NCBI GenBank assembly: GCA_036785375.1
Contig: JAWMAR010000700.1
Location: forward strand, 248,001 to 312,000
DNA from: Leucoraja ocellata
Taxonomy: Eukaryota
Length of the DNA stretch: 64,000 nucleotides
Direction of reading: 5' to 3'
Shown: in pieces, positions 1-64,000 of the stretch
Position numbering within the stretch: position 1 is the stretch's first letter
Layout of the letters: each line of letters begins with the position of its first letter
Program-made: the position numbers and the translations under genes
Notes under the pieces: generated by a model
Told to the model about the DNA's origin: nothing
The model's database searches: none
What the model saw: only the letters and a program-made list of their open reading frames with translations

Positions 1-140
1 TAGCCTGTCCAATCCCTTAAGAATTTTGTAAGTTTCTATAAGATCCCCTCTCAATCTCCTAAATTCTAGAGAGTATAAACCAAGTCTATCCAGTCTTTCT
101 TCATAAGACAGCCCTGACATCCCAGGAATCAGTCTGGTGA
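1..140 (-). mobile_element. CR1-type LINE fragment (ORF2 3' region), continues off the left edge
   Basis: Reverse complement closely matches 1994-2133 of the adjacent plus-strand CR1, with several substitutions. Confidence 0.9.
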
Positions 141-2385
141 GGAAGGGTTAGTTAGCAGTCTTATTGTGCGTGGCCCATTGGGCAAGAGTGACCATAATAT
201 GGTTGAGTTCTTCATTAGGATGGAGAGTGACATCGTTAATTCAGAAACAAGGGTCCTGAACTTAAAGAAAGGTAACTTTGAGGGTACGAGACGTGAATTG
301 GCCAAGATAGACTGGCGATTGATTCTTAATGGGTTGACAGTGGATATGCAATGGAAGGCATTTAATGACTGCATGGATGAACTACAACAATTGTTCATCC
401 CAGTTTGGCAAAAAAATAAATCAGGGAAGGTAGTGCATCCGTGGATAACAAGGGAAATCAGGGATAGTATCAAAACAAACGATGAAGCGTACAAATTAGC
501 CAGAAAAAGCAGCCTACCAGAGGACTGGGAGAAATTCAGAGAGAGGCAGAGAAGGACAAAGGGATAAATTAGGAAAGGGAAAATAGATTATGAAAGAAAA
601 CTGGCAGGGAACATAAAAACTGACTGCAAAAGCTTTTATAGATATGTGAAGAGAAAAAGATTAGTTAAAACAAATGTAGGTCCCTTGCAGTCAGAAATGG
701 GTGAATTGATCATGGGGAACAAGGACATGGCAGACCAATTGAATAACTACTTTAGTTCTGTCTTCACTAAGGAAGACATAAATAATCTGCCGGAAATAGC
801 AGGGGACCGGGGGTCAAATGAGATGGAGGAACTGAGTGAAATCCAGGTTAGCCGGGAAGTGGTGTTAGGTAAATTGAATGGATTAAAGGCCGATAAATCC
901 CCAGGGCCAGATAGGCTGCATCCCAGAGTACTTAAGGAAGTAGCCCCAGAAATAGTGGATGCATTAGTGATAATTTTTCAAAACTCTTTAGATTCTGGAG
1001 TAGTTCCTGAGGATTGGAGGGTAGCTAATGTAACACCACTTTTTAAAAAGGGAGGGAGAGAGAAAACGGGGAATTACAGACCAGTTAGTCTAATGTCGGT
1101 AGTGGGGAAACTGCTAGAATCAGTTATTGAAGATGGGATAGCAGCACATTTGGAAAGTGGTGAAATCATTGGACAAAGTCAGCATGGATTTATGAAGGGT
1201 AAATCATGTCTGACGAATCTTATAGAATTTTTCGAGGATGTAACTAGTAGAGTGGATAAGGGAGAACCAGTGGATGTGTTATATCTGGACTTTCAGAAGG
1301 CTTTCGACAAGGTCCCACATAAGAGATTAGTATGCAAACTTAAAGCACACGGTATTGGGGGTTCAGTATTGATGTGGATAGAGAACTGGCTGGCAGATAG
1401 GAAGCAAAGAGTAGGAGTAAACGGGTCCTCTTCACAATGACAGGCAGTGACTAGTGGGGTACCGCAAGGCTCAGTTCTGGGACCCCAGCTATTTACGATA
1501 TATATTAATGATTTGGACGAGGGAATTGAATGCAACATCTCCAAGTTTGCGGATGACACGAAGCTGGGGGGCAGTGTTAGCTGTGAGGAGGATGCTAGGA
1601 GGCTGCAAGGTGACTTGGATAGGCTGGGTGAGTGGGCAAATGCATGGCAGATGCAGTATAATGTGGATAAATGTGAGGTTATCCACTTTGGTGGCAAAAA
1701 CAGGAAAGTAGATTATTATCTGAATGGTGGCCGATTAGGAAAGGGGGAGATGCAACGAGACCTGGGTGTCATGGTACACCAGTCATTAAAAGTTGGCATG
1801 CAGGTGCAGCAGGCAGTGATGAAGGCGAATGGTATGTTAGCATTCATAGCAAAAGGATTTGAGTATAGGAGCAGGGACGTTCTACTGCAGTTGTACAGGG
1901 TCTTGGTGAGACCACACCTGGAGTATTGCGTACAGTTTTGGTCTAGTGATCTGAGGAAAGACATTCTTGCCATAGAGGGAGTACAGAGAAGGTTCACCAG
2001 ACTGATTCCTGGGATGTCAGGACTTTCATATGAAGAAAGACTGGATAGACTCGGTTTGTACTCGCTAGAATTTAGAAGATTGAGGGGGGATCTTATAGAA
2101 ACTTACAAAATTCTTAAGAAGTTGGACAGGCTAGATGCAGGAAGATTGTTCCCGATGTTGGGGAAGTCCAGAACAAGGGGTCACAGTTTAAGGATAAGAG
2201 GGAAATCTTTTAGGACCGAGATGAGGAAAACATTTTTCACACAGAGAGTGGTGAATCTCTGGAATTCTCTCCCGCAGAAGGTAGTTGAGGGCAGTTCATT
2301 GGCTATATTTAAGAGGGAGTTAGATGTGGCCCTTGTGGCTAAATGGATCAGGGGGTATGGAGAGAAAGCAGGTACAGGATTCTGA
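139..2385 (+). pseudogene. CR1 ORF2 (endonuclease C-terminus plus reverse transcriptase), one frame, two nonsense codons
   Basis: ORFs 166-567, 646-1440 and 1447-2385 share one frame; stops TAA 565-567 and TGA 1438-1440; motifs [38 protein letters not shown]. Confidence 0.95.
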
Positions 2386-2480
2386 GTTGGATGATCAGCC
2401 ATGATCATATTGAATGGCGGTGCAGGCTCGAAGGGCCGAATGGCCTACTCCTGCACCTATTTTCTATGTTTCTATGTTTC
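141..2480 (+). mobile_element. 5'-truncated CR1-clade LINE (HER1-like)
   Basis: ORF2 from the endonuclease C-terminus (PLGKSDHN) through RT; 3' UTR hairpin GGTGCAGG...CCTGCACC; (TTTCTATG)n tail. Confidence 0.95.
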
Positions 2481-2599
2481 AAAATGCAGGCTAAATAGTA
2501 TTACAAGTCACAACACAGTACAGGAATTTGAGGACACTGGCTGATAGTTTGCTCACTTCATCAGCATGGTTCTGTATATGGCTGCTCAAAATAGGATTC

Positions 2600-2760
2600 A
2601 CAGCCAAACTGATAGAATGCAGTACTTGAGGAGTAGTGTTTATAAGGAATGTGGTTTTTGCCCTTCAATGTATAATTCAACATATTTTGAGAAAGATATT
2701 AAAGTATTAGAGAAGTTACAGCAGAGGACAACTAAATTGACAGAGGAAGTAGAACACAAT
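2600..2760 (+). mobile_element. Ancient CR1/L2-like ORF2 C-terminal remnant
   Basis: Translation FEKDIKVLEKLQQRTTKL resembles LRKDILAIEGVQRRFTRL of the adjacent CR1. Confidence 0.5.
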
Positions 2761-5700
2761 TAAGTGGTCAGAAATTGAAATGTCCACCGTTGATATGGAG
2801 AATTATGTAATCACTCTCAAATTCTCCATAATGCAATAATTGATATACAGCATTAGGTCCTGTAATATGTCTAACAGACTAATAAACGGCACACAATTAT
2901 GATGTCACACGTGGGTCAAGTAATAACCATCCCCCACAAGAGGCAATCTAAATATTAAATAATGGCAGCTAATGGGGGCGCCATCAATACTTTACCCCAT
3001 CACCTCTACTGATGGCCATAAATTGTAATAACCACAAAAGTACTGTGGCTAAAAGAAATAATATTTTCTATGGCAAGTGATTCATCTGATATTCCAAAGC
3101 TTTGCCTTCACTACAAGACATAAGCCAGAGTTGAGATAAAATATTTTCAACTTGCTTAGATGAACCTAACTCTAATAACCTTCAAGAGGAATAACAAAAA
3201 CCAGGACAGAGCCATTCACTTGATCGCTGCCCCATGCAGCACAAACCTATATCTCTCTTCTACATCAGTGCCTTGTCCACAATGTGTACAGAAGTAAGTT
3301 ATCAATGCTCCAAATGCATCATCTAAACTTAGACCACCTACTGCCTAGAATGGAAAGGGCAACACTTACACTGGAACACCACCACCTACAACTCCTTAAT
3401 AAACACTACCGTGGGAATAACATCAGCATATATATTGCAGATATTTAACGTGACAGCTCATCATGACCTTATCAAAAACAAAAAATCGGAGTTAACCATA
3501 AATATCAGTTTACCCGGACACGTCTAAAGAAATTATAAATTAAATTTAGCTACAAGATATGCTTAGATCACAGGGGCTGGCAAATGAAAAGATAAATGCT
3601 TAGATTGGTCTTATATGAATGTGCAAGAACTCGTTCAATGTTGGTTTGGATTCTGGCAGCAAATGACAAGAAAGCCAAGATTTCCAAGCACACATAGTCA
3701 GACTTGGAAATACCAAATTAATTTGATGACAGTTTAATGTGCTCCCTTGGAAACCAATGGTTAAGTCCACCTCGCTTAAATTATCCCAACATTAACATTG
3801 GGAAAATTGGATCCTGGATCCAACCAGTGCCTAGTCAGATCCATTGATTTAATTGGACTCCATTGATTTTAAGGAGGCCTGTACAGCTTTCCAAGGGCAA
3901 ACAAAATTAAAATGAAATAGTTTCTTAAATATTATTTTGGTTATGTTCAATGTTTTTGTAATTTAGGTTTTTAAGGATACTATTATATTTATGATAAATC
4001 AAATAATAACATTTTATTCATTTTCATTTTTAATTTAGTGCTTCTGAGTTTCACAGATACAAAGGCTCTCACCTTTGACTGCTGATCAAGCAGGGGCTTT
4101 TCTGACTGCCGAGGCTTTCAAGAAATTTAATAATTTAAATGTTTCTGAATGTTGGAGAGGAAAAAAAACCTGAGATTTCATTGCTAGTAAGATTAAAACA
4201 AAGCTTCTCCCATGTGTCCTCGGAGGCCCTGGTGCCACTCAGGCTCTGTCAGTGGAGTCTGAGAGACTGCCAGTCCTTGAGGTAAACCTCAAAGATCTGC
4301 ACCAGTTACGTTTGCACATGTGTGACCCCTGGTGGCAACTGTGGGCTGTAGGCTGTCCCATGAATGTATGACCCAATCTGCTGTTAACGATCACAGATTC
4401 TTTATTAAAAAAATAAGGCTTCAAAATAGGTTAACGCAAAGACAGTTTATGTTTCCATAATTAGATCCAGCGTCTGGTGGGTGGATTGAACGGATCTTCC
4501 AATAGTCCATTAGGAATTGATTGTATCAAAAATATTATTTGCTTGAGGGAAAAAAAAATCACTGTTAAAACCAATCACTATTTTCAATGCGATGAAACAG
4601 CAAGTTTTACTGCAACATTAGTTTTTGGGCTTGTACCTTCTGATGCTGACAATTCATAAAGATTCCTACCAGAAAATATCAGTTTGATAAACAGGTTTTA
4701 TGAATGTGGCAAAGTTGAAGTTTAAAATGCAGAGGCAGCTTTGGTTTTTGTCATTATAAATTAAATTAAAAAAAACGAATTGTTAGACATTCAAAAATAC
4801 TTTATTGGAAGGATAGATATTAACAATTGAACATTTTTCAATCAATCTCGCACATAGCTGAACTGCACTGGAAAATGAATGAATAGAAAATCAAATGTTT
4901 TCAGAAGCACCAACATTACATTTGCAAGGATCAGAGTAGTATTCGGTTCTTTAGATTTATTCCCTGATATCTTCTTTCTAAACATAATTGCAGGAAATTA
5001 GTTTAACAACTTAGGATATACACATGAGTGTTTGGAGCTACTTACTAGATTTAATTTTGTAGATCATGTCTTGCACTCTCCTGGAACATAGATTTGTGAA
5101 CTAGTTGGCCTGCAATATTTTTCAGTCCATTTTTAATTTTCCATCTCTCTCAAGCTGCTGTAGCTTGGCTCATGACTATAGCCTGACAAGTTTCACAGCA
5201 TTGCAAGTTCCAGAGTAAAACAAATGTGACTACCGTCTTCTTAAATATAAAAAAGCTGCTAAAGTTTGTTTTCTTATTGCAGCACTACAGAAAAAAAATA
5301 ATCAGCGGTACTTACTCTGAATTGTTTGTGCCAGTATTATCAAAGAAAAAGTACTATTGCGAAGGGAAAGTGGAGGGAAAAGGAAAGACTATGAGCCTTA
5401 ATTCACCTCTGCAAGCTATCTCAGAAAGCTAAAGATTGAGGTTGATTATTTTACAGTTTTTATTGTACTATTTTTCTTAAAACTGTTCCAGTAAATAGAA
5501 TCTTACTTAATCCAACCTATGAAATATTAATTATTGCTTATATTTCCACTTGCAAGTTACCAACATTGATGAAAATAACATTGTAGCTTTCAGTCCGTAA
5601 ATTCTAGTCGATACAGCACCATATCTTTGCCTGAAGGAATTTTTTATTGGCATAGTTAGAGCCAAGGTTTTTCCATTCCTACTCTGTGTGGATTTAATAG

Positions 5701-6238
5701 ATACAGCGGAGAGTGCAGCCTTAAAACAATTGGCTGCTGTAATTAGTTAACCTCCTTTAAATCAAAACAAATAGATATTTAGCCTGCAAGAATTCAGCTA
5801 TATAACCATCCATTACTTTGGGCAAACACGTAATCCAACTTAAATCAACTAAAACATTTCTCATTATAATAAATTCTATAATGTTAAAAAACATTGCAGA
5901 AAGTTCCATGCATTATATTAAATGCATAAATAAAAATACCTGTTTTTTTCAAGAACTAAATGCAGAAAACTGTATTAAATAAGTTACACACGGCATTTAT
6001 TTTGCTTGTTCATATTATCGCATTATTACACTGGCTGAAGTAAAAACATTGTTTAGTACTCTGGCAAATAATCATACTACATAATTAACTTCTAATCATT
6101 GCTTCCAAAACAGAGTGTAACCATAATTTGTGTTAGTTGCTGTTCAACACATTACTGCACAAAGCTAATTTGAACTGAATCTTCAAGGCTATCAGCAGGG
6201 GTCCTACATAATGAGTGACCATTATCACTTAAATATAG

Positions 6239-6409
6239 ATAGTCACAAAATGCTGGAGTAACTCAGTGGGTCAGGCAGCATCTCTGGAGAAAAGGAATAG
6301 GTGACATTTTGGGTCAAAACCCTTCATCAGACCGCCTGACCTGCTGGGTTACTCCAGCATTTTGTGTCTACCTTTTGTGTAAACCAGCATCTGTAGTTGC
6401 TTCCGACAC
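6239..6409. mobile_element. Short fold-back Penelope-derived insertion with 15-bp TSD
   Basis: TSD ATCACTTAAATATAG at 6224-6238 and 6410-6424; inverted arms (cacaaaatgctggagtaac / gttactccagcattttgtg); decayed hammerhead core at about 6299-6333 (-). Confidence 0.85.
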
Positions 6410-6544
6410 ATCACTTAAATATAGCCTGTTCTTCTTATTGCGGTTGCAAAGGCACAAGAAACTGCAATTGCTGGGTTGCACTAAAAAACACAAAGTGCTG
6501 GAGTAAATCAGCAAGTCAGGCAGCACTGCTCAAGAACATGGATA

Positions 6545-6578
6545 GCTGACGTTTCAGGTCAGGACCTTTCTTCAGACT
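6545..6578 (-). ncRNA. Minimal type I hammerhead ribozyme motif
   Basis: Minus strand reads agu CUGAAGA A AGGUC-cu-GACCU GAAAC GUC agc: intact core and complementary stem II arms; stem I weak. Confidence 0.7.
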
Positions 6579-6633
6579 GTAGTGGGAGGAGAAAGCTGGA
6601 AGAGAGGTGGGAGCAGGACAAGAAATAGATGGA

Positions 6634-7101
6634 AGGTACACAAAAAAGCTGGAGAAACTCAGCGGGTGCAGCAGCATCTATGGAGCGAAGGAAATAGGCA
6701 ACGTTTCGGGCCAAAACCCTTCTTCAACAAATTTTTCCATTCTTCTTCAATTACCTCTTTCACTCCTCTTCCTTTTTTTTTTCTTTTTTTTATTTTAGTT
6801 TTCTTTTTCCTTCTTCCCTCTCTCTATTTCATCTATCCCTTTAGCTCTATCTAGTTATAAAAAAAACGAAGAAAAATGCAAAAAGTATTGGAGACAATGT
6901 AATAATAACTGACAATATTATCAATTTAAAAATGTAAGACAGTAATGATGTAATAGATTATGTACCTATCTCCAATAATAAAAAAAAAAAAAAACCCTTC
7001 TTCAGACATCCCTCGCTCCATAGATGCTGCTGCACCCGCTGATTTTCTCCAGCATTTTTGTCTACCTTCGATTTTCCAGCATCTGCAGTTCCTTCTTAAA
7101 C
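6634..7101. mobile_element. Nested fold-back Penelope-derived insertion with 16-bp TSD
   Basis: TSD ACAAGAAATAGATGGA at 6618-6633 and 7102-7117; inverted arms (cagcgggtgcagcagcatctatggagcga / tcgctccatagatgctgctgcacccgctg). Confidence 0.9.
6727..6990 (+). mobile_element. Poly(A)-tailed retroposed insert (probably an L1-type 3' UTR) with 14-bp TSD
   Basis: TSD AAAACCCTTCTTCA at 6713-6726 and 6991-7004; ends aataataaaaaaaaaaa; AAAA at the target start fits L1 endonuclease preference. Confidence 0.8.
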
Positions 7102-7286
7102 ACAAGAAATAGATGGATGCAGGTGAGGTGAGTTTTTCATCGGCCTATATTGGACAAAGGCAGATGAAATGACAAAATGTGAGAATAGGAGCTGAGGATA
7201 GATGAGGCGTGAAATGTGAAGTGAGAGGAAGGAAATTAGGTGGAAGGGGTAAAGAGAGCAACCAAATGAACTACCAGGAGTTGGTG

Positions 7287-7453
7287 TTTAAGAAGGAACT
7301 GCAGATGCTGGAAAATCGAAGGTAGACAAAAATGCTGGAAAAAATCAGCGGGTGCAGCAGCAACTATGGAGCGAGGGAAATAGGCAACGTTTTGGGCAGA
7401 AACCCTTCTTCAGACATAGCACCCGCTGAGTTTCCTCAGCATTTTTGTCTACC
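7287..7453. mobile_element. Nested fold-back Penelope-derived insertion
   Basis: Direct repeat CTACCAGGAGTTGGTG at 7271-7286 and 7449-7464 (partly overlapping the element end); hammerhead core with G12>A at about 7383-7415 (-). Confidence 0.85.
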
Positions 7454-7949
7454 AGGAGTTGGTGGACCAAGAACAACTGTTCAGCAAAATGGTCGCCTAG
7501 TTTACGCTTGGTCTCGCTGATGTAAAGGTGGTCACACCGGCAGCACCAAATGCGGCAGATGCGGTTAGAGGAGGTGCATATCAACCTCTGTCTTACCTGG
7601 TAGAACCATTGGGGTCTTTGGATGGATGAGAGGTAAGAGGTATAGTGCCAGGTGTTTCATCTCCTGTGGTTTCTATATAGCATCATCATCATATCATCAT
7701 ATCTATCTTCTACATTACTAAAAGTCTGTTCTTGACCGGTTTTGGCCATCTGTGCTGCGATTTCAGAGAGAACGCCGCCACCTACGGCCGTCATTTTTGG
7801 CCACTTTGCTCAGAGCCCCCCTCCGCCGCATGTGTGCCAAGGATTTTTCCCGTTGATGAAAATTGACAGATATCTTAATGTTTTTACAAAATTCCCCATT
7901 CTCTCTGCTGCCCCATGCTGGAGGGAGGGGGAGGGACTATAAAACCAGG

Positions 7950-8050
7950 AAGTGGTGTGCCTCAATCAGTCTCTGCAAGTGGTGTGCCTCAATCAGTCTC
8001 TGCAAGTGGTGTGCCTCATTCAGTCTCTGTAAGTGGTGTGCCTCAATCAG
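7950..8050 (+). repeat. 27-bp minisatellite (about 3.7 copies) inside the Helitron
   Basis: Unit AAGTGGTGTGCCTCAATCAGTCTCTGC. Confidence 0.95.
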
Positions 8051-8061
8051 AGCTCTGAATG

Positions 8062-8618
8062 TTAACATAGGTAAAACTGAAATCAAAGACATTATTAAGC
8101 AAATACTGAAGGAAAGATGGCAAAAGCAATGGGAGGAAGAGCGGAAAGGACGGTGGTTCTACAGAGTCCAGAGGAAAGTGGGAGAAATGAGATGTGCAGG
8201 AAAAAACAGAAAAGAGACAGTAATTTCAAGAATTAGATTTGGACACTGGTCTGAACAGTACACTTTTTATAATAGGCAAGCATAATACAGGCAGATGAGA
8301 ATACTGTGGGCAAGAAGAAACAATAGAGCATGTCATTGTACATTGTGAGAGGTATGAGGAGGAGAGAGGACGGATGAGTGAGCAGTTCAGAAAAGAAAGA
8401 GTACAATTTGATTTGATAGATATTTTGCAAGGGAGTTCAAATAAGTGCTATCAAATCCTGTTGCTTATCTTAGGGTAACCAATTTGTTCGGAAGGATATA
8501 GGTTATTAGTATATGTAATGGTGTTGTTTGATCCACACTCCATGCCAGTTGGTGGCGGTAATGCACCAAAAAAGTTGTTTGCCAACCGCCAATAAACACT
8601 ACATAGAAGAAGAAGAAG
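8062..8618 (+). mobile_element. Nimb/I-group LINE 3' fragment inserted in the Helitron
   Basis: Peptide WQKQWEEERKGRWFY..ISRIRFGH followed by a decayed C-terminal Cys/His knuckle (YCGQEETIEHVIVHC); AATAAA then (GAA)n tail; TSD GCTCTGAATG at 8052-8061 and 8620-8629. Confidence 0.75.
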
Positions 8619-9134
8619 GGCTCTGAATGACACTGAACAAATGTCTACAGCACTGTGAGTACCCTTAATTTGGTTTGAAAATGAAATTATGCTTAGAGGT
8701 AAAAAAGCACTACCTGCAAATGTTTTTTTGGGTTGAAGTCAAAAGGCACTCTCTCTCTCTTCCCCACCTCTCCTCTCCCCCCCTCTCCCACCCCCCCCAT
8801 CCTCTCCCCCCCTTCTCTCTCTCCCCTCTTTTTCTCCCCCTCCTCCCCTCCATCCCCTCCCCCACCGACCCTCCCCTAAACCCCCCTCCTCTCCACACAC
8901 CCCTACCCCCTTCCCTCCACCCTCCCTCCCCACCTGCTCCCCACCTCTCCCCCGCCCCTCATCTCACCCCCCTCTCAGCACCCCTCTCTCCTCCCCCCTC
9001 TCTCCCCTCCTCCCCTCCATTAGCGTGAGTGCGGGGGGGGGGGGGGGTAGTTAGTGTGTAACGCTGCATGCCGCCTCCCGCCCCCACAACCGCACGTTGG
9101 GGGAACAGACTCAACGGGTCTGCACTTGGTCTAG

Positions 9135-9886
9135 TATATTACTAAATCTCTGATCTTGACCGCTTTTGGCTGACTGCGCTGCGATTTCCGAGAGAACGCC
9201 TCCACCTACGGCCGTCATTTTTGGAAACCTCGCTCAGAGCCCCCCTCCGGCATATGAGTGCGGAGGATTTTTTCCGTCGATGAAAAATGAGAGATATTAA
9301 TGTTTTTACAAAATTCCCCATTCTCTCTGCTGACCCGCTGGCGGCAGGGGGAGGGCCTATAAAACCAGGAAGTGTCGTGCCTCACTCAGTCTCTGCCAGA
9401 CACAGGAAGCGAGAGGGTCACAGCTCTCTGAGCTGCGAATAACACTGCACGCACGTCTACTCCACGGTGAGTCCCCTCGATGCAGGTGTAAAGTGGCTGC
9501 AGCCCTTTTCAAAAAGTTTATGTTCACAAAATGTATTTTGTTTGTCGAGTGTCTGCAGCCCAATTGTTTGCCTCGTCATTTTAACAAGTTTGTGTTCACA
9601 AAATGAATTTGGTTGTCGGGTATCTGCAGCCCAATTGTTTGCCTTGGCTTGGCTTTTTAAATCGTTGTAACAGTTGGATGCCTGCCCAAGCATCTATACG
9701 GCCCACAATGTCTATACTAGCCCTCTGGAAACAGTACCTTCAGCCCGCAACACCATACTAGCGTAACAGACAGCCCCCCCCCCCCCACTGGCGAGCAGTA
9801 TTGGAATTGGTGGAGAGGCGGAATATTGCGTTGGTGACCAGCCCTCCCATGTGATGCTGGAACCCAATGGGTCCCACTTAGTCTAG
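9135..9886 (+). mobile_element. Non-autonomous Helitron, unit 2
   Basis: First 250 bp similar to unit 1; 3' hairpin GGAACCC-AAT-GGGTCCC (9859-9875) and CTAG 9883-9886. Confidence 0.8.
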
Positions 9887-10149
9887 TACTTATTAAAAGT
9901 CTGATCTTGTAAGTGTGTGTGTCTGTGTGAATATGTGGTTGTCTACATCTTCACAAAAACACTACACGGTAACGATCACATTTTTACATATTCTGATTGA
10001 CATTTTTCCCCTCAAGGCAGATACCACCTTCACTGAACATTTTATGCTTCATTTCATGCTTTATTTCTCAACTCACTACTGATTACATTTTAAAAAGTCA
10101 AAAGACTTTGAATTTAAAACGACCAGCTTCAACTGATGACATCACAATG

Positions 10150-10404
10150 GAGACGAGGATACACTTTTTCTCACAGATAGTGGTGAGTCTGTGGAATTCT
10201 CTGCCTCAGAGGGTGGTGCAGGCAGGTTCTCTGGATGCTTTCAAGAGAGAGCTAGATAGGGCTCTTAAAAATAGCAGTCAGGGGATATGGGGAGAGGGCA
10301 GGAACGGGGTACTGATTAGGTATGATCAGCCATGATCACATTGAATGGCGGTGCTGGCTCGAAGGGCCAAATGGCCTACTCCTGCACCTATTATCTATTG
10401 TCTA
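10150..10404 (+). mobile_element. CR1 3' fragment
   Basis: FFSQIVVSLWNSLP..FKRELD peptide plus CR1 3' UTR hairpin. Confidence 0.9.
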
Positions 10405-10602
10405 ATTTTCCATAGTCTGATTCACATTTTTTCCCCTCTAGGCAGAGATAACCTTTACTGACATGTTATGCTTTATTTCTCAAATTATTACTGATTAAAG
10501 TTCAAAAAAATCAAAAGACTTTGAATTTAAAATAACCAGATTCAACTGATGATGTCACAGTGGCTCAGCTAGCAATGTTCAGCTTCACTGAAGATTTTAA
10601 AA

Positions 10603-12155
10603 GTCAAGTCAAGTCAAGTCAAGAGAGTTTTATTATCATGTGTCCCAGATGGGACAATGACATTCTTACCTGCTGCAGCATAACAGAATATGTAAACATA
10701 ATACAGAACGGGAGATAAAGTTCAGTGTGTCTATAGAGCATGGACCATATATACACAATAAGTAAACAGATTAAGTGCAATAGTAATAATAGACTGTTAT
10801 TGTTCAGAGCTTATTTGATGTTGTGTTTAATGGCCTGATGGCTGTGGGGAAGTAGCTGTTCCTGAACCTGGATGTTACAGATTTCAGGCTCCTGTACTTC
10901 CTTCCCGATACAGAGACATAAGTGTGTGGCCAGGATGATGTGGGTCTTTGATAATGTTGGCAGCCTTTTTGAGGCAACGGCTGCGATAGATCCTTTCGAT
11001 GGTGGGGAGGTCAGAGCCGGTGATGGACCTGGCAGTGGTCACAACTTTCTGCATTATTTTCCGCTCTCTACTGTGCACCTGTAGAAGTTCGAGAAGGCCC
11101 TCCTTGACACACCGACTCTCCATAATCTTCGCATGAAGTAGAGGCACTGATGTGCCTTCTTTACAATTGCATCAATGTGCAGGGATCAGGAAAGATTTTT
11201 GGAAATATGCACACCCAGGAATTTGAATTTGTTTAACCTTTCCACCATATAAACGGGATTGTGGGTCCCTAACCTACCCCTTCCAAAGTTCACAATCAAT
11301 TCCTTGGTTTTGCTGGTGTTGAAAGCTAAGTTATTGTGCTGGCACCATTTGGTCAATCGGTCGATCTCACTTCTCTACTCTGACTCATCAGCATCTGAGA
11401 TTCGTCCAACAACAGTGGTGTCGTCGGCGAACTTGGTGATGGAGTTCATACTATGTCCGGCTACACAGCCATGTGTATAGAGTGAGTACAGCAGGGCGCT
11501 CCTGTGCTGATTGTTATCGAGGATGAAATATTTCTACCAATACGGACAGACTGTGGTCTGTGGATGAGGAAGTCGAGGATCCAATTGCAGAGGGATGCGC
11601 AGAGACCCAGATCCGTGAGCTTGGCAATCCGCTTGGAAGGGATGATGGTATTAAATACCGAGCTGTAGTCTATGAACAACAGCCTGACACACAGGTTTTT
11701 GTTGGCCAAGGGGTCCAGAGCAGAGTGGAGAGCCAGTGAGATCACATCCACCGTTGACCTGTTGTGGCGGTAAGCGAACTGCAGTGGGTCGAGGTTCTTG
11801 TCGAGGTAGGAGTTGATATGCACCATAATCAACCTCTCAAAGCAATTCATCACCACAAACGTTAGTGCCACTGGTCGATAGTCATTGAGACACGTCACCT
11901 TACTCTTCTTGGGCACTGGTATTATTGATACTCTTTTAAAGCAGGTTGGAACATCATACCTCAGAAGTGAGAGGTTGAAAATGTCCACAAAAACTCCAGT
12001 AAGTTGATCTGCACAGGTTTTGAGAACACGTCCGGGTATACCATCAGGTCCAGGCGCTTTCCGAGGGTTCACCCCTCTGAAGGATCTTCCGACGTCGGCC
12101 TCTGTGACTGTGACTGAAATACCATCATGGTGAACGAGCGCTCGGGAAGGCATCC
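10603..12155 (-). mobile_element. Rex1/Babar-clade LINE, 5'-truncated and decayed
   Basis: RT peptide [43 protein letters not shown] (11461-12153); downstream KFADDTTVVG; (CTTGA)n tail at about 10603-10623. Confidence 0.9.
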
Positions 12156-12435
12156 CAATTTCATTTGAAATATGATTTCATCCTATATTTCACGTTATTC
12201 ACGATTAAAGCTTTAAAAATGCCAACTTTCACAAGATTTTTACCGTTAAAATCATTCCTGCCAGCTTACATCACACTTCGATCCAATGTTGTGACACAGG
12301 AACATTCTGAACTTTTCACCTCACAGGAGGGGGAGGGCGAATTGCTATAACAACACGCAGGGCAGGTGCAATTGGGGGCTACGGGTAGGGAACGGGTGCA
12401 TTGGGGGAGCAGTTGGGTCTGCTCTTGGTCTAGTA

Positions 12436-12846
12436 TGTAGTGGCCATTTGGCCTATTTTGTGTGTCATTAATTATGGCATGTGTCTTTAAATTTTAGACT
12501 GCCCGTTATTATGTGGGTGGGATTTATGACATATTCTAGGGCGTGTTTGGAGCTAGGTTTCTTATGCAGAAGCTTAGTTTTTAGTTTTAGTTTTGGACTT
12601 GCATGAGGAAGGCATACCCTTTGACCATATGAAGTGTAATGGAGACACAAGGAGTTTTCGAACATTTAAAGCGATATGCTGGAGTTCGATGAAGATTAAA
12701 GTGTACGAGTCGGAGTGTAACGTTGGTAACATATTGTTTTTCATCAACAATAAAGAATCTATTAATCAAAAGACTGTGTTATGAAGATTTATCTGTGAAG
12801 AAGCTCTGAAGGTCTCTGACGGAGAGCTCACATGCGTATTACGACA
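12436..12846 (+). mobile_element. Probable LTR (solo or orphaned)
   Basis: Termini TGTAGT...ACGACA (imperfect inverted TG..CA), AATAAA near 12749; no matching TSD or partner LTR seen. Confidence 0.55.
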
Positions 12847-13956
12847 TTCTCCTTAATCATGTAATCCACTTCGTGGCTAGAGGGAGTAATCTCTTGAACG
12901 ATATAAATATCTGCCTCTACATTAAATCAAAGGATACATCTAACGGGGGGTGAAATCCAGTCCCAGAGAGTGGGACAGAAGATTTGGCTAAGATCTCAAA
13001 AGAGGTTTTGGCCAGAAGACCGGTTCCAGCCGAGGAACTGAAGACAATAGATATCGGCCAGAGATGGCCTCAGGTCTATCAATAGCGAAGAGACTTCTGA
13101 AGATATTGATCTGATGATCTGAATACATTATCAAGAAATTGTGAGCAGATATCGACTATTATTGCTTTGAATTTTGAAGCTAAAGAGTTTAAATTTAAAA
13201 CGGCTTTTGTAAGAAGAGCCAGATGAATGAATGGAAGACACTCGCTTGGAAGATAGCCAATAAAAGTGTTTTTCCACTGTCTGGAGATATCCAGCCAATC
13301 CAACCTTGGATTGCTTTGAAGTAAAGATAAGATGAATTCCTTTTGAATTAACAACATTTTTAAGAACGTGGATGTTGTCTTCAATATCAGTTTGTTGTTG
13401 TTCTGATGAAAATGGTGACACAACAAAATTAGAGCAAATGGAACAGGACTTTGTTTGTTCAATTTAAAGACTTGGCAATCTGCCAGTACCTGATTAATCA
13501 TGGAGCAAGATGAAGAAGCCACGCCTGAGGAAACACAAGATGGCGAAGCCAAGCTTAGTCAAGGTTCCCACTCACCGCCTCCCTGACCGACCTCAGGCCC
13601 GGATCACCGAGGACGCCGACCCTCGCCACCTCACCGTTACCTCCAACTCCCCACGGGCCTCCTCCAGCCTCCTCCTCCCGCTGAATCTCTCCTGCATTTT
13701 TGTCGACCATATTGTACCATACATATTGTACCAGTACCAATTGTATCAGTTACAACACAAATTAGTACTTTAGGCAAAGTGAGAAAATAAATGTTATATT
13801 AAAAAGGAAAAACAAATACTTGCAAATAGGCTTACAAGAATCATCATCAGCCAGTTGCCCAGAAGACTGAGAGAAAGGTGGAGATATAAAGCAGGCAAAA
13901 TAATGGATAAGAAGAAGTGAGTAGCCAGGCTACCAGACCTGGTGAAATTCTTAAAC

Positions 13957-14292
13957 AAGGAAGTATCATATTGAGAATAGGGAAGATTCAAACAAGAGGA
14001 CATGACTTCAGAATTAAGGGACAGAAGTTTAGGGGTAATATGAGGGGGAACTTCTTTACGCAGAGAGTGGTGGCGGTGTGGAATGAGCTCCCAGTGGAAG
14101 TGGTGGAGGCAGGTTCATTGGTATCATTTAAAAATAAATTGGATAGGCATATGGATGAGAAGGGAATGGAGGGTTATGGTACGAGTGCAGGCAGGTGGGA
14201 CTAAGGGGAAAAAAATTTGTTCGGCATGGACTTGTAGGGCCGAGATGGCCTGTTTCCGTGCTGTAATTGTTATATGGTTATATGGTTATATA
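13957..14292 (+). mobile_element. CR1 3' fragment, different subfamily
   Basis: TRGHDFRI..FFTQRVVAVWNELP peptide; (TATATGGT)n tail. Confidence 0.9.
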
Positions 14293-14384
14293 TGGTATGG
14301 TGCATGTTAGAGCCGCACCACGGGACTATTGAAGATCATAATCCAATTGCAACTAATAAAGGTTCTATCTTTACCAAAACCGAA

Positions 14385-14611
14385 CTCTGGAATTCTCTGC
14401 CACAGAAAGTAGTTGACGCCAGTTCATTGGCTATATTTAAGAGGGAGTTAGATGTGGCCCTTGTGGCTAAAGGGATCAGGGGGCATGGAGAGAAGGCAGG
14501 TACAGGATACCGAGTTGGATGATCAGCCATGATCATATTGAATGGCGGTGCAGGCTCGAAGGGCCGAACGGCCTACTCCTGCACCTATTTTCTATGTTTC
14601 TATGTTTCTAT
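14385..14611 (+). mobile_element. CR1 3' fragment
   Basis: Near-identical to 2257-2480; (TTTCTATG)n tail. Confidence 0.95.
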
Positions 14612-16062
14612 GAAGAAATATCAGAACCTATGAGAGGTAGTTTTGCTACCACAACCATACCTGTGGAAACGACATATGGAATTAAAGGAAATGTATCTAC
14701 TAACAAGCAAATTGTATTTTGTTTGTTATGTGATGAAGTTGGTCACACCATAAGATGGTGTTGAAGATTCAGGATGAAAGAATATGAAGAAAATATGGAT
14801 TTCTTGAAAGAGAAGGGAATCTGTTTTGGATGTTTGAAAAAAAGGACATATGGTGAGAGACTGTAAGACTCCTATAATTTGTCATAAGTGCAGGCAACAC
14901 CATCCTGATGCACTTCATACAGAAAATAACACACCAGAGCATTGGGAAGAGCAAGAACTAGAACAAATAGATAAAGAATTATCAGAGGAAATAGAAGAGG
15001 AGGAACCGAAGCAAACGGAACAGAAGGAGAAGCCAACTACTAGTGCTGCATTGTAATTTAAACAAATTGAATTTGCTATTTAGGTGCTTTTTGAAATGAA
15101 TTTCTGCCTTAAAGGATTTGCAAGGTGACATCTGATTATTTTAGTCAGCAATAATACCATGGTAATCTGGACAAAAAGCTACAGAAAGATAGAGAAGGAA
15201 GCCGTTGGGAGGAACAAGCCTGTTCCAGTACTTTGGCAGAATTATGTTATTATTTCCACCTCATTGCTCTTTTGCCTAACACTGGGGAGGAGGATACCCT
15301 CCAAGATTTTAATCAAAGTACTTATCGAAGTCGCTACTGAACTAGCTTCCACCATCCTTTTAAGCAACATTTCACTGCCTATATATTTCCTAACACCATC
15401 ACTACTTTTGGTTTTAATCACCTTTGCTTGTCTTTTCCTATGCCACTGAAAACAATATTTACTGTGCATTTTCCATCAAAAGAACTTCATTATTTTGAAC
15501 ATGAAATTTTCTGTTAGTGTCATCTTGGAATGGCCTCTTGCCCTTTTCTTTTGTAATGGAAGAATTTTTTCACTTCTAATGAAGATTTCTTTTACAATCA
15601 TTGACAATCAATTGGATATTTTGAGAACAGTTTAGAGGATAACTAAATTACCTCTATTGTTGAAATAAAGGAAAGAGCAATTCGACCCGAGAAATTTAAA
15701 CCTAGCACGCTGGCTAACAAGCTCCCGTCCAGGCCTGCCATTGCGGTCCACGCTTCCTTCAGGAAGCAGACATCAAATTATTGTGTCCTCAAATGTGATC
15801 TCCATACAAGACCCATCACAACTCGTATCTATTCAGCAACAATAAACCATAACATGAGCAATTCCTTTCAAGCATCAGACAAATGTCTAAAGTCTTGAGC
15901 AAGATGAACATTTTCACTCCTTCCAATGAAAAAGAAGACAACAGCATGAGAAGTGTCAGCATTTCTGGTGAGTCAACTTTCCAACATGTTTAAAGATGTC
16001 AGCTTTCTGGCCATTCATTTCCCTACCATCACCCAATTACATACTGCTAAGTTCATGAATAC

Positions 16063-16420
16063 ATAGAGACATGCAGAGGTACATCATGGAAACTGGCCTG
16101 TTGGCCCACCAAGTCAATGTCGACCATCAACTATCCATTTCAAATAATCCTACATTATTTATTCATCCCAGTTTTTCCTTTCCTCCACATTTTATCAACT
16201 CCTACAGATGTGACCATTCACTAAGACACTAAGATTTGACAACTTACATTTGCCAATTAACCTACTGACCTGCATGTCTTTTTGATATGGGAGGAAACCT
16301 GAGCACAAGGAGGAAAACCATGTAGTCACGGGAAGAATGTTCATACTCCACAGAAGCAGAACCAAAGGTCAGGATTGAATTCAGGTCGCTGAAGCTGTGG
16401 GGCAGCTGCTCCATCAACTG
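16063..16420 (-). mobile_element. tRNA-derived V-SINE/HE1-like SINE, old copy
   Basis: Similar to 50674-50970 (head, central core, CR1-like tail). Confidence 0.75.
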
Positions 16421-16549
16421 CCAATTACATCACTCAATAAAGTAACTAGGCAAATAAAATCATGCACAATAATGCGGGTAACAACCTTCATTCAGCAGAT
16501 CCATTATGTTATATTGTCTCCTGTGATGTGCATAATCACTAACATACTA

Positions 16550-16721
16550 AATGGCCTGTCCTACTTGGCGATTTTGAACATTTCAAAATCCAGCGGTGAC
16601 CAAAAAAATGTTGCGACACTTGAGGAAACACCGCACGTCACTTGACTTTTTCGGAGACCTGATACGTCAGTCAATGATGCTGACAGTCGCCGAAAAAAAT
16701 CGGCAAGTGGGACAGGCCCTT
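16550..16721. mobile_element. MITE with AAGGGCCTGTCCCACTT-type TIRs
   Basis: aatggcctgtcctacttg...caagtgggacaggccctt flanked by TA on both sides. Confidence 0.85.
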
Positions 16722-17962
16722 TATTGTCCATGCCCAGTTTAGCTGCAGTAGTCTATCAGATTAAGAGTTCTGAGATTTTGCACCAATGGTGTTGAAACAA
16801 TGGCAAAGGAACAATATGTAGATTCAAGTTGAATTTCTCGGGTTTTCTTAGTCTTCGTGCAGCTAAGCAATGAAGTGAATTATGAAAAGCATTGTCCAAG
16901 ATACCTCAACAAGTTGCAGCAGTGCATTGCAGAAGGTATTACCACACTATGGTGCACTGATGGTGAAAGAAGCAAGTATTTGAAGGTGGATGAGCTGCTA
17001 ATTACATAGATTATATGGTCCTGGACATCTTGAGTACAGTGGAAATTATTCCATCACCCTTCTGATTTTGAGAAGGAAGATTCTTGAATTATCATCTGCA
17101 TCTACGAGCATATAATTTCCCTGGAGAACCATGAAGGGACATGGATTGGAAGTTCAATAATGTTGGGGGATTTGCTCAAATTTTGAAACTGAACTGGAAA
17201 ACCCCAGATTAAAACAAAATAACCAATAACCAATCTACATTGATAGAAAAATATCTCAAAGCATAGACAACGGATATGAAGGCTCCAATGGTTTGAAATT
17301 TCTCAATACATTGAGAAATCTTGAACTGAATGCTGTTTTTTATATAACCAGAGGCAAAAATAAAATAATGAGTAATGTAGGAAAAAAATACACAAAATCT
17401 CACTGACCTAATCACATCACACATAACTTCAGAAATCAGTTTGTGCTTTGTAAACAATGTCTGCATAATGTCTTTATACAACAAAAATAATTAACTTGAA
17501 TTCTGAGAATGTCCAGAGGATGTGAAAGGTACATAAATCCTTTGATATTCTACTCATGAAATGCGAGACTTTTCATTACACAAGCGCATCACAAAATCAT
17601 TAGCTGCTCTCAACAACATAAGCCTCTTTCTTTTGTTGTTTTTGTCAAACTGAATTAGTTCAAAATCATCAGGCTCCAACTGATCTCAACTGATTACTGA
17701 GATATTATTGTTTGAGCGTTCCATAAAAGTCTATCTAGTTTGCTCTCCCCAGATATCACTGGTGATTACAGCTTTTGAAAGGGATAACGATATATGAAAA
17801 ACATCTAGCAGTTCCTTTATTGTTTTGCGAAACAAAAGAAAATAATGCCACAGTATCTGCATTACTAATGATTGGGCATTATTTGCACAAAGCACAATGA
17901 ATTAATTCAATTTAATGATGAAAATATTCTAAAGTATTATTTATTTGACTTCTCCGACTATC

Positions 17963-18412
17963 TGGAAAGACTGGATAGACTCGGCTTGTACTCGCTAGAA
18001 TTTAGAAGATTGAGGGGGGGATCTTATAGAAACTTACAAAATTCTCAAAGTTAGACAGGCTAGATGCAGGAAGATTGTTCCCGATGTTGGGGGAATCCAG
18101 AACACGAGGTCACAGTTTAAGGATAAGGGGGAAGTCTTTTAGGGCCGAGATGAGAAAAACATTTTTCACACAGAGAGTGGTGAATCTGTGGAATTCTCTG
18201 CCACAGAAGGTAGTTGAGGCCAGTTCATTGGCTATATTTAAGAGGGAGTTAGATGTGGCCTTTGTGGGTAAAGGGATCAGGGGGTATGGATAGAAGGCAG
18301 GTACAGGATACTGAGTTGGATGATCAGCCATGATCATATTGAATGGCGGTGCAGGCTCGAAGGGCCGAATGGCTTACTCCTGCACCTATTTTCTATGTTT
18401 CTATGTTTCTAT
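17963..18412 (+). mobile_element. CR1 3' fragment
   Basis: Near-identical to 2035-2480. Confidence 0.95.
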
Positions 18413-19265
18413 CGGCTAAGTTGAAATAAGTTAAAAGCTATATTGTAAACTGAGCCGAGGGAGACGTTAGTTGGGCAAGCCTCACCTTTACTGTTTGCAG
18501 GGAAATTTACTGGAAGAAAAGGCAAAAATTATAGCACACAGAAGACATTACTTATTTTTTAGTTTGCAGTTTTCTTTTGGTTTCAAATTGGTATCAGAGC
18601 AGAAGCATGATGGAAAACAAAAAGACTATAAAATTAAAAATTTGTTCATGGAAGATTAGAACGGCAATTTGGTACCATGCCACAACACACATCATAAATA
18701 GGTCAAATTCACAGATTATTCCTACAGATCATATATTTTCCCTAACCGACTACACAACATTGAAATCCAATTATCTCTTCAACCCTCATTACACAGTCTG
18801 TGTATGCAAAGATAATTCCATACAGTTGTGGAAAATTAAATGCAAGATCATGCAAAACATTAGTTTGCAGTGGCAATTTTCAGATGTTCTTACCTAGTAC
18901 ACCTGAGCCTTTTGAATTTTTTTTTAAATGATTCGTCACGTGTAGTGACCTTGGCATTAAAAATTACCAACAGATGTAGCAGGGACCATAACAAGGTTTA
19001 TTATGTATGTGGATCGTGGAGTTGAAAACGCTTGGGTACATCAGGAGAATTATATGATATCTAGTCACCTCTTTCTAGTGCAGTCCCTCAGAACTCAGGA
19101 TGACACATCAAATCTAGTTCAGTGGGATCAATGATGATTGAATGGACAATTGTGGGACCATTAGCCAAGCTAGAAGTGTACAATTAGGTAGACAAGTGTG
19201 CGATTTGCAAGGTAGTGCATTCCTTCTACTATGGAACCTCGACTTCCTCATCGGAAGAGCACAAT

Positions 19266-20338
19266 CATAGAAACATAGAAACATAGAAAATAAGTGCAGG
19301 AGGAGGCCATTCGGCCCTTCGAGCCAGCACCACCATTCATTCCTATCATGGCTGATCGTCCCCTATCAATAATCCATGCCTGCCTTCTCCCCATATCCTT
19401 TGACCCCACTAGCCCCCAGAGCTCTATCTAACTCTCTCTTAAATCCATCCAGTGATTTGGCCTCCACTGCCCTCTGTGGCAGGGAATTCCACAAACTCAC
19501 AACTCTCTGGGTGAAAAAGTTTTTCTCACCTCAGTCTTAAATGACCTCCCCTTTATTCTAAGACTGTGGCCCTTGGTTCTGGACTCACCCAACATTGGGG
19601 AAATTTTTCCTGCATCTAGCTTGTCCTGTCCTTTTATAATTTCATATGTTTCTTTAAGATTCCCCCCTCATACTTCTAAACTCCAGTTAATACAAGCCTA
19701 GTCTTTTCAATCTTTCCTCATATGACAGTCCCGCCATCCCAGGGATCAATCTCGTGAACCTACGCTGCACTGCCTCAATCACAAGGATGTCCTTCCTCAA
19801 ATTAGGAGACCAAAACTGTACACAATACTCCAGATGTGGTCTCACCAGAACCCTATACAACTGCAGAAGAACATCTTTACTCCTATACTGAAATCCTCTT
19901 GTTATGAAGGCCAACATTCAATTAGCTTTCTTCACTGCCTGCTGTACCTGCACGTCAACTTTCAGTGACCGGTGTACAAGGACACCCAGGTCTCTCTGTA
20001 CCTTTACCCTTTCCTAACCTAACCCCATTGAGATAATAATCTGCCCCCTTGTTTTTGCCACCAAAGTGGATAACCTCACATTATATTATACATCTATATT
20101 ATACTGCATCTGCCACGCATCTGCCCACTCACTCAACCTGTCCAGGTCACCCTGCACCTTCCTAACATCCTCTTCACAGTTCACACTGCCACCCAGCTTT
20201 GTGTCATCCGCAAACTTGATAGTGTTGCTCCTAATTCCCTCTTCCAAATCATTAATATATATGGTAAACAGTTGCGGCCCCAACACCGAGCCTTGCAGCA
20301 CTCCACTCGTCACTGCCTGCCATTCTGAAAAGGACCCG
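19266..20338 (-). mobile_element. CR1 5'-truncated copy
   Basis: Minus-strand [33 protein letters not shown]; (CATAGAAA)n at the left end. Confidence 0.95.
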
Positions 20339-20387
20339 TAAATCAGTACGAATTAGCAACACTTCAGCCTCAATGACCATCAGCAAA

Positions 20388-21345
20388 TGGGCACCTCAAG
20401 GCTGTGGGCTCAATCTTCTTTTCTACTCTCTCTATATTTATGACTGTAGCCAGACACAGCTCTAATGCCATGAAAGTCACCAACAACACTGCTGTTGTGT
20501 AACTGTAATGAAGAATCAAAAAACTGGAGAGAGATAGATAATTTGGTTGAGTAATGCCAGACAACAATCATGCTTTTAACATTAGCAAGAGCAAGTAGCT
20601 AACAGTCGACTTCAGGAAGGGAAAGCTGAGGATCCATGAACCTGCACTAATTGATGAGACAAAGGTAGAGAATGTCAACAACATCAAGTTCCTGGCATGC
20701 ATATCTCTGAATTTCCATCCTGGGTCCATCAAATTGTGATCTCATCACAAAGAATGCTCATCGACACCTCTACATCCTTAAAAGATTGAGGGGCTTTGGC
20801 ACTTCATCAAATACTCCATCAAACATCCACAGGTGGACATTAGAGGGCATATTGGCTGGTTGCATCACAGCTTGGTTCAGCAACTTGATCACTTAAGAAC
20901 AAAGGAGGCTGCAAAAAGAAGTGGACATTGCCAAGTCGACCACATGTATTGATGTCCCAAACATTGAAGAGATCAACAGCAAGCATTGCCTCAAAAATGC
21001 ATTTAAGACACGCACCATCATAGCTATGCTCCCATCTTGCTACTACCATTGGGAGCCTGAAAACCGTGACTTCCAGCTTCTTCACAGCAACCATCAGGCT
21101 CTTGAACCGTATTCCACGACCTTGAATATAACCATATTACTGAACCTACCTCAGCAACAATCTACTCAACTTTATTTTGGTTGCACCATGTATTTTAGTT
21201 TGCAATATTGTGGTCTACTACAACTGATAATTTACGTAGTACAACTGATAATTTATTGCATTATTGATTATTGTACACTTATTTGTTGCGTTGCTGCAGC
21301 AAGTAAGAATGTATTTGTTCCACTCCCTGTGCATATGACAATTTA
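20388..21345 (+). mobile_element. Old Rex1/Babar-like LINE 3' fragment
   Basis: Collinear, diverged similarity to the reverse complement of 10630-11500. Confidence 0.7.
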
Positions 21346-21698
21346 ATACTCTGGTCCCTTGTTTTGCCTTTTGTTCACATTGGGACATTGTGTATTCCAA
21401 TATTTCTCTAATGTTTTGTGTTCTCCAATGCATGGAATAGAGGTCCTCAATACAATCCCCAATGCTCATTATCCATTTTAATTGTCTCAGGTCCAAGGAT
21501 CTCCAAGATTCGGGGTGGGAGAAGGTGGGGTTGGGGTGTTTTTCTTCCATTTTCATGGAACCTTTGAGCAGATCCTTGAATTGTTTCCTTGATTTGCTCA
21601 ATAATCTCTTCCCATGAAGGTGTTCAGAATAGTCCACTGGATGAAAAGATCTCTCATTTCTACTGTGAATGAGTTGCAGCAATCGCTGGAGTATTCTA

Positions 21699-22247
21699 AA
21701 GGGCCTGTCCCACTTGGGCGACCTAATCCGCGAATTCTGGCGAGTTTGCATATTCATACTCGCAGCATGGTCGACACGAGGTCGTAGGAGGTCTTTGTAA
21801 CTCTCCTTCATTCTTGACAGAAGTCCCCGTCTATTCGAGGCCTCAGCTAGGTTGCAGCATATTTTTCAACGTTGAAAAATGCCCGCGAGTAAAAAACGTC
21901 GCCATGGAAATAAATCAATATTTTTTTTACTCGTAGGTTTAGTCGTATTAGGTCGTAGTAGCTCGTAGTAGGTCGGCATGTTAGTCATAGGTAGTCGAGG
22001 GTAATCAAAGGTAGTCGTAGATAGTCTTCATCATAGTCGAAGGGAGGTCGAAGGAGATCGAAGGAGGTCGTCTTCACTCTCCATTATTCGGTGTCCAATT
22101 TTCCCGAAGTTAGTCATAGCTAGTCTTCAACATAGTGGAAGGAGGTCGAAGGAGGTCTTTTACATATTCGAAGGTGGTATTCAACATGACATATTTTCAA
22201 ACTCTCCAAAACTCATCAATTAGGTCGCCCAAGTGGGACAGCCTCTT
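21699..22247. mobile_element. MITE (same TIR family) with GTCGTAG-rich internal repeats
   Basis: TIR core CCCACTTGGGCGACCTAAT / ATTAGGTCGCCCAAGTGGG is a perfect inverted match. Confidence 0.9.
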
Positions 22248-24254
22248 AATTGATTTGGTGCACATCCTCAGCCTAGGGAAGGATAGAGGGAAAACATCTC
22301 TTGATTTAGATGTCATGTTGACAGTCAGGTTCACATCCTTGAAAGTAGTCTTGATCTTTGAAAGCTTCTCCTTAATAGTCCAAATACTCATGTACTTGAG
22401 GCAGTGTTAAATGACATTATCCACGGAGGTAAGAGCCACATTGGAAGTCATCAACAGATGACAATCACCATGAAATGCAGTGCAATGGAGTGATAGGAAT
22501 ATGGAACCTAACCGTAGTGAGTGGTTGAAGCATTTAAAGCATGCTGGACGTATATGTGCTGGAGAAGAACAGATGCATTTTGCTGATAGATGTAAAAGGA
22601 AAGACCAACATGGATTGGTTGGACTAAATGGCTCCATTGTTGCATACGTCCTGTGTAATCTTATGAAAATCAAGTGGTGGGCCCTCTTCGTAAACCACTT
22701 CAAAGCTATGAAGATATCCTTTGATAGGTAGGGTTTCGTGTTTTCCTGAGGCTGCAATCTTTCTTGTGGGAGAAGTTGTTGATTTGGAAATCTTGGAGAG
22801 TTGGTGCATTGTGTTTTGGTGATAGTGTAGAAATGTGACCACATGTCGCTGGTGGATCATGTGAATGTTTAGGAATGTTAGCTGTAGATCTAGGAAAGTT
22901 TTGTAAATTGGAGTCAAATCAATGGTAACAGAATACCCAGCCCCTGACCTGCTCACAGTATTTATGTGACTGCCGCGGATACACTTTGACAGTGAGAAAT
23001 TTGGCAATGTTAATGTTGTTAAACTTTAAGGAATGGGTGGGGAATTGGTTGAACACTCTCTCTTTCCCAGTCACTCGTTTCTGCATCAGGAACACTCAAA
23101 ATATTGGAATGACATTTTATAGTGTTTATGTAGAGTACTGTTAAAGCAACTAAAATCCAACATATAGTTCAGTAACACATGACAATGATGTATTGGAAAA
23201 TATTCACACTAACAGAAAGTAATATCATGCATTTAAGAAACATCCACGGTGGGCTGAATTGCTACTTATGCAGCATTAAAGTGCGATACACCGATATATC
23301 TACAGCACATTCCAGATACTTCATAAACCTCACAGGAACCGCGTAGTTCCATCATAATAGTAACCGGGTGAATGAACAAGCCCAAGTTCAAACTGTGAAT
23401 TATTGGTCTAAATTCACCTTCTGTATGGACTCGGATATCCACATCCACAGTCTTCTGTAAACAACCTGGCAATTGTATTGATCTTCATGTTCAATAAATA
23501 CTTGAAAATATCCCATCAATTTCCCCATAAATAACTAAACGCACGAGTGCTAATGATTTTAGCAACCTTCTTGAAATAATTAGTGATCTAAGGGTAATGG
23601 CACCAAACTATTTTTAACAGCGTAATCATCTTAATGCAGACACTGCAATATGTACAGCTGAAGTGAAGAGTTCAACTGAACAACCTGCTAACCATGTTGA
23701 TCATGAATACACAACAATTTCAAATTAAAAAAAATAGTTGAACACATTAAAGCACAGGCATGAAGTCAACCTCACTAAACCTAGCCGCCAAAGCTAGATT
23801 AAAAACAGTGGTCGCAATTTTTTACTTCAGAATGAAGGACAGCTTTCTCTGTTCACGAAGAAATCTGAACCTTGACAGAAAAAAATATTTTGGGATTGAG
23901 CCAGAATTTCAAGCTACGCTGTTGGCTTGGGTTTAATAACTTTAATGATTCAGATTGTGTTTGGAGTTCACCAAGATAAAGGATTAAATTTACTCAAACT
24001 CTGCAAAGTTCTAAAATAAAGCAAATTGATTCCAATCTCATTAATACTGCAAGGTCACATTAAATTTCACATCTGTGTAAACTATTATCACCTTCCATGT
24101 ATAAAGCAAAATATTGCTACAGAACATGCCTGGATATAAAGGTTATAACCCTGCAATGGGACTGCAGAACAGAAAAAAGCCACAGCATTTGTACTTGTGC
24201 CATCCCCCCCACCCCCCAAAAAAATTTACTCGAAACATTTTATCACTCACATGC

Positions 24255-24470
24255 ACATCGACTCCACCTTCCTTCACCCACCACATTTGGGCAGGTGATC
24301 AGAGCCAATTAACCTACTAACCAGCATGCGAGGGGAAACTAGCACATCTAGGAAAACCCAAAAAAATTATAGAGATACCTGTAATGTGAAAACTCTAGAG
24401 GGATAAGAATCAAACTGTTTCAATGGAGCTGTGAGGCAGTGGCACTACATGCTTATCTACAGTGCCACCC
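24255..24470 (-). mobile_element. Old V-SINE/HE1-like SINE
   Basis: gccaattaaccta...gagctgtgaggcagtggcactac..gtgccaccc, similar to 50674-50970. Confidence 0.65.
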
Positions 24471-24631
24471 CCGTGTCAACTTCCACCCTCCAGCTTAATT
24501 CTGAAGGCTGACAAAACTACTAACAGTCTTGAAAGTTAAAATGTAAAAACTTGTCACCTGAATCAGAGTGATGCAAGCATTTTTCCCAACATGACATGAG
24601 ACATGTATATACAAAACAATCTAATAATCCA

Positions 24632-24734
24632 TCAGTCTGAAGAAGGGAACCTGCCCGAAACACCACTTATCCGTGTTCTCCTGACTCAGTGTTGCCTGAC
24701 CCACTGAGTTACTCCAGCACTTTGTGCCTGTTTT
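24632..24734 (+). mobile_element. Short Penelope-derived insertion beginning at a decayed hammerhead motif
   Basis: cagt CTGAAGA A GGG..CCC GAAAC; TSD AATCTAATA(A/G)TCCA at 24618-24631 and 24735-24748. Confidence 0.8.
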
Positions 24735-25140
24735 AATCTAATAGTCCAGTCTGCATTTCTTCATATTGAAGATAAAAGAAACAAACAAGATACAATTAGA
24801 TTAATGAGCTCTATAATTGGGTTCTCTCTAATGTAAAGAGGTACACATTAGTTCTTCTTTTGGGAATTCATCCTACATTTCTATTGTAATGTTCTTTTGT
24901 CAACTACTGTTTCAGACCCATTTTACTTTGCAGCTACTATTGGCTCTGCTATCATGCACATTTAAAGTTCCCATTTTATATCTTGAGTATACGTACTGCA
25001 TTGAATCCATGCTATCAATGTACCTGCAATGTACCAGTTACTGAAGCCACATATTCTAGAGTCCGTAGATTTCCTTGCCATTTTCATGAAATATTACAGA
25101 TGAACAGAGTAGGCACTAATATGTTAAGTGCCCAGGACCA

Positions 25141-25722
25141 GCCAGGACTTCAGCTTCGGCGGCGGCTCAGCGCTGATGGAGTGGGCGATGCCTTACCCGG
25201 GTCACCGTGCGGTAAGCTCCAGAGTGCTGTGACCGCCGACTCCAACATCGCGGAGCTGCAGTCTGCGGAGCTTTCAGCCACGGGCAGCGCTGAGCTTTAA
25301 ACACTGCGGAGCCTGGGATCTCACGACGAGGTCGCCAGTCGGAGCTCCGACCAGCGCGGCCCGTGGACTTCGGGAGCCGCGGTCTCCGGGGAGGAAGCGG
25401 CCGCTCCAGACACTCCGAGCCGCTGAGGAGTGTTCCCCCAACGCCAGAGCTTCATCATCCGGCGAGAGGGCCTGAAGCATCGGGCTGCCGTAACGGCGAC
25501 TGCGGAGGCCTCAATAGGCCTGACTATGGGTGAACAGGGGTCAGGACTGGACTTTTGATGCCTTCCCTCACAGTGGGAAATATTGTGGGGGGATGTTTTT
25601 ATGTTTACTGTTAAATTCTTGATGTTGTGTCTTATCTTTATTTGTGTGCTGCAATGGCAAGTCAAATTTCACTACACCAATTGTTGTATGTGATATTATA
25701 TGTCCTTTGTATCCTTTTGTAT
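25141..25722 (+). mobile_element. Non-coding GC-rich retroposon with LINE-like tail
   Basis: Highly similar to the reverse complement of 38084-38680; ends gtcctttgtatccttttg. Confidence 0.8.
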
Positions 25723-27086
25723 GTTGAAACAAATGATAGTTTAACTGTAACACTAGTTTTACTTGACATGTTTACAAGATAGATGGGCACCTTAAGGTTA
25801 CAAAATTATATCACTTGTTTTAAAATCATTGGCAATAAACTCTTGCATTAACTTCTTGACACAGGCATTCAACGTCATATTTTTAACTTAGTCCATAAAA
25901 CCACCAGTACACATATTGTCACTGTCTTAATTAGTTGCAATGAACACTTACTCCCTGCCACTGGTATTAAGTTTTAATGCCAAGACCTTAAACGTTTTGC
26001 ATAGCCCTGTCAAGTGAGTTGATTACAAAATGCAGAATTCACTATCCATGAATAACTATTGAATAATAGTTTAAAGCATACAAACTAAATGGCATTGAAC
26101 CAGTCAATGAACCAGTCCCTTCCCTAGAGGTCAAAGGGATCAGCCTTTGATTATTTTTAAAACAGAGGTAAATAAACACTTTATTGAAGTAATGAAAAGT
26201 TACTGCATGTAGTCAGGAATATGGATTTGAAGGTACTATCAGAGCAGCATCTTCATATTAAATGGCAGAGTGGTTTAGGGCTTAGTCATGCACTTAATTG
26301 AAATGTTCCTCAGAATTTCTGGCATCACAGCGAGTTATTTTCTTGTTCTTCTGAACTCCAGTGAATGTAGGCCAATCTTTTTTATTTGCTGCTCCATTGG
26401 GCAATAGCCTACACCCCATGAATTCCAATAATTGAATGAAATTTTCAGGTAGCATTCTCCCTCTATGGATGTTGATGGAAGCATCCCTTGTAGGTCCTAG
26501 TTTTCGCCCACATCTTATAATTAAGCTTCAGATTGGTTACAGAAACTCGTTTATTCAGTAAAACCTCGGCACAATAAAATAGATCCCCAGGTTACGAACG
26601 TCCAACTTATCAACACAGACTTATGAACAACAAGGTCTCATAGTATTTTCCCTCTTGGACTCCAATGCCTTTTTCTGAAGGCGTGTGCATAATGTGGGAG
26701 AATTCCCATGAAAAATCAACTCCCACACATTTTAAATTATGCCCTCTGGTATTTGAGTATTTGCCTGGTTCATAAATGATAACCTGTAAATTTGGAAGTA
26801 TGACTTAATAAGCAATGACATCAAGCAATAATATTTTTAATATAAAATTCAAACTACTCTGATCAGATGATCTTTACTAAAATGGTTGAGAATTAGTACA
26901 ATTTTAAATCAAAGCATTTAGTTCAGTTTAGTTTTGAGATACGGCATGGAAACATGTCCTTTGGCCCACTGAGTCCACATCGACCATCGATTACCCGTAA
27001 ATGCACGGTTGCTGGAAAAAAATGAACAAAATAATAACCATGTTCTAGAAATACTTAATGAATGAATGGATTCTCAGTTGGCCATA

Positions 27087-27206
27087 ATGTGTAAGAAAGA
27101 ACTGCAGATGCTGGTTTAAATCGAAGGGCGACCCAAAACATCACCCATTCGTTCTCTCCAGAGATGCTGTCTCACCCACTGAGTTATTCCAGCATTTTGT
27201 GTCTAC
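27087..27206. mobile_element. Short rearranged Penelope-derived insertion
   Basis: TSD CTCA(G/A)TTGGCCATA at 27073-27086 and 27207-27220; two pieces of the family terminus in opposite orientation. Confidence 0.8.
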
Positions 27207-28134
27207 CTCAATTGGCCATACATCTTTTTCAAATGCCAATTCATTATACAATGGCGGTAACATAAATTGATATGCTAACATGTCTAAAACAAGTCTAGAT
27301 ACTTGGTTTTAAAATTTGTATTTAGAAGACAATCTCATAGGTTTTATTGTCAAAATAAAAGCAGCAACAACAGAATTAATGACTCTTGAAATCACAGAAT
27401 ACAGTTCTTGATAATTTTCAAGGTACTTCATTTTTCATTCCTGTAATTTTGTGGAATCACAATATCTTAACATGCATTGAGAATTGCATGTTAATTTACT
27501 AATTTAGAATTTATTTTGCCTTATGCAACACTCAGCAAGTGATTTGCACATGGACAAATTTGTTCAGTAATAAGAGACAACAGCTTTATTGTTTTAATAT
27601 TTAACCACACTAATATTTAACCACATGTGGTTGAGAACTCAGAAGACAAACATGAACAATATATAATTGCAATTATTTATTCTTTCAATTAACAATTTTA
27701 GTAATAGAAATATGTAGCCAGCATCCTCCATGCCTATGAAACTGGCAGCAACTGATGTACTTTGTATTTTCCTTCCCCATTACAACTTGCCAAAGAAAAG
27801 TAACGGGATCTGATGAAATAAAATAAAATGGCTATCCATCTAATTGCACAGGCAAAGCTGTTTGATCTACAGTACACAGATCGTGATGATCAAAATTCAC
27901 AGTTAAAAACAAAACTGCCACTGAAAAGTATTCTCCAGAAGATATTCCATAAGCCAACACCGTAGGAGCCAAATGTTGGTTAAATTGTCACTAAATTTTA
28001 AATTAAATACATTTCACAGTAACATTTGTGTTGCTTATTTAGTTTCTGTATAAAAGAATGTGTTTGGAGAAATATGTTTGGCAAAATCAAAACCCAATCA
28101 TACTTCTGTAATTCACAATGCCATAAATTCTGAT

Positions 28135-29325
28135 TATTGATAGGGGACGATCAGCCATGATCACAATGAATGGCGGTGCTGGCACGAAGGGCCGAATGGC
28201 CTCCTCCTGCACCTATTTTCTATGTTTCTAAATTAGAGCACATGGTATTGGGGGTAGGGTGTTGACATGGATAGAAAATTGGTGGGCAGCAAAAAGTAGG
28301 AGTAAACGGGCCCTTTTCAGAATGGCAGGTAGTGGCGAGTGGAGTGCCGCAAGGCTCGGTGTTGGGGCCGCAACTGTTTACCATATATACTAATGATTCG
28401 GAAGAGGGAACTAGGAGCAACACTAGCAAATTTGCGGATGACACAAAGCTGGGTGAGCTGCGAAGAGGATATTAGGCGGCTGCAGGATGACCTGGACAGG
28501 TTGAGTGAGTGGGCAGATGCGTGGCGGATGCAGTATAATATGGATAAATGTGAGGTTATCCACTTTGGCGGCAAAAACAAGGGGGCAGATTATTATCTCA
28601 ATGGGGTTAGGTTAGGTAAGGGGGAGGTGCAGCGAGACCTGGGCTTCCTTGTACACCGGTCACTGAAAGTTGGCTTACAAGTACAGCAGGCAGTGAAGAA
28701 AGCTAATGGAATGTTGGCCTTCATAACAAGAGGATTTCAGTATAGGAGTAAAGAGGTTTTTCTGCAGTTGTATAGAGCTCTGGTGAGACCACATCTGGAG
28801 TATTGTGTACAGTTTTGGTCTCCTAATTTGAGGAAGGACATCCTTGTGATTGAGGTAGTGCAGCGTAGGTTCACGAGACTGATCCCTGGGATGGCGTGAC
28901 TGTCATATGAGGAAAGATTGAAAAGACTAGGCTTGTAATCACTGGAGTTTAGAAGGATGAGGGGGATCTTATAGAAACATATAAAAATATAAAAGGATTG
29001 GACAAGCGAGATGCAGGAAAAATGGCCACAGTCTTAGAATAAAGGGGAGATCATTTAAGACTGAGGTGAGAAAAAACTTTTTCAACCAGAGAGTTGTGAA
29101 TTTATGGAATTCCCTGCCACAGAGGGCAGTGGAGGCCAAATCACTGGATGGATTTAAGAGAGAGTTAGATAGAGCTCTAGGGGCTAGTGGAGTCAAGGGA
29201 TATGGGGAGAAGGCAGGCACGGGTTATTGATAGGGAACGATCAGCCATGATCACAATGAATGGCGGTGCTGGCTCAAAGGGCCAAATGGCCTCCTCCTGC
29301 ACCTATTTTCTATGTATCTATGTAT
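28135..29325 (+). mobile_element. CR1: short 3' UTR copy (28135-28229) joined to a longer truncated copy
   Basis: RT peptide RPHLEYCVQFWSPNLRKD; two copies of the 3' UTR hairpin and tail. Confidence 0.9.
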
Positions 29326-29851
29326 TTAAACTGCCAATCCACAGAAAAGGAACTTTTACTATTATGGAATATAAACCAAAGAAAATGTTGGAAATACTCA
29401 GCAGGGCAAGCAGCATCTGCAGAGACAGAAACTGTAAATGTTTCAAGTCAATAATATATTTTGAAGATCCTAAGCCGCATCCTACCAAGGCAATTAATAT
29501 TTGTATAGCCTTTATCGAGAAAGTGAACGGTCAAAAAACTTTTCAGAGAACAAGTTCTGATGAAAATAGTTTTTTTCAAGCAATGTGAGGAAACTGTGCA
29601 ATTATAAATGGAAACTTTGTACCTTTGGTCAACAGGATATCCACCCCAAAATCTCCTTCAAAAGATAAGCAATGGGATTTCTTGAGTCATTGCAGTACAA
29701 ATGATGAGTGGCCAGGGTTACTAGAAAATGGTTCCCAGTATTTTAACCCAGTAATAAATAAAATAAAGCAATACATATTTTAGTTAAAATAGAGTGCAAG
29801 ATATGAAAGGAACTTGGAGATAATGCCTGGAGATCATCCACCACCCTGACA

Positions 29852-30734
29852 GAATCAGAATCAGAATCAGAATCAGAATCAATCAGAATCAATTTATTTG
29901 TCATTTGGACCCCTGGAGGTCCAAACGAAATGCCGTTTCTGCAGCCATACATAACACACAAATAGACCCCAGACATAACATAATTACATTTAACATAAAC
30001 ATCCATCACATAACTGTGATGGAGGCCAAATAAACGTATCTCTCCACTGCACTCTCCCCCCCCCCGATGTCAGAGTCAAAGTCATAGCCCCCGGCTGGCG
30101 ATGGCGATTGTCCCACGGCCATTAAAGCCACGCTGGGTGGTGCGAGGTCGCACACCGGGTCTTGGTGTTGGTGCCCCCGGTGTGCGCTCGCAGAGTCCGC
30201 GGCCATTCCAGCCGCGCGGGGCAGCGGTGCTAGGCCCCGCTCCAGGAGCTCTTCGACCCCGCAACTCGGGCGGGAGAAGTCGCCGCCGCAGAAGCCCCGA
30301 AAAGCGGTCTCTCTCCAGGGGGCCGTGGGCTCCCGGCGCCGCCGTCCACAGACCTGTAGAGAGCCTCCGACTCTCCGGCAGCAGCAGCAGCAGCAACAGC
30401 ATCAGCAGCAGCAGCGCTCCTCCACCGCTCTGGACCCGGCCAGCTCCGCGACGGTGAGGTGAGTCGACACCTGAGTCCCCGGTCTCTTCCTGTTGGAGGC
30501 CGCTCCTCGTTACGGCCTCAGCGACGACTGAGACCCGACGAGAAAAGGTCGGGTCTCAGTGCAGGGAGAGATTCAAAAAGTTTCCCCCCCCCTCCCACCC
30601 CACCCCCGGCCCCCCACACACACACCCCAACATAAAATAACAAAAACTACACAGAAACACAGACAAAAAATAATAAAAACGCGGACAGGCTGCAGAGGCC
30701 GCTGCTGGCCAGAGCCGCGCCGCCTACCGGAAAA
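29852..30734 (-). mobile_element. Non-coding GC-rich retroposon with (GATTCT)n tail
   Basis: AATAAA then (GATTCT)n on the minus strand; TSD CCTGACA at 29845-29851 and 30735-30741; internal (CAG)n. Confidence 0.75.
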
Positions 30735-31555
30735 CCTGACAAAGACATACAGTGCATGCTGCAGATGTGCCAGTTGAATAATTAAGGTAGTGGCAAAATG
30801 CCAAAGTGGCAGACACCTTTAGAAAAAAGTGCTCTTGTAGCCCCACTCTTCCAAATAGATGGAAAATGTTATATCACACATCTGAGAAGTGTGTTCTACT
30901 TGGTGGGTAGGATGTAGCTCATCCAACCTAGCTTCTGCTGCGAGCCTCGCTGTTACTTAAGTGTGACAATGGTAATGGCATTCAATTCAATGTCGAGTGG
31001 AAGTAGTTCAGCACTCATCTGTTGAAAATGATCATTGTCTGGCACCTGGCCCACTCCATCTGAGCAGCTTGGCAAGGTAAGAACAGCTTGGAGAATAGCA
31101 CTCCTTATGTCGTTTATCAAGATCACAACTGCAAGGTAGAAGAGCTCTTACATTTTTTTAAGTATTGCTTTCCACCTCCCTGTAACCAAAATGTACCTCA
31201 TATTTAAGATTTGCAGCCTCCTTTTTAAATAGTACCACTGATGCTCTGTTGATGCCTCCAGTAAGGACAACTTCCAATCCACAGTACAATTTATGGTGGC
31301 ATTTCACCCATTTCAACAGTGGATGAGGACTTGTGACTCATTGTGCCAGTGATGCGGCATGTTCTACCTGTGGGGCATCCAGATAGATTTCTACCTTGAT
31401 GTATTTATTCAAAGTCTATTGGACTTTCTCAATAACAATGTATCAATACGTTTTACTTCCTCCCATTGATTGTGCTTGTATTTAACCATGTTTACATTCA
31501 AAATACTCTACAGCTGATCTACTTTACCACAAAATGTTGTTGTGGGGGAACACAA

Positions 31556-31864
31556 CAGGGCTCAAAATTAGTGGTGCCCGGGTGCCACAGACCACTGGAC
31601 CATCCCCGTCCCCACCCGAGAGCCCCCCCACGCCCGAGGGTGGCCAGAGACGTCGGAGTCAGATGGGCGCGGTGCCCCCAGGCCCACAGCCACCGCAGAG
31701 AAGCAGCGCTAAACCCAGCTCAGCTATGTCTGTCCCGCCAGGTTAACTTACAGCCCTGCCTGGATTTACGGGAAATATGTCATCAGTCCAGGCATGACCC
31801 GGCGAGACGGGCAAAGTTGAGCTGCATTTAGCGCTGGATTGAGCCTCCGAATCCGCGTGCGTGC

Positions 31865-31895
<31 letters not shown>

Positions 31896-33725
31896 CGCAT
31901 GCGCGCTGGCTGCCAAGATACTGTGTGTCCCCCGGTCCCCTCCTTATTTTGATAATGATTTCCGTGCCTGACAGGTGTTGTCCGAGGAGCACTAACCTTC
32001 CTTCCCACCTCCTCTGCCCCTTCCTCTCTCTTTCTCTCTCTTGTACACCCCTCCACCCCCCTTATCCTGAGACCCCTCCTCTCTATCCCGCACTGATCCC
32101 CATTCCTGCCTCTATTCAGTCCTCACTGACATCCCGTGTGCTCCCCTCCTCATCTACTCCCCCCCCATCTATTCATCCTGCACTGATCTCCCTATCCACC
32201 TCGCATTGATTCTCCTGCCACTCCCCATCAATTCATCCTGTACTGACCCCCCTTCCCATCCATTCTGCACTGCTCCACCCCTTCATCCAGCACTGCACCC
32301 CCCATCCATCCTGCACAGATCCCCCATTATGCAACCCACTGTCATCCCCCGCGTTCTCCCCTCACAATTTCACCTACTCCAACCAACACGCTCTAATTCC
32401 CCTGCCTCAATCCATCCATTCCGCACCGATTGCCTTCTCAACCCCCCCCCCCCCTCCCCCCACCGCCATCTATCCATCCTGCACTGATTCACACACACCC
32501 CCCTCCCCCCCCCCCGCCCCACCCGACCCTATTGTGCTGGAAATAACGTCTTCAGAGCGAACATTGACTATGTTTGATAACGGAATGCAATCAAATATGT
32601 TTTAATTCCCAATGTTATTATTTGTTTTAATCCATAAAGATGGATTAATTAAATTGTGAACACGTGAAACATTAAAACCGCAGTGTTCGATTGTCACTGC
32701 TACCGTTGACACGTTATTACAGAATTCATTTTAACGGCAAATCAATCCTCTTAATATGGAATATCAGTGCTGTAGTTATTTAATGAGCAACATTCACAAC
32801 CATACGTTCTATTTATCCAGGTTTTACTTCTACAGTCAGTCATATACATCACAAATTTGGTCAGGAGATATTTCAGTTGAAATTTAATGTTAATTCTGAA
32901 GTGGGAATGATGGAAAAAATGTTTATCAACAATTTTTTTTAATTTGTCGCTTACAAACTGGGTATCTTCATTGCTGTTCACAACACATACATCTAATCAG
33001 AATGTCCAGTAATGTGGCGTCTTGACACCTTTAAATATATTACCAAAAGAACATTTGCTGCAGTTATGTCCTTTGGCCATCTCTTGTTAGTTAGTGTAAT
33101 GTTTAACCTGTCAGATGGGTATAGTCAGTTTTAACAACTATTATCATAAAATGCCTTTAGAAAATTCCTTGCAACCTGCATATTTTGTTGTGGATAAATT
33201 ATGTGAGAAGCGAGAGTATTTCTGTACCAATAGCAATAACGACCCATGCTATGGCCATGTCATGATAATTTTCGGTCCTTCACAGAAAACATGCTTGCAT
33301 CAATCTGTAGTGTGCATGGTTAAGCATATATGTTATCATGGTCCAGGATTTACTGACACAAGTTGATCAAATGCTGAATAATCGAACCACATTTTTGTTT
33401 GGAAGTGGAAAGAAATAATAACATTTGCATTAATTGCAATGTGTAAAAGAGCGAAATACTGTATTATAAATTTGCTGCATGTCATTGTGATATATATCAT
33501 GTCTTGATTGGTGAATATGTTTAGTTTGTGACTTCTGCAGAAATAATATGTGAATGCTTCATTGAGCATAATTCCGACTTGTAACTACACACTTCGTCTG
33601 AGCACATTATCGCCAGCGTCATGCAAGTCATCTTAAATGACCACCTAAACTGTCATTTGGCAACCTAAAAAGCTGCCAAGGTTGCCCGGCTGGGAACAGG
33701 GAAAAAAAGTTAAGTGAGAACCCTG
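31556..33725. mobile_element. Non-autonomous DNA transposon with CAGGG termini and 5-bp TSD (hAT5-like)
   Basis: Ends CAGGGCTC...GAACCCTG; TSD CACAA at 31551-31555 and 33726-33730; subterminal GGCAAC/GTTGCC motifs; second copy at 52131-53160. Confidence 0.8.
31856..31896. repeat. (GT)n/(GCGT)n microsatellite
   Basis: Direct reading. Confidence 0.95.
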
Positions 33726-34919
33726 CACAATGGCACATATTTAATGTACAGGAATTCACTTGTGGTTATTCCATTAACTACTAGACTTTTGCATTGAAAG
33801 ATCCATCATTCAAGGCCCATCAATTTTCTGGGCAGCAGCAAAAATTAAGGCAGGTTTGCATATGTTATCCCTGAAGTAACCAAGAATGAAACGAGTCCCG
33901 GTGGAACAAAGCTGTGCAACACTCTAGGTTCACATGCTACAGTGGCCCATAAAGCACAGGGATTTGCTGGCAGTCAGATGTGGAACTGCCAGCATTATTT
34001 ACACAAGTTGCAGAACTTTGTTTACCAGCTGTGTTCCACTGCTGTACACTGCTTGAAGTTCTCACAGTGAACTTATCTCAGTTCCTTCCCCAGTTGACCT
34101 CAAATGGCCGTTGCAACCATCTATTCCTCCAGTTTGGTCATCCTACAAACCATCGACCCTCTTTACACCAGGCTCTCTTCAGCCTTCATTTCCTGGGGTG
34201 GATGGGGGGGCGCCTTCTGCAGCCAGAACCCCCACCCACCCCCCCACCGGTTCCTCTCACTGGGCCTTTTGTCCAGGCTGCTGCAGGACCCCCAGGGGGC
34301 CTGTCCACCGTCAAAGCCCAGCCCTGCTTCCCACCGCCAGTCCATTTACCGGCCCTCGGTTTGTCTTCCTCCTCTCCAGAGCGAGCAGAGGTCGTGCTCG
34401 GCTGCAACCCCTCCAGTTCCATTCTCGCTGCCGTGGCATCTTTTACATTAGAACCACTTGAATTCTCCTGCTTCTGAATTCCCTGGCACATTTGGACCAT
34501 GTTAAAGAAGTTAAAATACTAAAAGTTGTTTTTCTCATATCCCAAAATAAAATAATTATTTGAAAACCATTCCCCCATGTGCGATTATGGTCTTGGACTC
34601 CTTCCATTTGAGGAACAAAATTAGGAAAGTTGAGGTCCAGGTGAGCCAAAATATCATTGGGAAGAGTGAAGTTTTATCTTTTCCTATGGAAACTTCCAGC
34701 TTTCTGTTCTGCCCATTAAGTACATTCTGAGTCTCACTCCGTAGAATAAGCCAAACCTCCTTTCGGCAGTTAAAATCTCTATATTTAAGTTTAATTTCAC
34801 ATGTGTTGTTCCACTAATGTTTCAAAATAAGAGAAAAATAGATAGTCTGCTTACATTCCCAACATTAAATAGACAGATAAATAGACTAGTCACTGTACAT
34901 AACATCTCTAAATTGATTG

Positions 34920-35675
34920 CGCACCTGGGTGGGGTATGGGGTAGAGAGGGAGAAAGGGAAAGGGTGAATTGTTACCTAAAATTGGAGAATTCAATGTTCA
35001 TATTTTTGTGTTGGAAGCTACGCAAGCAAAATACGAGATGCTGTTCCTTTAGTTTGCGATGACCTCATTCCAGCAATGGGGGGGAAGATAGCAAAGGACA
35101 TAAAAGGTGAGTAACTGTTATGAGAAGTGGTGGACGGAGTGTAGATACCTTAGATCCTGATTGAGTCCAAACTAGGACAACCGGAAATGGTGCTGGAAGC
35201 CCAGTGACACAAGATGGCAGTGAAGGCAATGGCTGACAAACATGGCTATGGTAGAGAGCCCGGCTCAGAACACAGTCAAAGAGCAGGAGAGCAGCAGGAA
35301 GCACAGAGGGGGAGCTGCGAGAGAATCACATATAACACTCCGCAGAGAGGAGGAGAAAAACTTCTTCAAAGTAGGGCAGAGCATGAGGAGAATTCGCAAT
35401 GGAGCAGTAACTGCAGATATACAAAAAAGTTCTGGAGTAACTTATCGGTTCAAGTTTTGGAGGACATGGGCAGGGATGTTTTTGGTTGGGACTCATCTTC
35501 AGACTGATTATAATAGAGGGGGAAAAGCAGGAATAGAGGCTAGGATAGGATAAAGCCTAGCAAGTGATGGATGGATACAGATGCGGGAGAAGGGGGTGAT
35601 TGGCAGATAGTTGGCCAAAGGCCAGAGATGAAAATAAGACAAAAGGATGTAAGATAAGAGGAGTGAAATGTAAAT
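34920..35675 (-). mobile_element. Rearranged, decayed Penelope-like fragments
   Basis: Minus strand 34970-35060 encodes RKLKEQHLVFCLRSFQHKNMNIEFSNFR (GIY-YIG C-terminus); decayed terminal/hammerhead region at 35430-35510. Confidence 0.7.
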
Positions 35676-36535
35676 GTAGAAAAGTACAGTACAGAAATCG
35701 GCCCTTCAGCCCACAATGTCTGTGCTGATGCCCAATTAAACTGTTCTGATCTACCATTATCTGATCCACATCCCCATTCCCTCCAGTTCCATGTGCTATC
35801 CAAAAGCCTCTATAATGGCATTATTTTATCCGTCTGTCTAGTGCATACCCTGTTTAGTGCATTCCAGGCCCTACAACTCTGTATAAAAGAATACTTGCCG
35901 TGCACATCTCGATAAACCTTTCCCCCCTCTAACCTTATAAATATAGCCTTTAATGTTGGACATTTCCACCTGGGAAAAAAGATTCTGCCTATCCCATCTG
36001 TGCCTCTCTCCTAATCCTCTCACCATCACTTGTAAAAATGCTATTCCCTTTGCTCAATTTCACCATCTACCTATCAAAATGCCTCTTCATCTGCATTTTA
36101 TCTGCCAGGCTTTATGCTGGCCCTCCTTCATTTAGCTTTCTTTCTTTACCAAAGGCAGTGTTAAATGTGTCTCATGGTGGTGTCAGGATGTTTTACTCTG
36201 TTTGTGGAAATCACTCATTGAAGTCAAAGGGAGAACTTTCCCTTGTTGAATTGGCAGCAGTTTCTATTTGTAATTTGAAAAATCTAGTCTCTCTGAGGTC
36301 ATCAATAGTTTGCTACAATTGATTAATTGTTGCGTTGTTTGTCAAAAATACTTTCTGGAGAACATATCTCTGGGGGGAAAAAAAGGTCTATTGTCATTTG
36401 TATAGATTCTCAGTTTAAGATCGATAATAATTGTTTAGAAATTCTCTTCCAGGCCAATTGCTGTTGTATGTGGAGAACATGAAAAGATTGTGTATGTAAA
36501 TTTAAAACTACTTTGAAGAATTTCTTGGCAGTGTA

Positions 36536-36729
36536 TGTTAAAGACAATCGATACTTAAATTATAAAACCTTGTCACTTACAATTAGTATCCTGGACGGCA
36601 GAATTAAGAACACAACTTACACACTGGTTGCCTGGATCACGAGAGAGAGAGATTTATTATCCAGCAACCCCTGCTTATATTGAACACCAACTCATTAACA
36701 TACATATGAATATGTATGAATACATTACA
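36536..36729 (-). repeat. Putative 3' LTR of the Gypsy element
   Basis: Minus strand: purine tract AAAAAAGGAGA then TGTAATG at 36729; AATAAA at 36653-36658; left boundary uncertain. Confidence 0.55.
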
Positions 36730-38083
36730 CTGATCTCCTTTTTTAAAGTATTAAATCTAAGTACTCAGGTACAATTTTGTTGTTGTGATACTTGTTTTAC
36801 ATATCTACACATTTTTGTTTTACTTGTGCAATGAGTTATTTAACTTACAAACCTAACCTGACTACTGGTTTACGGATCCTGCCTGATCATCTAACAGTAA
36901 CAGGTGCAACAGGTTTAGGTGTTGACTCAACTGTACGCTAGTTTGGTTCTGTTTTAGTACTCTGACTTTGACCAGAGGAATCTGTTTCTTTGTCTGTACT
37001 AACTGAACTTTGTGTTTCAATCACAGTGGTCTCTGCCAACTCACTTTCAAATTTTTATTGTCAGAGATTTGGACTTCATGCTCAGTTTTTGGTTCATCTT
37101 TGGCTGGAATCATTTGATCAACATGAACACTATCGATCCTACCTCCAACTTCAACTAAGTGTCTTTTCGTTCCACACTTCCACTGTTTTCCCAACATTCC
37201 ATTTGTCTCGACTGGACATGTTGGGAGGACTGAGAACACAAACTTGCTCACTCTCCTTTTTGTGGAATTCGAAATGGCGTTTTTAACTTGACTGTTTTTG
37301 CTCAACTCTCAAAGCCAAATTAGGTTGAACTAGACTTAGGCGTATTCTTAGCCTTCTCTTCATCAACAGTTCTGCAGGTGAGTAACCTGGTGTTGTGTGG
37401 ATCTGTACTTCAGCAAGAAACTAGCCAAATGATGTTTCATGCTGAGCTTTGAACAACCCTGCAAAACCTGTTTCTTGAGAGCATCTTTGACAACTCTAAC
37501 AGTCCTTTCCGCCACCCTGTTGTAGGCTAGATGGTATGGGGGAACAAGTGTGTGTTTTACGCCATTCCGCTGCATGAACTCTTTGAACCGTTCAGAACAT
37601 AACCGAGGCCCGTTATCAGAAAAAAGTTCTTCCGGTAAACCATGGCATGCAAAAATTGATCTCAACTCATCTATGGTACACTCAATAGTAGTGCTTGACC
37701 CCATATGCTTAACCTCAATCCATTTGGAATGACTATCTACTAGTACCAGAAACTGATCATTACCCATTTCACAAAAATCTACATGAACTCTCTGAAAGGG
37801 TCTACTTGGCCATGACCAGAGTTCATGTGGTGTTTTTGGTGGTTTACTCCAGCGATTTTGGCAGATGCTACATTTGATCACCTGTGACTCGATGCCACTG
37901 ACACTACCAGGCCAATACACAAAACTTCTGGCAATTGACTTCATGCTTACCATGCCACGATGTTCGGCATGAAGTTTATTCATAATTTTGTTTCTCAAAG
38001 ACTCTGGTACATCCACTCTGTAACCCCACTTAATGCATCTCTGCTCAAATGATAATTCATGGCATAGATTATGGAAAGGCTTA

Positions 38084-38747
38084 CAAAGGATACAAAGGAT
38101 ACAAAGGACATTTATTATCACATACAACAATTGGTGTAGTGAAATTTGACTTGCCATTGCAACACAAATAAAGATAAGACACAACATCAAAGAATTTAAC
38201 AGTAAACATAAAAACATCCCCCCACAACGGTTTCCACTATGAGGGAAGGCAGCAAAAGTCCAGTCCCGCCCCGGTTCACCCATAGTCGGGCCTATTGAGG
38301 CCTCTGCAGTCGCCGAAACGGAAGCCCAATGCTTCAGGTCCTCTCGCTGGATGATGGAGTTCTGGCGTCGAGTGAACACTCTCAGTGGCTCGGAGTGTCT
38401 GGAGCGGCCGCTTCCTCCCCGGAGACCACGGCTCCCGAAGTCCACGGGCCGCGCTGGTCGGAGCTCCGACTCTGGCGACCTCGTCATGAGATCCCATGCT
38501 CCGCGGTGTTTAAAGTTCAGCGCCGCCCGCAGCTGGAAGCTCCGCAGACCGCAGCTCCGCGATGTTGGAGTCGGCGGTCACAGCACTCCGGAGCTTACTG
38601 CACGGCAACCGGGGTAAGGCATCGCCCACTCCACCATGGTGCCTCAGTGCTGAACCTCCACAGAAGCTGTCCTGGCCGATCCCGGCAAGAAAACGCCGCT
38701 CCAGTCTGCCCGTAGGCCACGAGGAAGGGGCGAAAACACGGCAAACG
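38084..38747 (-). mobile_element. Non-coding GC-rich retroposon inserted in Gypsy pol
   Basis: (CCTTTGTAT)n tail after AATAAA; paralog at 25141-25722. Confidence 0.85.
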
Positions 38748-40160
38748 TGGAAAACATGGAATTTCTTGATTCTGAACATGATGATGAGTACTTCCTTTTC
38801 TACCTGTGCAAAATTACTCTCACTCGGTGATACGGTGCGGGATGCAAAAGCAATAGGTACACCATAACTTGAAACAACACAAGCAAGTTTCATCTCGCGT
38901 GTTGTATCATAGTGAACAAGAAGTTTATCACTTGTTAGGTTTTCCTTGCAGATGTCATATGCACATTGCTGTTCCTTTCCCCACGTCCATATCACATCTT
39001 TTTGTAGCAGATGATGAAGTGGCTTCAGCACAGTTGCAAAATCTGAAAGGAATCGTGCATAGAACTGCAGCATCCCAAGGAATGATCATAGCCATGACAC
39101 ATTGCTGGGTTTTGGAGCATTCACTATTGCTCAAAATTCGCCTTCACAGAGAAAAGTCGTTTGGCGTCTACTTTGAGTCCAAGATAGACCACTTCTGACA
39201 GCGCAAATGCACTTTTACTTTGTCACAGTTTGACAATGTGACAGTTCAGTCATGTGAGAACTTGCTCGAGGATTTGCAGATGTTCTTACCATGCCCTCTG
39301 TGAATATCAGTAAGTCATCCTGGTTGCACACAGTGCGGTAACATTTTGTCCTTGACAGACTGGAAAATTTTCGGGGAGGATTTCACACCATAAGGCAGCT
39401 TTGTATATGAATACAACCCCTTATGTGTGATGATAGTCAAGTACTGCTGACTTTCCTTGTTGACATTGAGTTGGGCGTAAGCGTGAGACAAATCCAGTTT
39501 AGTGAAGATTCTTCCTCCGCTAAGTTCTGCGTACAGATCTTGCGAGGTTGGTAACAGATGTTGTTCGTCATCCATGGCTTGGTTGATTGTGACTTTGTAG
39601 TCACCACATAGTCGAACAGTTTTATCAGCCTTGGGTACGGCCACAATTGGCGTTGCCCAGTTACTCTGGTCTGTCTTCACGAATACTCCATTCCGCTCTA
39701 ACGTGTCAAGTTCTTCCTCCACTTGTTGCTTTAGTGCATATGGTACAGGTCTTGGTCGGCAATACACAGGCCTCACATCTTGCTCAAGTTGAATGTGTGC
39801 AGAGTACCGTGTTATTCCTGTGTAATTGTCGGCAGAAATTTCTGCATGTTTGCTTATGACATTTTCAAGACGTGATTTGGACAAATTGACGCTGAAAATG
39901 TTCTTCCAGTCGAACTCTATTCTACTCAGCCAATCTTTTCCAAGGAGGGTTGGTTTATTTCTGTAGCTGGCTACTACGATGGGCAGTGTTACTGACTGAC
40001 CATTATGCTGAACTTTACAGTTCATTTGTCCGCATGACTCAAAAACTTTGCCCGAGTAGGTTCTCAGCTTGACCTCACTCTCCAATAATGGTGTCTGTGG
40101 GAACTTTGTTTCGTACAGGTCTTTGTTCATGACCGAACAATCTGCTGCCGTGTCGATACG

Positions 40161-40534
40161 TGTCTTAAGGGGTTGGACAGGCTAGATGCAGGAAGATTGT
40201 TCCCGATGTTGGGGAAGTCCAGAACAAGGGGTCACAGTTTAAGGATAAGGGGGAAATCTTTTAGGACCGAGATGAGAAAAACATTTTTCACACAGAGAGT
40301 GGTGAATCTCTGGAATTCCCTGCCACAGAAGGTAGTTGAGGCCAGTTCATTGGCTATATTTAAGAGGGAGTTAGATGTGGCCCTTGTGGCTAAAGGGATC
40401 GGGTGTATGGAGATAAGGCAGGTACAGGATACCGAGTTGGATGATCAGCCATGATCATATTGAATGTAGGTGCAGGCTCGAAGGGCCGAATGGCCTACTA
40501 TTGCACCTATTTTCTATGTTTATATGTTTCTATG
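40161..40534 (+). mobile_element. CR1 3' fragment inserted in the Gypsy protease
   Basis: Near-identical to 2112-2480; GATAC at 40155-40159 and 40534-40538. Confidence 0.95.
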
Positions 40535-40844
40535 ATACACATATCGATTAACTGTTCATTAATCAATAGTTTAGTTCGAAAGTACTTGCCTTGGCTGGTT
40601 GTAGGCTTATCGATGTTGGTTGCATAAATGGTGTACAACCCAAGTTCATTTCCATCTGGGTTCATCTCCAACTTGTGAACTCCTTTCTGGTGTTGTCGCT
40701 TGTTTCCCGCAGATTGTTGGTTTCCTGTTTTAAGCTTGGCCCGACATGCTGAGGCAATATGGCCTTTCTTCTGGCAGTTATAGCAATTGGCCATTTTGAA
40801 CTGACAAAATTGGGAAGAGTGATTACCGTTGCAAGGATAACAAC

Positions 40845-41630
40845 TTTTTCCCCATATCCCTTGATTCCGTTGTGCTTATTTTTGCACACTAAAATCGATC
40901 TTAAAAAGTCAAGCAATCCCCATGCACTAAATATTGATCCCTTGAATCTAACTCTCTCTTGAAAACATCATCTGCTTCAACCACCACTGCCGACAGCGTG
41001 TGCATGGACCCCCTTCTCTCTGAGGAAAAAATATTGTCCCGCACATCTCCTTTAGACTTTGACCCCCCTTGCCTTGTGACTGTGCTGTCTAGTATTTAAT
41101 ATTTCCACCCTGGGGAAAAAGATACTGACTCTCTACCATATCAAAGCCTCTCATAATTTTATATATTTCTATCAGGTCACCCCTCCACTTTCGGCATTCC
41201 AGTGAAAACAATCAAAGTCTGTCCATCGTCTTCCTGTACCTCATACCAGCTAATCCAGGCATCATTCTAGTAAACATCCTCTGCACCATTTCCAAAGCCT
41301 CCACATACTTCCTGTCATGGCACAAACAGAATTGCATGCAATATGCCAAATGCAGCCTAACCAAAGTCCTATAAAGCTGCATCATGACTTCCTGAATCTT
41401 GTACTCAATGCCTGACCCATGAATGCAAGCATATTATATGCCTTCTTTACCACTACCTGCTTGTGTTACCACTTTCAGGGAGTAATGAACTTGGATTCCA
41501 AGATCCCTTTGACATCAATGCTGTTAAGGATCATGCCATTAATTATATATTTTCTCCTTGCATTTGACCTTCTAAAGTTCAAACACCTCACACTTGCTCG
41601 GATTACACTACATCTGCCATTTCTGAATAA
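40845..41630 (-). mobile_element. Older CR1 3' fragment
   Basis: Diverged reverse-complement similarity to the CR1 ORF2 C-terminus. Confidence 0.75.
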
Positions 41631-41984
41631 TCCTATAATCCATTAATCAAATGCTTGAATACACTCAGCAACTGAATCGCCACAGATATCCTCAGTAATT
41701 AATTTTAGACACTTGCCACCTTATGATGTCTGTATTAGCATTTCTGCCCTGAATGAACATCCACTCTGTCCAGGCCGAATAAATCTTGTAAGTTTGACCT
41801 CTGGTTCTAGACTGTCCAACCTGTAAACTATCAAGTCCGCATCTACTCTGCTAAATCCATTTAGCATAAATGTGGAAATGATTAATAAACAATTATTAAC
41901 AGCAAGGGAATTTATTATTAAGACACTATTATTGCATCAAATGCAATTCTTGTGTACTCAAAACTAAATATGGAGGATTCTCCA

Positions 41985-42700
41985 GGAATTGCAGGTGCTG
42001 GAATCTTGAGTAAAACACAGTGCCAGAAGAACTCGGCGGGTCAGGCAGCATATTTAGAAGGAAGGAGAGGGAACATTTCATGTCAGAACCCTTCAGATTA
42101 ATTATAGTACGGGGGAAAAAGCTGGAGTATAGAAGGATGAGGGGGAGACCTCATTGAAACTTACCAAATAGTGAAAGGTCTAGATAGAGTGGTGTTGAGA
42201 TGATGTTTCCACTAGTGGGAGAATCTAGGACCAGAGGTCATAGCCTCAGAATAAAAGGATGTTCCATTTGGATGAGGAGGAATTTCTTTAGTCAGATGGG
42301 GGTGAATCTGTGCAATTCATTGCCACAGAGGCTGTGGAAGCCGAGTCAATGAATATTTTGAAGGCAAAGATTGATAGATTCTTGATTGGTACGGGTGTCA
42401 TGGTTATGGGGAGAAGGCAGGAGAATGGGGTTACGATGGAAAGATAGATCAGCCATGATTGAATGGCAGAGTAGACGATGGGTTGTATGGCCTAATTCTG
42501 CTCCTATTAATTATGAAAAGAGAGGTGGGGCAAGGCAAAGTCTGACAAGTGATTGGAGGATGCAGGTGAGAGGGGGGTTTGGCAGATGGGTGACGCAAGT
42601 GACAAATTAAATGTGGGTGTCAGTTAAGGAGGGTAAAAGAGTGAAATGTAAAGCCAGATGGAGGGTTATAGGAGGGCACAAAAGAACATCTAAAGTGGGT
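41985..42700 (-). mobile_element. Decayed Penelope terminal region with nested plus-strand CR1 tail (about 42123-42515)
   Basis: Similar to 6455-6620 and 7110-7250; the CR1 segment splits the sequence aaagctgga|aaagagaggtgggg. Confidence 0.7.
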
Positions 42701-42904
42701 CATATCGGTAAAGGAGTGGAAGAGATTAGAATTGGCTATCCGGAGGCTTATTAAACAGCTGAATTTCAAGTAAATTTGTGCAGGTGCTCGTGAAAGCAAC
42801 TGCATGGCCTTTTGATGGTGTATGTTCTAGCTAATTACTAATCTTAACACCAGCCACCAGCTTGGGAGCATGTAGGGTGGATATTGACTTAATGGGCTGC
42901 TCAG

Positions 42905-43170
42905 CATTTTAGTTTAAAGATGCAGCCTGGAAACAGTTCTTTCAGCCCACCAAGATCACTGTGACCACCAATCAGCATATAGCAGTTCTGTTATTCCCAC
43001 GTTTACATCCTACACACTAGGGGCAATTTACAGAAGCCAATTACCTGTCTTTGGAATGTGGGAGAAAACCAAAGACACCCCACATGGTCACAGGGAGAAT
43101 GTGCAAACTCAATACATACAGAGCCTGTAATCAGAATTGAACCTGCATCTCTGGCACTGTGAGGCTGAAA
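42905..43170 (-). mobile_element. V-SINE/HE1-like SINE
   Basis: Core acatggtcacagggagaatgtgcaaactc; similar to 50674-50970. Confidence 0.75.
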
Positions 43171-43904
43171 TTGGTGCTGAAATGTGAAGGTACAGAAGTG
43201 AGCACAACTGGTGCCGTATGTCACACCCTTTTTGTGCAATTCCAATTGCATGTATTTTTATGTTTTGGCAAAACTAACTGCTCCCAAAGGTTTTTACTTT
43301 ATTCAGGCTCTGCAGATATTACTGTCACATAGTACTATGGTATGCCATAATAAGGTTCAAATAACTGCTTGGCGAGGAACAATATTATATTAATTACAGT
43401 GAAAGGTAGAGGTTCTCTGAAATATTACAGTAACAAATAAATCCAGATTTAATTAACTTCTACTTTCACGGTGTGATAAAATCAAATAAGGCTCAACACC
43501 ACTTTGAAAGATGATAGCAAGTAGGAATTTTAAAACGGTTGTCTTGCGATGCAGATGATTAATTATTTGCTGAAACCTGTTTTGTTGTTCTGCATTTGTA
43601 ATTATATTTTTGGAATCAGTTGGTTAAATTAGAGCTAAGGTTAGTGAGACGCGAGTGAATGGGTTTGCAGCAACATTGCAGAGTGTTTGATGAAGCTTTG
43701 TTATTAATTCCAGAAAGCATTTGAGAAAGTATTTGTTTAATGCGTTCGTTTGTATTCCATTCTTTTCCTGTTGGAGCCTCCTCACATTGATAATACTCAA
43801 AGCTCCCACATTCTAAGGTGCTTTTAGAGCTAATTTAAAACTTAAGAGTTGGGTTTCAGGGAGCCATTAAAATGCAGTCGTGGCTGCTCCAAGTGAAACA
43901 TGCA

Positions 43905-44500
43905 TGGTTAGTTTAGTTTAGAGGTACAACACAGAAACAGGCCATTCGGCCCACCGACTCCACGCCGACCAGCGATTTCCCCATATACTATACACCAGCA
44001 CTATCCTACACACTTGAGACAATTTACAATTTTACCAAAATCAATTAATCTAAACGTCTTTGTAGTGTGGGAGGAAACCGTAGCACCCAGAGAAAACCTG
44101 CACACAAACTCGCAGCATGGTCGACACGTGGTCCTAGGAGGTCACTGTAGCTCTCCTTCATGCGCGAGAGAGGTTACTGCATACTCGTGGCCTCAGTTTG
44201 GTCGAGGAAAATTTGATCATGCTGAAAAATGTTCCGCGAGTAGAAATTGGTCGGCATGGTTCTTTTGCACTGGTAGTGGGGCCGCTATGTAGTTATAGGC
44301 AGTCGAGGTAGCTGTAGGCAATCTCCTTTGCTGACCGCGCATTTTAATTGGCTCATTGGAGTTTTCAGAACCAAGGAAAACCGACTGGTAAGTTTTAAAC
44401 GTCAATAACGTAAAATATACCATCAATCTGAATGAAACTTGTTTAATTTACCTCACAGGAGAATGGTAAGGTGGGCCAAAAATGGTAGCGTTATCGTGCT
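43905..44500. mobile_element. Composite: SINE 3' part (-, to about 44105), MITE interior (to about 44392), Helitron fragment (-)
   Basis: Similar to 50674-50850, 21755-21960 and the reverse complement of about 62950-63065 respectively. Confidence 0.65.
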
Positions 44501-47004
44501 ATATATGTGCTTTAATACAATGCTGTTGCACTCCCAATAGGAACTATAATAAATTCATTCAGTTACAATATTTTGATTCGTGATGAAGAAGACACAAATT
44601 AGCTGTGATAAAATTAGATAGATATCAATGGTTATTAAGTTGGAAATAAACCTCAGAGAACCTAAATGTGAATTAGAAAATTAATTATTTGCAGTTCCAA
44701 TGTCAAAAAAAAATATCAATCCATATGATTAGTCTATTAATAAATTGTTAATAACCTTAGGTTAATTTAGCACAATTTGCAATGGCATCCTTTGGGGAAT
44801 AATCGTGTTGCTTCATAAACTTGATTTACACCTTTTCCCAACTGCTTTCATTGGTATAGTGGTAGAAATTTAACAACATGATTCAATTTCCGACAGACAT
44901 ATGGTGGGTGGAGAGGAATTTAATATAAATGACATAATTAAGAGCCGCTTGGGTTCTCTTGATTTTATAATATTGCCATTGATTGGATTACAACATTTCT
45001 AGCACACCTACATAATCTACTTCTCTAAAGTTTAATGGTTTGCATTTCAAACAGATGTTTGGTAGGTGGAATGAGAGAACTGTTGAAGCTATGTTAAAAA
45101 TGGAGCTCGTATTCCATTTGTGATTTACAATCATAACACTGACTGGAGCAAATTTAATTAACTCGCACATTATCCAGTACCTTAAGTTTCATTTACAAAC
45201 AACAATAATCAACAATTAACTTCAATACGGTCATTACAACTGACATATAGTGCATCAATTTATCAGTGTGGCTCTTTATCACTTAATTCCAGAACCAAAA
45301 GCATTGGAATATATTCTGGTGTGACACAATTATTCAGTAGTGTCCAAAGTCCATCAAGAGGAAGTGACCTGTCATTTAGATCTCCATGCGGTTTCAAAAT
45401 TAACCACCATACAGTAAGTTGCACCACAGCAACCCAGCAATAACTCAACATGTAGTCAGCAAAGCTCACAACAACCTCAGTGAACAAGATGCCTTGAAGC
45501 ACTCAGAGATCCATGAATGCTATCAAGGTACACAGAGGACATGGAAACATATAGCACAGAAATGAGTCTGTGACAATTATCAAAAAACCATTTACATCAA
45601 TATTACAGTAATTCTTTTTATTCTCTCCAATTTCACATAATCTCATCCCCCAGATAGTATCACTTGTCGACATACAAAGAGTCAGAATAATACTGCATGG
45701 AAACTTGCTCTTTGGCCAACTCATTCAGGTTAACCAAGGTCTGCAACCTGTAGTGGATTTATATCAAATTTTCTTGCATTGAGCTAATCTAAATATTTCC
45801 TATTCATGTAGCACAGTCCATCACACAAACCAGCCTCTCAAAACACTCCTTCCCCTTACAAATCGACTACATCTACACTTCATCTGCCAACATAATCAAG
45901 GACCGTTTTCTCCCCAGTCATTCCCTCTTCTGTCTTCCGTCGGGCAAAAGATACAAAAGCTTGTAAGCATGTGTTCTGCTGTATTCAGGAACAGCTTCTT
46001 CTCCACAGTTTTCAGACTACTGTACAATCTTCCCATAATCATGGGTCCAGACTTGATCTTCCAACCTATCCCATTGCAGACCTTGCACTTTTTCTTTGTA
46101 ACACTATTATATTGTAACAACATATTATGCACTCCTTTAATTTTCCTCTAGGCACTACAGATAAGTATTTATTCAAGACCTCGCCCATCTTCCTTGGCTC
46201 CTCATATAGATGATCACACCAATCCTTCAGATGACCTATTCTTTCCCTAGTTCTCTTAATATACCCAGGAAAGTTCCTAGGATTCTCCTTTGCTAGGAGA
46301 AATTTACAGATGCAAAATAATCTTTCAAGTCACTTCACTTTAGGATGTGGAAAGAAATTATAGCATCCAAAATTATAAAAATTGTAGCCACTGGGAGAAT
46401 GTGCAAAATTCCACACAAGACAGTACTGGGATAGTCAAGATATGAACCCAGGTCATTGGAGTGCTATTAGCTGGCAGAGGACAACAAACTAAGCTTGGGA
46501 TCTTATGGAAGAAAACTATTGTCAAATTAAGAGGCCTGCATTTTGAACGATTATCTGAAGGAAGTTGTATATTAGGCAGGAGACTGTTAGTGAAATCAAA
46601 CAGTCCATTTCTAAATCAACGCTTTTCAATTCGCTTCAGTTTGAGTAGAGTTTGCTAATGTTTCTCTTTCACTGCTTTAGTACCAACATAATTTACTAAT
46701 CGTGTTACAACTCAAAGTACAGTGAAATGTACTTGTGACTCATTTTAGAACAATCGGCAGTTAGCAGTTCCAAGATGCATTTATTTCATAATAGAAAGCT
46801 CAAAAATCACTACCAAAGTGTCTGCCCACACAATCAGTACACCTCTCCTGTACTAAGTCACCCCAACCACCCCCCCCCCTCCCTCCCCTCCCTCCCCACC
46901 CCCCCACCTTTCCCTCCCAACTCCAGTCCCGTCGTCCGACCCCCTGGGAAACTGAAGGGAGCGACAATCAACTGCCACGGATACAAATAATGTCATACTC
47001 ACGA

Positions 47005-47443
47005 AAGGGCAGATGCTGGTTGACAAATAGTGAACACACAGTGCTAGAGTAACACAAAGATGCAGCAAAATTTTGGAAACGTCATCCCGTCACCCATTCC
47101 TTCTCTCCAGAGATGCTGCCTGTCCCGCTGAGTTAAAGAGTGCCCACGGTAGACTCACGAGTCACTACAGTAAACTCATGGGCTACTACGTTCTTACGAG
47201 TTTAAAAGTTTAAAATTTTTATTTCATGAGTAAAATTGACTCGTGGAAATCTTTCATCATGTTGAAAGATTTTCACGAGTTAACAGGTTTCCCGAGTACC
47301 TGCCGTTTGCGATACAAGTTGCTAAGTTACGTCCACGAGTTCCGACGTTCCCGCTACGTTAATTCTGTGTGATTACCACGAGTTTGATTTGTTTTAAACT
47401 CCGGATCACTTGTGGGTGGACTCGCACCGTGAGACAGGGGTTT
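47005..47443. mobile_element. Penelope-derived short piece (to about 47134) followed by a MITE-like fragment
   Basis: ccattccttctctccagagatgctgcc motif; then CACGAGT-rich interior ending gtgagacaggggtttaa. Confidence 0.6.
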
Positions 47444-47682
47444 AAGACATTAAAAATCAGTTCACTTTTAATAACGACGATAGAAAAATTAAATTGAAGA
47501 ATTGTACCAAAGATGTTCTTTCCATAGCAAAAAGAGTTCAATTTCTTCACACCAATTAACTGTAGCAATGTATCAGGCTACCTTGTAGTAATATTTTATT
47601 ATATTTCTAGAAAATGACAATTGATGAAGGGCGAGTTGTTCATATTTAAAACAATGCCATGGAGCTGAAATCTCCAATATGT

Positions 47683-47716
47683 AGTCTGAAGAAGGGACTC
47701 GACCCGAAACGTCACT
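47683..47716 (+). ncRNA. Minimal type I hammerhead ribozyme motif
   Basis: AGU CUGAAGA A GGGAC-UC-GACCC GAAAC GUC ACU: intact core, GUC cleavage triplet, 3-bp stem I (AGU/ACU), one stem II mismatch. Confidence 0.75.
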
Positions 47717-47776
47717 CATTCCTTCTCTACAGAGATGCTGCCCGTCTCCCTGAGTTACTCCAGCATTTTGTGTCTC
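47683..47776 (+). mobile_element. Short Penelope-derived insertion starting with a hammerhead motif
   Basis: Imperfect TSD TCTCCAATATGT (47671-47682) / TCTTCAAAATGT (47777-47788). Confidence 0.8.
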
Positions 47777-49914
47777 TCTTCAAAATGTGTCCCTTATTAA
47801 AGGAAAATAGAACTGCCACTTCCAAATTTACATTCTGCTTGGCTCAAGGATGTCTTTCACTGTTGAAGTTAGAAAAATCTAACCACAAGAATTTCATGCT
47901 CACAGGAATGACTTAAATCATAGTCAACCAATATTACCTTTCTCAAGGTAACACAAGGAATATTTCAGGGACACAACCATTCAAAAGACTATTCTTCCTG
48001 CCTCGATTTATCAAGAAAAAAATTAAGAATATGACAGGGTTTGAAGTCATGTTTTCTTCCTCTCTGGCTCAATGCCAAACTCCGCTGCCATCTTGAGCTT
48101 ATAATGATTAAGTATTCATTCATGAACAACCATAATAAAGTATAGCTAAGACAGAGCAAAATTAGTTCAGATAGGAACATAATAAATCTAATTCTGTTCC
48201 CCAGTCTGTTGCTAAATCAAAATACGTTTGATTTATAGTAATGACTATGCTACTGGGAACGCAAATGAGATCCAGGAAACCACTTGTGAGTTCCAATGCT
48301 CGTCACCAATGAGTGCAATTTTATTTTTAGAAGTGGCAAAAACCACTTCATCTTCAACAAATTGTGTACAACATTTTCTTTGAAATGCAAAGAAAACACT
48401 TATGTATGTTTCTAGTTTTTTAAATCTAATTTAACATGTAAAGGGCACTGATATTGGTATTTAATGCAATGCACTTTTTTTTTAATTTCAGCTCATTAAA
48501 ATTAACTGGCAGCTGGCCCTCTATTGAAAGACTCATCATCATAATGGTCAGGATGGGAGTTATTTACAGTTTGGTCTACTGTTTCAGAAATATTGCTGCA
48601 GTTCCCAAATGACACATTTAAAAAGCATGATTAATTCTGAAACACCTTAAAAATACTGCAATCTAATGACCTGGGGAGAATTTATGAGATAGTTCAAACT
48701 GTTTATCTGAAATTATAATCCTGAGCAAATTGCTGCGTTTTTTTAAAGCAATCTTTTCAAAGTTAGAATCGACTGCAAATGGCAATGCAACATAATTATG
48801 TAGCTAGGAGTTCCAGGAAAAGTCTCAAGTTTAAAATAAAGGCACTTGTGGAATAGAAAAGAGTCTCCAATAAAGATTAACGAGGAACTTTGCAGCAGCA
48901 GCAAAAGCTCACAAACCAAGCTATTGTATTCTGTGATACAATTGTTATTTGTATTACCTTTTATAATTATATTTTATGTTCTGGAAGCCACTGAGTAACT
49001 TTACACAGTACAGCCCTATGGAATGCAAGACTGCAAATACAATTAGATGAACTAAAGTAGTATTATATTGTTGGTTAATAGAACACTGGAGGTGCTAGTA
49101 AGCAGTATTATGGGAATTAAAAAAAACATTGTAGCTAGGGAAGGCTGCTGTAAAAAACAGCAGAGTGACAAAGGTGACATAGTGGAGTAGCAGTCGAGTT
49201 GCTGCCTTACAGCGCTGGAGACCTGGGTTTGACCCCGACTAAGGGTACTGTCTGTACGGAGTTTGAATGTTCTCCCCGTGACAACCTGCCACACAATCAC
49301 TGATTTACTCATACAGAACTTGACTTGGTAGTACTGTATTCCGGAAATGGTAGTTATGAGACTGGTGATCAAATCACGGTGGCAGATGAACGGAAATGAA
49401 TCTGCATTTTAAGGTACACCTCAATTGTGTTTGAAAAGAAACGATTTAATGATGTTGGTGACAATGACGATGTATTGATAACTTATTAACACAAACGCAG
49501 GAGATAAACTCATGTAATAAAACACATTTGCCCTGGAAAGGGTGGGGTAAACTTAATAAAACGTAGAACACAGTATACTGTAGATGATATTGAGGAGAAA
49601 GGTCATCAATAAGGATATTTAATAAAAAGGGATGGATGAAATGAATTTACTGTAGGGAATCAAACCAACATTTACTAGTTACGTTTTTGACCCACACACT
49701 TATTTCTTCCTATCTTGACTCCATTCTTCATCCTCTCTCCTAGTCTCATCCCACTGCATTTGTGGGATTACTGATGCCCTCCATTACTATGATGATTTCC
49801 TGGTCGTAACTGAGTCTTTGTCAACATGGATACTAAATTCTTTGCACCTCCATCTCTCGGCAAATGGTTAGAAGGGCCTTCACGTCTCCCACGAACAAAA
49901 GCTCAACCAATGAT

Positions 49915-50650
49915 CCACGGCTTCTTTATTGTCACATGTACCAGGTCCAGCTAAATACATTTTTTGCATACAGATCCACAAGACTATCCCTCTGCATAAG
50001 CATAATCCCCTGCTCTGTAAGGAATGTACAGAACAGCCCACTGAATCCATATGCAGCAGGCACCCATTTGTTGCCATTTTAGTCCCAACTGCAGCTGGCC
50101 ACAAAGGCCCTTTGCAGCCGTCTCCTCCCCCATTCCAGTTGCCCCAAGAACCGTCATCACTTTGCACACCAAGCCCTCTTCAGCCTTCAATCCCCAGAGG
50201 GACGCCCTCTGCAGCCGGCCTCAAGGGCACAGAAGGCAATATCCCGCCTGGTTCCTTTATCCAGCGTCACCTGCCGTCAACATCTCCCTCTATCTCCTCT
50301 CCGATTCCCAAACCACGAGGCGAGCAGGGGCCAGTCTCGGTGATCTACCCTCTCCGAGTGAGCCAGGCCTACGGCTGGAGTACACCCATGGCTTCCCGAG
50401 CCATGCTTCATGCTGCTGCAGGACCTTCAGCAGCCCTGCCCATAGTTGAGGCCCTGCCATGCTTCTCGCTGCTGGTCCGCTTATCTGCCTTCAGTCTGAC
50501 TTCCCCCTCTCCGGTGCACAGGGTGAACAGAGGCTGGCAACCTATCCTGGCTTGTTCTTTTTGCCGCAGCAGTAAGTCGCGCAGCCCGCTGGGAGGCAAC
50601 CTTCCCTATTCCCCCTTCCACCACCATTCTCTTTTTCCGAAGCTGAACTT
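49915..50650 (-). repeat. Unclassified interspersed repeat with LINE-like tail; related piece at about 34180-34460
   Basis: Shared gctgctgcaggacc...ccctgc...cctctcc..agagg blocks; tttattgtcacatgtac tail signature. Confidence 0.5.
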
Positions 50651-50673
50651 GTTCACACATTAAGCAACTTTTT

Positions 50674-50970
50674 TTTGGAGATACTGCATAGAAACAGGCC
50701 CTTCGGCCCACGCCAACCAGCGATCCCCACACATTAATACTATCCTACACCCACATGGGACAATTTTTTGAAACATTTACCAAGCCAATTAACCTACAAA
50801 CTTGTACGTCTTTGGAGTGGGGGAGGAAATCGAAGATATCGGAGAAAACCCACGCAGGTCACGGAGAGAACGTACAAACTCCGTACAGACAGCACCCGTA
50901 GCCGGGATCGAGCCCAGGTCCCCGGCGCTGCATTCGCTGTAAGGCAGCAACTCTACCGCTGTGCCACCGC
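50674..50970 (-). mobile_element. tRNA-derived V-SINE/HE1-like SINE, well preserved
   Basis: Minus strand: A box TGGCACAGCGG, B box GGCTCGATCCC, core GTCTGTACGGAGTTTGTACGTTCTC, CR1-like tail GGGCCGAAGGGCCTGTTTC. Confidence 0.9.
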
Positions 50971-51304
50971 ATTGACTCCACCCATTCCTTTCAAACAAAA
51001 AAAAAGATGGGATCATGGGCACCTACATAAGTCAAAGTTACATCCATCTCTGAGAAATATGTGGAACAAAATCCATTTTGCCTGCTTGAGGCCTCTTTCC
51101 ACACTTTATTTTCCTATTACACTGTTTTCTGCACACAACTCAAAAGCTTCACCATCTTTGCTGCTGACCAACCCTTCTCTCTGAATCTTTTCATCAATTT
51201 TCTCTTTCCCATCTCAGGAGAGACGTCGATAACCAAATTTAATGCCTGCAGACTCCAACAACCATTTTGACCACACCTCATTTCACTCTGTTTCCTGAAT
51301 GGAT

Positions 51305-52128
51305 TCAAAAGTCAAGGGTGTTTAATTGCCATATGTACCAATACCAAAACAATGAAATTCTCACTTGCAGTAGCAAAATAGGCCTGTAAACTCAATAACC
51401 ATAAATATAGAGTAAACTAAAATTCAATATGTTAAATACCCCAATATTTGAGCACGACAAAAAAAAACCTTTAGTGCAACTAAAGATAGTAGCTAGTGTT
51501 GTACAGATCATGAGTATGATGTTTGTTGGCAAGAAGCTTTTCTGGAATCTGGCCATGGTTTTCACCTTCTTCCTGATGATAGAAGTGAAAAGACTGTGGT
51601 CAGGGTGGTGTGGATATCTGATGATACTGATGGGCTGTTTGAGGCAGTCCTTCCTATAGAGCCCCTCGATGGTGGGCAGCTCAGTATCTGTGATGAACCG
51701 GGCAGTGTCCATCACTCTCTGTAATCTTGGTTACCTGTAGACGTATTTGTCGACCTTGGTAAATCTTCCAAGCAATTAGAGCATTGATGGAGAAATAATG
51801 AACTGCAGATGCTGGTTTACCATAAACTTCACTAATACTCATTCTTCAGAGATGTTGCCTGACCCGTTGAGTTACTCTGGCACTTTGTGTCTATTTTCTA
51901 TAAAGAGCATTGATGAGGTTTCATTACAATTACATCAATGAGCTGAGCCCAGACAGATATTCAGATATTGCACTCTTAGGAATTTGAAATTGTTAACTCG
52001 CTGCACAGCCAACCCATCGCTGAAGCCACCTTCATGGATCTTCAGCTTTTTCCTTCTAAAGTTCACAATCAGCTAATCTGTTTTACTGATCATTGTTCCG
52101 ACACCATTCAATCTGATTTCCAATCTCC
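51305..52128 (-). mobile_element. Old Rex1/Babar-like 3' fragment with nested Penelope-derived insert (51790-51903)
   Basis: ARFITDTELPTIEGLYRKDCLK peptide; nested TSD AGAGCATTGATG at 51778-51789 and 51904-51915. Confidence 0.75.
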
Positions 52129-52130
52129 TC

Positions 52131-53160
52131 GGTCAGCAGCTTTTTAGGTTGCCAAATGACAGTTTAGGTGGTCATTCAGGACGGCTTGCATGACGCGTGT
52201 GATAATGTGCTCAGACGAAGTGCGTAGTTCCCAGTCGGAATTATGCTCAATGAAGCATTCACATATTATTTCTGCTTCAAATAAAGTCACAAACTAAACA
52301 TATTCACCAATCAAGACATGATATATACCACAATGACATGCAGCAAAATTATAATACAGTAAATCAACTCTTTCCACATTATTTCTTTCCACTTCCAAAC
52401 AAAAATGTGGTTGGATTATTCAGTGTATGATCAACTTGTGTCAATAAATCGTGACCATGATAGCATATATGCTTAACCATGCACACTACAGATTGATGCA
52501 AGCATGTTTTCTGTGAAGGAACAAAATTACCATAACATGGCCATAGCATGGGTCGTTATTGCTATTGGTACAGAAACACACTCGCTTCCCACATAATTTA
52601 TCCACAACAAAAATACCCAGGTTGCAAGGAATTTTCTAAAGGCATTTTATGATAATAGCTGTTAAAAACTGACTATACCCATCTGACAGGGTAAACATTA
52701 CACTAACTAACATGAGATGGCCAAAGGACATAATTGCAGCAAATGTTCTTTTGGTAATATATTTAAAGGTGTCAAGACGCCACATTACCGGATATTCAGA
52801 TTAGATGTATGTGTTGTGAAAAGCAATGAAGATACCCAGTTTGTAAGCAACAAATTAAAATAAAATTGTTGATAAACGCTTTTTCCATCATTCCCACTTC
52901 AGAATTAACATTAAATTTCAACTGAAATATCTCCTGACCAAATTTGTGATGTATATGACTGATTGTAGAAGTAAAACTGGATAAATCCAACACATAATTG
53001 TGAATGTTGCTCATTAAATAACTACAGTACTGATGTAACCCGCTGAAGAAGGGTTTTGGCCCGAAACGTTGCCTATTTCCTCCGCTCCATAGATGCTGCC
53101 ACACCCGCTGAGCTTCTCCAGCAATTTTGTCTACCTACAGTACTGACACTCCATATTAAC
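52131..53160 (-). mobile_element. Partial inverted copy of the 31556-33725 DNA transposon
   Basis: Reverse complement aligns closely with about 32750-33680. Confidence 0.9.
53034..53134 (+). mobile_element. Short Penelope-derived insertion with hammerhead motif (53043-53070)
   Basis: CUGAAGA A GGGUU-UU-GGCCC GAAAC GUU; perfect TSD CTACAGTACTGA at 53022-53033 and 53135-53146; empty site in the paralog near 32764-32775. Confidence 0.9.
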
Positions 53161-53167
53161 ATCGAAG

Positions 53168-53887
53168 AGCAGGGGCGCTGCATTGAAGGCGCCTCTGCTT
53201 ACAGCCTGTCTGTTTTTTCCCCTCTTTTTTTAATTTTAGTTAGTCTAAACTGTTTGTTTTGGGGATTCTTCAGTTTTTATTTGTGGGGACTGGGATAGGG
53301 TAAGGGGGAAACCGTTTTCTAGTGGCTTCCTGGCGAGGATGTGACTACTTCTCCCAGTCGCGTTCTCGCCCCCCCCCCCCCCCCTCCTCACGGCCTACCA
53401 CTGGATCGGAGCAGCCTTTCCTACCTGAGACGGGGACTGGACCAGAACTTCGGTAGCGGCAGTGTGGCGCTGGATTCACCGCGGAGCAGGCAATGCATAC
53501 CTGGATCGCCGTTTGGAGCTCCGGAGCGTAGGGACCGCTGCTCCAACATCGAGGAGCTGTGGTTCGCGGAGCTCCCAGCACGGGCGGCGCTGACCGACAT
53601 CGGGGCCGCCAGCGTGAGTCGCCGCCCGACATGGCCTGGGGACTTCGGGAGCCGCGGACAGAGAGTGGTGAATCTCTGGAACTCTCTGCCACAGAGGGTA
53701 GTTGAGGCCAGTTCATTGGCTATATTTAAGAGGGAGTTAGATGTGGCCCTTGTGGCTAAGGGGATCAGGGGGGTATGGAGAGAAGGCAGGTACGGGATAT
53801 TGAGTTGGATGATCAGACATGATCATATTGAATGGCGGTGCAGGCTCGAAGGGCCGAATGGCCAACTCCTGCACCTAATTTCTATGA
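53168..53887 (+). mobile_element. 5' part of the GC-rich retroposon family (to about 53656) fused to a CR1 3' end
   Basis: Shares ctccaacatcg.ggagctg and ggacttcgggagccgcgg with 25141-25722; then the CR1 QRVVNLWNSLP tail. Confidence 0.75.
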
Positions 53888-53957
53888 CTCTGGTAGGAAG
53901 CAGCCGATTGGGAGGGGGAGGGAGGGAGGGGGAGAGGGGAGGGGAGGGGGGGGGAGG

Positions 53958-54323
53958 NNNNNNNNNNNNNNNNNNNNNNNNNNNNNNNNNNNNNNNNNNN
54001 NNNNNNNNNNNNNNNNNNNNNNNNNNNNNNNNNNNNNNNNNNNNNNNNNNNNNNNNNNNNNNNNNNNNNNNNNNNNNNNNNNNNNNNNNNNNNNNNNNNN
54101 NNNNNNNNNNNNNNNNNNNNNNNNNNNNNNNNNNNNNNNNNNNNNNNNNNNNNNNNNNNNNNNNNNNNNNNNNNNNNNNNNNNNNNNNNNNNNNNNNNNN
54201 NNNNNNNNNNNNNNNNNNNNNNNNNNNNNNNNNNNNNNNNNNNNNNNNNNNNNNNNNNNNNNNNNNNNNNNNNNNNNNNNNNNNNNNNNNNNNNNNNNNN
54301 NNNNNNNNNNNNNNNNNNNNNNN
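53958..54323. other. Assembly gap
   Basis: Run of N. Confidence 1.
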
Positions 54324-54814
54324 CTGAGAGGTTATAAGTGGCCTTTCAAGGTTTTTGGAAAAGGAAAACGGACGAAGGCGGAGAGGCTTCATAGTTTGAT
54401 TCATGGTTGAACTGTTGAAACTTTGCTGTGCTGCAAAAATGCCTCCACGAGTGTGAAAAGCTCTGAGATTTTCTCTACATTGTCGAGGGAGCGGCTGCCT
54501 TTGGCGGACTGCCAAGAGTGCCTGGAGAGCGAGGGTATGGAGATTTTTTGGTGTCTTTGTCGTGGTTTTGGCACTGATTCTCTGCCCTAAAGTCATTTTG
54601 CATAGTGCGGATGCCTGGCTAAATGCGAAAAAGGTGCTTTTGGTGTCAGCAAGAAAAGGCGAGGATTTTATCGGCAGTGGAGTGAATTTGGAGGAGTTTC
54701 TACGTTCGGCTGGAGGACTTTGCTTTTTGAGGATTGCTTTGGACTGTGACTGTCCCTGGGATTGAATTGCTGAGCTGCTGGAGTGCCGGGAGCTGGTTTG
54801 TGCCTCTATACCGG

Positions 54815-56214
54815 ATGGCGATGGCGGGGGGCTCGGCCGAGGGCGAAGAGCTACGCAGTAGCGACATCAGCAGCGGAAGCGAGGACATCTGAACATGAGC
54901 ATCATGTTGACTTGGACTGGGACAGCTTTGGTATCTCGGTTCAAACTGGGCCCAGATGTCCAGGGGAGTAATTACGAAGGCTATGAATGCCCTTCTGGTA
55001 GGGGGGCTATTGTCTCTTCCGAGCTCGAGAGGGAAGGTTGAGATGATATTGAAGACCCGGGAGGATGTGGCCAAAGTGTTGGAGAGGGGGATTTCAGTGG
55101 GGGGGTCCATATGCAGGTGACCCATGGGTGTCCAGGGTGAGACCGGTTCTCCTGCGGAGTTGCCCCACATGTATTCCGGATGCGACACTCATTCCACACC
55201 TGTCTCAGATTGGGGAGGTGCGGTCTAAGTGCTTTAGGCTCATGCACCCTGGGGGGGACCCGGAAGAAAAAGGGATTTATAGTTTCAAAAGGAGGGTGTT
55301 CGTGAAGGTGGGGGAGGGGGAAGGTGATGAGGGAGTTTCGAGGTGAGTGTAGGGTCTACCCAGAACCGTGCGTTGGAGTTGGGGAAAGGCACGGTGTCAT
55401 GCGTGCGATGGTTATGGACATCTCCGAAAGGACTGTCCTGTTCAAGGGGTCGCTGCTAGAACTTCTCGCGCAGCGGCCCAGGAATGCACTGCTGGCCCAT
55501 CAGGGGTGCTCGTCATGTCTCGGAGGGGCGGGGTGGAATCGCTGACCTGGCAGGGTCTGCAGTTTCAGCCTTGGGGACCCAGGGCAGTAAAGGGCCACCG
55601 CCCTCCACATCCTGAACCTGAGGGGGTGGCTGAAGGTGAGACACAGGGTGAGGGGGGAGGGGAGTGGGAGCAGCAGAAGAAGAAGAAGAGGAATAGGCAG
55701 ATAAAGACCACCCAAGCGAGTCAAAAGCAGGAAGGTGTGCTACTGCCGAGTGTGGAGATCACCAAGGGGCGCCTGTCAGCTCCGGGGGGTCCAGAGTGCA
55801 ACTGCCGTGGCCAAGCAAGGAGCGGAGGTGGCTCTGAAGGGGGTAGCGAAGGCAAAACGCGTGGGTGGTAAGGAGGCGGGGGGTAGTGTGGAGGAGGAAG
55901 ACACTCTCCTTATGGAGGTTACCACACCGCCGCATGCTAGTGGGACTAAAAGGAGGATTGGGCCTGGTGAGAAGAGCAGGGACGCGAGTCCAAAGTTAGG
56001 GGGGTGGAGTTTTTCCAGACCTTCCACCACTGATGTGGTTGGAGGTCAGGAAATGACGTTGTCTGGGTTGGAGGTTGAGCTTCTACCTCAGGGATCTCTC
56101 GAGGGTACCACAGGGTCAGGTGATGGGGTAGACCCCTCTGGAGTTGTGTCCTCTGGGCGGGGGGATGTCTTTTGTCTCAGGGGCCCTCCGAGGGGGGATC
56201 TTGTCGTGTGTTGA
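54815..56214 (+). pseudogene. Tx1 ORF1, frameshifted; 3' limit uncertain
   Basis: RAKSYAVA, IPDATLIPHLSQIGEVRS, IYSFKRRVFV, CHACDGYGHLRKDC in shifting frames. Confidence 0.7.
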
Positions 56215-57159
56215 TCTTGGTTCCCCTGGGGTGTGTCTTCTGGGTCGGAGGAGGTCCCCCTCGTTTCAGAGGCCTACTGAGGGTGTTAGCACGCAGGAGG
56301 GTGGGGTAAGCTCCCCTGGTAGTGCGGACCTGAGACGGGGGATGAGCAGAGTCAGACCAAGGCGGGGGGGTCGGGGGGAGTGGTGTTCCAATCAGTGCTC
56401 AATTTGAGAGCCAATGGTGGTTCTGAGCTGTGTATTGTATTGCCGACTGATTTAGCAGGGAGGGGGGAAAATCTAGTGGAGAGCCTCTGGGTGTTGCCAG
56501 TGGACGGGGTGCTTTCGGTGCTGTGGAGGTCGGAGTTACTTCAGGCAGCGACCTTCTTTCAGTTTCTGGGGGTGCCAGTTTACCACAGACGTGGGGTGCC
56601 TCTTATTTTCTCTTCCCCGGGCCCAGATATAGAGGGTGAGGACAGAGCGCAGGAGCCCAGCCAGTCAGTGGGCTGCGTGACGTGGAGAGGGGGCTTCGGG
56701 ACCCTTCCCCGGCATTGATCCTGGGGGTGGTATCATGCCGGAGGAGAGGGAGAGTGGTGGGGCCGATTTGTGTGGAGGGGTTGGTGAAATCCCAGAGAGC
56801 TCTGGTTTTTCGATTTCTGAAAATGACCTTGGGGATGCTGAGCATGTTGTGTCAGGTGCGAGTAACTTGGACGACGGCCCAGATTCATTTTTTGGTTCTC
56901 ATGGAAGTGTAATCTGCGAAGTGAGGGAATTTTTAAAAACAAGCCGCACTAACAGAACAAGGTTAGAGGCCGCTAAGAGACGCTGGGCTGATCTGTCGTC
57001 CTTAGTTAAAAATCTCGAGGCTATCCTTGCGACCAAAGATAGTGATCTTCTTGGCTCTGAGCAGTGTCAGTTTAGGGACTTTTGGAGTTCCTAAAAAGAG
57101 AGGGGGCTACAGAGCCCAGGAGGAGAAGTATGAGGATTTCAATTTAATGTATCAGTGCA

Positions 57160-59414
57160 TTCACGCTAGCTACCCTAAACTTAAACGGGAGTAGAGCGAG
57201 TTTTCGCAGGTTCCAGCTTTTATCGGTCCTTAGGGAGGGGAAATTTGCAGTGTGTTTTCTGCAGGAGACGCATACTGTTGTCAAGGATGAACCCACTTGG
57301 AGGTTGGAGTGGGAAGGAGAGGTCTATATGAGTCATCTTAGCTCAAATTCGAGTGGGGTGGCCATTCTGTTGGCTCAGAATTTCTTGCCTAATATTATAA
57401 AAAGTGCAAGAAGTTGTGCCAGGACGTTTGCTCCATCTGGCCATGAGCCTGGATGGCATGCCGTTGCATTTCATTAACGTGTATGCCCCCAGCTCTGGCA
57501 CGATGCAGGCCGGCCTAATTCAGGAAGTGAATGCTCTGTTGAGCACTATTGATCGGGGAGAGTGTGTCTTCCTTGGGGGGACTTTAACTGCACACTTGAG
57601 GTGCGAGATCGTTCTGGTACTCAGTGTGCCCCTGCTGTAGCAAAGAAGCTGAGAGGGTTGATTGACTCTTTTGAGTTGGTTGATGCGTGGCGGACCTCAA
57701 CCCAGACTCCACTGCTTTTTCGCGGAGGTCTGAGGGCGGTGGTTCCCGCATTGATCGAATATATATCTCCCGAGCGTTTGTTTCCCGTGTCTCAGCGGCC
57801 TCAATGCAGCTGGTGCCATGCTCGGACCACTGTCTGGTGCGTGTGGATTTTAATCCAGCACGCGTTCAGGCTGGGTCTGCGTATTGGCACTTTAATAACC
57901 GGCTGCTGGAGGATCGGTGTTTCCGGGAGTCATTCACTCGGTTTTTGGGTGCGGTGGAGAGAGAGGCAGAGATGCTTCTCTTCCCTAAGGCAGTGGTGGG
58001 ATGTGGGGAAGCTCACATCCGTATTTTTTGTAAGGAATACACGTGGGGGTCGACCGGGCGGCGGGACTCAGCGGTTGAGAAGCTTGAGAGGGAGCTGATG
58101 GACGCAGAGTCTCGCCTGGGTCAGGTTGGAGGTGACTCTTGCGCATGGGGTTGTGTTTCATGAGAAGAAGGAAGCCTTGAGGAACCTGCAACTTGAGCGG
58201 TCCCGGAGGCGCTTACGTGAGGGCGCGGTCCAGATGCTGCACGATCTGGATCGAGCTTCGCCTTTCTTTTTCTCTCTGGAGAAAGGGCGGGGAGCCCGCT
58301 AGCAGCTCGTGGAGCTGCTCGCAGATGATGGCTCCTCTGTCACAGATCCGGAGAGGATTAGTGCCTTGGTCAGGTCCTTTTATGGTTCCCTGTTCTCCGC
58401 AGGTGGAGTAAGCGGGGAAGCTCAGCAGGACCTGTGGGAGAGTCTACCGGTTATAGATAGGGAGGTGGCCGATCTTCTTGATGGCCCGTTATCTTTGGAG
58501 GAGTTGACTTGTGCAATGCATCAGCTCAGGAGGGGTAAGTCCCCCGGGCTGGATGGGCTGACGGTAGAGTTTGTTAGAGCCTTCTGGGGTATCCTGGGGG
58601 GTGATTACATGTTGGTTCTGGGGGAGAGCCTGGCGACAGGGGAGATGCCCCTTTCGTGGCGTCGAGCAGTGGTTGTCCTGCTGCCCAAGAAGGGGGAACT
58701 CCGCCTGCTGAAAACTGGCGCCCGGTCTCTCTCCTATGCACAGAGTATAAAGTATTTGCACGGGCGATGGCAAATCGCCTGGGCTCTGTGCTGTCTCAGC
58801 TGATTCACCATGACCAGTCTTTACACAGTCCCTGGTCGGTCCATTCAGGATAACATCCACCTGGTTAGGGACCTGATTCATCTAGCACAGGGAACTGGTC
58901 AGTCAGCTGCGTTTCTGTCTCTTGATCAGGAGAAGGCTTTTGATAGGGTAGAGCATGAATACCTGTTCGGAACGTTGCAAGCGTTTGGATTTGGACCGCA
59001 TTTGTGGCCCGGGTTCGCCTCTTGTATGCTGCAGCGGAGTGCCTTGTGAAGGTTAATGGTGCGTTGTTGGTTCCCTTTCATTTTGGGAGGGGGGTCCGTC
59101 AGGGGTGCCCATGTCAGGTCAGTTGTACTCGGTCTGTGTGGAGCCGTTCCTGTGTCTTCTTCGGAGGAGGTTGACAGGCCTGGCCCCTACCGGGCCCAGG
59201 GGTGGAGTTGGTTCTTTCGGCCTATGCGATGATGTACTACTTATGTTCACCGATCCTGGTGACCTGCGGAGGATGCGTGATTGCCAGAAGATTTCCTCGG
59301 ATGCATCTTCTGCCAGGATTAATTGGAGCAAGTGCTCTGGACTTTTAGTGGGTCAGTGGCAGCTGGACTCCTGCCAGAGGGAGATGGCAATGTTTTGCGT
59401 GGAGCACCACGCAC
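57160..59414 (+). pseudogene. Tx1 ORF2 (APE-RT), frameshifted, cut by the gap
   Basis: ATLNLNG, FLQETH, GDFNC, SRIDRIY, SDH, YWHFNN, KSPGLDGL, NWRPVSLL, SLDQEKAFDRVEH, GVRQGCP, shifted Y(A)DD. Confidence 0.9.
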
Positions 59415-59614
59415 NNNNNNNNNNNNNNNNNNNNNNNNNNNNNNNNNNNNNNNNNNNNNNNNNNNNNNNNNNNNNNNNNNNNNNNNNNNNNNNNNNNNNN
59501 NNNNNNNNNNNNNNNNNNNNNNNNNNNNNNNNNNNNNNNNNNNNNNNNNNNNNNNNNNNNNNNNNNNNNNNNNNNNNNNNNNNNNNNNNNNNNNNNNNNN
59601 NNNNNNNNNNNNNN
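59415..59614. other. Assembly gap
   Basis: Run of N. Confidence 1.
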
Positions 59615-59742
59615 CACATGCGGCGGAGAGGGGCTCTGAGTGATGGTGGCCTAAAATGACGGCCGTAGGTGACGGCGTACTCTCGGAAACCGCAGCACAG
59701 AAAGCCAAAACCGGTCAAGAACAGAGTTTTAGTAATATATAT
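59615..59742 (-). mobile_element. Helitron 5' end (family of 7709-9134)
   Basis: Reverse complement tattactaaaactctgttcttgaccggttttggc matches 7713-7747. Confidence 0.8.
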
Positions 59743-60095
59743 AAGAAAGATGAAGAAAGCTAGTGTAGAGCTATAGAGGGAAAATAAATAAGGAAAGAGA
59801 AAAAGGAAACTATAAGCTAATAGAAAGGGGAGGGTGAGAAAAAAATAGAAAGATTACCAATAACACAATTTTGGAGATAGGTCCGTAGATTATAGAGTGT
59901 AATTCAATTTATAAAAGATAAAATTTGTTTACTGTATAAATGATTGCATTTTATTTTTGCTTTGCAGTATTAGTGGATGATTACACTTTTATAAGTTCAA
60001 TAAAAATAAATATATAAATCACATTCTTGAACAGATTCAATCCAGGCATCTTTATTTTGTTTGTATTGTAGGACAACAAAAATATGTTGAGTGAT

Positions 60096-60620
60096 TACCA
60101 CTGGGGTGTCAACTATCCAAGTAGAATATGAGGTGCTGGCTCCTCCAATTTGCGGTGGCTTCTTACAATCTCTTTTGGAACTCTAAAGGGCCTGTCCCAT
60201 TTTTACAACCTAATTCACGACCTCTGCTGAGTTTGCCCTTGAGTCATACTCGCAGCATGGTCGTCATGAGGTCGTAGGTAGGTCGTAGGTAGGTCGTGAT
60301 GCTAGTCATAGATATTTGTGGCATCAAGTAGGTCGGGGTGTTTTTCTAGCCTGATGACAAATGCCCACGAGTAAAAAGGTTGTGAATTAGGTTGTGAAAG
60401 TGGGACAGGCCCTTTAGAGTTCCAAAGAGATTGTAAGAAGCCACCGCAAATTGGAGGAGTAGCACCTCATATTTTACTTGGATAGTTTACACCCCAGTGG
60501 TATGAACATTGACTTCTCCAATTTCAGGTAGTCCTTGCTTTCTTCCCCCTTCCCAGCTCTCCCATAGCTCACTGTCTCCGCCTCTTCATTTTTTCTTCCC
60601 GACCTCCACCCCCACAGCAG
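60096..60620. mobile_element. Fold-back Penelope GIY-YIG C-terminal fragment (palindrome 60096-60502)
   Basis: Plus-strand HRKLEE*HLIFYLDSLHPSGMNIDFSNFR at about 60440-60530; about 90-bp inverted copy at 60096-60183. Confidence 0.85.
60186..60414. mobile_element. MITE (AAGGGCCTGTCCCA TIR) flanked by TA
   Basis: TIRs of about 30 bp; TA at 60184-60185 and 60415-60416. Confidence 0.9.
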
Positions 60621-61613
60621 TACATGTATAATTCTCTGCAGTACATGTATCAGCGGTGGAGTATGTGGCCCAAATTTGTAACCCTAAATTCCTAACTTTA
60701 CATAATGCTAATTCATAATAGTTATGCATAGTTCTATGTTTGATACAAAATAAAGTATCGTAACTGCTCAGCTACAAAAAATAGCAGCTGCCATCAGATA
60801 ATTTCATCGTTTTGCTTATTTTTTATAATTAGGCAGCTTTGAAAGCTAATGTTAGAGACCTTGAGGAAGAAAAGTCATGATTATGTGAGTGATGACAATG
60901 TTAAAAATATGGTAAAGTGCTACATCTGAAATTCTCCAAATACTCTGTTGTGCTGTTGACAATGCATCTGCTCGTCCCAAAAGGACTTAACTTAGCAATG
61001 CCAAATCTGAAAAGTCATGATCATAAATCTCTGTCTCAGTTTTTACTATTGTTCTTTCGTTCTGCTAATTTACATTTTTCATTCATTTTGAAAGGTCATA
61101 TCACAGCTTGAAAGTATAACAGCTTGAACAATTATGCACATCAAAATGTTAAATGATTATGCCATTTTGATGTCTGTGCAGTCCATATGTAGCAAGGGAA
61201 TAGATAATAACACCAATTTAAAAGTATCTTTTAATTTTCTCCTGGCTCGCTTATTACAGTTTATTTGATTAATATATATATATATATATATCAGCCAATT
61301 GGGTCTAAATAAAATGCATAACAGAACCTGGTAAAATAATAGCCCATGTGCCAGCTTCATCTGTCCTATTGCATAAGTAATTGTGATTTTGGAGCTGGAT
61401 GGCATGATTTACTTTGGTATTCGGGAGCTTTATATTTTTCATTTATTAGTTTTTCACATCGTGGACTAAATTGCTGCTGCTTGTTTTTCCCAACCCAATC
61501 TCTAAAACATAATTATCATTGCTTCCATCTCTCCTCAACCTACTATCTCAATTTCTGGGAAATAGTACTGACGAATGTGTACTACAAACCCACTGGACTC
61601 GCAAAGTCATCTT

Positions 61614-61740
61614 AGGTAGACAGAAATGCTGGAGAAACTCAGCGGGTGGGGGCAGCATTTATGGATGCTGCCTCACCAGTTGAGTTTCTCCAGCATATTT
61701 GTCTATCTTCGATTTTTCCAGCATCTTTTCTTAAAGAACC
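61614..61740. mobile_element. Fold-back Penelope-derived insertion lacking the hammerhead segment
   Basis: TSD CAAAGTCATCTT at 61602-61613 and 61741-61752; arms atgctggagaaactca / tgagtttctccagcat. Confidence 0.85.
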
Positions 61741-61929
61741 CAAAGTCATCTTGATCACACTTCATCCTGCCAGTTGTTACATCTGGTAATATTACTTGAA
61801 TGTTACTACTGATACATTTCCTGTTTGCCTCAGCCAAGGTTTCTCTCCACCTCCCAATGATGTCCAACCCATTTCTCATACTTCTCTTCTAAACACCTCT
61901 GCTTTTCTGGTCTCTTTGGCCCCCATCTT

Positions 61930-62780
61930 GTTTTCCACCAGCATGTCTTCAGTCGATCAATTTATGCTATTTCATCCAAGTTCAACATGAAACGACCAAT
62001 GCCATGTATTTTCCCCTCTCACGTCACCTTTTTTACCGAACCATTCCCTCAGTGATATCCTGCTCGATTCTTCACTCACCCACATCATCTTTTCCTCTTC
62101 CCATGCCACTGCCTGTGGCAAATAAGTAACACCTCCACCATGTCAAGGGTCCCAAACGTTCCTTCTAGGTGAAACCGCAAATATTTATACTTATGTCAAT
62201 TTTGAAATCTGCTCCCAACGCAATTTCCTACATGCCGCAGAGACTAAGTGTACATTGTGTGGCCACTTTGCAGAAAACCCTCGCTGAATTTGAAATGTAA
62301 TTGATAGCTTCTGGTTCCACACAAGTTTAATTTGCACTACACTTTCAATCTGACCTCTCTCTCTCTCTGCCCTCCTACGCTATTCAAATGAAGCTTTCCA
62401 AAACTCTCTCAAGCACAAGCTTTGAATTATACATCAAATTCTATAATTTCACATTATAACCAGATAGGATTCCAGAAATTGATGGATCTTTTGCTATTCA
62501 TAATTACACTTCCTGCAGTGTCACCTCCTAATACAAACTTCAGTACTTAACCTATGTTATTTTACATCCTCATTCAGCATTTCTTCAGTTAAACCTGCTG
62601 AGTTGCATCGGACTTTTATATTTCCTCCCTTGTCCTCTATTGCTGCCTCTCTACCTGCTTAAAGCAGTAACAACTTTTACCATTTCCAGTTACGATTAAA
62701 GACCATCGAATTGAAGTTTCATGGCTGTTTACCTCTCTCTAGTTACAGTATGCTGCCTAACCTGCTGAATATTTAAAGCC
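61930..62780 (+). mobile_element. Ancient Penelope-like 3' fragment
   Basis: Decayed QGPKRSF and ETK.TL.GHFAE similarity; terminal gctgcctaacctgctga. Confidence 0.55.
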
Positions 62781-62829
62781 ATATCGGTTTTTATTTCAAC
62801 ATATCCCAAATATGCACAATTAATATTTT

Positions 62830-64000
62830 TTATCCCTGTTCAATGTGATAAAAGCTTGACGAGTACTATTTTGAATGAAATTGAACATCCATCCATCCAT
62901 CCAATCTTGTGCTCTTCTGGTTTTTTTTTTTTTTCTATTTGCGCAAAAATGGTACATGATAGCTCTACAATTTTTTGCCACCTTACTCACAATTCTCCTG
63001 TGCTACAAGGGCACAAGATTTGTTTCCGATAGATGGTATATTTTAAAAGTTATTAAAGTTTAAAAATCTTAAAAACTGTGCATTTGCCGCAAAGTTGATT
63101 GGTCTCCTCTTCTGTCGCCGGGACAGCGACGCCCCTTCCTGCACCATCGCTGCACTGATTGGCAGGGTCCATTGTCAGTCACGGGCGGCGCCCAGCGAGG
63201 AGAATATAGAGCTGAAGGAGCGGAGTGAGCATCACGAATGCTCCGCCAGCTGGAGCTGCGTCTGCAGGCGCCTCCGTGGTGCCGAGCGGGCAAGCGGCCT
63301 AGCCCACTTCACGGCATGCGTGGTGCCCAGCAACGAGCACCATTGGCCACTTCGTCCGACCTGGGCTTCTACACGCAAAGTCCCGGCCGGGGTTCTACGC
63401 AGCGATCCAGGAAGCATAGAGACCACGGAGGTGAGGCCTCGTGACGATGGGGTTGCGTTGGCTTGTGGGGCTTCGTGGCGATGGAGCCGTGGTGGCAGTG
63501 GGGCCTCACGGCGTCGGTGAGGCCTGACGGCGGTGGGGCTTTGCCGAATTTCAAAATCCATGGAAAAATCAATCTCTTCCTCTTTTTTTAGTTTTTCCTT
63601 TCTCATGTCTGTGGGGGAAGAATAGATGGAGAGGAGGAGTGGGGGAGGTAGGGAGTGGGGAATAGAGGGAGTGGAGCGCAGTGGGGAGGTGAGGAGGGAT
63701 AGTGGGGGGATTGGGGGAGTTGAGGAGTGGTGGAGGTGGGGAATAGAGGGATCGAAGGGAGGGGTGAGGAGTTATGGAGGGAGGGAGTGATTAATGGTAG
63801 GGGAAAGGAGAGGGAGGGAGAGGAGAGGGAGGGAGAGGTGAAGGAGGGATTGGGGAGGGGAGGAGGAGAGGAGGAGAGGGGAAAGAAGAGGGAGGGTGAA
63901 TAAGAGGGGGAGGGAGTGCTGGGGGATGAGGGGAAATGAGCTGCGCAGGCGCAGTTGGGGGCTATGCGTGAGTGGTGGAATATTGCGTTGGGGAACGGGT
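62830..64000 (+). mobile_element. Probable non-autonomous Helitron running off the right edge
   Basis: Last 60 bp resemble the subterminal regions of units 2-3 (ggaatattgcgttgg; gcaggcgcagttgggggcta..gggaacgggt); G-rich tract at 63625-63935; left boundary approximate. Confidence 0.6.

Follow-up and report, generated by a model that had tools for sequence, protein, structure and literature searches.

Target-site-bounded mini-insertions built from the hammerhead-bearing terminus of a Penelope-like element in Leucoraja ocellata

Insertions of ordinary Penelope-like elements (PLEs) are known to carry a tail at one end only and to include inverted, 5'-truncated copies (PMC8557442, PMC3846280), and Arkhipova et al. 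proposed that the inverted junctions arise by self-priming on an antisense template. Solitary hammerhead motifs and opposite-strand pairs of motifs 100-700 bp apart have been ascribed to truncated PLEs, and in D. virilis the end of the intron coincides with the 5' boundary of helix I (PMC4209133). The PLE protein cleaves both strands and starts RT at two sites, a dimer being predicted; these in vitro data were obtained with a Poseidon element of a lizard, which belongs to another clade than the copies described here (PMC11167929). Hammerhead cleavage was dispensable in vitro, which calls the role of the hammerhead in PLEs into question (PMC11167929).

Here we analyse a window of 64,000 nt (the whole stretch of DNA examined), for which a preliminary description had listed nine short insertions; all nine were found at their positions (E1 to E9 below). 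The terminus from which they are built belongs to a PLE and has two preferred 3' ends about 34 nt apart, and TSDs (target-site duplications) of 12-16 bp are present. The insertions are likely to be dead-on-arrival copies of the last ~95-130 nt of an endonuclease-bearing PLE, generated by two-ended priming and with stops near the hammerhead.

Insertions built from a single terminus

Copies of the terminus end either at +90 to +95 (short end) or at +120 to +129 (tail end, longer by a tail of ~34 nt), with one exception at +101 and another, in an old copy, at +110. The features are as follows, signed positions being relative to the hammerhead core.

6224-6424, unstranded: E1; 15-bp TSD (6224-6238 / 6410-6424); left arm 6239-6332, minus strand, reaching from the short end to core position -2, with C3 at 6330 and a decayed G12; right arm 6333-6409, plus strand, +55 to tail end
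6450-7665, minus strand: host copy, an older 5'-truncated Penelope-like copy that contains E2 and E3; its GIY-YIG endonuclease (about 7468-7665) is decayed, its 3' region rich in pyrimidines and its terminus provided with a tail; intact minimal hammerhead, minus strand, C3 at 6575; no convincing TSD
6618-7117, unstranded: E2; 16-bp TSD (6618-6633 / 7102-7117); left arm, minus strand, short end to -2, its hammerhead disrupted by an insertion that came later; right arm 7009-7101, plus strand, +35 to tail end
6713-7004, plus strand: secondary insertion in the E2 hammerhead, AT-rich and poly(A)-ending; 14-bp TSD (6713-6726 / 6991-7004)
7271-7464, unstranded: E3; 16-bp TSD (7271-7286 / 7449-7464), overlapping the element end by 5 nt; left arm 7287-7415, minus strand, from the tail end as far as -2, with its C3 at 7413; right arm 7419-7453, plus strand, +58 to short end
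24618-24748, plus strand: E4; single arm, -5 to short end; C3 at 24637, plus strand, U16.1 lost; 14-bp TSD, 1 mismatch
27073-27220, unstranded: E5; 14-bp TSD, 1 mismatch; inverted tail-only arm 27087-27127; plus-strand arm 27123-27206, about +5 to short end, with 5-nt microhomology to the inverted arm
29379-29451, minus strand: old, decayed terminus copy; no TSD; absent from the preliminary description
35403-35673, minus strand: old terminus copy that extends beyond the core by ~160 nt in the upstream direction; C3 at 35502; absent from the preliminary description
41978-42694, minus strand: old terminus copy that extends beyond the core by ~200 nt; a fragment of a different repeat interrupts it at about 42134-42540; absent from the preliminary description
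47005-47135, unstranded: further inverted copy; tail-end arm on the minus strand, plus-strand arm from about +19 with its 3' end lost; no clear TSD; absent from the preliminary description
47671-47788, plus strand: E6; single arm, -3 to short end; intact hammerhead core, plus strand, C3 at 47686, predicted cut after 47713; weak TSD
51778-51915, unstranded: E7; 12-bp TSD; inverted tail-only arm about 51790-51821; abutting plus-strand arm, +16 to about +101
53022-53146, plus strand: E8; single arm, core (C3 at 53043) to short end; core intact, plus strand, GUU triplet; 12-bp TSD
61602-61752, unstranded: E9; fold-back without core; 12-bp TSD; left arm, minus strand, short end to +43; right arm, plus strand, +47 to tail end

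The poly(A)-ending insertion at 6713-7004 occurs as a single copy in the window and lies outside the terminus family. E8 carries 9 extra 5' bases, joined via a 9-nt match to an internal site (53103), which probably reflect a tiny head-to-tail template jump.

The bounding repeats of 12-16 bp reported previously stand above chance for eight of the nine insertions (0-1 mismatch, score 10-16, against a top score of 9 among 60 random sites with equal search space), whereas the ninth, E6 (47683-47776), has a 12-bp repeat with 2 mismatches whose score of 4 falls inside the null range. For the host copy and the copies at 35403, 41978, 47005, 60442 and 34975, the same search gave no TSD above the null. 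The insertion units measure 94-171 bp, and all nine fit a single profile (main arms E 1e-11 to 1e-37, values that are partly by construction as several insertions served as seeds); the reversed window, used as a control, yielded only two matches (E 1.1 and 4.3). Five further terminus loci exist beyond the nine (6450, 29379, 35403, 41978 and 47005), three of which continue 160-480 nt beyond the core. Weak profile matches at 13676 (E 0.002), 62749 (E 0.04), 37840, 10205 and 34366 were excluded from the count of 21 arms on which the breakpoint analysis is based. Prokaryotic genome contigs were also scanned for stray copies, with no match in the first scan and three in the second that were confined to a 21-24 nt pattern and taken as chance; the sequence sample thus consists of the window copies only.

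An inverted second arm is present in six of the nine insertions, in agreement with the earlier statement that most include an inverted partial copy. The term fold-back is appropriate for four of them (6239, 6634, 7287, 61614), which show long DNA hairpins or overlapping arms, but not for those at 27087 and 51790, whose arms merely abut and whose DNA folds reach only -11 and -6 kcal/mol, compared with -36 to -41 kcal/mol for the three overlapping elements that were folded (6239, 7287 and 61614). Each of the six combines one tail end with one short end, a pairing with a chance of 0.016 under a 50:50 choice; the broken inverted copy at 47005 has retained its tail end and lost the other. No fold-back junction is shared between loci in the window, all seven inversion junctions being different. 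The inverted-plus-tail anatomy is already known for insertions of ordinary PLEs (PMC8557442, PMC3846280), which weighs against a SINE- or retrozyme-like fold-back family.

The hammerhead core and the Penelope-like parent

As noted before, six insertions carry a CUGA...GAAAC-GU core, which is intact and uninterrupted in two (47686, 53043), split by the later insertion in the element at 6634 and decayed in three. A descriptor of the minimal type I hammerhead, which calls for the conserved core, an additional base following A9, a helix II with G-C closure, palindromic 15.2-16.2 and an NUH triplet, matched three sites in the window in its strict form and five in its relaxed form, against null means of 0.0 and 0.1 and no strict match in any of 40 shuffles. 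In the host copy, helix II is closed by A-U. The core is conserved beyond its neighbouring bases, 94% against 75-82% (93/99 compared with 121/162 and 282/342 in neighbouring blocks; cells are not independent, and the misaligned right arm of the 47005 copy was omitted). G12 has decayed at its CpG in three of nine core-spanning copies, and an intact core together with a self-complementary ACGU is found in three copies. Among nine sequences, 71% of helix cells are paired, compared with 17-46% when the pairing is slid, and covariation is no higher than in shuffles (282/500). An Rfam check with E values up to 1 returned two weak miRNA matches and nothing else, hence no hammerhead family; since minimal motifs lack helix III, this outcome does not count against a hammerhead.

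The proposed Penelope origin is borne out by the host copy (6450-7665), in which the terminus is physically linked to a GIY-YIG fragment: E2 and E3 are nested in an older copy of their own terminus, which continues into a decayed GIY-YIG endonuclease (tblastn E 1.5e-17). The peptide encoded by this extension has 100 protein matches at E<=1e-3. Among them, proteins of 816 and 827 aa show RVT_1 and C-terminal GIY-YIG matches below the Pfam curated cut-offs and carry DKG and CxxxxCxxC motifs. The closest relatives keep the CX2-5CxxC linker before GIY-YIG, which has decayed in the host copy; by this linker motif, also found in Nematis, the parent would be classified as a Neptune-type PLE. No PLE RT fragment was found in the window, RT being present only in the related proteins P0012 and P0077, nor was any full-length or partial-tandem PLE, apart from the possible 9-nt head-to-tail jump of E8, and the parent is therefore visible only as fragments. 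A pLTR-forming partial tandem is not expected of truncated copies. A Pfam search with the decayed endonuclease peptide hit no family, a word-seeded protein search gave four candidates of which none was significant, and a PDB sequence search with P0012 gave no match. Transporter-like matches in the ESM Atlas were set aside as uninformative, with a low recognition score.

Breakpoints at the hammerhead and how they may arise

The 5' ends near the CUGA core are non-random, as had been suspected: six of nine core-reaching arms stop between -5 and 0 (scan-corrected p 0.002-0.045 for a hotspot of six events, or 0.017-0.16 without the arm of E2, which may not be independent of E3, as their arms are 98% identical and 180 bp apart). 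Breakpoints were set by eye from local alignments with a precision of 2-3 nt. Four other arms end within the hammerhead, at +5, +14, +16 and +19. The cleavage site at +28 is the endpoint of none of the 21 arms, the nearest ends being +19 and +35, which suggests that self-cleavage does not set these 5' ends. Immediately before -1, two of the three long copies show a pyrimidine tract and CAG; all three are old, with identities to the short copies of mostly 42-74%, and the younger subfamilies are represented in the window by short copies only. The core-edge stop probably marks a boundary in the RNA, which would be the start of the transcript or a 3' splice site. A spliced template was set aside, as there is no shared exon-1 sequence beyond two bases and E4 has four bases upstream of the putative acceptor. 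In the PLE literature examined we found no description of stops clustering at the helix I edge; supplement figure S2 of PMC11167929, on genomic coverage, might already show 5' ends.

According to the two-ended priming model, staggered nicks would produce the TSD and each nick would prime one cDNA, one from the tail site and the other from the inner site. In the literature, the tail is the spacing of the two internal sites at which the PLE protein starts RT. Head-to-head joining of the two cDNAs would yield the inverted copies, with abutting arms if both primers used one RNA (E5, E7) and overlapping arms if two templates were used or one was re-read (E1, E2, E3, E9); single-arm copies would be one-primer events. 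Self-priming on an antisense template, as put forward by Arkhipova et al., is a possible alternative for the inverted junctions. More tentatively, cDNAs that pass the hammerhead might often stop 0-5 nt upstream of it because the template runs out at a transcript start or is obstructed by protein bound to a 3' splice site.

It is conceivable, if rather doubtful, that the hammerhead 5' edge is the true RNA end, with an internal promoter overlapping the ribozyme and complete 'solo termini' of 95-130 nt, in place of random truncations, being mass-produced. The PLE protein would then begin RT at the 5'-proximal copy of its internal start sites and continue to the RNA end, and a dimer would prime both nicked strands, one per start site, giving the one-tail inverted forms. 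If this were true, genomic fossils would show to the base where PLE transcription starts and how the replication cycle proceeds, and a SINE-like class might arise by remobilisation of some solo termini.

We regard it as unlikely that random 5' truncation alone, with a core cluster due to chance and ascertainment, explains the breakpoints. The preliminary description picked short, TSD-bounded copies and lacks the three that continue well beyond the core, homology fades in alignments upstream of a conserved core, young subfamilies give no upstream sequence for comparison, and p rises to 0.16 if the arm of E2 is omitted and a high rate of truncation is assumed. However, the 5' edges of E4, E6 and E8 are fixed by the flanking TSD (weak in E6, and with the 9 extra bases in E8) and those of E1-E3 by the start of the other arm rather than by loss of homology. 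In addition, none of the 21 arms ends between -6 and -160, and the scan-corrected p at the fitted truncation hazard (~0.007-0.008 per nt) is 0.002, rising to 0.017 when E2 is left out.

The SINE- or retrozyme-like family suggested earlier is not supported: tandems are absent, the seven junctions are all different, no arm has its end at the cleavage site and the copies do not form one clade. A SINE-like non-autonomous element, with one or more short masters starting at -5 to -2, an internal promoter and PLE protein supplied in trans, would fit the 5' edge shared by six copies, its apparent resemblance to an initiator motif (TCA+1GT), and the fact that every young window copy is short and every long copy old. 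Precedents are the internal promoter in the pLTR of D. virilis Penelope (PMC2377424), the ability of pLTRs to mobilise sequence in trans (PMC3846280) and the non-autonomous PLEs of Chlamydomonas (PMC8557442). The element is nevertheless improbable. The core-ending copies fall into two or more sequence types with 62-82% identity from one type to another, and they require five changes on the tree, forming one group in 0/200 bootstrap trees (the tree has only one strongly supported branch); since they are not one clade, several masters with an identical edge would be needed. Moreover, the lizard PLE template must reach well past the RT start sites (+172 of the ORF), which the present copies lack (PMC11167929), common junctions are missing, and the CpG decay of G12 also speaks against this reading. 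No Rfam match to a tRNA-, 5S- or 7SL-derived head was found in the window at E up to 1.

Little probability is likewise left for RT stalling on RNA structure, be it hammerhead helix II or a dimer, instead of at an RNA end or splice site. The four arms ending inside the hammerhead and the pairing of helix II in 86% of cells are consistent with stalling, but RT runs 3' to 5' on the RNA and would already have opened helix II and the 3' strand of helix I by the time it arrives at -2, helix II (4 bp) is weak (-1.7 to -3.7 kcal/mol), and six folds of whole-unit RNAs do not surpass those of shuffled sequences (z -1.2 to +1.4).

Units arising by self-cleavage and circular RNA, as in hammerhead-processed retrozymes, are very improbable and in this window largely refuted: three copies do combine an intact core with the ACGU, and pLTR-derived non-LTR retrozymes are present in the one cartilaginous fish sampled (bioRxiv 10.64898/2026.07.22.740005), but the unit forms no tandem array among 28 TRF rows, the cleavage site is not the endpoint of any of the 21 arms, the motif is of the minimal PLE type and not the canonical retrozyme type (PMC7229834), and the units of 94-171 bp show head-to-head inversions and are not head-to-tail monomers.

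Comparison with known systems

The insertions most closely resemble those of EN+ PLEs (Neptune/Poseidon), with which they share a parent with C-terminal GIY-YIG, a hammerhead in the terminal repeat and TSDs (PMC8557442, PMC3846280, PMC11167929), as well as a tail of 30-40 nt at a single end and a head-to-head inverted 5'-truncated copy. They differ in being extremely short, with two arms of 35-130 nt, in their TSDs of 12-16 bp compared with 8-10 bp in published Adineta examples, and in the clustering of their 5' ends at the helix I edge. With the minimal type I hammerheads of metazoan PLEs they share CUGANGA, the extra A, a G10.1-C11.1-closed helix II, GAAA, a palindromic two-base helix III, a GUC/GUU triplet and a short helix I, whereas helix II has only 4 bp here (PMC4209133). 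No shark, skate, Leucoraja or Callorhinchus entry was found in two supplement files of that study. Non-LTR retrozymes are similarly small, non-coding and pLTR-related and carry a type I hammerhead (PMC7229834; bioRxiv 10.64898/2026.07.22.740005). In contrast to these head-to-tail tandems, which are processed into circles by the hammerhead, the present insertions are dispersed, occur singly or head to head, and have ends unrelated to the cleavage site.

Twin priming of L1 yields TSD-flanked insertions with an inverted segment, and E5 and E7 are similar in their abutting arms and microhomology. Unlike L1 insertions, the copies described here have no poly(A) tail and would use two fixed internal start sites, and the four cases with overlapping arms are not explicable by twin priming on one template.

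As elements, these copies are ordinary PLE debris; they are valuable because they document a replication cycle that is poorly understood. Extrapolated from 14 loci in 64 kb, there are probably thousands of TSD-bounded mini-insertions per genome, which could be used to test two-ended priming at internal start sites and the cause of the 5' stop beside the hammerhead. In summary, compared with the systems described so far, this is a known kind of element with one testable mechanistic lead, the stop at the core edge.

The insertions and their parent element

All nine short insertions of the preliminary description lie where it had placed them, at 6239, 6634, 7287, 24632, 27087, 47683, 51790, 53034 and 61614. 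The 12-16 bp direct repeats said to bound each of them stood for eight (0-1 mismatch): in a blind search for target site duplications (TSDs) these scored 10-16, where 60 random sites yielded at most 9; the 47683 insertion scored 4, inside the null range. Six of the nine are inverted, in keeping with the majority claimed, but their arms (single copies of the terminus) overlap in just four and abut in two (27087, 51790). On folding, a long DNA hairpin formed in all three overlapping-arm copies folded (of four such) and in neither abutting-arm copy. A terminus profile made from the nine arm segments recovered all nine loci and five more, while the reversed window, used as control, gave just two matches, at E 1.1 and 4.3.

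Extra terminus loci (profile matches)
6450, minus strand: the older host copy
29379: extra terminus locus
35403: extra terminus locus
41978: extra terminus locus
47005: extra terminus locus

The dataset comprises 14 loci with 21 arms, all within the window; five weak profile matches were omitted.

An older minus-strand copy of the same terminus harbours the 6634 and 7287 insertions. With both removed, this host copy (6450-7665) contains a decayed endonuclease, followed by a pyrimidine-rich 3' region and then by hammerhead and terminus; the arrangement links the terminus to the endonuclease of a Penelope-like element (PLE) and bears out the proposed Penelope origin. The 63-aa endonuclease peptide had no match in Pfam; it had 100 protein matches at E<=1e-3, including two of 827 and 816 aa that match RVT_1 and, at the C terminus, GIY-YIG, both under curated cut-offs, and that have DKG and CxxxxCxxC motifs. 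A linker of the latter type marks Neptune/Nematis, not Poseidon (PMC8557442), and would point to Neptune/Nematis as a candidate assignment here. A search with the close match P0003 returned three proteins, two of which bear the names of Hypanus and Mobula; a ray or skate is accordingly the probable source of the window. The predicted proteins P0001, P0004, P0006 and P0010 combine the PLE endonuclease with sequences unrelated to it (FGGY kinase, DUF4518, zinc ribbon; one of these proteins is called mucin-2), probably because gene models ran into PLE copies or because such copies were exonised.

PLE endonuclease fragments and other repeats
34975-35058: PLE endonuclease fragment, old
60442-60528, within 60442-60621: C-terminal PLE endonuclease fragment, followed by a short pyrimidine-rich 3' region
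62075-62284: PLE endonuclease fragment, weak match, old
118-2385, 19268-20339, 28285-29328 and others: many LINE copies with an RT domain (RVT_1, Pfam), presumably CR1/L2-like
11461-12177: second, different LINE RT
37363-40875, minus strand: broken LTR retrotransposon (Pfam protease, RT, integrase), with a different repeat inserted at about 38269-38636
54700-59659: long non-LTR element, decayed, in which one domain resembles an AP endonuclease (Exo_endo_phos E 4e-4); presumably Tx1/L1-like

No PLE RT fragment was found within the window, and no TSD around the 60442-60621 fragment, which appears to stop at CAGT, the expected start of the hammerhead core (a putative edge homology). The 62075-62284 fragment may pair with a weak terminus match at 62749-62770.

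A single older Penelope copy of 553 bp, or 0.9% of the window, contains two of the nine insertions (p about 0.003, calculated post hoc), and a third lies 25 bp from its end; this clustering (6224-7665) may mean that new copies home into PLE sequence already present, or that the site is a local hotspot. The tail arms of the 6634 and 7287 insertions (7009-7103, 7284-7378) are 98% identical, have one private base in common and are mutually closer than either is to its own partner arm, possibly because these inverted neighbours underwent gene conversion or because both came from one source RNA. Within the hammerhead of the 6634 insertion sits an unclassified AT-rich insertion (6713-7004, single copy in the window) with a poly(A) end and a 14-bp TSD starting AAAA, presumably an L1-like signature. 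At 53034-53046, nine extra 5' bases of the 53034 insertion are joined via a 9-nt match to internal site 53103, probably by a template jump at CTGA yielding a miniature head-to-tail tandem, a way in which a pLTR could start.

The hammerhead core

A strict hammerhead descriptor found three sites (47686, 53043, 6575), where 40 shuffles gave none; with a relaxed descriptor there were five, against a shuffle mean of 0.1. Cervera and de la Pena (PMC4209133) described this arrangement (CUGANGA, an additional A, helix II of 4 bp, GAAA, palindromic ACGU, GUC or GUU) as the minimal hammerhead of PLEs, which agrees with the type proposed earlier. Other results speak against it: the suggested check against Rfam gave no hammerhead match in the window, covariation in the helices was no greater than in shuffles, and RNA folds of whole units were unremarkable. 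Across nine core-spanning rows, conservation was 93/99 in the core versus 121/162 immediately and 282/342 farther downstream, an excess over neighbouring bases (Fisher p 5e-5 and 0.004, with cells that are not independent). Since G12 has decayed at its CpG in some of the copies themselves (3/9), we read this conservation as selection acting in the source elements.

Where the arms end

Counted from C3 of the core and positioned by eye to 2-3 nt, the 5' breakpoints fall at -5, -3, -2, -2, -2, 0, +5, +14, +16, +19, +35, +43, +47, +55, +58, +66, +92 and +98, with three long copies extending past -160. Six of the nine arms that reach the core thus stop within -5 to 0 (binomial p 3e-7 for this position, which was picked from the same data). 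The scan-corrected p is 0.002-0.045, varying with the assumed truncation rate, and 0.017-0.16 once the 6634 arm is dropped as possibly dependent on the 7287 insertion. The suspected non-random truncation near the core is therefore seen in the counts, while its significance is sensitive to one arm.

A pyrimidine tract ending in CAG immediately precedes -1 in two of the three long copies, and the bases at the stop resemble what we take to be the initiator motif. For Drosophila virilis, PMC4209133 has an intron finishing at helix I, on its 5' edge; PMC2377424 gives the Penelope intron as 416-491 and the start as 371, and C3 in PMC4209133 lies at 496 if the numbering is shared. Most simply, therefore, the stop would be an RNA boundary, a transcript start or a splice site, a joint reading to which we give about even credence, its two forms weighing about equally. 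An RNA end would be reached after initiation at 5'-proximal start sites, or bound factors would block the splice site on unspliced RNA. That the cluster arose by chance, as the upper p values would allow, is unlikely; structural stalling at the core is more doubtful still. Short master copies beginning at the core are just as improbable as stalling: on a tree of weak resolution the six core-ending copies imply five changes, and 0 of 200 bootstrap trees unite them. The younger subfamilies have no long copy in the window.

The 3' ends of most arms lie at about +90 to +95 or +120 to +129, and all six listed inverted copies pair one tail end with one shorter end (chance 0.016 at 50:50). This extension of about 34 nt is the tail already described for PLEs, which measures 30-40 bp and is frequently on one end only (PMC8557442; PMC3846280). 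According to Frangieh et al. (PMC11167929), a lizard PLE protein, predicted to be a dimer, nicks both strands, begins reverse transcription at two internal sites, the distance between them being the tail, requires RNA downstream of these sites and can dispense with hammerhead cleavage. Each nick would then prime one cDNA, one per start site. The arms of 27087 and 51790 join at about +92 and +100, scarcely overlapping, as would be expected of two primers on a single RNA; the 35-60 nt overlap in the other four would require two templates or re-reading. Self-priming on antisense RNA, which PMC3846280 proposed as the source of inverted junctions, may have acted here instead. At several priming ends the first 2-5 bases of the TSD carry the element sequence further (5 nt at 7287), which may hint at short primer-template pairing. 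A replicating non-autonomous fold-back family, as had been envisaged, is without support: all seven inversion junctions in the window differ, those of 6634 and 7287 having in common only the left side and two bases, and the core-ending copies are not one group.

Comparison with known systems

Retrozymes are tandem units (PMC7229834; bioRxiv 10.64898/2026.07.22.740005), whereas the terminus copies form no tandem array in the window; the proposed retrozyme-like reading fails on this account, and no arm ends at the cleavage site (+28). Truncated PLEs have already been named as the origin of motifs standing alone and of pairs on opposite strands, 100-700 bp apart (PMC4209133). The literature covered, mostly outside subscription journals, contained no account of this family from cartilaginous fish or of 5' ends halting at the edge of the hammerhead. 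The anatomy of these insertions is already known from other PLEs, and the 5' stop at the hammerhead edge is a modest, directly testable lead.
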